From an uncultured Gemmatimonadaceae bacterium (GTDB lineage: Bacteria > Gemmatimonadota > Gemmatimonadetes > Gemmatimonadales > Gemmatimonadaceae), in the NCBI GenBank assembly GCA_963829055.1, contig CAWHHI010000016.1:1024001-1088000 (forward strand): 64,000 nt of DNA, in the 5' to 3' direction. Below the pieces are notes generated by a model that did not search any database, was not told the DNA's origin, and saw only the letters and a list, made by a program, of their open reading frames with translations. Shown piece after piece: positions 1-64,000 of the stretch (position 1 is the first letter of the stretch; the number at the start of each line of letters is the position of its first letter). A program made the translations under genes and the position numbers.

Positions 1-99
1 AGTGGCGTCTGTGCTCGCCATCAGCGCCAGCTGTCGACGGCGGTGAAGCGTGCGCGCTACCTCGCCATCATCCCGTACATCCGCGGCCACCAAGCCTGA
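1..99 (+). CDS. rpsR: 30S ribosomal protein S18, 3' end (partial)
   Basis: Frame 1 reads [32 protein letters not shown], the typical S18 C-terminus; fits rpsR-DUF2232-rplI synteny. Confidence 0.93.
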
Positions 100-133
100 C
101 GGTAAGCGCCTAACGGGTTCGCGGAACGACGGC

Positions 134-1177
134 ATGACGCAGAGCGCCGAGGCGCCTCAGGCGTCGGTGGCTCCGGCCCCGGCACCACGGGAACAGGGAT
201 GGCGACGCATCATCCTTGCCCTCCTGGCGTTCGTGTTGTTGCCGCTCGTTCCGCTGCTCAGGGCGGCGGTGCCGATCGAGCAGTCGCTGTTGCTCATCGT
301 GCCGGCGCTCGCGACGTGCGCGCTCGTGGGCTGGTGGGCCGGGGGACGGCTATTCCTCGCGCTCACCTGGACCGCGCTCGCCGTCTGGATGCTCGTCACT
401 CCCCTTCCCGGCGCTCCGACATTCGTCGCGCTCTCGAAGGGTTGGGCGTTGCTGCTGGTCGCTTCGTTCGGCGTGGCCTCGATCATGAGTCCGCGCCAGT
501 CTTTTTTCCCGCGCGCGCTGTCGGCGATCGGACTGTCGTTCGGTGTTGGACTCGCGCTCGTTCTGTTCGCGTCGAGACGGCCGGATACGGTCGAACGTGC
601 AGTCCGCACAGAGTACACCCGGCGTGTCGACTCGTGGCTCACGGACTGGGAGTCGGTCTCACAGACGCGCGAGTGGCAGCAACTCGCGCGTGACAAGCCC
701 GGGATGGAAACGCTGGCTCGCGAGAGCTCGGAACGTCTGAAGCAGATTCCGCCGATCACGTCGCCGCTGTTTCCGTCGCTGCTGGCCCTCGAGTCACTCG
801 CGGTGTTGGCCCTCGCATGGGGCCTGTACCACCGAGTGAGTCGAGCGCGGATCGGGCCACCGCTCGCGCCGCTCAAGGAATTTCGCTTCAACGACCAACT
901 CGTCTGGGGGTTGGTCGCCGGAATCACCGCAGTCGCTGTACCAACAATGACTGCATTTCGCGTAGTCGGACTCAACCTGCTCGTGTTCTTCGGGGCGCTC
1001 TACGCGCTGCGTGGACTCGGAGTGCTCACCTGGTTCTTTGCGCCGGGGCGCCTCATGGTGGCGTTGACGATCGGACTCGCCATTTTCATGTGGCCGCTCA
1101 TCGGCGTGTTTGCGCTGGGGATCGGCCTCGGAGATACCTGGCTCGACTGGCGCAGTCGTCCGCGCCCGACCACATAA
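134..1177 (+). CDS. DUF2232/YybS-like integral membrane protein
   Basis: Multiple TM segments, C-terminal 'LGIGLGDTWLDWRSR' motif, lies between rpsR and rplI; ATG at 134 chosen. Confidence 0.8.
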   Translation: MTQSAEAPQASVAPAPAPREQGWRRIILALLAFVLLPLVPLLRAAVPIEQSLLLIVPALATCALVGWWAGGRLFLALTWTALAVWMLVTPLPGAPTFVALSKGWALLLVASFGVASIMSPRQSFFPRALSAIGLSFGVGLALVLFASRRPDTVERAVRTEYTRRVDSWLTDWESVSQTREWQQLARDKPGMETLARESSERLKQIPPITSPLFPSLLALESLAVLALAWGLYHRVSRARIGPPLAPLKEFRFNDQLVWGLVAGITAVAVPTMTAFRVVGLNLLVFFGALYALRGLGVLTWFFAPGRLMVALTIGLAIFMWPLIGVFALGIGLGDTWLDWRSRPRPTT

Positions 1178-1191
1178 CGACTGGAGTCAAC

Positions 1192-1638
1192 ATGGATGTC
1201 ATCTTGCGCCAGGCGGTCGAGAAGCTCGGCCAGCCGGGAGACGTGGTGAAGGTTTCGGCCGGGTTCGCCCGGAATTATCTGCTCCCTCGCGGCATCGCCT
1301 ACGCGGCGACCGCCGGGAATCTGAAGCGCATCGCCCAGGAGAAAGAGCGCCTCGAAGCCGCCGAGAACGAGCGGCGCGGCGGCGCACAGGGTATCGCGGC
1401 GCGCCTCGAGCAGGTCTCGCTCACCTTCTCGGCGCGCGTCGGTGAAGAAGGCAAGCTGTTCGGTTCCGTTACGTCCGCGGATATCACCGAGCAGCTGCAC
1501 GCTCAGGGCTTCGACATGATCGAGAAGCGCCAGATCGATCTCCACGAGCCCATCAAGGCACTCGGCGTCTATCGCGTGCCAGTCAGACTGCACGCCGATG
1601 TGAAGCCAGAGATCAAGGTCTGGGTCATCAAGCAGTAG
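1192..1638 (+). CDS. rplI: 50S ribosomal protein L9
   Basis: MDVILRQAVEKLGQPGDVVKVSAGFARNYLLP...GKLFGSVT; GGAG SD upstream. Confidence 0.97.
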   Translation: MDVILRQAVEKLGQPGDVVKVSAGFARNYLLPRGIAYAATAGNLKRIAQEKERLEAAENERRGGAQGIAARLEQVSLTFSARVGEEGKLFGSVTSADITEQLHAQGFDMIEKRQIDLHEPIKALGVYRVPVRLHADVKPEIKVWVIKQ

Positions 1639-1693
1639 GACGAAGCAGCAAGCAGCAGGAAGGCAGTAGGCACGAGCAACACTGCTGGAATTC

Positions 1694-1734
1694 ACGAGCC
1701 GGCCCGGGCGCACTGTACGCCCGGGCCGGCTCGT
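1694..1734 (+). terminator. 17-bp-stem hairpin after rplI, probable terminator
   Basis: ACGAGCCGGCCCGGGCG / CGCCCGGGCCGGCTCGT inverted repeat; weak U-tract. Confidence 0.65.
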
Positions 1735-1897
1735 CATTGCCGCCCATTTCTGCGCCGCAGTTTCCCGTTTCGGCGGCGACGCACGCGCATTATGCTTGGG
1801 CGACCGGTGGACCTGCGCCCCGGACCGCGTTCGTGTGGACGCGAGCCGTTGGCCCACGCTCCTCCACACCATTCGCAATCGGACCCGACTGCCCCGA

Positions 1898-2278
1898 ATG
1901 ACAGCACCCACCGCGCCCGCTCCGGCGTCTCTTGCCCAGCGCGCGGCCGCGCTGTGCCTCGATCTCAAGGCCAATGACGTCGTCGTGCTGGACGTACGCG
2001 GCGTCACCGACATGACCGATTACTTCGTGATCGCGAGCGGCACCTCGGACACGCACGTGCGAAGCGTTGCGGAACACGTGCTCGAGGAGTTACGCAAGGA
2101 AGGCTCGCGCGCGCATCACGTCGAGGGAGTCCAGCAGGGACGCTGGGTGCTCCTCGATTATGTGGACATGGTCGTCCACATTTTTCACCCGACGCTCCGC
2201 GAGTTCTACCAGCTCGAACGGTTGTGGGGCGACGCGACCGTTGTTGCGGTCGATCAGCAGCAAGGAGCACTCAAATGA
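1898..2278 (+). CDS. rsfS: Ribosome silencing factor RsfS
   Basis: DLKANDVVVLDV...DYFVIASG...WVLLDYVDMVVHIF...REFYQLERLW. Confidence 0.95.
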   Translation: MTAPTAPAPASLAQRAAALCLDLKANDVVVLDVRGVTDMTDYFVIASGTSDTHVRSVAEHVLEELRKEGSRAHHVEGVQQGRWVLLDYVDMVVHIFHPTLREFYQLERLWGDATVVAVDQQQGALK

Positions 2279-5200
2279 GACTCGTGAGGGCGGGCGCATG
2301 CGCGGCCGCGCTCGCCGCCAGTGTTCTCGGCGCGGCGAGGCTCGAGGCGCAGACGTACTTCGGACAGAATCAGGTTCAGTACGACCGGTTCAAGTGGACG
2401 GTGCTCGAGACCGAGCATTTTCTCGTCCACTACTATCCGCAAGAGCGCGTCGCCGCGATGGACGCGTCTCGCATGGCCGAGCGTGCGTATGCCCGCCTCT
2501 CACGTCTCCTGAATCACCAGTTCCGCGAGAAGAAGCCGCTCATCCTCTACTCGTCGCGCGGCGACTTCGGTCAGAACAACGTGACCGGGGACCTCGGCGA
2601 AGGGACCGGCGGCGTCACCGAAGCGCTTCGCCATCGCATGCTCCTGCCGTTCACCGGCGACTACAGGAGCTTCGAGCACGTGCTGGCACACGAGATGGTG
2701 CACGCGTTCCAGTACGACATCTTCGCGCGCGGCCGCGCTGGCGCAGGGCTGCAGACCCTCGCCCAAGTCGATCCGCCGCTGTGGTTCATGGAAGGCATGG
2801 CGGAGTATCTCGCCGGCGGCCCAAACCACATTCTCACGCAGGCGTGGGTTCGCGACGCCGCGCTCAACGGCCACCTGCCGAGCCTCGAGCAGATGACCCT
2901 GCGCCCGGATCAGTTTTTCCCGTATCGCTACGGCGAGGCGTTCTGGGAATACGTCGGCAACCGGTGGGGCGACGAGATCATTGGCGAGGTGCTCAATTCC
3001 GCGCCTAACGTGGGCATCGAGCGCGCCTTCAAGCGCGAGACGGGCCTCTCGCTCGAGGACCTGAGCGACGAGTGGCGCGAGGCGATGCAGACGAAGCACC
3101 TGCCGCAGGTGGCGTCGCTCGACCGGGCGCGGAAGTTCTCGCAGCCGCTACTCAACGAACGGAAGAGTGGGGGCAGCCTCTTCCTCGCTCCATCGCTCTC
3201 CAGCGACGGCAAGCACATCGCGTTCGTGTCGCTCGGCAGCTTCCTTCGCGGACAGGTCTTCCCCGATCTCTGGCTTGGCGATGGCGAGACGGGCAAGCGC
3301 CTCAAGCGACTCGTGAAGTCGACGACCGATCCGAACTTCGAAGAGCTGCGACTGCTCTACTCACAGAGCGCGTTCTCTCCGGATGGAAAGACGCTCGCGT
3401 TCACCGCGCAGCGCGAGGGACGGGACGTCCTCTACCTGCTCGACGTTCAGCACCGCAAGACAACGTTCCGATTCGAATGTCGGTCTCGAGGGCGTGACTG
3501 GCCCATCATGGTCGCCGGACGGACGTCAGCTCGTCTTCAGCGGCAGTAACGGGGGAATCACCGACCTCTACGTCGTCGACAACAACGGCCGCAATCTCCG
3601 GCGCCTCACGAATGATCGGCACGGCGACGTGCAGCCGCAGTGGTCCCCGGACGGCAAGACGATCGCCTTCGCGTCGGACCGCGGCCCACAGACGCGACTT
3701 CGATGACCTGAAGTTCAGTCGCTGGCAGATCTCGCTCTACGACATGGAGTCCGGCCGCATCAGGGTGATCCCGGCGCAGAGCGGCCAGAATCTGAATCCC
3801 ATGTGGGCGCCGGACGGCAAGTCCATCGCGTTCGTCTCCGACCGCACGGGGATTCCGAACATCTTCATCTACGATCTGGAAAAGAAGAATCATTACCAGG
3901 TCACGAACGTCGTCGGCGCCGTGCTCGCCGTAACGGAGTACAGCCCGGTCATCACGTGGGCGCGCCAGGCGGACCGTCTCGCATTCGGCTACTACGAGAA
4001 CGGCGAGTACACCGTGTGGTCGGTGAATAATCCGCGGCGGCTCATGAAGGAGCCGTATCGCGACTCGACCGCGAAGGCGTCGGTCGTCGCACAGGGGCTG
4101 CCACGACTCGATTCAGCGAGCGTGCGTGCAACTGACGAGCGCCTGCCTGCCGTGACAAACTCGTCGGCGACGCCATCGTCGCTGCCACCCATTCCGCCGG
4201 TCGTCGCGCAGCGTGATACGTCGCGGCGCGACACATCCGTATTCGCTCCACGGTCGACGGCGAATCGTGATTCGGTTGCGCGCGACCTCTCGATCTATCG
4301 TGGCGCGGCGGGGATCCGCGCGTCGGCCGATCTGCCAAGTGGCCCGGAGCGGGCAGAGACGGTGGTGAGTGTCGCGCAGTTGCTCGACAGCGCGGCGCTC
4401 GCGCTCCCGGACACCACGACGTTCAAGCGATACGGATACAAGATCGGCTTCCAGCCGGAGTACATCTCGCGTCCGACGATCGGCTACACGCAGGACAACT
4501 TTGGCCGTGGTGTGTTCGGCGGCACCACGATCATCCTGAGCGATCTGCTCGGCGACCACCGTCTGGCGTTCGCCGCCCAGGTCAATGGCCGAATTACCGA
4601 AGCGTACCTGCTCAGCGCGTTCACGAGCATGGGTCAGCGCATGCAGTACACGGTCGGCGCGCTGCAACAGCCACAGTTCTACCTAACGGGGCAGAGGGAC
4701 GGGTTCGACGCCCGTGGGAATTATTACATCTCGCAGTCCATCACGCGCTTCATCACGCGTCAGGCGTTCTGGATCGGCGCGTATCCGTTGAACCGCTTCA
4801 CCCGCGTAGAGTTCGGCGGCAGCTTCAACGTCGTCGACCGTTCGTCGCAGGTGTACACGCAGTACTATCGCGCAGGCGACGGCGCCCCGATCGAGTTCGA
4901 CCCCGGGACCATCATCCAACAAAGGGGCCTCGTCTACGGCGCGCCATACCTGGCGTATGTCTCCGACAACACGCTCTTCGGTTACACGGGGCCGATAGCG
5001 GGCAGGCGGTACCGATTCCAGGTCGAGCCAGCACTCGGGTCGTATCGGTGGATCGAGTACCAGGGCGACTACCGGCGCTATTACCCGATCCTCTTCAACT
5101 TCCTCACGCTCGCCGCTCGGGCGCAGACGAGTATTTCCGTTGGCCGCGACGAAGAAGTCCTCGAGAAGTACATCGGTCGCCCCGAGTTCGTGCGCGGCTA

Positions 5201-5615
5201 TGATCGCGAGGAATACGGGCGTTCGTGCATACCCGGTACGGCTGCGTCCCCGGAGCAACGGCGGGGATGCAGTGCTATCGAGTTTCTCGGGAGTCGTGTG
5301 GCGTTCGCGAACGCAGAGTTGCGGTTCCCACTCGTCAGGCGGTTCGACCTCGGCCTGCTGCCGATCTCGCTGCCGCCGGTCGATGGACTCGTGTTCTACG
5401 ACGTCGGCCTCGCGTGGTCGAGCGGACAGAAGGTCGTCTCGAGAAGTAATCCAGACGCGGATGTCACGACCACACGCGCACCGCTTCGCAGCTGGGGCGT
5501 AGGCATCCGGCTCAACCTCTTCGGCTTCGCGCTCCTGCGGTGGGACTACTCGATCCCGCTGGACAGGCCGGGCGGAAAGGGATACTGGACCTGGACGTTA
5601 GGGCCCAGCTTCTGA
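2275..5615 (+). CDS. Omp85/BamA-TamA family outer-membrane protein with N-terminal HExxH peptidase-like domain and PD40/TolB-like repeats (apparent frameshifts near 3480 and 3690)
   Basis: Signal peptide, 'YFGQNQVQY', HEMVH...EGMAEY, repeated WSPDG/FSPDG, C-terminal barrel motifs 'VRGYD', 'NAELRFP', terminal Phe; spread over ORFs 2224, 3383, 3612. Confidence 0.85.
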
Positions 5616-5617
5616 GG

Positions 5618-5767
5618 CGGAATCGGGAATCGGGAATCGGGAATCGGGACTCGGGACTGGGGACTGAGTGAGTGAAGCCCAGCGACCGTTGTTGGTCGAC
5701 CAGCGACCAGCACGAGCGACCAGCTACAAGCTTGCCGTTGATTCCCGATTCCCTATTCCCGATTCCC
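5618..5767. repeat. Heptamer tandem repeats (GGGAATC/GGGACTG) with inverted arm (GATTCCC)n
   Basis: About 7 units at 5618-5666 and about 4 complementary units at 5740-5767. Confidence 0.85.
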
Positions 5768-5790
5768 CCCTCCAGCCCTACCTTACCGCG

Positions 5791-7362
5791 GTGCGTGCGA
5801 CCGTAGCTCTCGCGCTCGTGCTCGTTGCGTGCGGCCGCTCCGAGCGGCCCGAAACACCCGCGCAGCACGAGGCGCCGTCCGCCTCAACATCCACCGGCCC
5901 CGACCAGATCATTCTGCGCATTCCGCGCAGTGGCGGGGCCGTTCGTGCATACCGGTACCCCCAGCTCGATTCCGTGATCTGGACGTCGGCCGCTAATGCG
6001 GCCCCGCCAGGCGACGTGCTGGCGTTCGATGCCGATGCAGGTTCACTCGCGTACGTCGACCGGAAGGGAGTCCCAGGACGCATCGATCTCCGATCGGGCA
6101 CCGTCGGCGTGGCCACGCGAGCAAAGCTGACGTCGCTCGCGTCGAGCGATGGGTGGGCTATTTACGGCATCGCCGCAAACGGCAGCGTCACACGACTCAC
6201 GCCGTCCGGCGATTGGACGTTCGCGCCGCCGAGTCGTGCGCGGCTCGTGATCCCGCAACAAGACGGCACGCTGCTCGTGGTGACGGACCACGGGACTGAC
6301 CTTGGCGTGATCCGCGTGCGGCCGCCGGCCACCGATGTGATCGACAGCGCAGCGGTGCCCAACGCGCCACGCATTCCTCACGCACAGGCCGGTGACCGTG
6401 TGTACTTCGGCATCGACTCGTCGCTCATTTCACTTCGCGGTCGATCTCTCCAGGTGACTCCCGCGGTTCATCTCGATGCCGGAGTGCGAGCGGTGACCGC
6501 GACGCCGAGCGGCGACCGCTTGTTCGTCGCGACCGACTCGAGTCGCAACGTCATCGTTGTAGACCGATATCGCGATGCCGTGACGCAATCGATCGAGCTG
6601 CCCGGCACCGTCAGCGCGCTCAGGATGGATCCCCTCGGCCGCTATGTGCTGGCACGCGCCGCAGCGGGCGACTCGGCGTGGGTCGTCGCCGTCGGCACGG
6701 CGCGCGTCATTGGCAGTGTGAAAACCGAGTGGCGCGATGACCTGCCGTTCGTCGCGCCCGACGGTGTGATCGCGCTCGCCGACAAGGATGACGTTCGCTT
6801 GGTCGATGGCGAGACGCTCCGCCAACGTTCGGTCGTCGATGGTGGTGGACGCGATTTCTGGCACGTCATCGTCTGGAACGGCCTTCGACCGCGCGCCGGT
6901 GATCTCGACCAGCCGGTGACATTCGCCGATTCGGATTCGGTCGCGGCACGAGCCGACACCACCGACACCACCGCTTCTCCAGCACCAGTCGTCCCGAAGG
7001 CAGCACCCGATACGGCGAACGGACAGACGGCATCCGCGCCGACAACCGCGCGACCGCCACGCGCGCCGATTCCTCGCCCTGCGCCGCCTCGCATTCCGGT
7101 GGATACGCCTGCCTCACCTGCGCGAAATCCTCGCGCGCAGGGATGGGTCGTATCGTTCGCCGCGTTCGTGTCTGAAGCGCCGGCGCTCAAACGTGCCAGC
7201 GCGATTTCGGTGGAGGGACAACAGGCCCGTGTCGTGGTCGGCCAGACCAATGGCACCGCGGTCTATCGCGTCGTCCTGGGTCCCTACCCGACGAAAGCGG
7301 ATGCGGAACGCATTGGTCGTGCGTCGCGTGAGTCATTCTGGGTGTACGAAGGCAACCCTTGA
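5791..7362 (+). CDS. Lipoprotein with beta-propeller-like region, Pro-rich linker and C-terminal SPOR domain
   Basis: Lipobox LVLVAC; C-terminal 'YRVVLGPYPTKADAE' SPOR motif; GTG start 6 nt after TACCTT. Confidence 0.75.
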   Translation: MRATVALALVLVACGRSERPETPAQHEAPSASTSTGPDQIILRIPRSGGAVRAYRYPQLDSVIWTSAANAAPPGDVLAFDADAGSLAYVDRKGVPGRIDLRSGTVGVATRAKLTSLASSDGWAIYGIAANGSVTRLTPSGDWTFAPPSRARLVIPQQDGTLLVVTDHGTDLGVIRVRPPATDVIDSAAVPNAPRIPHAQAGDRVYFGIDSSLISLRGRSLQVTPAVHLDAGVRAVTATPSGDRLFVATDSSRNVIVVDRYRDAVTQSIELPGTVSALRMDPLGRYVLARAAAGDSAWVVAVGTARVIGSVKTEWRDDLPFVAPDGVIALADKDDVRLVDGETLRQRSVVDGGGRDFWHVIVWNGLRPRAGDLDQPVTFADSDSVAARADTTDTTASPAPVVPKAAPDTANGQTASAPTTARPPRAPIPRPAPPRIPVDTPASPARNPRAQGWVVSFAAFVSEAPALKRASAISVEGQQARVVVGQTNGTAVYRVVLGPYPTKADAERIGRASRESFWVYEGNP

Positions 7363-8659
7363 CGGACCAGGCTGTGGGCGAATTCGAATCGCTGTGGGAG
7401 GCTGCGGGAAGTCGCGTGGCCGGAGGGCTCGACGATGCGAGCGCCGTTGTCGTCCTGGGCCATGACCCGATCGCGACGGCGTCGGTCGCTCTCGGCATCG
7501 CCCGGGCGCAGTCGGCGCGCAGACGCGTGGCCGTCGGTGATCTCATCGGCGACGTGCCACCGCTGCGCGATCTCGTGACGGACGACGACCCGCACGGGCT
7601 CACCGACGCGTTCCTGTACGGCGTGTCGATGAACAAGATCGCGCGCCAGATCGACGCCGCCGGCAACCTGCACGTGCTCCCGAGCGGGAGCGAGACCGTC
7701 GTTCAGGAGGAGATTCTCCGCAACGATCGGTGGCGTCGACTCGCGAGCGGTTTTCACGAGGTCGGGGCGTTACTGCTCGTCGCCGCGCCCGCCGCGGTGC
7801 CCGGCGTCGATGACCTGATCGGCATGCTCGACGGCGTCGTGCTCGTCGGCGGCGTCGAGAGTCCGGCGCCTAACGCGCGCGTCTTCGCCGACGTTGCCTC
7901 CGCGACGCGTCGCACGACACAACGGCCGGTGCAACGCAAGGCCGTCGTCATGCCCGAAGTCGTCGTGCTCGGCGTCGTCGGTGGGCAATGCCGGTCGCCG
8001 TTGCCGCTGTCCTTGCCGCGGTCGCGGTGGTGCTCGGGCGCAACTACCTAACGAGCGCTCCAGCGCCTGTCTCGGCGCTCCGCCGCGATTCCGCAGCGGC
8101 GTCCGACAGTCTCGTTTCTGCGTCTGCCGTAGTCGACTCGTCGCCGCCGCTCGTCGTGTCGAACCCGGCTGACTCCGCGAACGTGTCACCGTTCGCGGTG
8201 CAGATCGCGATGATCGACACCGAGGACGGCGCCGCGCTGCGCGTGCGCTCCGGAGCGGGCGACTTCCCGGTCGGCACTTATGCGCCAGTCACCCGTGGCA
8301 CTGATCGCGGCACCTGGTACAAGGTCGTCACAGGTGCGTACGTCGATCGCAAGAAGGCCGACCAGCTACTCACGTTCCTGCGCGGACGTGGGCTCGTTCC
8401 CCAGGGCTGGGGTAGCGTCATTCGGGCGCCGCTGGCGCTGCAACTCGTGACGGCACCGTCGGCGACGGAAGCAGCGGCGCTGATCGCCGACTATCAGTCG
8501 CGGAAGGTCCCCGTGTACGGTTTGTTGCAGCGTGATGGCTCGGTACGCATCTACGCTGGCGCATTCGAAAACCCCGATGAGGCCGCGCTGTTCAAGTCGG
8601 CGCTCAAGATGAAGAACATTGATGCGACCCTCGCTTACCGGGTCGGGAGAGCCTATTAG
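7359..8659 (+). CDS. Degenerate MinD/CpsD-like domain + TM + SPOR-like domains (apparent frameshift near 7960)
   Basis: 'GLTDAFLYG...NLHVLPSG' in ORF 7359; TM and 'WYKVVTGAY', 'IYAGAF' SPOR-like motifs in ORF 7988. Confidence 0.6.
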
Positions 8660-11600
8660 GTGCGTTTGACGAAGCTGGAGTTACAGGGATTCAAATCGTT
8701 CGCCGATAACACCATGCTCGCGTTCGAGCCTGGCGTGACGGCGATCGTCGGGCCTAACGGGTGCGGCAAGTCGAACGTGTCCGACGCTGTCCGTTGGGTG
8801 CTCGGTGAGCAACGCGCGCGGCTCCTTCGCGGCGCGAAGATGGAAGAGGTCATCTTCCAGGGCTCGTCGGCGCGTCGCGCCGTGAACCTCGCCGAGGTCT
8901 CCCTGCACTTCGACAACTCCGAGGGCCAGCTTCCAATCGCGTTCAAGGAGGTCGTCATTACGCGCCGTCTCTCGCGATCCGGCGAGAGCGACTACCTGCT
9001 GAACCGCGCGCCGTGCCGACTGCGCGACATCCACGACCTCCTGCGCGGCACCGGGCTCGGTGGCGACTCCGGCGTCGTGATCGAGTCGAAAGGAATCGAC
9101 GCATTGCTTTCGGACCGGCCCGACGATCGCCGGGAGCTGTTCGAGGAGGCTGCTGGCGTCGGGCTGTATCGCGATCGCCGTCGGAGCACGGAGCGACGGC
9201 TCGAGGAAACGACGACCGATCTCTCGCGCATCGACGACCTGATCGGAGAAGTACAGAGCCAGGTGCGATCACTCGGCCGTCAGCGGAAACGGGCCGAGCG
9301 CCACGCGGAGCTGATGTCGCGGCGATTCTCCGTCGAGCTGACGCTCGCCGAGCGCGAGATGCGCGCCTGGCACGAGGAGCTCGGCACACTCGAAGGGCGC
9401 GTCGCGGAACTTCGTGAGATCGTGCCGACGGCCGAAGCGGACGTGAGCGAGCACGAAGTCGCGCGAGACGCAGCGCACTCGGCTCGTGCCGCCGCCGAGG
9501 CACAGCGCGCGGAGCTCGCGCGGCTCGCGGCGGTGCAGCGCGAATCGGCGCAGCGACTTCGCGGGGAGATCGCAGTAGCCGAGGAACGGCAACGCAACGC
9601 ACTCATGCGACGCCAGCGCGCCGAAGAGGAGCAGCGTGAAGGTGAGGCGTTAGGCGAGCGGGTACAGGCCGACCGCGAGCGCGCCGTCGCCGAGCGCGCT
9701 AATCTCGAGGACGAAGTGCGCGAAGCAGCACAGGAGCTCGCACGGCGCGCGACCGCGGAAGAGCACGCCCGCCGCGGCGTCGCCGAAGTGCGCACAGCCG
9801 TGGAGGCCGCCGAGCGCCTGGCGCGAGAGAGTCGCGACCAGTTGCGTCGTCTGGAGATCGACCGAGAAGGCGCAGCGCGCGAGCTCGCCGAGGTAGAGCA
9901 GCGCGCGACTGTACTCGAGTCGGAGCGCGCGTCGCTCGCCGACGCCGCCGCATCGGTCGCACGTGAAGTCGAGACCGCGGACGAAGCTGTCGAGCTGGCG
10001 CAGGCCGCCGTCGCTCAGGCCGACGCTGCGCTCGCAGACGCCAGAGCAGCGATGGCCGAGGCCAAGGAGAACGAAGCCGCTGCTCGCCATGAGCTGTTCC
10101 GTGCCGATGAGGCGTTGACGGCACTTCAGGGAAAGGTCCACGGCCTGGAGTCGCTCGAGCGCGAGCGCGTTGGTCTGGCACCCGCAGCTGCGCGTCTCCT
10201 TCGCGAGCGGGCGCAATTCGGCGAAGGCGCTGTCCTCGGTCCGCTTTCGGATTTCGTGAACGCGAGTGCGGCCTCCGCGCTGCTCGTCGAGCGCTATCTC
10301 GGCGCCACGGTGCACGCCGTCGTCGTTCGGGACCAGCACGCGGCCGAGGTCATTCGACGCTGGCACGCGACGAGCAATCCGGGCGCACTGCTGTTGCTGC
10401 CGCTGGATGCCGTGCGCGAAGCAAACGGCGCGGCGTCCACCGGTGAGCTCGTCGCAGATGTGGACGCTGCCGCACCGGCACAGGGTTGGGTGCGCGCGTT
10501 GTTAGGCAACGTGCACGCGCTGGATGACGGCGCCGCGTTCGTCGACGCGCGCGGCGCCGTCTGGCTGCCGGGCGCCACGGGCGGCCCGGGACCGCTTCGT
10601 CGGCGTGCGGAGCTGTTCGCATTGCGCTCGGAGCTCACGGCCAGCGAGGCCGCGCGACAGACGGCATCAGCCGCCGCCGATGCAGCGCGGAGCGCACTGA
10701 CCACGGCGAACGATCGCGTTGCCGCCGCCTCGGAAGAAGCATCGGTCGTACAACAGCAGTGGCGTCGAGCTGGCGAGCAACGCGCTGAACTGGCGCGTCG
10801 CCTCCAGCGCGCCGAGCGTGAGGTCGCGGACGCAGCGGCGCTCGCTGGGCGTTTGCAAACACGGGCGAACGAGCTCACCGAGCGCATCGCGACGCTGGAT
10901 GCGTCGGCGAGCCAGCTCGGCGAGACGATCGCTCAGCGTGACGCCGCCATCGCGGAAAGCCGCACTCGCCTTTCCGAAGCAGAGCGCGCTCAGGAAGAGG
11001 CGCGTGAGCAACGCACGGCGGGGCAGATCGCCGAGGCGCAGGCACAAGCGCGCCTACAGGTGGCGTCGGACCGCGAGCGACGCCTCGTCGAGGAGTTCAC
11101 GTCGGCATCGGCCCGACTCCAGTCGCTCGAACATGAGCTCAGTACACTCGCCAACGCCGATCGCTCGCTTGCCGAGCAGATGGCGACGTGGCAGCTCGAT
11201 CTCGACGATCGTGACGCCACCCTGCGCGAGACGGACGACCGCCTGGCGGCCGCGGAACAAGCAGTCGTGGCCGCCGATACTGCACTCACCGAAGCGGATC
11301 ACGCGCTCGATGAGACGCGTCGTGTCGCGCACCAGACCGCCGATGAGCTGCATCACGCGGAGCTTCGGTTCACCGAGCTCTCAGGACGCCGGACGGCGAT
11401 CCGCGAGCGGCTCGAAACCGAGTGGCGCAAGCCGCTGGACGAGCTGCTCCAGTCGTTCACGCCGGTGGAGGTCGACGACGACACCCTGCGCAGTGAGGTC
11501 GAGCAGCTTCGCGCGCAGCTCGAGTCGTTAGGTGTGGTGAATCCGCTCGCGATCGAGGAACACGAGGAAGAAACGAAGCGCCTCGACTTCCTGACTTCGC

Positions 11601-12187
11601 AGCGAACGGACCTCGCGGACGCGAAGAACTCGCTGCAGCTCGCCATTCGCGAGATCGACGCGACGGCGCGTGAGCTGTTCCTCGCGACGTTCACGCAGGT
11701 GCGAGAGAACTTCCGGCAGATCTTCATGACGCTGTTCGGCGGCGGCGAGTGCGACCTGCGTCTCGAGAATCCGGACCTGCCACTCGATTGCGACATCGAG
11801 GTGCATGCCTCGCCCCGCGGCAAACGCACGCAGCGCATCAACCTGCTGTCGAGCGGCGAGCGCGCCCTCGTCGCGCTCTCGCTGCTGTTCGGCATCTTCC
11901 TCACGAAGCCGAGTCCGTTCTGTCTGCTGGACGAAGTCGACGCGCCACTCGACGACGCCAACATCGGACGCTTCGTGCGTATGCTCAATCAGTTCAAGGA
12001 CAAGACGCAGTTCATCGTCATCACGCACAACCCGCGCACGACGACCGAAGCAGCGGACGCCGTGTACGGCGTGACAATGCAGGAGCCCGGCGTCTCGTCG
12101 ATCGTGAGCGTGCGCATGCGCGGCTCGGCGGTCGAGGAGTTGGCGGAGCTTCTGGGTGAGCCCGAAGTGGCCGCGGCGCCGGCGTGA
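8660..12187 (+). CDS. smc: Chromosome segregation protein SMC
   Basis: GFKSF, GPNGCGKSN Walker A, long coiled coils, LSSGE signature, LLDEVDAPLD Walker B. Confidence 0.96.
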   Translation: MRLTKLELQGFKSFADNTMLAFEPGVTAIVGPNGCGKSNVSDAVRWVLGEQRARLLRGAKMEEVIFQGSSARRAVNLAEVSLHFDNSEGQLPIAFKEVVITRRLSRSGESDYLLNRAPCRLRDIHDLLRGTGLGGDSGVVIESKGIDALLSDRPDDRRELFEEAAGVGLYRDRRRSTERRLEETTTDLSRIDDLIGEVQSQVRSLGRQRKRAERHAELMSRRFSVELTLAEREMRAWHEELGTLEGRVAELREIVPTAEADVSEHEVARDAAHSARAAAEAQRAELARLAAVQRESAQRLRGEIAVAEERQRNALMRRQRAEEEQREGEALGERVQADRERAVAERANLEDEVREAAQELARRATAEEHARRGVAEVRTAVEAAERLARESRDQLRRLEIDREGAARELAEVEQRATVLESERASLADAAASVAREVETADEAVELAQAAVAQADAALADARAAMAEAKENEAAARHELFRADEALTALQGKVHGLESLERERVGLAPAAARLLRERAQFGEGAVLGPLSDFVNASAASALLVERYLGATVHAVVVRDQHAAEVIRRWHATSNPGALLLLPLDAVREANGAASTGELVADVDAAAPAQGWVRALLGNVHALDDGAAFVDARGAVWLPGATGGPGPLRRRAELFALRSELTASEAARQTASAAADAARSALTTANDRVAAASEEASVVQQQWRRAGEQRAELARRLQRAEREVADAAALAGRLQTRANELTERIATLDASASQLGETIAQRDAAIAESRTRLSEAERAQEEAREQRTAGQIAEAQAQARLQVASDRERRLVEEFTSASARLQSLEHELSTLANADRSLAEQMATWQLDLDDRDATLRETDDRLAAAEQAVVAADTALTEADHALDETRRVAHQTADELHHAELRFTELSGRRTAIRERLETEWRKPLDELLQSFTPVEVDDDTLRSEVEQLRAQLESLGVVNPLAIEEHEEETKRLDFLTSQRTDLADAKNSLQLAIREIDATARELFLATFTQVRENFRQIFMTLFGGGECDLRLENPDLPLDCDIEVHASPRGKRTQRINLLSSGERALVALSLLFGIFLTKPSPFCLLDEVDAPLDDANIGRFVRMLNQFKDKTQFIVITHNPRTTTEAADAVYGVTMQEPGVSSIVSVRMRGSAVEELAELLGEPEVAAAPA

Positions 12188-12672
12188 CATCGCCCAAGCA
12201 GCCGTTCGTACTCGCGATCGTAGCGCTCGCCGCGGCCATGGCCGCGGCGATGCCGTTTCAGCGCACCACCGTTCACACCAGCGTGCCGGCGCGACTTCGC
12301 GTCGCGAGCGACACCGGCCGCCCGGCGGTGACGCTGCTCTATCAGAATTTCCCGAACCCGTTTCCGACGGCCGATTCGCGCGTGACGTGCATCTGGTTCG
12401 ATCTCAATCGAACCACGTCGGTGAGTCTTACCGTGCACGACGTGCGTGGCAACCTCGTCCGACGCCTGCTGCCTAACGCATCGACGCCACAGTTCCTGGA
12501 GCCGGGGCGCTACGGGCGCGCGACGCCGACCGCCGAGGAAGGTTGCGATCCGATACTGACGTGGGATGGGCACGCAAACGATGGCTCCCTGGTTCCGCGA
12601 GGCGTCTACCTGATCCGGCTGCAAGCGGGTGGTGTGCAGTGGATCAAGAAGGCGGTCTTTCAAGGCCCGTGA
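12184..12672 (+). CDS. Secreted protein with FlgD Ig-like / secretion C-terminal-sorting-like domain
   Basis: Signal peptide; LYQNFPNPF...[10 protein letters not shown]...WDG...GVYLIRL. Confidence 0.7.
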
Positions 12673-12682
12673 CGGGACCGCG

Positions 12683-13451
12683 ATGCGACTGACGACGATC
12701 GGAACAGGCACCGCCGCCCCTTTGCGCGGCCGCGTGCAAAGTGGGCACCTCGTCGAGGCCGGAGCGGTCCGCCTGCTCATGGACTGCGGAAGCGGCGTCG
12801 CAACGCGAATGGCGGATCTGAACGTGAGGTGGCAGGACATCACGCACCTCGCGATCACCCACTTCCACGCGGATCACGTGGTGGACCTGCCGACGATCCT
12901 CTATGCGTGGCGGTATGGCCAACTGCCCCCCCGCTCGGCGCCACTCGACATCATCGGACCGGCCGGGACACTGCGCCTGCTTTCACAGTTCGCCGGCGTC
13001 TTTGGGGACGGACTCCTCAGCCTCGGCTTCGCGATGTCCGTCCGTGAGCTCGCGCCCGGGGACGGCGTCGACCTCGAACCGCGGCGTGCATCTCCGCTGC
13101 CTCAAGGTTCCACACACAGCGGAGAGCGTGGCATATTCCGTAGAGCACCGGGGGCGTCGAATCGTGTACACGGGCGACACTGGCCCAGACACGGAACTCG
13201 GCGTCTGGGCTTCGGGGTGCGATGTGCTGTTGGCCGAGTGCTCGCTGCCAGACTCGATGGCGATCGCCACGCACCTCACACCCGCGCAGTGCGGCGCGTT
13301 AGGTGCCGCGGCGAAGCCTGGCGTACTCGCCCTCACGCACTTCTATCCACCCGTCGAGCACGTCGACATCCGGGGCGAAGTGGGCGCGCAGTTCGGCGGA
13401 ACGGTGGCTCTGGCCACGGACGGATGGACTCTCGATCTCGAGGAACGGTGA
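12683..13451 (+). CDS. MBL-fold hydrolase, RNase Z-like (apparent frameshift near 13080)
   Basis: LTTIGTG, MDCGSG, THFHADH, YTGDT, ALTHFYP across two frames. Confidence 0.8.
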
Positions 13452-14503
13452 TGCTGGTCGTCATGCAAACGGACGCGACACCGGTCGATGTCGACCGCGT
13501 ATGCGGCGTAATCACGGAGATGGGATATCAGGCGGTGCCAATGCCCGGCGGGCAGCGGACCGCGATCGGAGTCGTGGGCAACGATGGGCGCGTCGATGAT
13601 TCGCGCATCTCCGGATTGCCCGGCGTGGCGCAGGTCATCCACGTCTCCAAGCCGTACAAGCAGGTGTCGCGTGAGTGGCGACCCGAGAACACCGTGGTGC
13701 AGCTCGCGCCCGGCGTCCTCGTTGGTGGCACCGACGTGGTCGTCATCGCGGGCCCGTGCTCGGTGGAGTCGGAGCAGCAGATCGTCACGGCCGCTCGTGC
13801 CGTACGGGCTGCGGGAGCGACGGCGCTTCGCGGTGGCGCATTCAAGCCGCGCAGCTCCCCGTACGCGTTCCAGGGACTCGGTAAGCAGGGCCTCGAGCTG
13901 CTCGCGCTCGCGCGGCGTGAGACGGGTCTGCCCATCGTCACGGAAGCAATGGACGAAGCGGGCGCTCACCTCGTGGCCGAGTACGCCGACTGCATTCAGA
14001 TCGGCGCTCGCAACATGCAGAACTACTCGCTGCTCAAGGTCGTCGGTCGCCTGAATCGTCCGGTGCTGCTCAAGCGCGGCATGGCGGCGACGATCAACGA
14101 CCTCCTGTTGAGCGCCGAATACATCCTCGCCGAGGGGAACTCGCAGGTCATCCTGTGCGAGCGCGGCGTGCGGAGCTTCGACAGCGCAGCAAGGAACATG
14201 TTCGACCTGAACGCAATCCCGATCGTGCATCGGCTGTCGCATCTCCCGATCATCGCCGATCCGAGTCACGGCACTGGGCTTCGTGACAAGGTGACTCCCA
14301 TGGCGCGTGCCGCGGTGGCTGCAGGCGCTGACGGCGTGATCGTGGAGGTGCACCCGAACCCGGACCGCGCGCTGAGCGACGGCGCCCAGTCGCTGTTCCC
14401 GGATCAGTTCGTCAAGCTGGTCGCTGAGCTGCGCCTCATTGCGCGCGCCATCGACCGTGCAATCGCCCTATCGCCCGGAACGGTCGCGATCGAGGTGGGT
14501 TGA
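13451..14503 (+). CDS. aroF: 3-deoxy-7-phosphoheptulonate (DAHP) synthase, type I-beta with N-terminal ACT-like domain
   Basis: [47 protein letters not shown]. Confidence 0.95.
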
Positions 14504-14558
14504 ATAGACAGGGGACCGGGAACGGAGATCCGGGAACAGGAACTACAGCCGATTACTG

Positions 14559-14599
14559 GCTGGTCGTCGTGCCTGTGGCTGGGTGACGCTGGAGTGCTG
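14559..14599 (+). repeat. Dispersed ~41-bp intergenic repeat, copy A (core GCTGGGTGACGCTG)
   Basis: Aligns with 32585-32625 and 34383-34423. Confidence 0.75.
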
Positions 14600-14694
14600 C
14601 TTCACTGGCGCTCGAGGCGCGGCCGCTGGATGATGGCTGCGCTTTGATGGCTTCGTTCCTGCCTGTACCTGACTCGACCATGGAAAGGAGAGCA

Positions 14695-15375
14695 ATGTCA
14701 TTGAATCACATATATGCTGTCGCGCTCGGGGCCGGGCTCGTGCTGGGCGTGCCGAAACAGCAGGGCGCCGTCGATCCGATCATCGACAAGGCGGTCGCGA
14801 CGTACAACAGCACCAAGACGTCCAAGGGAACGTTCGAGCAGGTGATCACGAACCCGCTCACCGGGTCCAAGGCGAACGCCAGCGGCGAGTTCGAACAGCA
14901 GCGGCAGCCCGCGAAGTTCTCTTTCCGGTTCGTGCAGCCGAAGGGCGACATGCTCGTCGGCGACGGCAAGTGGCTGTGGGTATACCTGCCGAGCTCGACG
15001 CCAGGACAGGTCATCAAGGTGCCGATGACCGAGGGCGGCGCCGGAAGTCTCGACCTCGCGTCACGTTTCTTCGACTCGCCGAAGACGCGCTTCAACATCA
15101 CCGACGCCGGCGCGGCGACGATCGCCGGACACGCCACACGCGCGGTCGTGCTCCAGCCCAAGTCGAACGCGGAGCCGTTCACTCGAGCCAAGGTCTGGAT
15201 CGACGTGGCCGACGGCACGCTCCGTCAGTTCGAGACGGTCGAGAATTCAGGCATCACGCGGCTGGTGACGATCACGACCGTCACGCCTAACGCGACAGTC
15301 GACCAGAAGTCGTTCACGTTCAAGCCGCCCAAGGGCGCACGCGTCGTGGATCAGACGGTGCTCGGCGGCCGCTGA
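14695..15375 (+). CDS. lolA: Outer-membrane lipoprotein carrier LolA
   Basis: GTFEQ, 'P.KF.FRF..P.GD.LVGDGKWLWVY', C-terminal FTFKPPKGARVVD; AGGAG SD. Confidence 0.85.
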   Translation: MSLNHIYAVALGAGLVLGVPKQQGAVDPIIDKAVATYNSTKTSKGTFEQVITNPLTGSKANASGEFEQQRQPAKFSFRFVQPKGDMLVGDGKWLWVYLPSSTPGQVIKVPMTEGGAGSLDLASRFFDSPKTRFNITDAGAATIAGHATRAVVLQPKSNAEPFTRAKVWIDVADGTLRQFETVENSGITRLVTITTVTPNATVDQKSFTFKPPKGARVVDQTVLGGR

Positions 15376-16244
15376 GCCTCATCGAGCGCCTCGGAAATTT
15401 CCGCGAGGCGCTCAGCCGGTGTACCGCGTTCATGCGCGAGCGTGAGCGCGGCGCGCGATAGCGTGACGTACGCGGCGAGCGCCGGCGCATCGTCCGCGAG
15501 CACCGAGAGATGGCCGCGCACGGACGTCACGTCGCCGCGCGCGATGGGGCCCGTGAGGACGTCGTGCGGACGTCCCTTCTCGAGGTTCGACACGGCGGCG
15601 CCCATGAGCCCAACGGTGGCAGCACGCGCCTGCCCTTCCGCCACGCCGGCTTCTTCGAGCAGCCGCTCGGCAAGCGCCGCCACGACGACCGGAAAGTTCG
15701 CCGCGAACACTGCCGCCGCGTGGTAGCGCGGTTTTTCGCCGGGCGGGATCGTCAGCGCGTGAGCGCCAAGTCGCTCGGCCAGTCTGGTTGCGGCAGCGAT
15801 GGCGAACGGATCGCCGTCCACACCGATCCACGCGTCGCGCAGCAGTTCGACCGCGCGCAGCGGGTCCGCGAGCGGAACGAGCGGGTGCATCGTGCCCACG
15901 CCGTGGCCTCGCACGCGCAGCAGCTCCGCTTCCGCTGGATCCATGGCGCCGCTCGCGTGCAGGATTACCGCCCCTGGCGCCAGGCGCGCCGCCGCGAGCT
16001 GGCGAAGCGCGTCCCCGAGCTGAGCGTCACGCACGGTAACCAGCACGACGGTGGCCGTGCCTAACGCGGACGGCAACTCACCCGCGCTGACGACGGGAAT
16101 GGTCGTGGCGTCGGCGTGCCGTCCGTGCAGACCGACGACGTTCACGCCAGACAAAACGAGGGCGCGGGAGAGCGACCGTCCCGCTCGACCCGCGCCCAAC
16201 ACGAACACTGTGTCATCGCCGCTGTCGGCGGCGCGAGAACTCAC
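15351..16244 (-). CDS. Rossmann-like/DUF2520 oxidoreductase
   Basis: VLGAGRAG, LHASGA, MHPL, YHAAAVFAANF, LTGPIARGD. Confidence 0.85.
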   Translation of the reverse strand: MSSRAADSGDDTVFVLGAGRAGRSLSRALVLSGVNVVGLHGRHADATTIPVVSAGELPSALGTATVVLVTVRDAQLGDALRQLAAARLAPGAVILHASGAMDPAEAELLRVRGHGVGTMHPLVPLADPLRAVELLRDAWIGVDGDPFAIAAATRLAERLGAHALTIPPGEKPRYHAAAVFAANFPVVVAALAERLLEEAGVAEGQARAATVGLMGAAVSNLEKGRPHDVLTGPIARGDVTSVRGHLSVLADDAPALAAYVTLSRAALTLAHERGTPAERLAEISEALDEAQRPPSTV

Positions 16245-17842
16245 TCGCCGCGGCGCCCTTGTTGTGCAGCAACGCGCGCGAGCAGGTCCTTCTGGGTCTT
16301 CACACCGCGCGTCAACTCGACCGCGCGCTGCACGACCGGATCCTCCTGCACGGCACGGCGCCGTTCAGCCGCGACTCCCAGGACGTAGCGCGCGACGTCG
16401 TACCCGATGAAGCGCGACACGAGCGGCGCCGCCGCATCGTAGACGGAGCGATCCATCTCGATGCCGCGCTGCCGCATCCGCTGCCATACGCCATCGCGCA
16501 TCGCGTCCGTCACGACGAAGTCGGGAGACGTTACCGTGTTCGTGCCTTTGAGGCTCATCGCGTACTCGGTGATCGCGTCGCGGAACTGCGGGACCTTGCG
16601 GCCTAACGCGTTCTGAAGCGCCAGCTCGCTCGGTACGACGGTCGTGTCACCGGCGACGATGTCGGGCGTGATTCCACCACCGCCATAGACAATGCGTCCG
16701 CCGTCCGTCTTGAACTTCTCGCGTTCGGCCAACGGAGTGGTTTCGGGCCTGGCGTCGGAGTCATCGCTGTCCGCATCACCCTCGACCTTGTGCGGCTTGG
16801 AGATCGACCGGCCCGACGGTGTGAACCACTTCGCGGTCGTCAACTTGAGCGCGCTGCCGCCGGGTATCGGATACACCGTCTGTGCACTGCCCTTCCCGTA
16901 CGACGTGCGGCCAATGACGACTGCCCGATCGTGATCCTGCAGTGCGCCGGCGACGATCTCGGATGCCGACGCCGAGTACTCATCGACGAGCACGACGATC
17001 GGCAGGTTGGGCCACTGCTGCGAGTATCCGTCCACGAACTCGTGGTTCGCTTCCCGCACTCGGCCCCGCATGTTCACGATCTCCTGTCCCCGGTCGAGGA
17101 ACAGGTCGGATACGCCGACGCCCTGCGTCAGCAAGCCACCCGGATTCGCGCGAAGGTCGAGCACGAGCGATCGCATCCCCGCCTTCGACAGCGAGTCGAT
17201 GGCGTGCGACAACTCCTTTTCGGTCGAGTCGCTGAAGACGTCGAGGTCGACGAAGCCGACGCCGTCGGACAGCAGCAGCGAACGGCCAACCGCGCTGCGG
17301 TGGATCTCCTGCCTAACGAGCGACACCGGGCGGCGCGCACCGGCACGGTCCATCACGACCTGAACCGCCGTGCCCGGAACGCCACGTAGCGCCTTGCTTG
17401 CTTCGGCGATCGTCCAGCCCTTGGCCGATTTTCCTTCGACCTCGACGATGCGATCCCCGGTCTCGACGCCGGCGCGCTCGGCAGGAGACCCGGCGAGCGG
17501 CGATACGACGATCACCCAGCCGTCGCGGACGTCAATCTGAATGCCGACGCCGCCGTAGTTACCGGTCGTGCTCTCGTTGAGCCGAGCGAGCCGGTCGGCG
17601 CGCAGGAAGACGGAGTGCGGATCGTGGAGCCCGTCGAGCATGCCGTCGATGGCCTTTCCGTACAGATCCGACGTGCTCACCGAGTCCACGTAGTAGCGCT
17701 CGATGTGCGTCATGACCTCGTCGAAGAGGCGCGGTCCGGAAACGCTGGAGCCGCCACCGCTGAGGCCGCGTTCGAAGAACCACCCGCCCGTGACGAGCGC
17801 GGTGCTGAGAACCCCTAAGACGACGAACGCGCGAGAGCGCAT
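16241..17842 (-). CDS. ctpA: S41 carboxy-terminal processing protease
   Basis: PDZ GVGIQI, LDLRANPGGLL, SASASEIVAGALQDHDR, YGKGSAQ. Confidence 0.92.
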   Translation of the reverse strand: MRSRAFVVLGVLSTALVTGGWFFERGLSGGGSSVSGPRLFDEVMTHIERYYVDSVSTSDLYGKAIDGMLDGLHDPHSVFLRADRLARLNESTTGNYGGVGIQIDVRDGWVIVVSPLAGSPAERAGVETGDRIVEVEGKSAKGWTIAEASKALRGVPGTAVQVVMDRAGARRPVSLVRQEIHRSAVGRSLLLSDGVGFVDLDVFSDSTEKELSHAIDSLSKAGMRSLVLDLRANPGGLLTQGVGVSDLFLDRGQEIVNMRGRVREANHEFVDGYSQQWPNLPIVVLVDEYSASASEIVAGALQDHDRAVVIGRTSYGKGSAQTVYPIPGGSALKLTTAKWFTPSGRSISKPHKVEGDADSDDSDARPETTPLAEREKFKTDGGRIVYGGGGITPDIVAGDTTVVPSELALQNALGRKVPQFRDAITEYAMSLKGTNTVTSPDFVVTDAMRDGVWQRMRQRGIEMDRSVYDAAAPLVSRFIGYDVARYVLGVAAERRRAVQEDPVVQRAVELTRGVKTQKDLLARVAAQQGRRGE

Positions 17843-17872
17843 GGTACCCCCCGAGATTGAACTACGGCCGAA

Positions 17873-18553
17873 TCAGGGATGAGACCCGACTGCCGGCCGG
17901 AATGTTTCAGGCCACCGTTGCTCGAGTACGGTGATCACGGCCGACGCGACATCGTCGATGGAACCCGCTCCATCGATCGCGATGACCGGACCCGACTCTG
18001 GGTGACTGCGTTGCCATGCACGATCAGTGAACCGCTCGAAGGCTGCGGCGACCCTGTGGTGAAAGTCATCGTCGGCGGCTTCGATCCGATCCCTCGATCC
18101 GCGACTGTCGGTCCTCGCCAGTGCCGAGGCGACGGGTAGCTGCAGAAGTATCGTAAGATCGGGCACGAGCCCGCCAGTCGCAAACCGGTTCGCGGCCGTG
18201 ACCTCGGTATCCGGGAGGCCCCGACCCTCGATCTGGTATGCATAGGTCGACAGGAAGAATCGGTCCGCGACGACCACGAGGCCCTGGTCGAGCGCTGGCC
18301 GAACGTCCTTTTCGATCAATTCCGCACGCGACGCCATGAACAGGAGCGCTTCAGTCCGAGGCGACAACTCGGGGCCAGGCTCGAGGAGAATGTGTCGAAT
18401 CTGGTTCCCGACGGCCGTTCCCCCAGGCTCGCGAACGCCGAGAAATCGGATCCCGCGCGCGGTGAGCGTCTCGCCGAGCCGCCGGATCTGGGTCGTTTTG
18501 CCGACCCCTTCCGCGCCCTCGAATACGATCAGCTTACCGCGCGGCGGCGTCAT
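17873..18553 (-). CDS. tmk: Thymidylate kinase
   Basis: FEGAEGVGKTTQ, REPGGT, DRFFLSTYAYQ. Confidence 0.95.
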   Translation of the reverse strand: MTPPRGKLIVFEGAEGVGKTTQIRRLGETLTARGIRFLGVREPGGTAVGNQIRHILLEPGPELSPRTEALLFMASRAELIEKDVRPALDQGLVVVADRFFLSTYAYQIEGRGLPDTEVTAANRFATGGLVPDLTILLQLPVASALARTDSRGSRDRIEAADDDFHHRVAAAFERFTDRAWQRSHPESGPVIAIDGAGSIDDVASAVITVLEQRWPETFRPAVGSHP

Positions 18554-18903
18554 CCGAGCGTGATGATCGAGCTCGTCGCGCCCTTTCGAATGCCCTCGGT
18601 GATCCAGTTGTTCACCTGGAGCATCGTCTTGTCGAAGTTTTCCTGCGCGGAAATCGCGCGCTGGTAGTTCGGATTCACCTGCACCTTACCGAGCAGATCG
18701 TCGAGCTGCTGCTCCATGTCGGCGGTGGGGTTCTCGCCGCGTTCGATCATGCGCTGCGCCTCGTCGCGAAGCTGATCCATCTTCCGGAGCAGGGCGACGG
18801 CGTCGCGATCGTTGTTGAGAGCGTCATTCGCGCGTTTGACCGCCTGGTACTCGGAGCTCTGTCCAATGAGCCGACCAAGCTCACGCGCTTTTTCGTCGAG
18901 CAT
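18550..18903 (-). CDS. YlbF/YmcA (Com_YlbF)-like regulator
   Basis: MLDEKARELGRLIGQSSEYQAVK..., all-helical ~117 aa; ATG at 18903. Confidence 0.75.
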   Translation of the reverse strand: MLDEKARELGRLIGQSSEYQAVKRANDALNNDRDAVALLRKMDQLRDEAQRMIERGENPTADMEQQLDDLLGKVQVNPNYQRAISAQENFDKTMLQVNNWITEGIRKGATSSIITLG

Positions 18904-18987
18904 GAGAAGTGGGTTGAGGTACGAAACGAATTGTAATTGACGGAACGAACAAAGTTGCTCAGTTGAAACGGCGCCAACAGCGAAAGG

Positions 18988-19146
18988 GCGCGAAATCCCA
19001 AGAGGCGCGAAATGCCGAACAGCGCCAGATGCCGAACAGCGCCGAGATGCCGAACAGCGCGGAATGCCAGACGGCGCGAAATCCCGAAATGCGCGAAATC
19101 CCAAAGTGCGCGAAATCCCAAAGTGCGCGAAGTCCCGAACGGCGCG
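18988..19146 (+). repeat. Degenerate 17-bp tandem array (about 9 units, consensus GCGCGAAATSCCRAANN)
   Basis: Units such as GCGCGAAATCCCAAGAG, GCGCGAAATGCCGAACA, GCGCGAAATCCCAAAGT x2. Confidence 0.85.
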
Positions 19147-19148
19147 CC

Positions 19149-19197
19149 AACGGCGGACGACGAACGGCGGACGACGAACGGCGGACGACAAACGGCG
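19149..19197 (+). repeat. 14-bp tandem repeat AACGGCGGACGACG x3
   Basis: Read directly from sequence; last unit has one mismatch. Confidence 0.85.
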
Positions 19198-19246
19198 AGT
19201 AGCGAGCGGAGCCGAAAGCAGGAGGCGCCAGCCGCGACGGTCGCGG

Positions 19247-20123
19247 TCAGCGCCGCCGAGCGAGAACGAAGCGCTCGCGCCCCGTGAGATCCAGATGAAC
19301 GGCGACGTCGGCGTACGCGCCGTCCGTCGCGACGGCTTCGGCGACGAGCGAGGCACGCCGCGTGTCGACCTCGAAGGCAAGGAGGCCTCCCGACTCGAGG
19401 ACCGAGCGCGCTTCATGAATGATCTGACGAGTCGCGGCCAGGCCTTGATCGGCGCTCAGGAGCGCGAGAGGTGGTTCCCAGTCGCGCACCGATGCCGGGA
19501 GCTCCTCCAGCTCGGCAAACGCGATGTACGGCGGGTTGGACACCACCACGCGCGCCCGTACATCGCGGACCGGAGCCAGGAGCGAGCCGTGAAAGAACTC
19601 CACGGGCACGCCGAGGTCATCGCGAAGGAACGCCGCGTTGCTCTCGGCCACCGCGAGCGCGTCGCGCGAGACGTCGGTGGCAATCGACGCGGTCGAACGT
19701 GCCTTCTGTCGCGAGCGCGAGCGCGATGGCCCCAGACCCTGTGCCGACGTCGATGACCGTGCCGCGTCCACCGCGCTCTGCCCCGAGTACGAGGTCCACG
19801 AGAATCTCGGTCTCCTGCCGCGGAATGAGCACGCGTTCGTCGACCGCAAGCGTTAGGTAGCGGAACGCCGCTCGACCAACGGCGTAGGCGAACGGCGCGC
19901 CGCGGCTGCGGGCCGCCGCGGCCCTGCGGGCCTCGTCAACAGCCGTCGCGTCGACCAAGGCGTCGCGATTCGCGGTCGGCCAGAAACGCGGGAGGTCGAG
20001 CACCGCGGCAACGATGTCACGGGCCTCATCACGCGGCGTAGGGACGCCGGCCGATTCGAGCTCCGCGGACAACTCGTTGACCAGCGCGCCTAACGATGCC
20101 GGGGCGGCGGCGTCAGCCCTCAC
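19247..20123 (-). CDS. prmC: Release factor glutamine methyltransferase (apparent frameshift near 19690)
   Basis: [27 protein letters not shown]; directly downstream of prfA. Confidence 0.9.
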
Positions 20124-21180
20124 CGAAATTCTCCTCATCGACGGCCTCCTGCAACGCCTCCACGATGCGTCCAATGTCGCCGTCGAGAATACGCTGCAGA
20201 TCGTGCACCGTGAGGTTGATCCGGTGGTCCGTGACGCGCCCCTGCGGGTAGTTGTACGTGCGGATCTTCCCCGAGCGATCGCCGGTGCCGACCTGCGTCT
20301 TTCGCATACGGGACCGCGCCGCTTCCTGCTCGGCGAGTCTCGCATCGAGAAGACGAGCGCGCAGCACTTCCATCGCCTTCGCCTTGTTCTGGATCTGCGA
20401 GCGCTGGTCCTGCTGCGAGACGACGATGCCGCTCGGGATGTGCGTGATGCGCACCGCTGAGTCGGTCGTGTTCACGCCCTGCCCGCCAGGGCCAGATGCG
20501 CGGAACACATCGATGCGCAGATCCTTGTCGTCGATACTGACGTCGACTTCCTCGGCTTCCGGAAGCACGGCGACGGTCGCCGCCGACGTGTGGATGCGTC
20601 CCTGCGCTTCGGTGGCGGGAACACGTTGCACGCGGTGCGTGCCCGATTCCCAGCGGAGCGCGCCGAACGCGCCGTCACCAGTGACCTTGAACACCGCTTC
20701 CTTGAGCCCGCCTAACGTGCCCTCGGAGTACTGCATCGGCGTCCACTTCCAGCCGCGCCGTTCGAGGAAGCGCGTGTACATGCGAAACAGGTCGGCGGCG
20801 AACAGGGCGGCCTCGTCGCCGCCCGTCCCCGGACGAATTTCGACGATCGCGGGCCGATCGTTGAGCGGGTCCGGGGGGATGAGGAGCGGCTTGAGCTGGC
20901 GCTCTACCTCGGCGATCGCCAGCTCGGCCCGCTCGACTTCGGCGCGCGCCTCAGCGGCCATCTCAGCGTCGTCAACGACAACGAGCTCGCGCGCCTGCGC
21001 GAGCTCGTCATCGAGTTTTTCCAAGCGCTTAGCCAGCGCGACGACGTCCGTGAGTCGTTGGTGCTCACGGCCGAGTGATGCGAGCAGCCGTGCATCACGG
21101 ACCGTTTTTGGATCGAGCAGCTCACGTTCGACGTCCGCCGCGCGCACGAGCGCGTCGGCGAGCCGATCGCGGATGCTCAG
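20113..21180 (-). CDS. prfA: Peptide chain release factor 1 (start uncertain: CTG 21180 or GTG 21147)
   Basis: [20 protein letters not shown] (PxT), [29 protein letters not shown]. Confidence 0.95.
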
Positions 21181-21383
21181 GAGGTCGTCTTCCCGTACTT
21201 CTGGCGGAAGCGCTCAACGCGCCCAGCGGTATCGATCAACTTCTGCTTGCCGGTGAAGAACGGGTGGCAGACGTTGCAGATGTCCGTATGGATCTCCGCG
21301 ATGGTGGAGCGCGTCTGGAACGTGTTGCCGCAGGCGCACTTCACGGTGGCGGTCGCGTACTCGGGATGGATATCGGTTTTCAT
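21177..21383 (-). CDS. rpmE: 50S ribosomal protein L31 (Zn-binding type)
   Basis: MKTDIHPEY...CACG...[10 protein letters not shown]...GRVERF. Confidence 0.97.
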
Positions 21384-21648
21384 GATCGAGCCCTCAGTAG
21401 CTTTGAAAGATAGCCAACAAATATATTCGGTCTCAGCCGCAAAAGACAAGGCGACAATGACTTGCCGCCCGACCGCGGCGTCAGTCCAGTCGCCGATGTA
21501 ATGGCGAGGGGGGCTGGGCGCGTGAGGCCGCGTCGCATTTATTCGTGACGCGGCGCCGCTGTCGGCGTCCATCCAGCGAATGCCAACTCGGTACGCGACT
21601 GCCGTTCGGGCGGCGCCGACGGGTCCTCTTCTCGGAGCAATCTCACTG

Positions 21649-22323
21649 ATGGAGATATCCAACTTCCTGCGGACAGTTCCGCTCTTCACCAAGCTCGACG
21701 ACGCGGAGCTACAGCGCTTTGCGGAGCTGACTCGCGAGAAGAACTATCCGAAGGGCAGCGTCATTCTGTTCGAGGACGATCCGGGAGATTCCCTGTTCAT
21801 TGTCCGCGACGGACGGGTCAAGGTCGTACTCGTCGGGGAGGACGGACGCGAGGTGATCCTCGGCGTCCTCGGACCGGGCGAACACTTCGGCGAGCTCTCG
21901 TTGATCGACGAGCAGCCGCGCTCGGCACACGTGATCGCGATGGAAGACACCAACGTACTCGTCCTCCGCAGCGACGACTTCCGTCGCCGGGTCGAGGCGA
22001 ATCCGGCGGTGGCCTGGGTGCTCATGCAGGAACTGTCGCGGCGACTTCGTCGAGCGGACGGCAAGATCCACGGACTGGCGTTGCTCGACGTGCCGGGGCG
22101 GATCGCGCGCCTGCTGCTCGACTTCGCGTCCGACGACAACGGCGACAAGATCGAGAAGCCGCTGACGCACCAGACGATCGCGCACATGATCGGGGCGAGC
22201 CGTGAGACTGTGTCGCGCACGATGCGAGACTTCCAGAACCAGGGCTGGATCAATGTCGAGCGCCGTCGCATTGCGCTCGCCGATCGGACGGCGTTGAAGC
22301 GCTGCGCGCAGGCACGCGTGTAG
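21649..22323 (+). CDS. Crp/Fnr family transcriptional regulator
   Basis: [12 protein letters not shown] cNMP-binding motif; HTH '[10 protein letters not shown]'. Confidence 0.93.
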
Positions 22324-22335
22324 CGACGGGGAAGA

Positions 22336-22428
22336 GGGACTGGGGAATGGGGACTCGGCGCTCCTTGTCGGCGAGAGCGCCTACCTCGGTGCCGTATTTC
22401 CCAGTCTCCTGTCCCTAGTCCCACTCCC
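22336..22428. repeat. Heptamer repeats (GGGGACT-like) with inverted arm
   Basis: GGGACTGGGGAATGGGGACTC at 22336-22356 and TTCCCAGTC...GTCCCTAGTCCC at 22398-22428. Confidence 0.7.
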
Positions 22429-22435
22429 GGTTCAG

Positions 22436-23320
22436 ATGTCCTTTCGCCTCCGCTTCTGGGGCACACGCGGATCCATTCCGAGCCCCGGCCCGGCGACGGT
22501 CCGTTACGGCGGAAACACGCCGTCGATCGAAGTCCGGACGCCGAGCGGATCGCTTGTGCTGCTCGATGCGGGCACCGGGATTCGGGAGCTTGGTCGCGCC
22601 CTGATCGCGCGCGCGAACGGCGCACCGATCACTGGCGACATTTACCTGACGCACGCCCACTGGGATCACATCCAGGGCTTCCCCTTCTTCGCGCCGGCCT
22701 TTCAGCGCGGGAACCGGTTCACGATCTGGGGAACGAAATCTCTCGCCGCGAGCATTCGCCGCGTCGTCCGCGATCAGATGTCGCCAGTCGTGTTCCCCGT
22801 CGCGTTCGAAGAGCTGGCGGCGACGTTCGATTTTCGCGAGCTGATCGATGAGCAGCACGTGTCGGACGGGTTCGATGTGCGTGCCTTCTCGGTCCGCCAT
22901 CCCGGCGGCGCGTTAGGCTACCGGTTCACATCGCGTAACGCCGACAACACCGACGACGGGTCTGCGTTCGTGTACATCTCCGACAACGAGCTGCGCGACA
23001 GAGACGCGTCACCGAGCGCGGACCGCTGGCGCTCGAAGCTGGTGGAGTTCATCCGCGGTGCGCGTGTGCTCATTCACGACGCGACATACACCGAGGACGA
23101 GTACGAGACACACCGTGGTTGGGGGCACTCGACGTACGGTGACGCCGTGGCGCTCGCGCTCGAGTGCGGCGTCGAAACGCTGGTCCTGTTCCACCACAGC
23201 CCTGACCGCAGCGACGACGAGCTGGATGCACGCCTTACAGAGTGCCGCGCCGCGTGCGCCCAGTCCGGCCGGACGCTGCGCATCATCGCGGCGGCCGAAG
23301 GGATGGAGCTGGACGTCTAA
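22436..23320 (+). CDS. MBL-fold metallo-hydrolase (phosphodiesterase-like)
   Basis: FWGTRGSIP, YGGNT, DAGTG, THAHWDHIQG, GWGHS, LFHH. Confidence 0.88.
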   Translation: MSFRLRFWGTRGSIPSPGPATVRYGGNTPSIEVRTPSGSLVLLDAGTGIRELGRALIARANGAPITGDIYLTHAHWDHIQGFPFFAPAFQRGNRFTIWGTKSLAASIRRVVRDQMSPVVFPVAFEELAATFDFRELIDEQHVSDGFDVRAFSVRHPGGALGYRFTSRNADNTDDGSAFVYISDNELRDRDASPSADRWRSKLVEFIRGARVLIHDATYTEDEYETHRGWGHSTYGDAVALALECGVETLVLFHHSPDRSDDELDARLTECRAACAQSGRTLRIIAAAEGMELDV

Positions 23321-23340
23321 CTCGCACGACCGTGTGGTCG

Positions 23341-24880
23341 TTAGGCTCCCCAGCCTCCGCCACCGGGTGTCATGATGGTGATCACGTCACCCGCCTGCAA
23401 CTGGAGCCGGCATTTGGCCGGAATCAGCGCGCCCGTTCAACTGATTGACCCCAGGCAACCCCGGCGACCCGCCCGCCGCGCCCTGCGGCGCGTGGCGCCT
23501 TCGCTCCGTCAATAACGTGACCGTGCAGGGCTCGAGGACGCGGTAGCGACGCACGATCCCATCGCCGCCGCGGTGCGCGCCGGCACCGCCGGAGTCGCGG
23601 CGGATCGCGTACTCGTCAACGCGAATGGGATACGCATGCTCGAGCGCTTCGATCGGCGTGTTGCGGGTGTTGCTCATGCCCACGTGGACGGCGCTCGGAC
23701 CCGGGCCGCGTGGGCCGCCGCCCTGACCGCCGCCCAGCGTTTCGTAGAACGTCCAGCCGGAACCGCCGAACGTGATGTTGTTCATCGTTCCCTGCCCTTG
23801 CGCGGGCACGGGAACCGCCGCTGCGCCTAACGCAGCGAAGATGGTGTCGGTGATGCGCTGCGACATCTCGACGTTCCCCGCGGCAACGGCGGACGGCCAG
23901 CGGGCGTCGATGGCGCAACCCGGCGGGATGACGAGATCCAGCGCGTCGGCGATGCCGTCGTTCGTGGGGACATCGTCATCGAGCAGCGTGCGCAGCACGA
24001 ACACACTCGCCGCACGCGTCACCGAGCGCGGACAGTTCACGTTGCCGCGGACTGCAGGCGAGGTTCCTGTGAAGTCGAGACGGAGCTTGCCATCGCGCAC
24101 CGAGACGGCGACCGAGACGCCAATGTCGTCGTCGGTCACACCGTCGCCTTCCAGCGCGTCGCGGGCGACGCCGTGAATGTCGCCCAACTCCGCCACGCGC
24201 GCCAACGCACGACGACGCGTGTACTCGAGCAGCGCGTCGCACGCGGCGCCCAGGTGGTCGGCGCCCTCGCGCGTCCGAAGTGCGATCCAGCCGTCTCGGC
24301 CCGCCGCACACGCCGCGCGTTGCGCCGCGAGATCACCGCGCCGCTCGTCGGGCGTACGAACGTTCGCCAGCACCAGGCGCATCACGTCGTCGACGGCAAC
24401 GCCACGTCGCTCGATGCGAACCGGCGGCACGATGATGCCTTCCTGAAACAGCTCGGTCGCGCCCTGCGGCATGCTGCCGGGACTCAAACCACCGACGTCC
24501 GCGTGGTGCGCCCGCACGGCGGCGAAGGCAACGACCTCGCCATCGACGCCGATGGCCTCGACCATCGTGAGGTCAGGCAGGTGCGAGCCGCCAGCGTATG
24601 GATCGTTGAGCAGGAACACGTCGCCCGACTCAGGCGAGCGAGCCATCACGGCGCGCACGGACTCAGGCATGGCGCCGAGGTGCACCGGAATGTGCGCGGC
24701 CTGGGCGATCATTCGTCCGCGCGCGTCGAACAGTGCTGACGATGCGTCGCGACGCTCGCGAATGTTCGGCGAGAGCGCACCTCGCTCGAGCACCGCGCCC
24801 ATCTCCTCGGCGATCATGGACACCGCATGGGAGACGACCATGAGCGCGAGCGGATCGAACCCTGCGCGTTCGTTGCTCAT
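23341..24880 (-). CDS. Hydantoinase B/5-oxoprolinase subunit (apparent frameshift near 23433)
   Basis: SPNIRERRDAS, HIPVHLG, NDPYAGGSHLPD, HHADVGG; C-terminal 'TPGGGGWG*' is in the shifted frame ending 23341. Confidence 0.9.
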
Positions 24881-26848
24881 GGCGCGCGCTCCATCACCCA
24901 ACCGCCGGTCGGCAACGACCGCGCCTGCCATCCACTGGCGACGAGAAGCGTGGCATCTGGCAAACCAATGGTAGAGCGCCCACGCACGACGACGTCGATC
25001 ACGCCACCGTCATCGCGCGAATCAGGGCCCCACACCGCCGTGCCTCGCCGGCCGAGCCTAACGTCATGCATGCCGGTGGACGCGGTGCATCGCGCACTCA
25101 CAACCTCGACGGGCCGGTCGAGCGTGAAACCGTAGCGTTCCCGATGCCGCTCGGCGAACGTCTCACCTACGGACGCTGGACGCGCGTCAGGCGCGAACGG
25201 GACGTCCAGCTCGTGGCCCTGTCCGACGTAGCGAGCGCGCACGACCCAGTTGAGCACGACGCCGTTGTCGCTCGGTCCGTGCTGTACACCCGAGGCCCGC
25301 GCCGCGAGCGTTGTCGCGAGCGCGCGGACATCCGCATCGCTCATATCGGCGATGCGACGCATGACGCTCGTCGCCGACGTCCGCCGGCTCGGCGCGATCG
25401 CGAGCCCGAGCGCGCTCAACACGCCCGCGTGAGGCGGGACGATCACACGCCGGATGTCGAGACGATCCGCGAGGCCGCAGGCGTGGAGCGGGCCGCCACC
25501 ACCGAACGCGATGAGCGCGCAGTGCCGTGGGTCGATGCCGCGCTCGACGCTCACGCGCCGCAGCGCGCGCGCCATGGACGCGTCGGCAATCGCGATGATG
25601 GCATCGGCGGTCGCCGCGCGGGTCGCGCCAATGCGCCCGGCGAGCGCATCGATGGCCGCGATGGCGCCGGTGACGTCGAGCTCCACGCCGTCGCTCATGA
25701 CCGTCGCCGCAATGTTACCGAGCGCGATGTGCGCGTCGGTGACGGTGGGTTGCGTTCCTCCGCGTCGAAACGCGACCGGCCCTGGACGGGCGCCGGCGCT
25801 TCTCGGACCTACGCGGAGCGCACCGCCATCGTCGACCCACGCGAGGCTACCGCCACCCGCGGACACCGTCTCGACCAGCACGCGTGGGAGCGCGATGGGA
25901 ACGCCGGCGACCGATCCACCGACCTCGAGCAACGGCTCGCCGTGCAGGACGAGTCCGACGTCGGCGCTCGTGCCGCCGATATCGATCGTGAGCGCCTGGT
26001 CGATGCCTAACGTCCGCGCGATGTACGCGGCACCGGTCACGCCGCCGGCCGGCCCTGAGAGCGCGAGCGACGCGCCACTCGACGCGGCCTCCGCGGCTGG
26101 TGCGGTACCGCCGCTGGACGACATCACGCTCGGCGCCGGAAACCCCGCGGCCTCGAGCCGAGTCGCGAGGTGGGCGACGTAGCGACCGACGCCCGGGCGC
26201 ACGTAGGCCTCGCAGACGGTGGTGGCGGTGCGCTCATATTCACGGATCTCGGGCAGGACGTCGGACGAGCAGACGACGTCGCACGTGAGCGATCGCGCCG
26301 CGAGCACGTCCGCGAGCGCGGACGCGACCATACGTTCGTGCAGTGGATTCGCGTACGCGTGCAGCAGCGAGACGGCCACGACATCGGGCGAAAGCTCGGC
26401 GACACGCGTCCGCGACGTCCCTGGCCACCGCTTCCGTGAGCGGGAGCAGCACGCCCTCGGGTGCAATGCGTTCGGCGACGCCGACGACGCGATCGGGCGG
26501 CACGAGCGACGGCGGGTGGTGGACGGAAAGGTCGTACAGACCCGCACGCTCCTGTCGGCGGAGCTCGAGCAGGTCGGTGGCGCCGGCCGTCGCGCACAAC
26601 ACCACACGCGCGCCGGTGCGTTCCAGCAGCATGTTCGTGACGACCGTCGTGCCGTGTACGATCCGCGATACTCGCGGTGCGTCGCCGGGAAGAGCGCGCA
26701 GCGCCGTATCTACCGCTTCGCTCTGATCGCCCGGCGTGCTCGAGACTTTGTACGCGATGACCGAACCGTCGTCAGCGATCGCGACGAGGTCGGTGAATGT
26801 GCCACCGACGTCGACACCCAGGGATAGTCCGCCGGACTGTTCGGTCAC
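24877..26848 (-). CDS. Hydantoinase A/5-oxoprolinase subunit (apparent frameshift near 26420)
   Basis: GVDVGGTFTD, HGTT, DIGGTSADV, SAGGGS, FGGGGPLH. Confidence 0.9.
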
Positions 26849-28192
26849 GCGGCTGATCGCGATACGACCCGTCGCGATGCGGTGCTGCGTCGCGGCGCGC
26901 CCGCGCGCTGCGCCGTCAGCTCGGCGACGGCCCATGCGAGCACCAGATTCGCCGGCAACGCCAGTGCGATCACGGCGCCGTTCTCCTGATTGAACCACGG
27001 CAGCAGCTGCATCGCCAGACCAAGCAGCGACACGACGGCGATCACTCGGGTCAGCGTTAGGGCCGCGCCAACAGCGCGGCCGCGAGCGATCGCGAGCGGC
27101 AGCACCACCGCCAGGATCAACGACAGCGGATCGAACTGCAGGATGTTCTCGTTGTGGCCGATGAAGATGTGACGGGTCGCGGTCCACGCGATGACGAGTG
27201 CCACACCAAGAATGCCACTGATCGCAGCCCATATCGTGGCGATGGTCGTGAACGCGATTCTCGCCACGCGCCTGCCGGCGAGCGCGGCGCGCGCGAGCAA
27301 CGCGAGCAGCGCGGCAATCACGGCACCTATGACGAGATTGCGGACCATCTGGTCCGGCGGGCTCGCTGGCAGTGCGGGCCGCTGCGCGGCAAACAACTGC
27401 TGCTCGTTCCTGACGAGCGGATGCGTGGTGCCGTCCGCGGATTTCACCTGCAGCGAGCGAACCTGCTCCTGGAGCTGCTCGGGCAGAAACGCTGTTTCCC
27501 ACGCACTGATCGGTCGATCCGCGAGCTCGCCCAGCGCGACGTTCGTCGCGAGCCCAACGACGCCTTCCGGCGCCAGCGCTCGCTGGGTGTGGAAGCGGTA
27601 CGTCGTATTCGTTAGGCGGGCCGTCAACGCGGTCTTGAGCTGCCCCCCCACGGCGCGGTCGATGATGTCACGCACGCGCGTCGAGCAGTTGTCGAGGTAG
27701 TAGTCGTACCGGTAGTAGCGGTGCTCGGGTTGCGCGTTCCAGGCGATGAAGTCGCGCACGGCGGCACGCTCGGCCGGCGTGAAGTCGAGCTCCTGCACCC
27801 ACATCGAGCGGTTGTAATAGCGATAGGCGGCGACCGTCTCCGCCATCCCGTCACTCTGCAACCAGTACTCGGTGTTCCCCGTCATGAACCGGCCAATGAA
27901 GTTCGGCTGCGCGAAGTCGAACGTCCCCCAGTTGTACACGCTGTCGGTGCCGCGTGAGGCATCGACGATGCGAATCGCGTTATGCCCGAACCGTTCCCAC
28001 ACTGGATCGCCGGGACCCATGGTCATGAGATAGATGGTCAGTTCGGAACCTGGGGGCTGGGGACTGGGGACTGGGGGCTGGGGAGCTGGCCGCCCCCCGC
28101 CGTTCGGTTCCCGGTTCCCGGTTCCCTGTTCCCTGCGCTTGCGCCCCCAGCGCGCTCGCGAGAAACGAAGCGAGTAGTACAACAGACTTCAA
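26845..28192 (-). CDS. DUF4105 / Lnb-like membrane protein (frameshift inside N-terminal heptamer repeat)
   Basis: Signal peptide in ORF 27980-28192; 'FGHNAI', 'YNWGTFDF', 'YDYYLDNCSTR' and C-terminal TMs in ORF 26845-28182. Confidence 0.8.
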
Positions 28193-29190
28193 AATCTCAC
28201 CTCTTTCCCCTCGTCGGCCGATCGATACGCGGCTTCGATGACCTTGTGGAGCACAAGCTGATCGGACGGCGCTTCATACGGCGTTTCGTCGCGGACCACC
28301 GACAGAAAGTGCGCGAGCTCTGCACGGTACGACTGATTGAACGAGCTCTCGCGCGCGGCGGCGCCGCCGGGGGACACGTCAGTCGGCTTCCCGTTGAGCT
28401 CCTTCACCACGCGTAACGGCGCGAGGCGCGCGCTGCCGCGCGACGAGAGCGTCTCGAACCACCATCGCTCTTCATAGCCGACGTACGCCCACGAGATGTC
28501 GAACGTGAACGCCACGCCCGTTTCGCACTCGAGCGTTACCAGCGCTGATTCTTCGACGGCGTTTCCGCGCGGCCGGTCCATGTGCGCCCAGACGCGGACC
28601 GGCGCCGGATAGTCCGCAAGCCACATCGCCAGATCGACCATCGGTAGGCCCTGATCGAAGAACGCGCCACCACCGGCCTCGGCGCGTCGCGCTCGCCATC
28701 CTTCGTGGCGAATGCGCGGCTGATACACGCCAGCGCGGATGCCCGTCAGCTTCCCGAGCTCACCGCCACGGAGAAAGCGGTCGAGCGCCTGCACGTCCGA
28801 TCGGAACCGGTGGTTGTTCGCGACGAAGACTTTGCGGTCCACGCGATTCGCTGCCGCGAGAATGCGCTCGACGCCTCGTGCCGTGAGCGACAGCGGCCGC
28901 TCGCACAACACGTGAACCTTCGCGGCGAGCGCGGCGAGCACGTGTGGCTCGTGCAGGTGGTTCGGCGTCGCGACGACCACCGCATCGAGCTCATCGAACT
29001 CGAGCAGGTCCTCAATGTCGGTGAAGACATCGGGAACGTCGAAGCGATCGGCGAGTGCCCGTGCCTTCGGGCGGTCGTTATCGCATAACGCGACGAGCTG
29101 CGCGCCGCGCATCTTCGACAAGAGCGGCAGGTGTGCGAGCTGCGCGATCGCTCCCGCACCAACAACACCAACTCGAATATTCGGGTTCAT
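28189..29190 (-). CDS. Gfo/Idh/MocA family oxidoreductase
   Basis: VGVVGAGAIA, ATPNHLH, HVLCERP, GGGAFFD. Confidence 0.9.
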   Translation of the reverse strand: MNPNIRVGVVGAGAIAQLAHLPLLSKMRGAQLVALCDNDRPKARALADRFDVPDVFTDIEDLLEFDELDAVVVATPNHLHEPHVLAALAAKVHVLCERPLSLTARGVERILAAANRVDRKVFVANNHRFRSDVQALDRFLRGGELGKLTGIRAGVYQPRIRHEGWRARRAEAGGGAFFDQGLPMVDLAMWLADYPAPVRVWAHMDRPRGNAVEESALVTLECETGVAFTFDISWAYVGYEERWWFETLSSRGSARLAPLRVVKELNGKPTDVSPGGAAARESSFNQSYRAELAHFLSVVRDETPYEAPSDQLVLHKVIEAAYRSADEGKEVRF

Positions 29191-29876
29191 CGATTGCGCC
29201 GCGGGTTGTCGAAGTAGTAGTTCGCGCCGAATCGCAGCGAGCCGAAACGCGCAAGACTCAGGAAATCGTAGCGCGCTTGTGCGTCGATCGCGATGTGCGG
29301 CATGAGTCGAATGTTAGTGCCCGCGATTCCGGCGACGCCAATGGCGATGATGTCCGTCGCGCGTTCCACGAACGTGCCGTCGATGAGTCGCCCGTCGGCG
29401 TTCACGATATGCGCGCCGATGCCGCCGCCAAGGTACGGCCGGATCCACGCGCTCGCGAAGAACATGCGCCTCGCGTCGGCGCCGAGTACGATGTCCGACA
29501 CGGTGATGTCGCCAAGCACCACCTCGGCATCCCCGGTCGGATCGGAAATCGCGCTCTGCAGCGAATCAGCGTACGCGCGTACGCTGGCGTCGGTAAAGCG
29601 CGATCCCCAGTACGTGGCGTTGAAGACGATATGCCAGCCGGGCGTGATCTCGCCGTAGTCGGCCTGCACCGAGTACGACGTCGTCGGCTCGATGCCATGC
29701 GGAGTGACGATGCCGACCTGCGCCCCCAGCGCACTGAAGCGGAGCTTGTCGATGCCCATCCGCTCGAGCCACGATCCCTCTGCCTGCGCGGAGAGCGGCC
29801 GTGCGGATACGCTCAGACCCACGAGCGCGAACGTCGCGACGATCGAGCGGTAGCGGTCAGTACGCGCGCGCGACAC
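29187..29876 (-). CDS. Putative small outer-membrane beta-barrel protein
   Basis: Signal peptide, 'RPYLGGGIG', amphipathic strands, C-terminal 'FGANYYF'; start inferred. Confidence 0.6.
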   Translation of the reverse strand: MSRARTDRYRSIVATFALVGLSVSARPLSAQAEGSWLERMGIDKLRFSALGAQVGIVTPHGIEPTTSYSVQADYGEITPGWHIVFNATYWGSRFTDASVRAYADSLQSAISDPTGDAEVVLGDITVSDIVLGADARRMFFASAWIRPYLGGGIGAHIVNADGRLIDGTFVERATDIIAIGVAGIAGTNIRLMPHIAIDAQARYDFLSLARFGSLRFGANYYFDNPRRNR

Positions 29877-31140
29877 TGGTTCCGGGGAAATACGTGCTGA
29901 GAATGCTGCGGAAGTCCTGCCCGGCGCGCGCACGCCCGATGGCGCCCCACTGGCACATGCCGACGCCATGGCCGTAGCCGAGTCCTCGAATCGTGAGGCG
30001 TGCGAGACGTCCGTCCGGCGACGCGAGGACCTCGGGCGAAAAATACGTACTGTTGAGAAGCTCGCCACCCGGAGAGCGCAGCACATAACGAATGTCGTTC
30101 GCCTGGACACGGAAACGCCCCCGCGTCGTCTCGATAGCGATCGCGGCCACCCTGCCTGACGCAGTTCGACCTTCGACCGAGATGTCACGGACGTCGCCGA
30201 CCGGCCCCGCAGGTACCTGTGCGTACGCGCGCAAGTATCGACCGACGATGGCGGTCAACGAATCGCCGCGCCAACTTCGCTCCCACCGAAAACGCGGACC
30301 GATGTCGCAGTAGTAACGATCGCTTCCGGGAATGCGGTCGCTCACGCGCTGGAGAAACGGCTCGTTCCGCGAGCGCCAGATCTCCGCCGGCTCCGCGGTG
30401 CTGCCCCCGCAGGTGGAGTGATACGGCGCGCTCACCACTCGGCCGCCGTAGGAGAGCACGAGGCCCTCGGTTGCGAGGACCGCGGCGTCAGCGGCCGTAT
30501 TCTCGGCGTCCACGCCTCCGTAGACCTGATCGCTGGTGGTGGCGGTGACGTCGTAGGCGCGGGTACGATTGCCGAGTCGCGTGACGACGTAGCTGCGCGC
30601 GGCGACGGCCTGTGCTTCGAGCGCGGCATGATCAGCCGCTCCGCGCACTCCGAGCTCGCGCGGGACGACGCCTCGCAGGTATGCCTCGATCTGCACCTGA
30701 TTGACGACCTGCACACCCGAGTCGACTGGAGCGAACGAAAGCTCGCCGCGGTAGCGCTTCCCGTTGATCGACACGACGCCGCCGTTTACACGGGTCGCGA
30801 GCCGGAGCGGCGGCGCGGCCGCACTCGCTCTTTCGCCACTCAGGTCGATGCTCATCGACGCGTCGGCCGACGCGAGCGATGCGCGATCGCCCGAATCACC
30901 GCGGGCCACCACACGCCCGTCGCGATCGATGAGTTGCCACGCGGCTATCGCGGAGATCGCCGCGACGCGGCTGACCCCGAGCGAGACGCGAACCAACCGC
31001 GCGTCCACATTGCCTGGCGGCGGAGTCGGTGAGGCTGGCGTCGGTGGGACGTGCCGCGCGCACGCCGCCGTCGCAACAATGATCCCGACAACGAACCGAG
31101 TGGCGCGCGCGAGACTCGGAGCGCCGTGCAGCCGCCGCAT
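29857..31140 (-). CDS. SpoIID/LytB family lytic transglycosylase (lipoprotein)
   Basis: YLRGVVPRE, ALEAQAVAARSY, DQVYGG, YHSTCGG, GYGHGVGMCQWGA. Confidence 0.92.
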   Translation of the reverse strand: MRRLHGAPSLARATRFVVGIIVATAACARHVPPTPASPTPPPGNVDARLVRVSLGVSRVAAISAIAAWQLIDRDGRVVARGDSGDRASLASADASMSIDLSGERASAAAPPLRLATRVNGGVVSINGKRYRGELSFAPVDSGVQVVNQVQIEAYLRGVVPRELGVRGAADHAALEAQAVAARSYVVTRLGNRTRAYDVTATTSDQVYGGVDAENTAADAAVLATEGLVLSYGGRVVSAPYHSTCGGSTAEPAEIWRSRNEPFLQRVSDRIPGSDRYYCDIGPRFRWERSWRGDSLTAIVGRYLRAYAQVPAGPVGDVRDISVEGRTASGRVAAIAIETTRGRFRVQANDIRYVLRSPGGELLNSTYFSPEVLASPDGRLARLTIRGLGYGHGVGMCQWGAIGRARAGQDFRSILSTYFPGTSVARAY

Positions 31141-31143
31141 GGG

Positions 31144-32542
31144 TTAGCGGCCGAAGCTCCCGACCGTCGACGTCACCGGCAGCACGCGTCCGCCTCGAAC
31201 GGCGCGAGCCGCGGGGCGTTGCCTGTCGACGATGCGGATGGCCGTCGCGGCGAGATCGTAGTCGTCCTCGACGGCGTCGATGTGGACGTCGACGAAATCA
31301 CCGGGCTGGGCATCGGTGGTCACGCGCGTGACACCGTCCACGTCATCCGCCTGCCACGGCGCACGCGCCTGGGCGCGTCCGGTGGAGTCGGCGACGGCGT
31401 CGACGAGCACTCGCGCACGGCGGCCCACATGGCCTTCGTAGCGCTCGGCCGTGATCACGCGCTGCAGCTCGGTCAAGCCGCTCGAGACGCTCTCGCTTCA
31501 CGTCGTCCGGCACGTCGTCAGGCATCTCCGCACGCGCGCGTGCCCTCCTGCGGCGGAATACGTGAACGCGCCGACGCGATCGAAGCTGGATCTCCTCGAG
31601 GAACTCGAGGAGCTGCTCGAAGTCGTCCTCGGTCTCGCCTGGGAATCCGACGATGCACGTCGTGCGGATCGCGACGTCGGGCACGACATCGCGGATGCGC
31701 TGGATGCGGTCACGGTTCGTCGCCTGCCGCTCGGGACGACGCATGCGCTCGAGCACCGCGTCCGACGCGTGCTGCATCGGCATGTCGAGATAGGGCAGGA
31801 TGCGCGGCTCGCGCGCCATGAGCTCGAGCAACTTCGGCGTGAGGCCCGCGGAGTAGAGATACAGCATGCGGATCCACGGGATCGACGTCTCCGCGACGAG
31901 CGACTCGAGCAGCTCGGGCAGCCCGAACGCCATCACGACGGTCGCGCCCGTAGTGCGCGAGATCCTGCGCAACGAGGTTCACCTCGCGCGCGCCCTGCAG
32001 CTCGAGCAGCTGCGCTTCGCGCACGACGTCCGTCGAGCGCGAACGAGCGATGCTTGCCGCGCATGAGCGGAATCGCGCAGAACGCGCAGCCGTGATCGCA
32101 CCCTTCGCTGATCTTGAGATAGCGGACGTGCGGCAGGTCGCCGGAGAAGAGCGCGCACGCCCGGATGGTCCACGAGCGGATCGCCGAGCAGCCCGCGCTC
32201 GCTCGAGCTCCGGAATGCAGCCGATCCATCTCGGCGGCACCGAGGAAGAGATCGACCTCGGGGAGCGCTTCGGCCAGCTCGTCCTTGTGACGCTGAACCA
32301 TGCACCCGACGGCGACGACGGCCTGACACACGCCCTCCTCCTTGTAGCGGCCGGCCTCTACGATCGCGTCGATGCGATTCCTTCTTCGCCGCGTCGATGA
32401 AGCCGCAGGTGTTGACGATGATCACCTCGGCCTCGTCGAGATCGACGGTGTACTCGGCGCCGCGGGCGACGAGCTCAGCGAGGTAGCGCTCGCTGTCGAC
32501 GGTGTTCTTGTCGCAGCCGAGCGTCAGAAGACCGACTTTCAC
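31144..32542 (-). CDS. rimO: Ribosomal protein S12 methylthiotransferase RimO (several apparent frameshifts; start may be ATG 32565)
   Basis: [60 protein letters not shown]-like end, scattered over frames. Confidence 0.9.
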
Positions 32543-32584
32543 AGTACGGTGAGGTGCACAGTCATCCGACAAAACTAGCTGGTA

Positions 32585-32625
32585 GCTGGGTGGTCGTGCT
32601 GGCTGCTGGGTGACGCTGGGCGCTG
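32585..32625 (+). repeat. Dispersed ~41-bp intergenic repeat, copy B
   Basis: GCTGGGTGGTCGTGCTGGCTGCTGGGTGACGCTGGGCGCTG. Confidence 0.75.
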
Positions 32626-32737
32626 GGGCGGGCCTGGCTCTCTATTACGAAACGGTTAAATGCGGACCCGTGCGGTGGCAGGGCTCGGGACGTGCGGTCA
32701 CATTCGACGTTAGGGACAATCCGATGAGGGACGCCTC

Positions 32738-33840
32738 ATGTTCAGCACGTGCCTGTTCTGCCACAGTCGCCTCGGCAAGAACGAGGTAGTCGAGCACTTT
32801 CCCGTCGGCTCGCGCCTCGCGTTCGACAGCGCGCGAGGCCGGCTGTGGGCGGTGTGCCCCGGGTGCCGCCGGTGGAACCTGTCGCCGCTGGATGACCGCT
32901 GGGAGGCGATCGAGGAGTGTGAGCGGCTGTTCAGAAGCACCCGTGCCCGCGTCTCGACCGAGAACATAGGCCTGGCGCCGCTCGCGAGCGGCGTGGATCT
33001 CATCCGGATCGGACAGCCGCTCCGACCCGAATTCGCGGCGTGGCGCTATGGATCGCAGCTGAAATGGCGGCGACGTCGCGCTGGGTATCGCTGCCGGCGT
33101 CGCCGGCGCCGCGGGCCTGGCCGCGATGGCCGTGACCGCGCCACCGCTGCTCGCGGCGCTTCCTCTCCTCTCACCGGCGTTCCTTGGCCTCGGCGTGAGC
33201 GCTCCGCTCTGGGTCGTGCCCGGAATGATCGCGATGGACATCAAGGACCACTGGCAGTGGGAGCGCGTCGCGCTCCGAGTGGCTGGGCCGCAGGGTCGGC
33301 CTCTCACCGTGCGGGTCCGTCATCTCTGGGAGTCGGCGTACTACACCGACCGCCACACCGACGAGCTGGCGCTACGCCTCGTGCACGACGGCGGCGTGAC
33401 GCAGTACGAAGGCGATCCCGCGCTCTCCGCCGGCGGGCGCCTGCTCGCGCGCGCGAACTGGCTCGGCGGCGCGAGCCGGATCGTGCAGCGCGCCGTCAGC
33501 CAGATCGACGAGAGCGGCGACGCGGACGGGTTCCTGCACAAGACCGCGTCGCGGTTCTCGCGGTTTCATGGGAAGCGCATGATGGCGCAGCTACCGTCGC
33601 GTCGGGGCGATGAGCCTGCTGCCGGTGGAGCGACTCGCGCTCGAGATGGCGGTCCACGAGGAAGCGGAACGCCGCGCGCTCGACGGCGAGCTCGCGCGCC
33701 TCGCGGAGGAGTGGAAGGAGGCGGAGGAGATCGCGGCCATCGCCGACGACATGTTCGTGGAGCCTAACGTCAGCGACTGGATCAGCGACCGCGCCGCGGC
33801 TCGCCAGGCACTGACGTCCGGACCCGACGCTCAGCCGTAG
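32738..33840 (+). CDS. Hypothetical protein with N-terminal CxxC...CxxC, central TM and acidic helical C-terminus (apparent frameshifts near 33090 and 33595)
   Basis: MFSTCLFC...VCPGC; consecutive ORFs 32738, 33126, 33610; GAGGG SD. Confidence 0.7.
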
Positions 33841-33841
33841 T

Positions 33842-34342
33842 TCAGCGGTAGTTGCCGAACTTCAGCTCCACGCCGAAGTCCTTGCCGCGCAGGAGCTGCA
33901 TAACGAGTTGCAGCTCGTCGCGCGACGGCGAGGTGACGCGCACCTGCTCGCCCTGAATCGCGGCCTGGACCTTCTTCATCTTCGCGTCCTTGATGGCGGC
34001 GACCACCTTCTTCGCGGTGTCGCCGTCGAGCGACATCTTGAGGCCGATGTCGCGACGCACCATGTCGCCGCCCGCGGCCTTGATGTCGCCGATGTCCAGA
34101 TTCTTCACCGGCACGCCGCGCTTGATCAGCTTCGCCTGGAGCACGTCGAACAGCGCCTGCATGCGAAACTCGCTGTCGGCGGCCAGCAGGATCTTCCCCT
34201 CCCCGCGCTGGAAATCGATCGTCGCCTTCGAATCCTTGAAGTCGTACCGCTGCGTAATCTCCTTCTGCGCCTGGTTGATCGCGTTGTCGACTTCCTGCAG
34301 GTCGACTCCGGTGGTGACATCGAAGGAATTCTGCTGAGCCAT
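33842..34342 (-). CDS. yajQ: YajQ family nucleotide/c-di-GMP-binding protein
   Basis: SFDV...QEVDNA..Q..KEI..RYDFK; KKVQAAIQGEQVRV; FGNYR. Confidence 0.95.
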   Translation of the reverse strand: MAQQNSFDVTTGVDLQEVDNAINQAQKEITQRYDFKDSKATIDFQRGEGKILLAADSEFRMQALFDVLQAKLIKRGVPVKNLDIGDIKAAGGDMVRRDIGLKMSLDGDTAKKVVAAIKDAKMKKVQAAIQGEQVRVTSPSRDELQLVMQLLRGKDFGVELKFGNYR

Positions 34343-34382
34343 GATCGGGACTCGGAGACGAGGACGTTGAACTGCGCTTGTT

Positions 34383-34423
34383 GCTGGGTGGTCGTGCTGG
34401 TGGCTGGGTGACGCTGAGTGCTG
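34383..34423 (+). repeat. Dispersed ~41-bp intergenic repeat, copy C, next to GCTGATG heptamers (34440-34470)
   Basis: GCTGGGTGGTCGTGCTGGTGGCTGGGTGACGCTGAGTGCTG. Confidence 0.75.
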
Positions 34424-34469
34424 ATTGCTTCCCGTTAGAGCTGATGGCTGATGGCCAATGGCTGATGGC

Positions 34470-34952
34470 TAGCTCAACTAGTTCGTCCGGTGTCACTGGG
34501 CGAAGTAAAATATCGAACCCGAGCCAGGCCAGCTTCGAGAACGGGAACAGCACGAATGGCGCGGCAGCCATCGCCAGCGGCGCCGCCCACTGCAGCGTAT
34601 CCCAGGGCACGTTAGGCCACGTGACCAGCAGCGTCGTGACGAAGCCGACGGCGAACAGCATCTCCGACACGACGAGGTTGAACAGCATCGAGCCGATGAA
34701 GTAGTCACGCTCTCCGCGCTCGATGGCGAGGCCGCAGTTGCCGCATCGCGCGCGCATCTTGAACCAGTGCACGAGCACCGGGCCTCGGCCGCAATGCGGG
34801 CACCTGATACGCATGGCGCGCCAGAGCACCTCGAGAACGCGCCGCGAACCGGGCCACGACATTGCGCGCGACGACTCGATTCGTTCCGCGGCGATCGGCT
34901 GCTGGGGCGAGCGCGGATCGCGTGGATCCGCGCGAGGATCGCTTGAAGCCAT
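34470..34952 (-). CDS. DUF983 family membrane protein (3' end uncertain; stop not in frame)
   Basis: RCPHCGRG...RCGNCGL, two TMs, 'PFSKLAWLGFD'; ORF reads on into repeats and over yajQ. Confidence 0.75.
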
Positions 34953-34986
34953 GCTTGGAAGCCTAATCGTTCAGCACACGGATGCA

Positions 34987-35016
34987 CGATGGGCGGGTCC
35001 GCGGACCCGCCCATCG
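34987..35016 (-). terminator. Perfect 30-bp palindrome downstream of the sigma factor gene
   Basis: CGATGGGCGGGTCCG|CGGACCCGCCCATCG. Confidence 0.6.
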
Positions 35017-35041
35017 ACCACCAGAGTCACACAGCGGCTGC

Positions 35042-35899
35042 TCAGCCGAGGAAGCTCTCCAGAGCCCGCGCACGTGATACGTGGCGCAGGCGCGAGAGCG
35101 CCTTCTCCTTGATCTGTCGGACGCGCTCGCGCGTGATACCGAGCAGTGAACCGATCTGCTCCAGCGTCATCGGCTCCTCGCCGTCGAGGCCGAAGTACAG
35201 GCGGAGAATCTTCGCCTCACGCTCTTTCAGGCTCGACAGCGACTCCTCGATGGCCTCGGTGAGCGCCTTCTCGAACGTCTGCTCGTCAGGCGTCGGGTTG
35301 ACGTTGTCGGCGAGGTAGTCGAGCAGCTTGTTGTCTTCGCCTGGCGTGAGCGGCGCGTCGAGGGAGAGGTGGGTCTGCGAGATGGACATCGTCTTCGCGA
35401 CCTCTTCCTCGGTGATGTCCATCCCCTCAGCGATCTCGGCGTGCGTCGCTTCGCGGCCCAGCTCCTGGAGCAGCGAGTTCGCGCGCTTGCCGATCCGGTG
35501 CAGCGTGCCTGCGCGGTTGAGCGGCACGCGCACGATGCGCGACTGTTCAGCCAACGCCTGCAGGATGGCCTGCCGGATCCACCACACCGCGTACGAGATG
35601 AACTTGATGCCCTTCGTCTCGTCGAATTTGTGAGCGGCGCGAATGAGCCCGAGGTTGCCCTCGTTGATCAGATCCGAGAGCGAGACGCCCTGGTTCTGAT
35701 ATTTCTTCGCCACCGAGACGACGAAGCGCAGGTTCGACCGTACCAGCTTGTCGAGTGCTTCCTGATCGCTCTTGCGGATGCACTGGGCGAGCCGGACCTC
35801 CTCATCGCGACTGATCAGCGGATACGCGCTGATGTCGCGGAGGTACTGGTCGAGCGAGCCTTCCTCGTAAGAACTTTTTTTCGGCGGGGTGGCGGCCAT
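35042..35899 (-). CDS. RNA polymerase sigma-70 factor, RpoD/SigA family lacking region 1.1
   Basis: LDQYLRDI, NLRFVVSVAKKY, KFISYAVWWIRQAI, TRERVRQIKEKAL. Confidence 0.93.
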   Translation of the reverse strand: MAATPPKKSSYEEGSLDQYLRDISAYPLISRDEEVRLAQCIRKSDQEALDKLVRSNLRFVVSVAKKYQNQGVSLSDLINEGNLGLIRAAHKFDETKGIKFISYAVWWIRQAILQALAEQSRIVRVPLNRAGTLHRIGKRANSLLQELGREATHAEIAEGMDITEEEVAKTMSISQTHLSLDAPLTPGEDNKLLDYLADNVNPTPDEQTFEKALTEAIEESLSSLKEREAKILRLYFGLDGEEPMTLEQIGSLLGITRERVRQIKEKALSRLRHVSRARALESFLG

Positions 35900-35994
35900 A
35901 CGACCAGCGGCTCCTTCGGTGTTCCTCTTTTCCCACCGCGCCTTCGCGCGCTTCGTGAGACGATCGGAGGGATTGTCCATTTCGGGACGGGAGG

Positions 35995-36776
35995 TCAACG
36001 GACGCGCTCCCCGATGCGAGTCCAACGGATTCTAGTCAGCCACGACATCCGATCCAGCGAGTCGGGATCGTAGCTGTAATAGACGAACATCGGGCGTCCG
36101 CGGATGAGCGAATCAGGAACGAACTGCCAGTATCGACTGTCGAGCGAATTATCCCGATTGTCGCCGAGAACGAAATACTCGTCCTTCGGGACGACCAGCG
36201 GACCCCAGTTGTTTCGTGACGGCGTCGAACCGGTCGCCGCCTGCGGCCGACTGCACCAGGTACTTCTTCTGCCACTCGAACTCGACGGAGGTCGGATCCA
36301 TCTCCGGCTCGCTGTGAGTTACGTAGAGCTCCTTCTGCTGCACTCCGTTCAGAAAGAGCTCGCCGGATCCTCATCTCGAGCGTATCGCCCGGAACGCCGA
36401 CGAGTCGCTTCACGAAGTTCTTCGTGGGATCGACCGGCCATTGGAAGACGATGACATCGCCGCGCTGCGGATGACGAATCGCCGGAAGATGCTTGCCGGT
36501 GAACGGCACTTCTGCGCCGTACACCATCTTGTTGACCAGCAGAAAGTCGCCGACGAGCAGCGTCTTCTCCATGCTCCCGCTCGGGATCTTGAACGCCTCG
36601 ACGAGGAACGTTCGCACGAACAGGAACAGGATGATCGCGATCGTGAATGACTTCGCCCATTCGAGGAACAGCCCCCAGTGCAGGCCGGGGCTCCGGTTCA
36701 CGCGCCTCAGCGCTTCCGCGCGATGCTCCTCGCTGACCGGCGGACGGACCGGCGTCGTATGGGCGGCTTCGCTCAT
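35995..36776 (-). CDS. lepB: Signal peptidase I (apparent frameshifts 36200-36370)
   Basis: IPSGSMEKTLLVGD, FVKRLVG.PGD; shifted frame gives GDNRDNSLDSRYW and ...RIRWTRIGERVR*. Confidence 0.92.
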
Positions 36777-37189
36777 TGCGAGGATGTCAGAGAAGGCGAA
36801 TCAGGAACGAACGAAACGATCGCCGAGAGTCGCGTCGCGACGCGCTCGGCAGCAGCGCGCGATGCCGCAGCCAGACGAACCGTCGCGACCGTGTGACGTC
36901 CCGAAGTACTGGTCCCCATTCCGAGCGGCGCGATCGACTCCGCTGCGAGAGCGGCGCGAACGCGTGAGCCGAGATCAGGTGCTGATGGCGCGGTGAAGAC
37001 AGCCACAATCGCCTCGGTCGCTGTATCTGCAAGGCCACCGGACGGCGCAGCCGAGAGCGACTCGAGCGCGTCGCCAACGCGCGCGACAGCGTCTTCGATG
37101 AGGTGACGAGGCACGCCCCGTCCCTCGACTCTTCGTTGCACCCGCTCTGCGAGCGCGCGACGCATGTCGTGTGTCAGCGCCATTGCCAC
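36773..37189 (-). CDS. Hypothetical protein, possibly ACT-like C-terminus
   Basis: ORF overlaps the lepB start by 4 nt; no diagnostic motif. Confidence 0.5.
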   Translation of the reverse strand: MAMALTHDMRRALAERVQRRVEGRGVPRHLIEDAVARVGDALESLSAAPSGGLADTATEAIVAVFTAPSAPDLGSRVRAALAAESIAPLGMGTSTSGRHTVATVRLAAASRAAAERVATRLSAIVSFVPDSPSLTSSQ

Positions 37190-37273
37190 CCGGTCAATTA
37201 ATTCGCGGAATCAGACGTTCGCAAGCGAGCCAGGACCGCGCTCGCGATTGCCCGCACAGAACGTCGCCAGCGC

Positions 37274-38774
37274 TCACGTCGGACTGCCAGCGTAGTTGTC
37301 GATCTGGGCGCGCTGCAACGATCCCGAGAAATCGATGTAGCCGACCTTCGTTTCCGAGTAGAACTCGTAGACCTCCCACCCACCTTCGCGGTGGCCGTTC
37401 CCCGTCTGCTTTACCCCCCCGAACGGGAGGTGTGCCTCAGCGCCAATGGTCGGCGCGTTGATGTACGTGATGCCGTTGTCCAATTCCACCAGCGCGCGAT
37501 ACGCCACGTTGACGTCCTGCGTGTACACCGACGACGACAGTCCGTACTTCACGTCGTTGTTCACCGCGAACGCTTCCTCCGGGGTCGACACGCGAATCAC
37601 CGACAGCACCGGACCAAAGATCTCTTCCTGCTCCAGACGACTGCCAGGCTCCACACGGGCGAAGATCGTCGGCTCGAAGAAGAAGCCCTTCGACAACGCT
37701 CGCGCTTCGGGCCGCTTTCCTCCGCACAGCAGGTCCGCGCCCTCGGCCTGACCGATGTCGATGTACTGCTCGACCTTTTCGCGGGATGCCTCGTGGATCA
37801 GCGGACCGACGTCGGTTCCCTTCTTCCGCCCGTCTCCAAGTCGCAAACCTCTTGCCTTATCGACGAGCAGCCCGAGGAAGTTGTCATGAATTCCGCCCTG
37901 AAGGATGAGCCGGCTCGTGGCCGTGCAGCGCTGGCCGGCTGTGCCGAACGCGCCCCAGAGGACGCCGTCCAGTGCCAGCTCGAGGTTTGCGTCATTCAGC
38001 ACGATCTGCGCGTTCTTCCCGCCCATCTCGAGCGAGAGCCGCTTGTGCATCCGACCGCACACTTCGCCAACAACGCGGCCCGTTTCCGTCGAGCCCGTGA
38101 ACGAGATCACCGGAATCTCCGGATGTTCGACGATCGCTGCACCCACAGTCTCACCACGCCCATGCACGAGCTGGATCACTTCGGGCGGTAGCCCTGCCTC
38201 GAGCAGTATCTCGACCAGCACCGTCGCGGTATGCGGCACGTCCTCGGCTGGCTTGAGGATCACCGAGTTTCCGCAGAGCAGCGCCGGAAACATCTTCCAC
38301 GTCGGGATGGCCATGGGGAAGTTGAACGGCGTCACCAGGCCACATACGCCAATGGGACGCCGGAAGCTCATCGCCCACTTCGCCTGCAACTCACTAGGCA
38401 CTGTGTGGCCAAAGAGGCGGCGTCCTTCAGTGGCGGCGTAGTACGCCGTGTCGATGCCTTCCTGTACGTCGCCGCGCGTCTCCTGGAGTGGCTTCCCCAT
38501 CTCGCGGGTCATCAGGTCCGCGATCTCTTCCTTACGGTTGGTCATGAGATCGCCGACCCGTCGCAGCACGTCGCCACGTGCGGGCGCCGGTGTGCGACGC
38601 CAGATCTCGAACCCACGCTTGGCGGATACCACCGCGTTGTCGACGTCGACGCGACGTCGAGAGCGGAAACCGGCCGATGATGTCTGTCGTATCGGCCGGG
38701 TTGACATTCTCGAAGTGCTCGCCGGAGGACGGCTCAGACCAGGCCCCAGCAATAAAATTGCGGAAAATCTTCAT
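37274..38774 (-). CDS. Aldehyde dehydrogenase family protein (apparent frameshift near 38655)
   Basis: NFIAGAW, TPFNFP, FTGS, LEMGGKN, GQRCTA, EEIFGPV, PFGG. Confidence 0.93.
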
Positions 38775-38856
38775 GTTGAAAGCTATCGGTGGTGGGCTCG
38801 AGCGTCTGGAAGTGTAGCCGCTGCCCGCGTGCGGGCAAAACGCCACCACCCGGCGG

Positions 38857-39297
38857 TCACGGGCACATCCACCCGGGGCGTGTCGGGTCGGGCTTCGCAT
38901 AGCCGGTACGCGGAAGGATCTCGATCGCGCCCAGGACGCCACCCCAGAGCACGAGCAGCAGCGCGAGGACGTGGCCGCGCGACGAGCGATGCCGCCACGT
39001 CCATACAGACGTCCATACGCCTGCTCCGATGACCACACCGACCGCGGCGAGATAGCCGGCGAGCGCGAGCCCGCAGCGTGTCTCATACGGCCAGAAGACC
39101 ATCCCGATGCCGAGCGCTACCGCGAGAACCAACCGCGCCATGACACCGAGCGTCGACGTGCTCTGCTGCTTCGCGACCGCCTCGGCGCGAGCCTGCGGTG
39201 TCTTCGCCGATTTCGCCGGGAGCAGCGCCTCGTCCGATGCCCCTTCGAGCATGCGGTCGATCTTCTTCATCTCGGTGTCCCAATCTTTCCCGCTCAT
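38857..39297 (-). CDS. Hypothetical membrane protein (3 TMs)
   Basis: Hydrophobic segments; start abuts stop of the upstream regulator. Confidence 0.7.
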   Translation of the reverse strand: MSGKDWDTEMKKIDRMLEGASDEALLPAKSAKTPQARAEAVAKQQSTSTLGVMARLVLAVALGIGMVFWPYETRCGLALAGYLAAVGVVIGAGVWTSVWTWRHRSSRGHVLALLLVLWGGVLGAIEILPRTGYAKPDPTRPGWMCP

Positions 39298-40665
39298 CAG
39301 ACTGTCTCTCTCGTTAGGCCGTACCGCTCGATCTTCTTGTAGAGATTCGATCGCGGCATCTCGAGTGCACGTGCCGTCTCCGACACGTTCCAGTCGAATT
39401 CACGAAGCTTGGCCAGCAGGAACGCACGCTCCGCGGCGTGCTTGAACTCTTCGAACGTCTTGCAGTCCAGCAGCGATCCGAGACTGGCGTTGTCCGTGAC
39501 GCGACGGCCAGCCAGGCGCTCGACGTCGGCAACCACGATGCGCGGGCCCGACGACAGGATGAGCAGGCGCTCGAGCGTGTTGCGAAGCTCTCGCACGTTG
39601 CCGGGCCAGTCCATGTTCGTGAGCACGTCCACCGCGGCCGGATCGAGCACGCGCGGCGGCACGCCCTCGCGCTCGGACAGCGTGCGCACGAAGTGCGACG
39701 CGAGCAGCGGGATATCTTCGCGCCGTTCACGAAGCGGCGGGATGTGGACCGGCACGACGTTGAGTCGGTAGTAGAGGTCTTCGCGGAAGCGTCCCGCGGC
39801 GATCTCCTCTTCCAGATTCTTGTTCGTCGCGGACAACACGCGCACGTCGACCTTCACCGGCTTCGCGCTGCCGATGCGCGTCACCACGCCATCCTGCAAT
39901 ACGCGCAGAACCTTCGCCTGCGCGGACTGGCTCATGTCGCCGATCTCGTCGAGGAAGAGCGTGCCGCCGTCGGCCTGCTCGAACTTCCCTGGCCGATCTG
40001 ACACCGCGCCAGTGAACGAGCCTTTCATGTGGCCGAACAACTCGCTCTCGATCAACTCGCTCGGGATCGCCGCGCAATTGACTTCGACGAACGGCTTCGA
40101 GGCGCGTGGCGACATGCTTGTGAATCGCGCGCGCCACGAGCTCCTTGCCCGTCCCGTTCTCGCCGGTGATGAGCACGCGCGCTGGCGTCCCGCCGACCTT
40201 CTCGATCTTGTCGATGACCGCGCGAATCGCGAACGAGCGGCCGACGATCTCATAACGCGACTCGATCGTCTGCTTGAGCCTAACGTTTTCTTCCTGCAGC
40301 TCGAGATGCTGCAGTGCGTTCCGCAACAGCACGAGAATGCGATCGGTGTCGAGCGGCTTCTCGAGGATGTCGTACGCACCGAGCTGCGTCGCCTCGACGG
40401 CCGTCTGGATGGTCGCGTGTCCGCTGATCATCACGACCGTAGCCGACGGGTCGATCTGCTTGATGCGTCGCAGCCCCTCGAGGCCGTCCATGCCGGCCAT
40501 CTTCACGTCCATGAACACCAGATTCGGACGCCACTTCTCGTACTCCGCGATGCCGTCCGCGGCGTTGCCCGCGGTCCTGACCTCGTACCCCTCGAACTCC
40601 AGCAGCTGGCCGAGCGCGGCCCTGATGCCCTGCTCGTCGTCGACGACGAGAATCCGGCGGCTCAC
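39297..40665 (-). CDS. Sigma-54-dependent response regulator, NtrC/NtrX-like (apparent frameshift near 40115)
   Basis: REC (VVDDE, MDVKM), [33 protein letters not shown], Fis-type HTH. Confidence 0.92.
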
Positions 40666-41333
40666 TTGACCGTCTTGTAAAGGGTGACTTTGCCATTGGC
40701 GACGCGGGTGTCGCCGATGTACGTTGGCAGCACGAACGGCAGGCCGTTCTCCAATACGCCATCCGGTCGGGTACCGCGCCGAATCTGACGGAGCAGTTTC
40801 GGAATGGCGCCGCGCGGAATCGGCAATTCGCCGAGCTTGATGTCTTCCACGAGGAATTGCGCGAGGCCGGGTCGGATGATCGCGAATGTTCCGCCCATCT
40901 GCAGTCGCTCCCTGCGCCCCACCATACCAGCGAGGGGTCCGAGAGCATCAGCGGCCTTGAAGTCATCGAGCGAGATGACCGCGCGGACGTACATCCGGTT
41001 CGCGATCGTGGCCGCCTCGATGCTGTCGGCCGACGGTGGCAGCTGCGCGGCGAGTGCAATGTAGAAATAGGACGCGACGTCCCCGGGTGGCAGGTTCACG
41101 AACACCGGCCCGCTGCGCCTGCCTAACGACTCGATCGTGCGTCGCGCGCGCGCGGCAGCTTCGTCACTCACCGGTTCCCACGTCGGGCCCCCGCTGGCGG
41201 CGACGGTCGTGCCCGAGCGTGGCACCTTCGCGCTGATCAGCGGCAACCACCGGTCGCGCAGGAAATACGCGGCGACCGCAACAACGCACAGCACGAATAG
41301 ACAGCCGATCCTCCGGAAACACCCGAACATCAC
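40662..41333 (-). CDS. Hypothetical membrane-anchored protein
   Basis: N-terminal TM, operonic overlaps on both sides. Confidence 0.65.
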   Translation of the reverse strand: MMFGCFRRIGCLFVLCVVAVAAYFLRDRWLPLISAKVPRSGTTVAASGGPTWEPVSDEAAARARRTIESLGRRSGPVFVNLPPGDVASYFYIALAAQLPPSADSIEAATIANRMYVRAVISLDDFKAADALGPLAGMVGRRERLQMGGTFAIIRPGLAQFLVEDIKLGELPIPRGAIPKLLRQIRRGTRPDGVLENGLPFVLPTYIGDTRVANGKVTLYKTVK

Positions 41334-41900
41334 GTTCCTCGTGCGTGAAGGGGGACGGCAGCCATCGTGGAATACCGAGACCCACCTGGGCCCAGCTCGC
41401 TACGCATCAAGTCTATCGTCTGCACCGTGAAGCCGCCCACCGCCCTGAACGCCCGGGCGGAGGCGGCCAAGGTCGCGGCTTCCGCGGGCGTGAGCTCCTG
41501 TCGCACGCGCCCGAGCGTCAAATGTGCCTGAAACGCGCGCCCCTCGGGAGCAATCCCCAGGGGCGCCAACGCCTGATCGATGTCTCGCACGAGTGCCCGG
41601 AGCGCGTCCTCGCCAGTCATTCCGACCCATACGACACGTGGCCTGCGGAAGTTTGGGAATGCGCCAGCCTCCGTGAGGCGAATGTCGATCGGCCCATGAC
41701 GCTCGGCCGACCGTTCCGATCGTCCGGCGCACGTCGTCGATCACGCGCTCATCGCACTCGCCAAGAAATTTGAGTGTGATGTGAAGTGACGGTGCAGCGA
41801 CCCACCGGACCGCAGGTGCCGCGTCACGGAGCACCGCCGCATCGGCGTGGATGGCATCGCGAACGTTCGCCGGGAGATTACCCGCGATGAATAGCCGCAT
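41330..41900 (-). CDS. thpR: RNA 2',3'-cyclic phosphodiesterase (apparent frameshift near 41695)
   Basis: MRLFIA, LHITLKFLGE, AHLTLGR, MRSEL (two HxT motifs). Confidence 0.9.
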
Positions 41901-43023
41901 CGGCAACCGTGAGTCCGAGATCGAGCGCGACGTGCGTGAAACCATACCCGCGCGCGACCTCGAGCACCGCGGTTCGCGTCCGCGGGTCCACGAGCCGATC
42001 GCCCTCCACCTGCTTCGCACCGGTCAGCACGGCCAGGCGTTGTCGACCCTCGACCTCGAATGCAAAGCCCAAACGCTGCAGCTCACGCGTGAGGCCAGCG
42101 GGATCGCCTGAATCGACACTCGATCGCGCACGCACGAGCGGCTCGGCAACGACTCCTCCGAGCACATTCAGCGATCCGGATCGAAAGCCACGGACGTCGA
42201 GCGCGACGCGGTCGAACCCGGCCGAGCGTACAGCGACTCGCAGTCGATCGCGTGCGCTCGCCTCGAGCCACCCGTTCAATGCATCGGCCGCGATCTCGAT
42301 GCGCGCCAGATCGCCGTGATAGCGAACGCGCAGATCACCGATCACGCCCGCGTGGCGCAGTGCACGCTCGGCCACTTCGACCTGGCGCAGCCGATCGATC
42401 GTCACCGCAGTTCCGTACGGAATGCGAGAAGACAGGCATGGCGACGCGGGTTGCGACCACGTGGGGATACCGCGCGCGCGCGACAAGCGACGGATCGCGG
42501 CTTTCGTGAAGCCAAGCTCCGCGAGTGGAGAGCGCACGGCGTGTTCAGCGGCCGCGCGAGCACCGGGCCGGTGATCGCCTAGGTCGTCGGCGTTCGTGCC
42601 GTCGACCACTACCGCGAGATCGCGATCGCGAGCGATGGGCGCCAGCGTGTCCCAAAGCTCGGTCTTGCAGAAGTAGCATCGGTTCGAGGGATTCGCCGCG
42701 TACCGCGGATCGCTCACTTCGTCGGTGTTCACCTCGAGCACGGGAATGTCGAAGCTCAGCGCGACTTCGCGCGCGCGCTCCCACTGCTCCGCGGGATATG
42801 ACGCGCTGCGTCCGATGACGGCGAGCACTCGCTCGGCTCCGAGCGCATCGACGGCGACGCATGCGAGATACGCCGAGTCGACGCCGCCGCTGAAGCCGAT
42901 CAGCGCGGAGCCATGGTCACGGAACCACGCGGCAAGCCGCGCCTCCGCCTCACGGTCGTCCGTCGAAGGCGATTCGATGTCAGGGCGTTCGACGTCCACC
43001 ACCACTGCGCGCGACTGCGTCAT
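41878..43023 (-). CDS. larE: ATP-dependent sulfur transferase LarE family, with C-terminal extension
   Basis: FSGGVDS, NRCYFCK, DGTNADDLGDHRPG, PCLSSRIPYG, LRVRYHG. Confidence 0.88.
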   Translation of the reverse strand: MTQSRAVVVDVERPDIESPSTDDREAEARLAAWFRDHGSALIGFSGGVDSAYLACVAVDALGAERVLAVIGRSASYPAEQWERAREVALSFDIPVLEVNTDEVSDPRYAANPSNRCYFCKTELWDTLAPIARDRDLAVVVDGTNADDLGDHRPGARAAAEHAVRSPLAELGFTKAAIRRLSRARGIPTWSQPASPCLSSRIPYGTAVTIDRLRQVEVAERALRHAGVIGDLRVRYHGDLARIEIAADALNGWLEASARDRLRVAVRSAGFDRVALDVRGFRSGSLNVLGGVVAEPLVRARSSVDSGDPAGLTRELQRLGFAFEVEGRQRLAVLTGAKQVEGDRLVDPRTRTAVLEVARGYGFTHVALDLGLTVADAAIHRG

Positions 43024-43032
43024 GCGGAGAAG

Positions 43033-45105
43033 TTAGTCCGCGCGTGGAATGCGCGGCACTCGACGCGACGACGCGCCGCGAATCGACACGGCGTGCTCTC
43101 CGGTCGTCGGCCGAGCGTCGGGTACGAGCTCGCGCTCGATGCCGCGGAGCGTGCTGGTATTCTCCTCGTTGACACCGAACTCCGCCGCCGCCTGCGCCAG
43201 ATGGGCGCGCCGAACGCGGACGATGCGGCCGAGCGCCTCGCACCCATCGGGAGTAACGCCGAGGTGCCAACCGCGCCTCTCGCTGCCGTTGGACGACGCG
43301 ACGAACCCGCGAGCCGACAGCTCGTCGATCGCATTCGAGATGCGTGAGGCGTCGATCGCGTGCGTGGCACCGAGCGTGGCGGGATCGACGCCGGGCTCTT
43401 GCTCGAGCCTCACGAGTAGCCACGCCGCGGCGGGTGTGAGGTCCACCTGCGCTTCGGCCGCGATCTGTCGGAGATAGCGGACCTGCGCCTCACGACTCGC
43501 GAGCGAGGCCAGACCTCGACGCAATTCCGCCAGCGAGTCGGGCGTTACGGGCATCGCGAAGGCTTCGCCGACTTTGCCGGTCGTCTCCGCCGAGAGCGTC
43601 GCACGCAGTGGACGCTCGGGAAGCAACAGCGCGAGCAGGAATCCGAGGAGTGCCACCGTCGTCGCGACGAGGAACACCGTCGACAGCGATGATGCGAACG
43701 CCTGCGCGTACGCGGCGCGGACCGATGGAGAGAGAGACGCGAGCATCCGCGTCGTGATTTCCGCGCCACTCGGCGGCGCACCCGATGCGCTCGCGGGAAC
43801 GAGTCGACCGAGCTCGCCAGCGAGACGCGCGCCGAAGATGGCGCCGAGGACCGCGGTGCCGACCGACCCGCCGATCAACCGAAACAGCGTCGCGCCCGAG
43901 GTAGCAACACCCAGGTCCCCGTAGTCGACCGCGTTCTGCACCGCGATCACGAGCACCTGCATCACCATGCCGAGCCCCAGGCCCATGACGAGCATGATGC
44001 CTGACGCGGCGAGCGTGCTCGTTTGCGGCGTCATGTGCGACAGCAGGAAGAGGCCGATCGTCATCACCGCCGTGCCGATCACGGGGAAGATCTTGTAGCG
44101 CCCGGTGCGACTGATGATCTGCCCCGAGGAGATCGAGCTGACGAGCATGCCGCCCATCATCGGCAGCATCTGCAATCCCGACCCGGTCGGCGTCGCGTTC
44201 TTCGCGACCTGCAGGAACAGCGGGAGATACGTCACCGATCCGAACAGCGCGAACCCGACAATGAACCCGACACTCGACGTCACGGTGAACGCGCGATTCC
44301 CGAACAGGCGGAGCGGCAACACCGGCTCTGCGGCTCGGCGTTCGACGACGAGAAAGCCAATGGTCGCGACGATCGCCGCAGCGATCAGTGAGATCGTGAA
44401 CGGCGACGACCAGCTGTATGTGGTGCCGCCAAGATCGGCCAGCAGCACGACTGAGCTGAGCGCCACCGCGAGCAGCGATGCGCCCACGTAGTCGATCGCG
44501 TGACGCACGCGCTCCGTGCGCGATGGCAGCGTGAACGCGAGCACCGCGAGCGCGATCGCACCGAGTGGCAGGTTGATGTAGAAGATCCAGCGCCACGACA
44601 GATGCGTCGTGAAGTAGCCTCCGAGCAGCGGCCCGGCGACGCTCGAAACGCCGAAGACTGCTCCGAAGATCCCCTGGTAGCGACCGCGCTCTCTTGGCGG
44701 GACGATATCGCCCACGATGGCCTGCGTGGTGACCATGAGGCCACCGCCCCCAAGTCCCTGGATCGCGCGGTAGATGATGAGCTGTGTCATGTTCTGGCTC
44801 GCGCCGCAGAGCATCGAGCCAACGAGGAACAACACGATCCCGCCCTGCATCACACCCTTGCGTCCGTACAGATCGCCGAGCTTTCCGTACAGCGGCGTTA
44901 CGACGGTTTGCGCGAGCAGATAGGCCGTCACGACCCACGAGAGATGCGCGAGGCCTCCGAGCTCGCCGACGATCGTCGGCAAGGCGGTGGACACAATGGT
45001 CGAGTCGAGCGCCGCGAGCAGCATCGCGAGCACGAGGCCGCTGAATACGACGAGGACCTGCTTGTGCGTTACGGGTACTGTGGGCGGGCTGGCGACTGCG
45101 GTCAT
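43033..45105 (-). CDS. MFS multidrug efflux transporter (DHA2/EmrB-like) with C-terminal MarR-like HTH
   Basis: [32 protein letters not shown]-terminal '[14 protein letters not shown]...VTPDG'. Confidence 0.88.
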
Positions 45106-45232
45106 TCCAATGCGGCGGACGAAGGAGCGCGCACTCACGGCTCGCGTCCGCGTAGCCCAGTGCGTCAGGGACCTCCTGCAAAGCAAGATGAGTGCTGCGT
45201 GGGATTCCAAACGCAGGAGCCTGTCTCTGGAA

Positions 45233-46861
45233 TCACACAGCGGCACGAGGCACGTTCGTGGCAGGTCCGGTTGCCGGACCACTCGTGGTGCCCGACACAT
45301 CGGGCTCTCGCAACTCGAGTGGGCGGTACCGCAGCGCTTCCGCCACGTGCGTCCACGCGACCGCCGCTGAGTCGTCGAGGTCGGCGATGGTGCGCGCCAC
45401 CTTGAGCACGCGATGATACGCCACGCGCCGAAAGCCCACTGCGCTCGGCAGCGGACGCGAGCAGATCGCGAGCGTCGGCGTCAACGGGCGTGCGCGTGTC
45501 GAGCCAACGACCCGCCGCGTGTGCATTGCAGCGGACGCGCGAGACGCCACGGTACCGTGCGCGTTGGCGTGCCCGCGCGCGCTCCACACGCATGCGTACC
45601 GCCGCGGACGGTTCCCCACCGTCCTTGCGCCCGAGATCGCGCAGCGGGACAGCCGAGAGTCGGACCTGCATGTCGATGCGGTCTGCCAGCGGACCAGAGA
45701 GACGGGACTGATGGTGCGCGATCTCCGACGACGCGCACGCGCATCCGCCACGCGGGTCCCCCGCTCGGCCACACGGACACGGGTTCATCGCTCCGATGAG
45801 CGTGAACTGCGCGGGGAACGTGACCGCCGTCGCCGCGCGCGCGATCATAACGCGGCCATCCTCGAGCGGCTGACGCAGCGCGTCGAGCACGTGGCGCGGG
45901 ATCTCCTGCAACTCGTCGAGGAACAGCACGCCGTGGTGGGCGAGGCTCACCTCGCCGGGTCGCGGATTGCTGCCTCCGCCAATGAGCCCAGCGGCAGAGA
46001 GCGTGTGGTGCGGGGCGCGGAATGGCCGTCGGACGGACGCAACGCCGTTTGGCGGGAGGAGACCGGCGACAGAGTGGATCGCGACCACCTCGAGCGCTTC
46101 CTCTTCGGTGAGCGCCGGAAGAATGGTGGGCAGGCGCCGTGCGAGCATGGTCTTCCCCGCGCCTGGCGGCCCGATCATGAGCAGCGCGTGCGCGCCGGCC
46201 GCGGCGATTTCCAGCGCTCGTTTCGCGACGTCCTGTCCGATGACCTCCGCGAGATCCACCGTATCCGCCAGCGGTCCGATGCCGCGCGTCGTCAACGGAT
46301 GCGACTGGCGGGAGCAGGCGACCACTGTTGAGCTGCGCGACTACGTCCGCGAGCGTAGTCGGCGCACACAGCGCCAATCGAGACACCAGTGACGCTTCTG
46401 CCACGTTAGGCGGCGGCAGGATCAGCGTGACAGGAGCGGCGCGTTGTCTTTTGTCCGCGTCCTGGTCCACTGCCGGCCAGGCGCCTCGCGACCGACAGCG
46501 TGCCGCGAACCGGCCGCAGCATCCCGTCCAACCCAAGCTCGCCAACGGCGACGACGGACGCGAGCGCGTCGGCGTCGATCTGGCCGGTCGCGGCGAGGAA
46601 GCCTAACGCCACGGGGAGATCGAATGCCGTCCCCTCTTTACGGACATCACCGGGCGCGAGATTTATTGTTACGCGCCGCGGTGGCACCATGAAGCCGGAG
46701 TTCACGAGCGCGGCGCTCACCCGCTCTCGACTCTCTTTCACGGCTCCCGCGGGCAGCCCGACGATCGTCCAGCCGGGCAACCCCAACGCGACATCGACCT
46801 CCACGAGAACATCGTAGGCGTCGATGCCGAGTACGGCGGCGGAGCGGACGGCGGCGAGCAT
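45233..46861 (-). CDS. comM: YifB/ComM family Mg-chelatase-like AAA ATPase (apparent frameshifts near 46400 and 45420)
   Basis: [63 protein letters not shown]. Confidence 0.9.
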
Positions 46862-46908
46862 GGGGTGATAGTAGCGCGCCGTGCGATGACTCCCGCCATC
46901 GAAACAAC

Positions 46909-46987
46909 GCGGGCCGGGGCATCATGCCCCGGCCCGCCCTGTGAACGCCAACGATCCGCTGATCTCTGCCAGACGCGGAGATCAGCG
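46909..46987 (-). terminator. Two tandem hairpins downstream of the beta-propeller gene
   Basis: GCGGGCCGGGGCAT/ATGCCCCGGCCCGC (46909-46937) and CGCTGATCTCTGC/GCGGAGATCAGCG (46957-46987). Confidence 0.55.
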
Positions 46988-46991
46988 CCCG

Positions 46992-48022
46992 CTACGGAAC
47001 CTTCACCACCGACACGGTGAACGGCAGCATCGGCGTCAGTCCCGGGCGCGCGCCGGTCGAACTGCGAGTTCACCACGAGCAGACGTCCGCGTGCGCCGAC
47101 GAGCGACGTCGGGTACATGAACGACGGATCCGTCGTCTGGCTCACGAGCGTGCCGCTCGCCTGGTTCTGCTGCAGACGGATTTCGTTGATGGTCTCCTGC
47201 TGGTTCTGCAGGACGTACAGCGAGTTGCCCTGAAGCCACAAGCCATCCGCGTTAGGGAACACTCTGCCGCCGACGTCGACCTGGACGATCTCCTTCGTCG
47301 CGATCTCGATGCGATAGATCTTGCCCGTGTTCGACTGAACCGTGAACAGGTACCTGTCGTTCTGCGAGACGACGATCCCGTTCAGATTGAACTGGCCGGG
47401 GGTGTACACGATCGGCGTGCCCGTGAGCGTGAGCCATCGCTCGAGTGTGTAGCCACCCGCACCGTTCGGCACGACGCGGTAGATGACCGGACTCTGCGAG
47501 TCGGTCACGTAGCCGACTCCATTCCTGGTCGACGGCAATGTCGTTGATGAACGTCGGCGACGACCCGCCCGAGAGCCGCGCGAGGAGCGCACCCGTGAGC
47601 TCGTCGTAGACGAACACCTGACCAGTGCCGCCGCCGGCCACGAACAGATGACCTTCGTTGTCGACCTCGAGTCCGATCGCCGTCGTCCGACCGTCGGCGC
47701 CACCCGCGAGAAACGGCGTCAGCGTTTCGTCGCTCGACTGTCCACGAAAGATCGTCCCGTCTGTCGTGCTGCTGACGAACACGAGGCCCGTGCGCTCATC
47801 GTACGCGATGCCTTCGGGAAAGACGCTCGAGCCCGGAAGCACATAACGAGTCGGCAGTGGGCCGCCACCGTGAGTCGAGCTCTTCGCGAGTGATGCGGTG
47901 AGTGGCGCGTCCGGCGCGGTCGTGGGCCGATCGCAGGCGGCGAACGCCGCGACGGCACCGAGAGTGAATGCGCGTGCGAATGCGCGAGCAACGGGCTGAC
48001 GGTTCACGAACACGACTGACAT
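46992..48022 (-). CDS. SMP-30/gluconolactonase-like beta-propeller lipoprotein (apparent frameshifts near 47525 and 47040)
   Basis: Lipobox AFAAC, FPEGIAYD, FINDIAVD, YVTDS, NLNGIV, ADGL, VVNSQF. Confidence 0.75.
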
Positions 48023-48175
48023 GCGAGCCTCCGCGTAAACGGTGCAACACTGATGCGGCCACCGTCGATGGCCGGGCGCCACCGTGACGCCGCGGCGGAG
48101 CGTCCGCAGGTTGCACGCCAACGACCGGCGGAGTCGCGAATTCCTTGCGACCGCGACGCCATGCGCGCAGCGTGC

Positions 48176-49264
48176 TCAGCGAATGTGCAGGAGGTGAATG
48201 ATGCCGATGCCGAGCACGACCAACACCAGCAGCGATAGCGACACCGCGCCGATCACTCGCGAACCCGCCTTCGCCACGGTGCGCACGTCGGCGCTCAAAC
48301 CGAGCGCCGCCATCGCGATGATCGTGAGGTTCGTCGACACCACGCGCGTTGGCGCGACCCAGCTCGATGGCACCGCACCGCCCGCACGTAACGCCGCGAG
48401 CACGAGAAACCCGACAATGAACCAGGGCACGAGCTTCGTGAGCGACGGGGCGCGACCGAATCCACTACCCGAGCGGAGTGCGAAGAACAGCACCACGGGG
48501 CCGAGCATCAACACGCGCACGAGCTTCACGAGCGTGGCGACATCACCAGACAGGACGCTCACGGGAAACGCCGCGGCCAGCACCTGCGGCACAGCATACA
48601 CCGTGAGACCGGCAAGGACGCCGTACTGGTAATTCGTTAGGCCCAACGGGTGAATGAGCAGCGGCAGACCGAGCACGACGATCACGCCGAGGATCGCGGT
48701 GAACGCGATGGACGACGCGACATCCTCGGCATTCGCACCGATGACAGGCGCCACCGCGGCGATCGCCGAGTTTCCACAGATGGCATTGCCGGTCGCGACG
48801 AGGATCGCCAGCCTCGGTCGCAGCCCGAGCGCACGTGCGATGAGAACGCCGACGCCGAGTCCGACGACGACGATCCCGACGATGGCAACGGCCAGCGCGG
48901 GGCCAGCGCGAATCAGCAGCGGCAGGTCAACCGACACGCCGAGCAGCACGATCGACAGCTCGAGCAGTTCCTTCCCCGCGAACCGGATGCCCGGCTCGAA
49001 CACGGCACTCGGCCGCCAGACGAACCGCACGATCATACCGAGCAGCAGCGCAACGACGAGCGCCTCGATCACGGGATGCCCGAGGACGCGCGTCTCACCC
49101 GTGGCGACCGCGATGGACGCGACGGCCACGAGCGCCGCCACCAGTACGCCGGCGGGAAGTCGCCTCAACGCGCTGCCGGGTCGAGCACGACTCGGTGCGA
49201 GCGTGTACTCACGCCGCGCGACGCGCACGTCGCGCGCGACCAACCTCCAGCGCCGCGGGCGCAC
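48176..49264 (-). CDS. YeiH family putative sulfate exporter
   Basis: GNAICGNSAIAAVAPVI, YAVPQVLAA, LVKLVRVLMLGP. Confidence 0.88.
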   Translation of the reverse strand: MRPRRWRLVARDVRVARREYTLAPSRARPGSALRRLPAGVLVAALVAVASIAVATGETRVLGHPVIEALVVALLLGMIVRFVWRPSAVFEPGIRFAGKELLELSIVLLGVSVDLPLLIRAGPALAVAIVGIVVVGLGVGVLIARALGLRPRLAILVATGNAICGNSAIAAVAPVIGANAEDVASSIAFTAILGVIVVLGLPLLIHPLGLTNYQYGVLAGLTVYAVPQVLAAAFPVSVLSGDVATLVKLVRVLMLGPVVLFFALRSGSGFGRAPSLTKLVPWFIVGFLVLAALRAGGAVPSSWVAPTRVVSTNLTIIAMAALGLSADVRTVAKAGSRVIGAVSLSLLVLVVLGIGIIHLLHIR

Positions 49265-50391
49265 GCCACAGTCGCACCAGCGTCACCTCGGGCAACGCCC
49301 CGATGCGGAACGGAATACCCCAGTAGCCGGTGCCCGGATTGATGTAGAGCAGCGATCCCTGTTCGCGGTAGGCGCCCATCGCATGCTTGAGGAACGGTGA
49401 CGCGAGACTCCACCCGAGCGACGGCAATGCGAACTGTCCCCAGTGCGTGTGGCCGCTGAGGGTGAGTGCGACGCCGCGTTTGGCGAGTGCTGGCCAGAGA
49501 GCGGGATTGTGCGCGAGCGCGATCACGGTTGCCCCGTTAGGCGCCCCGGCCAGTGTCCGGTCGACGTCGGGCGCCCCTCCGCTCTGCCCACGACGGCCAC
49601 CCGCCGGATCACCCGTACCAGCAAGAACGAGCGTCGCGTCGCCACGCTGAATGATGTGCGCCTCGTTGACCAACAGCCGCGCGGGCACGTCGCTGCGGAG
49701 GCGGCGTTCGACCGCTTCCCATCCGGCGTACACGTCGTGGTTGCCGGGGATCATGAACACGCCGAGCGGTGCGGTGAGCTGGCCGAGCGCGGACGCGTAC
49801 GATGCGACATCCTCTGCCCTGTCGTCGACGAGGTCGCCAGTGACGGCAATGACGTCCGGCGCAAGACCGCGAATGGTGCTCGACGACCCGTTCGAGAAAC
49901 CGACGCGACGTGTGCGGCCCGACGTGAAGATCCGAGACCTGAGCGATGGACAGTCCGTCGAACTCCGCCGGCAGATCGGGAATCGACGCGTCCACTTCTC
50001 GCACGACGAGTTGCTTGGAACCGAGGTAGCCGGCGATCAGCAACGTGCCAACGACGGTCAGAACGATGCCAGCGGCGATGCGCCCGCCAAGAAGCGGGAA
50101 TCCGAAGATCGCGCCCACCAGCACGCCGACCGTCGATCCGATACCGATCAGCGGCAACATGAGCTGCGTGTACCAGAACGGGCGGACCACCAGCAGGCGG
50201 AATGCCGCGTTAGGGTAGAACGGCCAGCCACGCCAGCGCGCGAACGCGGCGACCGGCAGCGTCGTGTAGAGTGCGAGCGCGACCACCACGAAGACGGCGT
50301 GCGGGAACAGACCGTTCGCCAGCACGCCGATAGTGAGCCAACAGGCCGCGAGGTAAAGCCCAACGCGCGCCGCGATGACCATTGGTTTCAT
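49209..50391 (-). CDS. Membrane-anchored metallophosphoesterase (apparent frameshift near 49875)
   Basis: SDLHVG, GNHD, LAHNP, LSGHTHWGQ. Confidence 0.88.
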
Positions 50392-50477
50392 GCCCGAAAG
50401 CTAACCGCTCTGGTCATGGCCGCACTCGGCCCAAAGGCCGACTGGTCGAGGCCTGCTACCAGGCTGCTACCCGGCCG

Positions 50478-52130
50478 TTACCGTGTCGGCGGCGCGGTCG
50501 GTTGCTCCTGAAACCGTTCACGGAACCGCTCGCGAAGCACGGCCTTGAGATACTTGCCAGTCCCCGACCGAGGGATCGATTCGACGAGCACGACGTCATC
50601 CGGCAGACACCACTTTACGAAATTGGGCGCGAGGTGCGCACGCACGGACTCGAGCGTCGGCGTGCAGCCCGCGCGGGGGACGATCACGGCGAGCGGCCGC
50701 TCGTCCCATTTCGCGTGCGGTACGGCGATCACGACGGCTTCGGCTACGTCCGGGTGCGACAGGAGCGCGCCTTCGAGCGCGACGCTGCTGATCCATTCGC
50801 CACCCGACTTCACGAGGTCCTTGGCCCGATCCTGAATCGTTATGCAGCCCCGACCATCGATCGTGACGATGTCGCCGGTTCGAAACCAGCCATCATCGGT
50901 GAATCGATCGGCAGACTCCGGCGCGTCGTAGTACGACGCCGCCACCCACGGACCACGGACCTCGAGCTCGCCCATCGTCTCGCCATCCCATTCGGTGAGC
51001 ACACCATCGTCGCGGCGAGCGCGAATCTCGACGAATGGCAGCGGGAGCCCTGCCTTCGCTCGATACGCGAACTGCGCATCGCTCGGCGAGTCCGCAAGGT
51101 CGCTCGGAACCTTGCTCACCGACGCGACGGGACTCGTTTCCGTCATGCCCCAGCCCTGGTTGATGTGCAGGCCGTGGCGGTTCTGAAATGCGCGAATGAG
51201 CGGCTCGGGAACCGGCGCCCCACCAACCAGCATCGATCTGAGCGGCGTTAGGTCGTGACGCGTCGGATTGGCGTCGAGGTACTGAAGAATTCCGAGCCAG
51301 ATCGTCGGCACGCCGGCCGTCATCGTGACGCGCTCGCGCTCGAACAGATCCACCAGGCTCGCCGCATCCAGGTGCGGTCCGGGCATCACCTGCCGTGCCC
51401 CGATCATTGCAGCGCTGAACGGCAGGCCCCATGCATTCGCGTGAAACATGGGGACTACCGCGAGCACGGTGTCGCGCTCCGTGAGGCCGGTGACATCGGA
51501 AATGAGCGTGCCGAGCGTGTGCAGGCACAGGGAGCGATGCGAGTATAGCACGCCCTTGGGCCGCCCCGTCGTCCCCGATGTGTAGCACATCATCGCCGCG
51601 TCCGACTCGGCCAACTCGGGATAGGCGTAGGACGGGTCGCCGGATGCGACAACGGCCTCGTAGTCCAGCGCACCGTCCGGAACCGGAATTGGAGTGCCGG
51701 TGTCATCTCGCACGACGATGACGTGCCGGAATGGCGTGCGTCCCCTCAGCTGTTCGGCCAGCGGGACGAGCGACTGGTCGACGATGAGCGCGACGTCGCC
51801 CGCATGGGTCGCGATGTACGCGAGCTCGTCGGGGTGCAGCCGCAGGTTCAGCGTGTGGAGCACGGCGCCGGACGACGGTACGCCGAAGTACGCCTCGAGA
51901 TGCCGCAGGTGATTCCAGCACAACGTGGCCACACGGTCGCCACGTCCGATGCCGAGCTGTTCCAACCCCGACGCGAGGCGACGTGCTCGGCCGAGGGCTT
52001 CGCCGTACGTCGATCGCTCGAGCGTCTTGTCTACGCGGCGCGAGACGATCTCCTTGTGCCGGAACATCGACTCCGTCCGGCGGAGCATGGCAGTGATGGT
52101 CAGCGGATAGTCCATCATGAGGCCGTCCAT
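50478..52130 (-). CDS. Long-chain fatty acid--CoA ligase
   Basis: YTSGTTGRPKG, PMFHANAWG, WGMTE, RTGD, KSGGEWISS. Confidence 0.93.
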   Translation of the reverse strand: MDGLMMDYPLTITAMLRRTESMFRHKEIVSRRVDKTLERSTYGEALGRARRLASGLEQLGIGRGDRVATLCWNHLRHLEAYFGVPSSGAVLHTLNLRLHPDELAYIATHAGDVALIVDQSLVPLAEQLRGRTPFRHVIVVRDDTGTPIPVPDGALDYEAVVASGDPSYAYPELAESDAAMMCYTSGTTGRPKGVLYSHRSLCLHTLGTLISDVTGLTERDTVLAVVPMFHANAWGLPFSAAMIGARQVMPGPHLDAASLVDLFERERVTMTAGVPTIWLGILQYLDANPTRHDLTPLRSMLVGGAPVPEPLIRAFQNRHGLHINQGWGMTETSPVASVSKVPSDLADSPSDAQFAYRAKAGLPLPFVEIRARRDDGVLTEWDGETMGELEVRGPWVAASYYDAPESADRFTDDGWFRTGDIVTIDGRGCITIQDRAKDLVKSGGEWISSVALEGALLSHPDVAEAVVIAVPHAKWDERPLAVIVPRAGCTPTLESVRAHLAPNFVKWCLPDDVVLVESIPRSGTGKYLKAVLRERFRERFQEQPTAPPTR

Positions 52131-52252
52131 GCATACCTCCAACCGGGGGTGGCCAGGATCGTTGGGAAGTCACCAACCTGCCGCCGCTCACGCATCCTGT
52201 AAAGCTCGATCCGACCCCTCAGGGCGCCGACACTCCGTCGTCCTATTCGAGC

Positions 52253-54115
52253 CTACAGCGCACCGCGAGTAGCTCGTGGGGCCCGCAGCGCGTCGGTCTC
52301 TGGCACTGGCACCGGAAGGAAGTCCTCGCCGGGGTTGATGAATTGGTCCCGCTCGACGTGATACTGTTTGTCGTACAGTTGACGATACCGGCCATTGGCC
52401 GCGATCAGCTGGCCATGGGTTCCGCGCTCGATGATCCGGCCGTCCTCCATCACGAGGATCTGGTCCGCGCTCTCGATGGTCGACAAGCGATGCGCGATGA
52501 CGAACGTCGTTCGCCCTTGGCGGAGCGAGCGCAGGCCGTCGCGGATGAGCGCTTCGCTCTCGCTGTCCAGGCTCGACGTCGCCTCGTCCAGAATGAGAAT
52601 GCGCGGATCCGCGAGGATCGCGCGCGCGATGGCCACGCGCTGCCGCTGTCCGCCCGAGAGCTTTACGCCGCGTTCACCGACGATGGTGTCGTACTTCGCC
52701 TCGAACTTGTCGATGAACTCGTCACAGTGCGCGATCCGGCTCACCGCGCGAACCTCGTCGTCGGTGGCGTTAGGCTTCGCGAACGCGATGTTCTCCTTGA
52801 TCGTGCCGTCGAACAGGAAGTTGTCCTGCATGACGACGCCGAGATTCCCGCGATAGTCGCGAAGCCTGAGCGTCGCGATGTCCGCGCCGTCCACGAGCAC
52901 GCGGCCACTCGTCGGTCGATTGAACGCGGTGACGAGCCCGATGAGCGTGCTCTTGCCCGCACCGCTCGATCCCACGAGCGCCGTCGTCGTGCCAGCCGCG
53001 GTCGTGAACGACACGTCGCGCAACACGGGAACACCAGGCACGTACTCGAAGCTCACGTGCTCGAACGCGATGTCGCCCCGCACCTCGCTGATCGGCTCGC
53101 GCTGGGTGTCCTCCTGATCTTCGGTCGACGTCTGCCTGATCTCGCGGATCCGATCGAGGCCGGCGAACGCTTCGCTCACCTGCGTCCCGATGGACGCGAT
53201 TTGTACCAGCGGCGCGGCCACGAGCCCGATGAAGAAGATGTACATGACGAAGTCGCCGAGCGTCATCGTGCCGCCCACAATGGATCGCCCGCCGACGATG
53301 ATCATGAGCACGCCGATCACGCCGACGATCACGGTCGTGGCGGCGCCCACCGCCGACGTGCCCGTGATGGTGTCTGCAACATTCTTGAACAGCCGCTGAA
53401 TCCCCTCGGCGAAGATTCGCTCTTCGCGCTGCTCGGCCGTGTACACCTTGACCGTGCGAATCCCGCCTAACGCCTCACCGAGGCGGCCGGTCACTTCGGC
53501 GTTGATCTCACTGCGTTTCCGGAAGAGCGGACGTAGCCGCTTGAAGGCCACCGCCATCATCGCACCGAACGCCGACAGCACGATGATCGTCGACGCCGTG
53601 AGGTGCCAGTTGAGGTAGAACAGCACGCCAAGCGCGATGATCGCGGTGAGGAGCCCGCCCACCAGCTGCACGAGCCCCGTCCCGATCAGGTTCCGGATTC
53701 CTTCCGCGTCCGACATCACGCGCGAGATCAGAACGCCGGACTTGGTCGAGTCGAAGAACGACACCGGCAGGCGCAGGACGTGGCGCTGCACGTCGATGCG
53801 GAGGTCGCTGATCGCACGCTGCGCCGCGATGCTCACCGTCTGCGCCAGCAGGAACGAGGTGATCGCCTGAATGACCGTGGCGCCCCCCACGGCCAGCGCG
53901 AGCGGAACCAGCTTCGTCAGATCGTGCTTTCCAAGGACGTTGTCGATGAGGTACTTCGACGACGCCGGCAGTACCAGCCCGGCGAGTCGGTTCACGAGCA
54001 TCAACACGAGCCCGAGTCCGAGCGAGCGGCGGTGCTTCCAGATCAGCGCACGGGCTTCGGGCCAGGCACGCGCCATGTTGACGCGTGGTTTTTTCGGCGG
54101 GACGGGATCAGCCAT
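52253..54115 (-). CDS. ABC transporter fused permease/ATP-binding (exporter, MsbA-like)
   Basis: 6 TMs, GSSGAGKST, LSGGQRQR, ILDEATS, AHRLST. Confidence 0.93.
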   Translation of the reverse strand: MADPVPPKKPRVNMARAWPEARALIWKHRRSLGLGLVLMLVNRLAGLVLPASSKYLIDNVLGKHDLTKLVPLALAVGGATVIQAITSFLLAQTVSIAAQRAISDLRIDVQRHVLRLPVSFFDSTKSGVLISRVMSDAEGIRNLIGTGLVQLVGGLLTAIIALGVLFYLNWHLTASTIIVLSAFGAMMAVAFKRLRPLFRKRSEINAEVTGRLGEALGGIRTVKVYTAEQREERIFAEGIQRLFKNVADTITGTSAVGAATTVIVGVIGVLMIIVGGRSIVGGTMTLGDFVMYIFFIGLVAAPLVQIASIGTQVSEAFAGLDRIREIRQTSTEDQEDTQREPISEVRGDIAFEHVSFEYVPGVPVLRDVSFTTAAGTTTALVGSSGAGKSTLIGLVTAFNRPTSGRVLVDGADIATLRLRDYRGNLGVVMQDNFLFDGTIKENIAFAKPNATDDEVRAVSRIAHCDEFIDKFEAKYDTIVGERGVKLSGGQRQRVAIARAILADPRILILDEATSSLDSESEALIRDGLRSLRQGRTTFVIAHRLSTIESADQILVMEDGRIIERGTHGQLIAANGRYRQLYDKQYHVERDQFINPGEDFLPVPVPETDALRAPRATRGAL

Positions 54116-54120
54116 TCGGG

Positions 54121-56334
54121 TCAGAACCTCGCGCGGATCGTCACGAACACGTTCCGCTGCGGGAGAACGTAGTAGTAGGACGTCGTGCCGTCGGTGTAAC
54201 CACCGGTGTAGAACGGCGTGTTCGTCAGATTGTTCGCGCGGATGCCGAGTGTGTAACGCAGGATCGTCCAGCCGACCGTGCCATCGAGCGTGGCGCGTCC
54301 CGGCGTCGTGAACCGGGCATCACTCGTGTTGGCGAGATAGGATCGGCCGACGAATCGCCCGTCGAGCGAGGTGGTGAGCCCGCGGCCTAACGCGTAGCGG
54401 AGCGACGCGTTCGCGATGACGCGCGGCGTGAGCAACGGCTCGACGTCGCGGTACGTGACACCCGCGGCGTCATCGGTGTAGGCATCGATCCGGTTCTGAC
54501 TCACCGTCGCGTTGAGCGTGCCGGTGAGTGCCGCGGTCGCGCGGAAGGCCGCGTCTATCTCCACACCACGCCGGTAGCTGCTCGCCACGTTCTTCCGCAG
54601 CGGGAGGCCAAGGTAGCTGAGCTCTCCGATCGGCGAGATCTCGTTGTGGAAGTCCATCGAGTAGAGGTTGGCCTGCACGCCGAAGCGGGCAGTGCGCAAT
54701 GCTATCCCCGCTTCGAGATCTCGAACGGACTCTGGCTTGACGCGCGCGAAATCGCCGACGAACTCGACGTTCGACGTGTCGAGATTGTCGAAGCCGGCCA
54801 GCATGTCGTTGCGCGCGGGCTCGCGACCGTTGCGGCCGTACGAGGCGTACAACGCGCCAGGCGCTGTTCGCCTGCCACGTCACACCGATCTTTGGGTTCA
54901 CGAACGTCCAGTCGATGCTGACGACTGGTGATGCCGGCATTCACGTCGGGCTCGTACCGGAAGGCAGCGTACCGAACCTGCAAGTCCCCGAGGATCGACC
55001 ACGCGCCCACGCCATACGTCGCTTTCGCGAACGCGCTCGCATCGTCTTTCTCGCCCGTGTTGTCGTAGAGGCGGGTGTCGAGGTCGGGCCTGACGACGGC
55101 GTAGTGCGATCGTCGATACCCGTTCGCGTGAGCACCGCCGAGCAGCTGCAATCGACCAACGCGTGCGCGCGCGGTCGCGATCGCACCGCACGGCGTTGGA
55201 TGCGAGGTTGAAGTTCTCGAGATCCGGATCGACGCGAACGTCGTAATTGCCGTCCGACCACATCCCGTACGCGGTCACGCCGACGCTGGCATCGGGGCCA
55301 AGGAGACGAGTGTATTGGGCGCTCGCGAAATCCTGGAAGAAGTCATCACGTTCGGACTCCGTGAGCGGATTCGCGCGCGGATCCGCTGCCAGGTCTTCCG
55401 CGGACGCCGCGAGATACGCGAGCCCGTTGCGCGCGCGTCCGCCGAACGCGACGAGCTTCACGATGTCACGGTCGCCGAAGTAGCCGCCGCTCAAAAAGAA
55501 CGACTCTGACCGATTGCTCGAGTTGCGGCGATAGCCTTCCGTCTGCTGCACCGATCCGCGCGCGTACAATGAAAGGCGCGAGGGCAAGAGCCCCGTCGCA
55601 TACTCGAGGCTACCGCGATTCGAGTCGAACGATCCTCGCTCGAGTTGCACCTCGCCCCCGCGTTGCCCACCTGCGAGGCTGACCGACTCCATCATCAGCG
55701 AGCCCGCATACGACGCGACGCCATTCGAGCTCGCCCCGACGCCTCGCTGCAGCTCGACCGATTGCAGGCTATTCGTCAGATCCGGGAAGTTCGAGAAGTA
55801 GACGAAGTGATCTTCCGGGTCGTTGAGTGGAATGCCGTCGAGCGTGATGTTGATGCGAGTCTGGTCGATGCCACGCAGCCGCATGTACGAGTACCCGGAG
55901 AACGACCCGGCATCCGAGTACGCCGTGACCGACGGTGCCGTCGTGAGCAGCAGCGGCAACTCCTGTCCGAAGTAGCGACGATCGAGCTCGGCCTCGTCGA
56001 TCGTCGCGCGCGTGACCGGCGCGGCATCGTCACCGCGGACCGCCGTGATCGTCGACGCTTCCAGCGTGCGAGCCGTGGGCGTCAGGACCACCAGGAGCGT
56101 GCTATCGCCGGGCGCCGCGACAAGCTCACGAGGCGTGTACCCCGCGCGAAAAAACCGCAAGCGGGTGGTCGTTGACGTCACCAGGCGGAATCTGCCGTGC
56201 GTGTCTGTGCGAACCGTGTCGCTCCCACCGACCGCGCTGACGATCACGCCAGCGATGGGTTGGTCGTTCACCGCGCTTCGTACTTCGCCGCCGACATCGG
56301 CGGCGATCGCCAGCGCGAGAATCAAATGCACCAC
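54121..56334 (-). CDS. TonB-dependent receptor, vitamin (thiamine/PnuC-associated)-type plug (apparent frameshifts near 55190 and 54860-54930)
   Basis: N-terminal CarboxypepD-like domain, 'RLRGIDQTRINITLDGIPLNDPED', 'ELQRGVG', C-terminal 'NNLTN...RNVFVTIRARF'. Confidence 0.88.
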
Positions 56335-56434
56335 CAGGGGTTCTCCGGCCGTTCAGGTCGGCAGCCGACAAGCCATGACGCTCGACGTCGTATCGCGGGC
56401 CGCCACGCGCGGCTCTCGTGGAGTGCCGAACGCG
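56335..56434 (-). promoter_or_regulatory. Candidate structured 5' leader of the TonB receptor, downstream of a TAGCTT box (56441-56446)
   Basis: Hand-folded stems CGTTCGG/CTGAACG, AGCC/GGCT, GTCGGC/GCCGAC; no match to a riboswitch consensus I recognise. Confidence 0.35.
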
Positions 56435-56485
56435 GAGCGAAAGCTAACTGCGCGTGCTGCCAAGCACTCTACTGTCGAGTCGACA

Positions 56486-56884
56486 CTACGCGTCGTCGAC
56501 GACGTCATGCCCCGCTGCTCTCAGAGCGGTGAGCGCACGCTGCAATGCAGAGGCGCGGACGAGCACGTAATCCGTGTCGTACGTGCCGATAGCCAGAATC
56601 GGAATCGCCGCGTCGGCAAGCGGACCGGCGAGCGAGACCAGCACGCCGACGAGGTCCGGCGCGAGCGGCCCTTCCACCGCAATCGCCACGTAGCCTCGCT
56701 CGGCTCTCACGACCGCGGGAACGCGATCATCGGCGCACACGATCGACAGCTCACTCCCCGCTCGCGTGACGGAGACAAACCCCGGGCCGTTTGCCCAAGG
56801 CGGAATTGGAGCGTTGCCATCCAGGCGACAGACGGCGAGCGGCTCAGGTGACACGCGGAGTCGCATCCGGGGCGCCGGCGTCAC
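56486..56884 (-). CDS. ACT domain-containing protein
   Basis: FVSVTR..SELSIVC, LVGVL..LA.AAIPILAIGTYDTDYVLV. Confidence 0.85.
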   Translation of the reverse strand: MTPAPRMRLRVSPEPLAVCRLDGNAPIPPWANGPGFVSVTRAGSELSIVCADDRVPAVVRAERGYVAIAVEGPLAPDLVGVLVSLAGPLADAAIPILAIGTYDTDYVLVRASALQRALTALRAAGHDVVDDA

Positions 56885-57645
56885 GCCGAGCGGGCGATGA
56901 ATCCCGCGCGCACGTGAATGGGCCAGCGCACCAGGTGCGTGGATTCGTCAGCGCCCCAGTGCGCCCGCAGTTCATCTCGCACCGCGATCACCGGGTCACG
57001 ACCAATGGCCGCCGCGAGATTACGCGTCGCGGACCATGTGCGGAGATACCCCGCGAATTGATCGAGCGTCAGCTGCACTTCGATGTCGAGCGGCGGTGCT
57101 GGCACATCGTCGAACGGCATGGCAATCGTTCGATAGCCATCGTCGACGAGCCGGCGTTCCGGCGACCAGTATGGCCTGCACGTTTCCGAGTAGTATCGCT
57201 CGACGACGTCGTCGATGGCGCCGGACAACTGTGGACGCGTGTAACACCAGACGGCGAGCGCGCCACCGGGCGTCAACACGCGCCGGACCTCGGCGAAGAA
57301 GCGGTCGAGCGGAAACCAGTGAAGCGCCTGCGCGACCGTCACGAGATCAACAGACCCCGCTTCGAGCCCGCTCGCGTCCGCCAGCGCGACGGCGTACGAC
57401 ACGCGCGCGTGCGGCGTCGCGTGAGCGATCTGCTCGGGGCTCGCGTCCGTTGCGACGACGCGTTCGAAGTGATTCGCGAGCGGTACAGCAGCCTGCCCGC
57501 TACCGGTCGCGCAATCCCACGCCGTGTGGCGCGCGGCTGGGAGCGACGCGACGAAGTCGAACAGCGCGGCCGGATATCGCGGTCGGAAGGTCGCGTACTC
57601 CGCCGCGCTCGACGAGAAGTAGTCTTTGAAAGTGGGCGCCGTCAT
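56881..57645 (-). CDS. Class I SAM-dependent methyltransferase
   Basis: FKDYFS..AAEYA.FRP.YP, WDCATGSGQA, VAQALHWF. Confidence 0.92.
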   Translation of the reverse strand: MTAPTFKDYFSSSAAEYATFRPRYPAALFDFVASLPAARHTAWDCATGSGQAAVPLANHFERVVATDASPEQIAHATPHARVSYAVALADASGLEAGSVDLVTVAQALHWFPLDRFFAEVRRVLTPGGALAVWCYTRPQLSGAIDDVVERYYSETCRPYWSPERRLVDDGYRTIAMPFDDVPAPPLDIEVQLTLDQFAGYLRTWSATRNLAAAIGRDPVIAVRDELRAHWGADESTHLVRWPIHVRAGFIARSA

Positions 57646-57780
57646 GTCGATTGATTGACGCGGATGATATCTCGCTGCACCATCACGCGCGAGTTGGCGT
57701 GAACAAGCGCGACGGTGACGCGCGTCACTCGTCAAGAGATTGCACGGTGTCGCACAAGGTTCCCTCGGCCCAAAGGTGCA

Positions 57781-59484
57781 GTGTTCGTCCCGAAGCTGTT
57801 CACGACCCTCGAGAACTACGACCGCCAGCAGTTCACGAACGATCTCACGGCCGGCGTGATCGTTGGCATCGTGGCGCTGCCACTGGCGATCGCGTTCGGC
57901 ATCGCGAGCGGCGTGACGCCGGCACAAGGCCTCTACACCGCAATCGTCGCTGGCTTCCTCATCTCCGCACTCGGCGGCTCTCGCGTGCAGATCGGCGGCC
58001 CCACCGGGGCGTTCGTCGTCGTGGTCTACGCGATCGTCCAACGGTACGGGGTGTCCGGGCTCGCGGCCGCGACATTCATGGCCGGTGTGATTCTCATACT
58101 GCTCGGGGTGTTCAAGCTCGGAACGCTCATCAAGTTCATTCCGCACCCGTTGATCACCGGGTTCACATCGGGCATCGCCGTGATCATCGCGTCGAACGAG
58201 CTCCGCGACTTCTTTGGCCTGCAGGTCGCGACGATGCCGTCCGAGTTCGTGGAGAAGCTCGACGTATTGTGGGGAGCGGCCGGTAGCGTGAATCCATGGG
58301 CGGTCGCGGTAGCCTCGTTCACGTTAGGCCTGCTCATCGGGTGGCGCCACCTCAACTGGCGACTCCCCGGCCCATTCGTCGCGCTCGTCGTCACGACGGC
58401 CATCGTGCAGCTGTTTCACCTGCCGGTGGAGACCATCGGAAGCCGGTTTGGCGCGCTCGATCTCGCCTTCCCCGCCCCGTCCATTCCGTCCATTTCGTTC
58501 TCGGATGTGCGCGGTCTCGTCGGACCAGCATTCACGATCGCCGCGCTCGGCGCCATCGAGTCGCTGCTCTCGGCCATGGTCGCCGATGGCATGATCGGCG
58601 GACGACACCGATCGAACATGGAGTTGGTCGCGCAGGGCATCGCGAACATTGCGTCGCCGATGTTCGGCGGCATTCCCGCAACGGGCGCGATCGCGCGCAC
58701 CGCGACGAACGTGAAGAATGGTGGCCGCACGCCGGTCGCGGGAATGATTCACGCGTTGACGTTGCTGCTGATCGTGCTCGTGTTCGGGAAGTGGGCTGCG
58801 CTCATTCCGATGGCGACGCTCGCCGGCGTGCTGATGCTCGTCGCGTATCAGATGAGCGAGTGGCGCGTGTTCCGCGCCGAGCTGCGAGGGCCGCGCGAGG
58901 ACGCGGCGGTGCTCGTGACGACATTTCTGCTCACCGTCATCGTGGATCTCACGGTGGCCATCGGCGTCGGAATGGTGCTCGCATCTTTCCTGTTCATGAA
59001 GCGGATGGCCGAAGCGACGAACGTATCCGCCGTCACGCGCGAGTTGCGAAAGGATGGCGACGACACCACGTACTCCGCGCCCGGCGCGATCAGTCAGCGC
59101 AGCGTCCCGGAGCGCGTCGAAGTATTCGAGATCAGCGGCGCATTCTTCTTCGGTGCGGCGGAGGCGTTCAAGGAAGCGTTAGGCCAGATCTCCGGCCGTC
59201 CGTGGGTGATCATCATCCGGATGCGCGACGTGAGCGTCCTCGATTCATCGGGTCTGCATGCGCTTCAGGAAGTCGTCCGCCGGTTTCGTCGCGACCGCAC
59301 CGTGGTGTTGCTGGCCGAGGTGCATGCGCAGCCGCTCGCGGTGATCGAGGCATCCGAGCTATTCACCGAGATGGAGGACGACATCTTCATGGACATTGAC
59401 GACGCGCTGGACCGGGCCCGCGGTCACGTGGCTACGCGTACCACCGGCACCGTCCCCGCCGTAGCAGCGAATCCCACTCAGTAA
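57781..59484 (+). CDS. SulP family anion transporter with STAS domain
   Basis: GIVALPLAIAFG, QIGGPTGAF, ESLLSA, TGAIARTA, GAFFFGAA, DSSGL. Confidence 0.95.
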   Translation: MFVPKLFTTLENYDRQQFTNDLTAGVIVGIVALPLAIAFGIASGVTPAQGLYTAIVAGFLISALGGSRVQIGGPTGAFVVVVYAIVQRYGVSGLAAATFMAGVILILLGVFKLGTLIKFIPHPLITGFTSGIAVIIASNELRDFFGLQVATMPSEFVEKLDVLWGAAGSVNPWAVAVASFTLGLLIGWRHLNWRLPGPFVALVVTTAIVQLFHLPVETIGSRFGALDLAFPAPSIPSISFSDVRGLVGPAFTIAALGAIESLLSAMVADGMIGGRHRSNMELVAQGIANIASPMFGGIPATGAIARTATNVKNGGRTPVAGMIHALTLLLIVLVFGKWAALIPMATLAGVLMLVAYQMSEWRVFRAELRGPREDAAVLVTTFLLTVIVDLTVAIGVGMVLASFLFMKRMAEATNVSAVTRELRKDGDDTTYSAPGAISQRSVPERVEVFEISGAFFFGAAEAFKEALGQISGRPWVIIIRMRDVSVLDSSGLHALQEVVRRFRRDRTVVLLAEVHAQPLAVIEASELFTEMEDDIFMDIDDALDRARGHVATRTTGTVPAVAANPTQ

Positions 59485-59522
59485 GAGCCACGGGGTGGCG
59501 GAATAGAAACCGCAGGAAACAG

Positions 59523-59557
59523 CACCGCCGCGCTCGAGCAAATCGAGCGCGGCGGTG
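59523..59557. terminator. Hairpin between convergent genes
   Basis: CACCGCCGCGCTCGA/TCGAGCGCGGCGGTG 15-bp stem. Confidence 0.7.
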
Positions 59558-59586
59558 TTCGTTGCGCCAATCGACTGACTACTCGA

Positions 59587-59865
59587 TCACCCAGGCGGAA
59601 GCTGCTGACGGACATTCTTGTTTCCCGCCGCGACTCCCAGCGCGACGCTGAGCCCGAACGCGATCGCGCTCCCGGCACCAACGAACGGAAGTAGCCACAC
59701 GATCGGCGCAGCAATGATAGCCGCGCCTATGCCGGCGACGAACGGAGCCAGTGGGCTGCGCGCCGCATCCACGTACCGGAGACGACGGGCGACAAAATCC
59801 TTCGCCTGCGTAAAGCCAATGATCACCGCTGCCGTTGACAGCGCGAATGCGAGCAATCCGAACAC
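59587..59865 (-). CDS. Small hypothetical membrane protein
   Basis: 92 aa, 3 hydrophobic segments, GAGGGG SD. Confidence 0.7.
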   Translation of the reverse strand: MFGLLAFALSTAAVIIGFTQAKDFVARRLRYVDAARSPLAPFVAGIGAAIIAAPIVWLLPFVGAGSAIAFGLSVALGVAAGNKNVRQQLPPG

Positions 59866-60006
59866 GTGTACCCCCTCGTAACGTTGCTACGTTAGTAACC
59901 TTGGTGTCCGTACGGCGCCTGCGCGAGGCGGGTTTCGGCGCGAGCGGTCGGAGGCGGGACCGAGCATGCGGGCGATCGATCGATTCACATCTAGCATACA
60001 TCGAAA

Positions 60007-60990
60007 ATGCGAGCCGCGGTCATTACTCGTCCAGGCGGACCGGACGTTCTCGAGATTCGTGACGTCGATCGACCCACCCTGGCGGCGGATGGCGTGCTCG
60101 TGCGAGTACGTGCATCGGCGATCAACCGCGCTGATCTCATGCAACGACGCGGCGCGTATCCCGCCCCACCGGGTTCTCCGCGTGACATCCCCGGCATCGA
60201 ATACGCGGGCGAGGTCGTCGAGGTTGGCGCGACAGTGACCGACCTGCGGAGCGGCGATCGCGTGTTCGGTATCGCGGGCGGCGGTGCGCACGCTGAGTTC
60301 ATCGCTGTCCCGGCGAGCACGGCCGCGCGAATTCCTGGTGCGCTTTCGTGGACGGACGCTGGCGCCATTCCCGAAGCGTACATCACCGCGCACGACGCGA
60401 TGGTCACGCAGGGTGGGCTCGGGCGCGACATGCGCGTGCTCATCCATGCCGTGGGCAGCGGAGTCGGACTCGCCGCGGTGCAGATCGCGCGCGCCGTGGG
60501 TGCGATCCCCTACGGGACGTCGCGGACCGCGGACAAGATCGAGCGCGCAGCCGCATTCGGACTCGAGCATGGCGCTACCGTGCGAGACGCGTCCGACCTC
60601 GGCGCCGCAGTGCGAGATTGGGCACCGGCTGGCTTCGACGTCGTCCTCGACCTCGTTGGCGGGGCCTACACCCCTGCAAGCATCGACGTGTTGGCGATGC
60701 GCGGGCGGCTCATGCTCGTGGGCCTGGTGGCCGGCGCAACCGCATCAGTCGACCTCCGGCGCATTCTCTCACGGCGCATTGCGGTGATCGGAACAATGCT
60801 GCGCGGACGCTCCGTGGATGAAAAGGCCGCGGCGACCCGGGCGTTCATGCGTGACTTGGCGCGTGGCTTTGAGACTGGCGCCCTTCGCGCCGTCGTCGAT
60901 CAGGTGTTCACGCTCGACGCCCTCGCTGATGCGCACCGACGCGTGGAATCGAACGAGACGTTCGGCAAGGTCGTGGTCGTCGTCCCGTAG
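60007..60990 (+). CDS. NAD(P)H-quinone oxidoreductase (PIG3/MDR family)
   Basis: NRADLMQRRGAYP.PPG, PGIEYAG, LIHAVGSGVG, FGKVVV. Confidence 0.92.
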   Translation: MRAAVITRPGGPDVLEIRDVDRPTLAADGVLVRVRASAINRADLMQRRGAYPAPPGSPRDIPGIEYAGEVVEVGATVTDLRSGDRVFGIAGGGAHAEFIAVPASTAARIPGALSWTDAGAIPEAYITAHDAMVTQGGLGRDMRVLIHAVGSGVGLAAVQIARAVGAIPYGTSRTADKIERAAAFGLEHGATVRDASDLGAAVRDWAPAGFDVVLDLVGGAYTPASIDVLAMRGRLMLVGLVAGATASVDLRRILSRRIAVIGTMLRGRSVDEKAAATRAFMRDLARGFETGALRAVVDQVFTLDALADAHRRVESNETFGKVVVVVP

Positions 60991-61170
60991 CGCCTGCCGC
61001 GATTTATCTCGCCCTGCACCTCCGTTCGAGCGCCTTGTCACGCGCGCAAGGCGATCCGGCGCGTACGGCAGTCATACTGATAGCGAGCCAATCTCTCTGA
61101 TTGTACGCGCCGACCGGCGTACCGGGACGTCGCTCGCCGCAGTGGCCACCATCACAGCGCGGAGGAGGCT

Positions 61171-61716
61171 TTGAATCCCGGTTCGATCGTGCTGGCAACA
61201 GTCCTGACGCTCGGTGGACCCTTCTTTCCCGCTTCACTCGTCCACTCGACGCCACGCGCTGACGCCCGCCGTTGTTCCATCAGCGCCCAGGGAGCGCAGA
61301 GCGACTGCGCCGTCATTGGGGCGCAGTGGGTCGTGACTACGGCCAGTGTGGTCGCGAGCGCTCGCGTCGTCGGCGGCCGCGTGCACGTCACCATCGGGGA
61401 CGATCAGTACGCCGTTGACCAGGTCGTGTATCACCCGCAATGGACCGGCGGCGTCAAGTTCGACGTGACGCTGCTCAAGTTGACCGAGCAGGTTCGCTCC
61501 TTTCCGCTCCTGGCGCCGCCTGGCGAGTTCCCAATGAACGGCGAACGCATAGCGCTGCGCGCTCTCGCTCAACGTGAGTGGGTCACGCAGACGATCGGGC
61601 CGTCGGCACTCTGGGACAGTCCCCGATCAACCACGCTCGTCGCGAAGCAGTCTGCGCTCCTCACGAGAGTGCGATCGCTGATGGACGCGTGGGTTGGACG
61701 AACGTCGAACGATTGA
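61171..61716 (+). CDS. Secreted truncated trypsin-like (S1) domain protein, probably inactive
   Basis: GGAGG SD; 'IGAQWVVTTAS', 'VYHP', 'DVTLLKL'; no catalytic His or GDSGG. Confidence 0.55.
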   Translation: MNPGSIVLATVLTLGGPFFPASLVHSTPRADARRCSISAQGAQSDCAVIGAQWVVTTASVVASARVVGGRVHVTIGDDQYAVDQVVYHPQWTGGVKFDVTLLKLTEQVRSFPLLAPPGEFPMNGERIALRALAQREWVTQTIGPSALWDSPRSTTLVAKQSALLTRVRSLMDAWVGRTSND

Positions 61717-61745
61717 ATCGCCCTGAGCGCACGTCGGAGGACCTC

Positions 61746-61774
61746 CAAAGGCGCGAGCGCTGCTCGCGCCTTTG
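61746..61774. terminator. Bidirectional terminator between convergent genes
   Basis: CAAAGGCGCGAGC-GCT-GCTCGCGCCTTTG. Confidence 0.7.
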
Positions 61775-61779
61775 ACGTT

Positions 61780-62745
61780 CTACGGGTCCGTTCGGCCGTC
61801 TGCAACGAAAGCGATCCGATCGCCGCGCCCGCTCACCGCGATACGTGTGATGCCCTTCACGCCCGCCGAACCCAGATCCGCGATCTCGCGCCAATCGTCA
61901 CCGCTGTTGCCTGACCACCAGAACAGCCGAGAACCGCGACCGCACACGATCGAGCCTCCGGGCAACCAGGCGTAATCCTCGACGGTCTCCGGGAGTCGGA
62001 CGAGCCGCGCGGTCGCGCGGGTCGCCGGATCGAGCGACTCGATCCACCATTCCGTCGCTGAGACCTTCCGCACGAAGCTGATGCGCCGGCTGTCGGGAAT
62101 GCGATGGAGAGAACGCCCAATGCCCGAGGCGATCGTGTCCGCGACGCCTGTCCGGGTATCGGCGAGCTGCAACGTATTAGGAGAGCCGAGCACGAACAGC
62201 GCGAGCGTGTGGTCGTCGGCCCAGGCGTGATAGCCGACGGGCTTCACGCGCTCGAGAATCACGCTGGGAGGGCTCCCGTCGAGCGGGAAGCGCCAGAGTC
62301 GCTGTGCCGAATCGCGCTCGACACGCACGACGGAGATCGCGCGTCCCTGGTCCATCGCCGTCGCCGAGTACTCACTCTCGGGAGCAGTCGACGTAACGCG
62401 GGACGTCCCCTTCGTCGCAATGTCGTAGCGATATATGTCGGCTTGTGCATCATTCCGGACGGACGTGAAGAACACGCCCGATTGGTCCCAGCTGAAGCTT
62501 GGCTGGTTGTCGTAACCGGGCCGATCAGTGATGTTGATCGGTGCGCCGATTTTCGGCGTTCCCGCAGTTCGCGTTATCGACGCCAGGTATATATCTGGCG
62601 GCGGCGCGGGCCGCTCCGCGGGTCTGGTCGAAGCGGGTTGCTGCGCATTGGCGGGCTCGCCATAACACGCGACGGCGAGGCAGCAGGCGGTCGCGAATGC
62701 GGTCCGAGAGCGCAGGCGAGGGAACTTTTGCCGAAAAGCGAACAC
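61780..62745 (-). CDS. TolB-like beta-propeller secreted protein (start uncertain)
   Basis: 'PGYDNQPSF', 'ESEYS', 'PVGYHAW', 'ITRIAVS'; the upstream part of the long ORF is the antisense of the next gene. Confidence 0.75.
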   Translation of the reverse strand: MFAFRQKFPRLRSRTAFATACCLAVACYGEPANAQQPASTRPAERPAPPPDIYLASITRTAGTPKIGAPINITDRPGYDNQPSFSWDQSGVFFTSVRNDAQADIYRYDIATKGTSRVTSTAPESEYSATAMDQGRAISVVRVERDSAQRLWRFPLDGSPPSVILERVKPVGYHAWADDHTLALFVLGSPNTLQLADTRTGVADTIASGIGRSLHRIPDSRRISFVRKVSATEWWIESLDPATRATARLVRLPETVEDYAWLPGGSIVCGRGSRLFWWSGNSGDDWREIADLGSAGVKGITRIAVSGRGDRIAFVADGRTDP

Positions 62746-62946
62746 GGCGGGGATTGGGGGTAACAGTGCGTGGAGGTGGACCACGTGGTCCGTCGCTGCG
62801 CGAGCATCGTACGATACCGATTGGCGGCAGCGCAACTCGCTGGTCTGGCTTTCTGAACGACGTTGGGGGTGGTATGCCGCTTGCCCCCCTTCGGGCACGC
62901 GGCCGGCTACACGCTGGTCGCCACGATACACCACACGGAGATCCAC

Positions 62947-64000
62947 ATGCGTCGGTTCGCGGGAATGGGAACGCGGTCGATGATGCTCGTTGCCGTCCTG
63001 GCAGCGGCCGCGCCGTCCTTGGTCGAGGCGCAGTACTTCGGGCGCAACAAGGTGCAGTACCAGACGTTCGATTTTCGCGTCCAGAGTACCGAGCACTACG
63101 ACCTGCACTTCTACCCCGCGGAATCGCTGGCGACGGCAGACGCTGGACGGATGGCCGAACGATGGTATACGCGGCTGTCCGGGATCATGCGGCACCAGTT
63201 CAATCGGAAGCCGCTCGTGTTTTACGCCGACCACCCGGACTTCGAGCAGACGAACGTCATCGGTGGATTCATCGATCAGAGCACCGGCGGCGTCACGGAA
63301 TCCGGGCGTAGCCGCGTCATCATGCCGTTCACCGGCGTCTACGAGGAGAACGACCACGTGCTCGGCCACGAGATGGTGCACGTGTTCCAGTACGACATCG
63401 CCGAGAATCCCACGAGCGGCGGGTACCAGGGACTGAATCAGTTGCCGCTCTGGCTCATCGAAGGTATGGCCGAGTACCTGTCGGTCGGCCGGCAAGACCC
63501 GCACACCGCAATGTGGATGCGCGACGCGGCACTTCGAAACGATCTGCCGTCGATCAAGAAGCTCACGACCGACCCACGGTATTTCCCGTATCGCTACGGC
63601 CAGGCGCTGTGGGCGTACATCGGCGGCAAGTGGGGCGATCAGGGAGTGAGCGACGTGTATCGCGCGTCGCTCCGCGGCGGCTGGGACGCGGCACTGCGCC
63701 GCGTGATCGGCATCTCGAGCGACTCGCTGTCGAAGGAATGGCTGGCGTCCATCCGCGACACGTACATGCCGTTGATGGAAGGGCGGACGAAGCCGCAAGA
63801 CGTCGGTCAGCCGTTGCTCGGCAATCCGAATGAGCCCGGGGACATGAACGTCGCGCCGGCCGTGAGCCCGGACGGCAAGTGGGTCGCGTTCTTCGCACGC
63901 CGTGGCCTGTTCACCGTCGACCTGTTCGTCGCCGACGCGAACACGGGAAAAGTCGTCAAGAAGCTCACGGGGCCTAACGCGGACCCGCACTTCGACGCGC
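62947..64000 (+). CDS. Second peptidase/PD40 (Omp85-type) paralog, 5' part, runs off the window
   Basis: GGAG SD, signal peptide, 'QYFGRNKVQY', 'STGGVTE', HEMVH...EGMAEY, 'YFPYRYG', VSPDG; clearly homologous to 2275-5615. Confidence 0.85.
   Translation, partial: MRRFAGMGTRSMMLVAVLAAAAPSLVEAQYFGRNKVQYQTFDFRVQSTEHYDLHFYPAESLATADAGRMAERWYTRLSGIMRHQFNRKPLVFYADHPDFEQTNVIGGFIDQSTGGVTESGRSRVIMPFTGVYEENDHVLGHEMVHVFQYDIAENPTSGGYQGLNQLPLWLIEGMAEYLSVGRQDPHTAMWMRDAALRNDLPSIKKLTTDPRYFPYRYGQALWAYIGGKWGDQGVSDVYRASLRGGWDAALRRVIGISSDSLSKEWLASIRDTYMPLMEGRTKPQDVGQPLLGNPNEPGDMNVAPAVSPDGKWVAFFARRGLFTVDLFVADANTGKVVKKLTGPNADPHFDA

What the first reader, a model, noticed from the sequence alone, without database searches (positions are those of the whole stretch)
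109..63979. Highly iterated non-palindromic heptamer CCTAACG/CGTTAGG, about one per 1.5 kb on both strands: candidate undescribed genome-marking system
SEEN: hand count of 44 exact copies. CCTAACG on + starts at 109, 3004, 4682, 7869, 8047, 8753, 12472, 15286, 16060, 16602, 17312, 20089, 20711, 23826, 25057, 26006, 33763, 40279, 41122, 46602, 53466, 54386, 63973. CGTTAGG on + starts at 5596, 9648, 11526, 13297, 19851, 22911, 23339, 27055, 27610, 32708, 34610, 39312, 46404, 47250, 48635, 49535, 50208, 51246, 52768, 58322, 59177. The base 5' of CCTAACG is G in about three quarters of copies and never T. These copies account for most CTAA/TTAG tetramers I could find. A zero-order estimate at an assumed ~68% GC gives about 7 copies. 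KNOWN: Neisseria DUS and Pasteurellaceae USS are non-palindromic, strand-unbiased, mostly intragenic and occur at roughly one per kb. Chi and KOPS are strand-polarised, and cyanobacterial HIP1 is palindromic. INFERENCE: the pattern best fits a DUS/USS-like self-DNA uptake signal, or the site of a nucleoid protein or an asymmetric methyltransferase. I know of no such motif described for this lineage.
Basis: partly seen in the sequence, partly recalled or inferred. Interest (0 to 1): 0.9.

Follow-up and report, generated by a model that had tools for sequence, protein, structure and literature searches.

The report
Self-spacing DNA tag in Gemmatimonadaceae
A group of soil bacteria has written one eight-letter DNA word thousands of times into its genes, and each copy keeps other copies away and makes the neighbouring ~140 bases richer in G and C, which is the footprint expected if the word triggers short DNA-exchange events that spread it; the protein that reads it is still unknown.

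Summary
Real: all 44 copies are at the stated places. The Gemmatimonadaceae genome holds 6,391 (248 expected; 15-43x over codon-preserving nulls). The working motif is RC(C/A)TAACR, best GCCTAACG. It is unpolarised, conserved past synonymous saturation, and rich in 58 of 221 family genomes. The scan met this word before in other genomes.

New here are two independent footprints with one length scale, about 140 bp. Copies repel each other whatever their orientation. Silent-site G+C rises on both sides of each copy, while total divergence is unchanged and G<->C changes rise 16%. That fits a tag that promotes short, GC-biased gene-conversion tracts from donor DNA and so drives itself (0.5). A bound protein or repair patch is the main rival (0.27).

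Methylation (HIP1-like) is unlikely: a motif-rich cultured strain's published methylome lacks the word. Chi/KOPS is rejected. The word equals the family's integron R box, but integrase presence does not track it. No reader was found among 11 families or proteins tested. It works like a DUS/USS but is not a member: no ComP, no terminator pairs, shorter scale.

The parts
109..115 (+). CCTAACG, outside called genes
3004..3010 (+). CCTAACG, Pro-Asn frame
4682..4688 (+). CCTAACG, Leu(CTA)-Thr frame
5596..5602 (-). CCTAACG, Leu(TTA)-Gly frame of a + gene
7869..7875 (+). CCTAACG, outside called genes
8047..8053 (+). CCTAACG, Leu-Thr frame
8753..8759 (+). CCTAACG, Pro-Asn frame in the 1,175-aa SMC-like gene (name recalled)
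9648..9654 (-). CCTAACG, Leu-Gly frame
10500..10507 (-). variant GCCTAACA (enriched 38x, carries the halo)
11526..11532 (-). CCTAACG, Leu-Gly frame
12472..12478 (+). CCTAACG, Pro-Asn frame
13297..13303 (-). CCTAACG, Val(GTT)-Arg(AGG) frame
15286..15292 (+). CCTAACG, Pro-Asn frame
16060..16066 (+). CCTAACG, Leu-Gly frame of a - gene
16602..16608 (+). CCTAACG, Leu-Gly frame
17312..17318 (+). CCTAACG, Val-Arg frame
19851..19857 (-). CCTAACG, outside confidently called genes
20089..20095 (+). CCTAACG, outside confidently called genes
20711..20717 (+). CCTAACG, Leu-Gly frame
22911..22917 (-). CCTAACG, Leu-Gly frame
23339..23345 (-). CCTAACG, between convergent genes
23826..23832 (+). CCTAACG, Leu-Gly frame
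25057..25063 (+). CCTAACG, Val-Arg frame
26006..26012 (+). CCTAACG, Leu-Gly frame
27055..27061 (-). CCTAACG, Leu-Thr frame
27610..27616 (-). CCTAACG, Leu-Thr frame
27978..27985 (-). variant GCATAACG (repelled by the main word, full halo)
29083..29090 (+). variant GCATAACG
32708..32714 (-). CCTAACG, outside called genes
33763..33769 (+). CCTAACG supplying the TAA stop of ORF 33126-33767
33898..33905 (+). variant GCATAACG
34610..34616 (-). CCTAACG, outside confidently called genes
39312..39318 (-). CCTAACG, Leu-Thr frame
40279..40285 (+). CCTAACG, outside confidently called genes
41122..41128 (+). CCTAACG, Leu-Gly frame
46404..46410 (-). CCTAACG at the TAA end of a called ORF (the gene looks split here; not checked)
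46602..46608 (+). CCTAACG, Leu-Gly frame
47250..47256 (-). CCTAACG, Pro-Asn frame
48635..48641 (-). CCTAACG, Leu-Thr frame
49535..49541 (-). CCTAACG, Pro-Asn frame
50208..50214 (-). CCTAACG, outside confidently called genes
50838..50845 (-). variant GCATAACG
51246..51252 (-). CCTAACG, Leu-Thr frame
52768..52774 (-). CCTAACG, Pro-Asn frame
53466..53472 (+). CCTAACG, Leu-Gly frame
54386..54392 (+). CCTAACG, Leu-Gly frame
58322..58328 (-). CCTAACG, Leu-Gly frame
59177..59183 (-). CCTAACG, Leu-Gly frame
63973..63979 (+). CCTAACG, Pro-Asn frame

Best explanation
The word is a self-propagating recombination tag. A protein binds RC(C/A)TAACR on double-stranded donor DNA, most likely at the uptake step of natural transformation. 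Donor pieces that carry it replace the homologous chromosomal stretch more often than pieces that lack it. The replaced tract reaches about 140 bp (mean) to each side. Three things follow. (1) Alleles that create the word are driven up, even through rare codons and stop codons. (2) A second copy inside the same tract adds little, so copies repel each other whatever their orientation. (3) Mismatches in the heteroduplex are settled towards G/C, leaving a G+C halo of the same width. SHOWN: enrichment, degenerate consensus, conservation, lack of polarity, orientation-free repulsion, two-sided halo, shared length scale, unchanged total divergence with more G<->C change, presence of uptake genes. 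INFERRED: that the tract is a recombination tract, that the bias acts on the donor, and that it acts at uptake.
For: Repulsion: 8-mer pairs under 100 bp apart are 0.16-0.26 of expectation and recover by about 500 bp; 11 control words show no such steady dip. The share of silent opportunities used rises with distance to the next copy (Leu-Gly 0.04 to 0.41, Pro-Asn about 0.2 to 0.74) and is equal for same or opposite strand and 5' or 3' neighbours (coefficients 0.23-0.26, SE 0.02). It is replicated in four other sets of rich loci. Halo: within-gene, context-adjusted GC3 is +1.45 points at 9-35 bp and -0.27 beyond 500 bp, and control words are flat. It is absent at unused opportunities and present beside copies at gene ends, and both sides carry it (2.06 and 2.94, SE 0.2). 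A one-parameter tract model gives a best scale of 140 bp for repulsion (13,199 opportunities) and, separately, 140 bp for the halo. In 255 orthologous gene pairs from 8 genome pairs, at full tract cover, total four-fold divergence is -1%, G<->C +16% (2.36 +/- 0.72 points; three controls -1 to -12%), weak/strong differences -24% and A+T content -47%. That is a change in fixation bias rather than better fidelity. DUS flanks are likewise more divergent (PMC2397512, passages). Sharp USS-centred peaks with short fragments, and no gain from a second USS within 100 bp, are reported in PMC7811141 (passages). DprA is in 50 of 50 genomes, ComEC in 5 of 5, prepilins in 5 of 5.
Against: No reader was found. 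Uptake genes and pilin sets are the same in rich and poor genomes, so they do not explain the contrast. ComP_DUS is over its cut-off in 0 of 5. G000 itself gave no ComEA-type match (86% complete, 4 of 4 congeners match weakly). Known conversion fragments are 0.6-1.7 kb (PMC2397512), and short fragments recombine poorly in H. influenzae (PMC7811141), so 140 bp is short. USS are enriched, not depleted, in close pairs (23% within 100 bp, PMC7811141; here 2.3% of gaps). The rise of A/T-to-G/C changes that biased conversion predicts (0.42 near against 0.35 far) is not robust, because a control shows 0.40 against 0.34. The halo's scale is loosely bounded (about 90-220 bp within 2 log-likelihood units), and a spreading protein or repair patch predicts the same shared scale. 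The G000-G004 flank test was inconclusive. PMC4866539 (passages) found no general GC-recombination link across ten species. Errors treat sites or genes as independent, and some genomes appear in two of the 8 pairs.
Confidence: 0.5

Rival explanations
1. A chromosome-binding protein nucleates at the word and spreads, wraps or starts a repair patch over about 140 bp each side. Selection for coverage keeps and spaces the sites. The patch shields or repairs C-to-T and G-to-T damage, raising G+C.
For: It predicts orientation-free repulsion and a halo with one shared scale and graded, affinity-like flanks. G/C-to-A/T changes fall near copies (0.105 against 0.136) more clearly than A/T-to-G/C changes rise. 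A nucleoid role is proposed for HIP1 (PMC5861425, abstract).
Against: Total silent divergence is not lower (-1%), amino-acid divergence is not lower (+13%, not significant) and G<->C is higher, so there is no net protective gain to select on. No candidate protein tracks the trait (Ku 22 of 25 rich, 14 of 25 poor; topoisomerase IB 20 of 25 and 13 of 25).
Confidence: 0.27
2. The integron integrase is the reader. It binds its R box on incoming single-stranded donor DNA and transfers that strand into the homologous chromosomal site, importing the box.
For: attC-like sites in 20 loci of motif-poor genomes carry GCCTAACG (34 of 110 strand hits), GCCTAACA (22) and GCATAACG (7); these same forms are enriched and carry the halo in G000. 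attI-like boxes beside intI end in the same word. IntI acts on transforming single strands (PMC12614218, abstract and passages). It would be donor-specific.
Against: IntI is in 32 of 40 rich and 30 of 40 poor genomes. Rich G094 has only a stop-interrupted fragment, and G000's only IntI-like protein lacks the catalytic His (motif recalled). The attC forms GTCTAACG (10 hits) and GCCCAACG (6) are depleted genome-wide (about 0.5x) and have no halo. Copies avoid attC-like pairing. A single strand transfer should give a one-sided halo.
Confidence: 0.1
3. HIP1-type ratchet: a methyltransferase marks the word and methyl-directed mismatch repair fixes new copies until neighbouring marks compete (model in PMC4390886).
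For: It predicts saturation with distance and looser first and last positions, both seen. An order-wide orphan adenine methyltransferase of a type that reads asymmetric sites exists (156 of 160 genomes). m5C would be poorly seen by PacBio (recalled).
Against: Named plasmid records of Gemmatirosa kalamazoonensis are rich (24 and 18 GCCTAACG per 40 kb), yet its PacBio methylome lists only RGATCY, ATGCAC and CCAGN7TCA (PMC3974934, whole text). C5 methyltransferase is in 1 of 5 rich genomes; PF01555 is in 13 of 33 rich and 25 of 36 poor. The core enzyme has the same recognition-domain motifs in both classes. There is no fall in total divergence.
Confidence: 0.07
4. Chi- or KOPS-type polar signal for a translocating enzyme.
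For: An asymmetric octamer linked to recombination; the halo is somewhat stronger on the 3' side.
Against: 48.3% of 3,046 copies lie on the KOPS strand against 83% of 378 KOPS. Opposite-strand neighbours repel as much as same-strand ones. The halo is two-sided. dif is canonical and unlike the word.
Confidence: 0.02
5. Assembly artefact, codon or peptide bias, or remains of a mobile repeat.
For: The assembly has frameshifts and foreign segments.
Against: It is present in 20 genera, written in four coding frames with the rarest codons (1,963 of 2,948 TTA), shows no shared flanks beyond 8 bp, and is conserved at orthologous sites.
Confidence: 0.01

Closest known systems
DNA uptake sequences: DUS of Neisseriaceae (receptor ComP) and USS of Pasteurellaceae
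   Same: Non-palindromic, unpolarised, about one per 1.2 kb, written into genes by silent changes, conserved, absent from foreign DNA, flanks not less divergent; host has DprA, ComEC and type IV pilins.
   Different: 8 bp with a degenerate core position; no inverted terminator pairs and strong close-pair depletion; length scale about 140 bp rather than 0.6-1.7 kb; no ComP; patchy within one family and one genus; uptake bias untested.
HIP1 and alternate HIPs of cyanobacteria
   Same: Hyper-abundant 8-mer, conserved in and between genes, looser first and last positions, function unknown.
   Different: Not palindromic; no matching methyltransferase; not methylated in the one published methylome of a rich strain; motif-poor relatives show no alternate word in 1.16 Mb of loci.
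Integron attC/attI R box (RYYYAAC / GTTRRRY; consensus recalled)
   Same: The commonest R boxes in this order's own cassette arrays are the same words, including GCCTAACA and GCATAACG.
   Different: Copies are single, unpaired, lack hairpins and L boxes and sit inside genes; two attC forms are depleted genome-wide; integrase presence does not track the trait.
Chi and KOPS
   Same: Asymmetric octamer; recombination-linked (Chi).
   Different: No replichore polarity, orientation-independent interference, two-sided halo.

Membership tests
DUS/USS | Non-palindromic word, strongly over-represented, about 1 per kb, no strand bias | tested here: met
DUS/USS | Conserved at orthologous sites, depleted in foreign DNA | tested here: met
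   47 of 119 shared at 50% four-fold identity, TTA kept 33 of 46 in the word against 4 of 23 outside; 0-1 copies per 20 kb in foreign segments
DUS/USS | Host has transformation machinery | tested here: met
   DprA 50 of 50, ComEC 5 of 5, HHH_3 75 of 80 but not G000, some hits being larger non-ComEA proteins
DUS/USS | Close inverted pairs used as terminators | tested here: not met
   Inverted pairs under 60 bp at 0-0.31 of expectation
DUS | ComP receptor | tested here: not met
   PF16732 over cut-off in 0 of 5; same pilin clusters in 2 rich and 2 poor congeners, none basic
DUS/USS | Sequence-biased DNA uptake | not testable with these tools
   needs an uptake assay
HIP1 | Palindrome | tested here: not met
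   sequence
HIP1 | Cognate methyltransferase co-occurs and the word is methylated | tested here: not met
   methylome in PMC3974934 with richness; m5C not excluded by that method
HIP1 | 10-90 kb periodicity | not tested
   draft assembly in 20 contigs
Chi/KOPS | Replichore polarity and orientation-dependent action | tested here: not met
attC site | R'' and R' boxes paired in a hairpin 50-150 bp long | tested here: not met
   attC-like orientation at 60-150 bp is 0.33-0.38 of expectation
attC/attI R box | Sequence of the family's own R box | tested here: inconclusive
   3 of the 6 commonest attC forms are enriched genome-wide, 2 are depleted, GTCTAACA not counted separately
attC/attI R box | Bound by IntI | not testable with these tools
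   needs a binding assay; presence does not track the trait

The most novel reading that the evidence does not exclude
Some Gemmatimonadaceae have a third, independently evolved self-DNA tag system. It reads the integron R-box word, possibly because it arose to capture gene cassettes from environmental DNA, and it recombines very short fragments of about 300 bp. Each copy is then a fine-scale, motif-defined recombination hotspot whose GC-biased conversion footprint can be read directly in a bacterial genome.
Probability: 0.3. Interest if true: 0.93.

Novelty: new variant of a known kind. Interest (0 to 1): 0.8.

Why it matters
Sequence-specific self tags are known from two Proteobacterial families (recalled), and HIP1 is still unexplained. 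The matched 140 bp repulsion and G+C halo turn two open questions into measurements: whether such words spread by molecular drive or by selection, and whether GC-biased gene conversion acts in bacteria at base-pair resolution. The same two tests can be run on DUS, USS and HIP1. In practice, absence of the word marks foreign segments in bins of this group.

Tried and rejected
Rfam scan of the window: 0 hits. Regex hunt for DNA methyltransferases in six frames of G000 gave only RNA-methylase-like and chance hits; it missed the frameshifted core enzyme found later. Alternate words in poor genomes: none in 1.16 Mb of loci, which is a small sample. XerC/XerD half-site idea: dif is canonical in 5 of 5. 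IntI, ComEC, ComEA-type, DprA, pilins, ComP, Ku, topoisomerase IB, PF01555, PF02384 and PF00145 do not separate the classes. Terminator or attC pairing and regulatory clusters: close pairs are rare and scattered. Link to expression: density is 0.65-0.85 per kb across six codon-score classes. Flank divergence G000 against G004 was underpowered. Polarised A/T-to-G/C rate was not robust to controls. Contigs of 4 of the 24 listed runs cover all 30 bins of window 2001-19000, but only 40 of 636 differences were shown (none in a copy), so no polymorphism test was possible. Literature searches that found no description of the word; searches for comparators. The library lacks most subscription papers, and I opened no supplementary files.

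Full report
OBSERVATION. In the window the word leads all 6-, 7- and 8-mers (44 against 1.7 under an order-2 Markov model). The genome G000 (7.78 Mb, 20 contigs, 86% complete) holds 6,391 copies against 248 expected, 3,154 on + and 3,237 on -. The closest named relatives of the window's 1,175-aa SMC-like protein are Gemmatimonadaceae (the name SMC is recalled). Genes were called with my own dicodon caller (8,653 ORFs, 7,196 high-scoring), which is imperfect because the assembly has frameshifts. In those genes there are 4,317 copies against 290 after a synonymous shuffle and 100 after resampling from non-motif codons.

ANATOMY. The word is written in four coding frames and as both stop codons: Pro-Asn, Leu(CTA)-Thr, Leu(TTA)-Gly, Val(GTT)-Arg(AGG), 292 of 894 TAA stops and 242 of 1,841 TAG stops. 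It takes 1,963 of 2,948 TTA codons. Sense and antisense use are about equal, so it is a DNA signal. Fold enrichments of the 8-mer and its 24 one-off variants give a graded motif: GCCTAACG 63, ACCTAACG 60, GCCTAACA 38, CCCTAACG 13, GCCTAACT 9, TCCTAACG 5.5, GCCTAACC 3.5, GCATAACG 3.0, GCCTGACG 2.0, and all other inner changes 0.17-1.3. GCATAACG behaves as a true site: it is repelled and has a full halo, whereas GCCTGACG has neither. The consensus is RC(C/A)TAACR. Lineages differ in which flank may vary. There is no polarity: 1,471 of 3,046 copies lie on the strand that carries 314 of 378 KOPS (KOPS recalled). The 20-kb blocks with 0-1 copies are foreign-looking segments at contig ends (judged foreign from their gene content by recall). 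These and a fragmented stretch of C16 were left out; the foreign segments alone were left out.

DISTRIBUTION. All 6 congeners are rich. By hand count, 58 of 221 family genomes in 20 of 60 genera exceed twice the reversed-word control; most others have a few dozen copies or fewer, and some are intermediate. Genus g57 has five rich members and four poor, one of the poor being unpublished. None of 101 genomes from the 11 other families of the phylum exceeds its control (two unpublished, both low), though three genomes of family f3 showed a 1.4-5.6x excess of the heptamer that I did not resolve. On a tree of a core gene from 47 genomes the rich/poor label needs 8 changes, at least 5 forced by well-supported branches (unrooted, so gains and losses are not told apart). 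Sites persist: 47 of 119 are shared with G004 at 50% four-fold identity, and 39 of 63 where the amino acids are unchanged, against 0 of 27 for rare-codon control words and 21 of 60 for common ones. In closer pairs 81 of 103 and 71 of 77 are shared (controls 39 of 87 and 57 of 79).

FOOTPRINT 1, REPULSION. Pairs of 8-mers closer than 100 bp occur at 0.16-0.26 of expectation, 0.4 at 100-175 bp, 0.72 at 200-250 bp and about 1 beyond 500 bp. Eleven control words show no such steady dip; most are at or above 1 and a rare one is noisy. Gaps under 100 bp are 2.3% against 7.5% for random spacing. Protein sequence is controlled by asking what share of silent opportunities is used. That share climbs from 0.04 to 0.41 (Leu-Gly), about 0.2 to 0.74 (Pro-Asn), 0.02 to 0.36 and 0.02 to 0.20 with distance to the nearest other copy, then falls again beyond 1.2 kb where motif-poor regions dominate. 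Same-strand, opposite-strand, 5' and 3' neighbours count equally. The dip is also seen in loci of G004, genus g57, named Gemmatirosa plasmids and a mixed set; in the small G068 set it shows only at 100-400 bp, with an excess under 50 bp.

FOOTPRINT 2, G+C HALO. Within genes, after adjusting for codon family and neighbours and removing motif codons, third-position G+C is +1.45 points at 9-35 bp, +0.4 to +0.7 at 35-100 bp, about 0 at 150-300 bp and -0.27 beyond 500 bp; control words are flat or slightly negative. The halo is missing at unused opportunities and is present (+2 points) in the last codons of genes whose stop or tail holds a copy, so it does not come from protein context. It lies on both sides. 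Fitting one exponential reach to each footprint separately gives 140 bp for repulsion (120 and 170 bp are 2.7 and 5.1 log units worse) and 140 bp for the halo (flat from about 90 to 220 bp). In 255 gene pairs from 8 genome pairs, with gene effects removed, full cover goes with A+T at four-fold sites -47%, weak/strong differences -24%, G<->C differences +16% (2.36 +/- 0.72 points by gene bootstrap; controls -1.8, -1.6, -0.1) and total divergence -1%. Polarised counts show G/C-to-A/T falling (0.105 against 0.136). The rise in the opposite direction is matched by a control and is not counted as evidence.

Methylation: PF01555 is in 13 of 33 rich and 25 of 36 poor genomes, and PF00145 in 1 of 5 rich. 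Weak PF02384 hits led to a ~1,060-aa Eco57I/MmeI-like adenine methyltransferase followed by a SNF2-like helicase. It is single-copy in nearly all of 156 of 160 genomes of the order, rich and poor alike, with the same recognition-domain motifs in both classes. Two named plasmid records of Gemmatirosa kalamazoonensis carry 24 and 18 GCCTAACG per 40 kb, yet that strain's PacBio methylome lists only RGATCY, ATGCAC and CCAGN7TCA (PMC3974934, whole text). That the core enzyme makes ATGCAC is my guess. Integrons: cassette arrays of motif-poor genomes start and end with the same word. Among 110 strand hits (about 55 sites, a few false, in 20 loci I chose near intI or at spaced copies) GCCTAACG is 34, GCCTAACA 22, GTCTAACG 10, GCATAACG 7, GCCCAACG 6 and GTCTAACA 5. 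But IntI is in 32 of 40 rich and 30 of 40 poor genomes, is intact in both classes, and is degenerate in G000; two attC forms are depleted genome-wide. dif is canonical. Uptake genes: DprA 50 of 50, ComEC 5 of 5, HHH_3 75 of 80, pilin clusters alike in both classes, no ComP. Ku and topoisomerase IB lean towards rich genomes but do not separate them. Panels were picked by motif content and contain kin, so these are screens, not statistical tests.

MECHANISM. One process with a two-sided reach of about 140 bp explains both footprints. It makes a second copy redundant and tilts fixation towards G/C without lowering divergence. Donor-biased recombination with short tracts predicts all of this and also supplies the drive that creates copies (inference; 0.5). 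A spreading protein or repair patch predicts the shared scale but not the G<->C excess, and gives no measurable fidelity gain to select on (0.27). An integrase reader explains the sequence but not the distribution or the two-sided halo (0.1). A methylation ratchet (0.07) and Chi/KOPS (0.02) fail direct tests. Why the trait is patchy is unexplained; a change in one receptor surface, or in how much a lineage recombines, would both fit the graded densities.

COMPARISON AND NOVELTY. It works most like DUS/USS but fails two membership features (terminator pairs, ComP) and has a shorter scale than the 0.6-1.7 kb conversion fragments in PMC2397512 (passages). PMC7811141 (passages) describes the short-fragment regime that would give such footprints, and also notes that short fragments recombine poorly there. 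HIP1 was read in PMC4390886 (part 3 of 8 and passages) and PMC5861425 (abstract and outline). Integron points come from PMC12614218 (abstract, outline, passages) and the GC-recombination caveat from PMC4866539 (passages). I found no paper describing the word; subscription papers and supplements were not seen and could hold word-frequency tables that list it. The few lines shown do not mention repulsion, a halo or the methylome, and a look-up for those words found nothing.

VERDICT. A real, lineage-specific, undescribed DNA signal with a measured functional reach. New variant of a known kind; interest 0.8.

Noticed in passing
G000 C8:73539-76755 (+); L122:3319-8780: An order-wide, nearly always single-copy Eco57I/MmeI-like adenine methyltransferase whose N-terminal part shows no conserved nuclease residues, followed by a SNF2-like helicase: 156 of 160 genomes. 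It looks like a domesticated housekeeping pair; in G000 it is in five pieces.
   Followed up: partly
G000 C11:1-43000, C6:1-55000, C6:595000-623330: Segments with almost no copies and gene content that looks like other phyla: probable chimeric joins or bin contamination. The word could serve as a purity marker. C16:400000-460000 is also low and fragmented.
   Followed up: partly
G000 C20:207950-208958 (L095); C20:163143: The only IntI-like gene has Arg in place of the catalytic His (motif recalled), beside R-box words; a similar protein is in G117 (L098, 55%). An attC-like perfect hairpin lies at C20:163143.
   Followed up: partly
window 5619-5663: Intergenic tandem GGGAATC/GGGACT heptamer repeat; 87 near copies of its first 28 bases in G000 and many in congeners.
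   Followed up: no
window 19040-19150: Intergenic tandem repeat of about 20 bp with dispersed look-alikes in congeners.
   Followed up: no
L159 (G133): CCTCTAG 11 times in 20 kb against 0.5 expected: a local repeat or a second word.
   Followed up: no
G048, G050, G052 (family f3): Moderate excess of CCTAACG over control (1.4-5.6x); could be large cassette arrays or a weak genome-wide signal.
   Followed up: no
window 7967, 3475-3478, 3694, 13081, 14571: Single-base indels against contigs of independent runs (all four at 7967), which suggests assembly frameshifts in the window; the comM-like gene at 45165-46861 (name recalled) is also split.
   Followed up: no
whole genome: CTAG is at 0.29 and TTAA at 0.39 of order-2 expectation; CTAG is also low (0.39) in motif-poor loci.
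   Followed up: no
L130-L137, L138-L139, L237-L238: Dialects: G000 and G116 tolerate ACCTAACG and GCATAACG, G149 tolerates GCCTAAC followed by A, C or T, and the Gemmatirosa plasmids use almost only GCCTAACG and GCCTAACA.
   Followed up: partly
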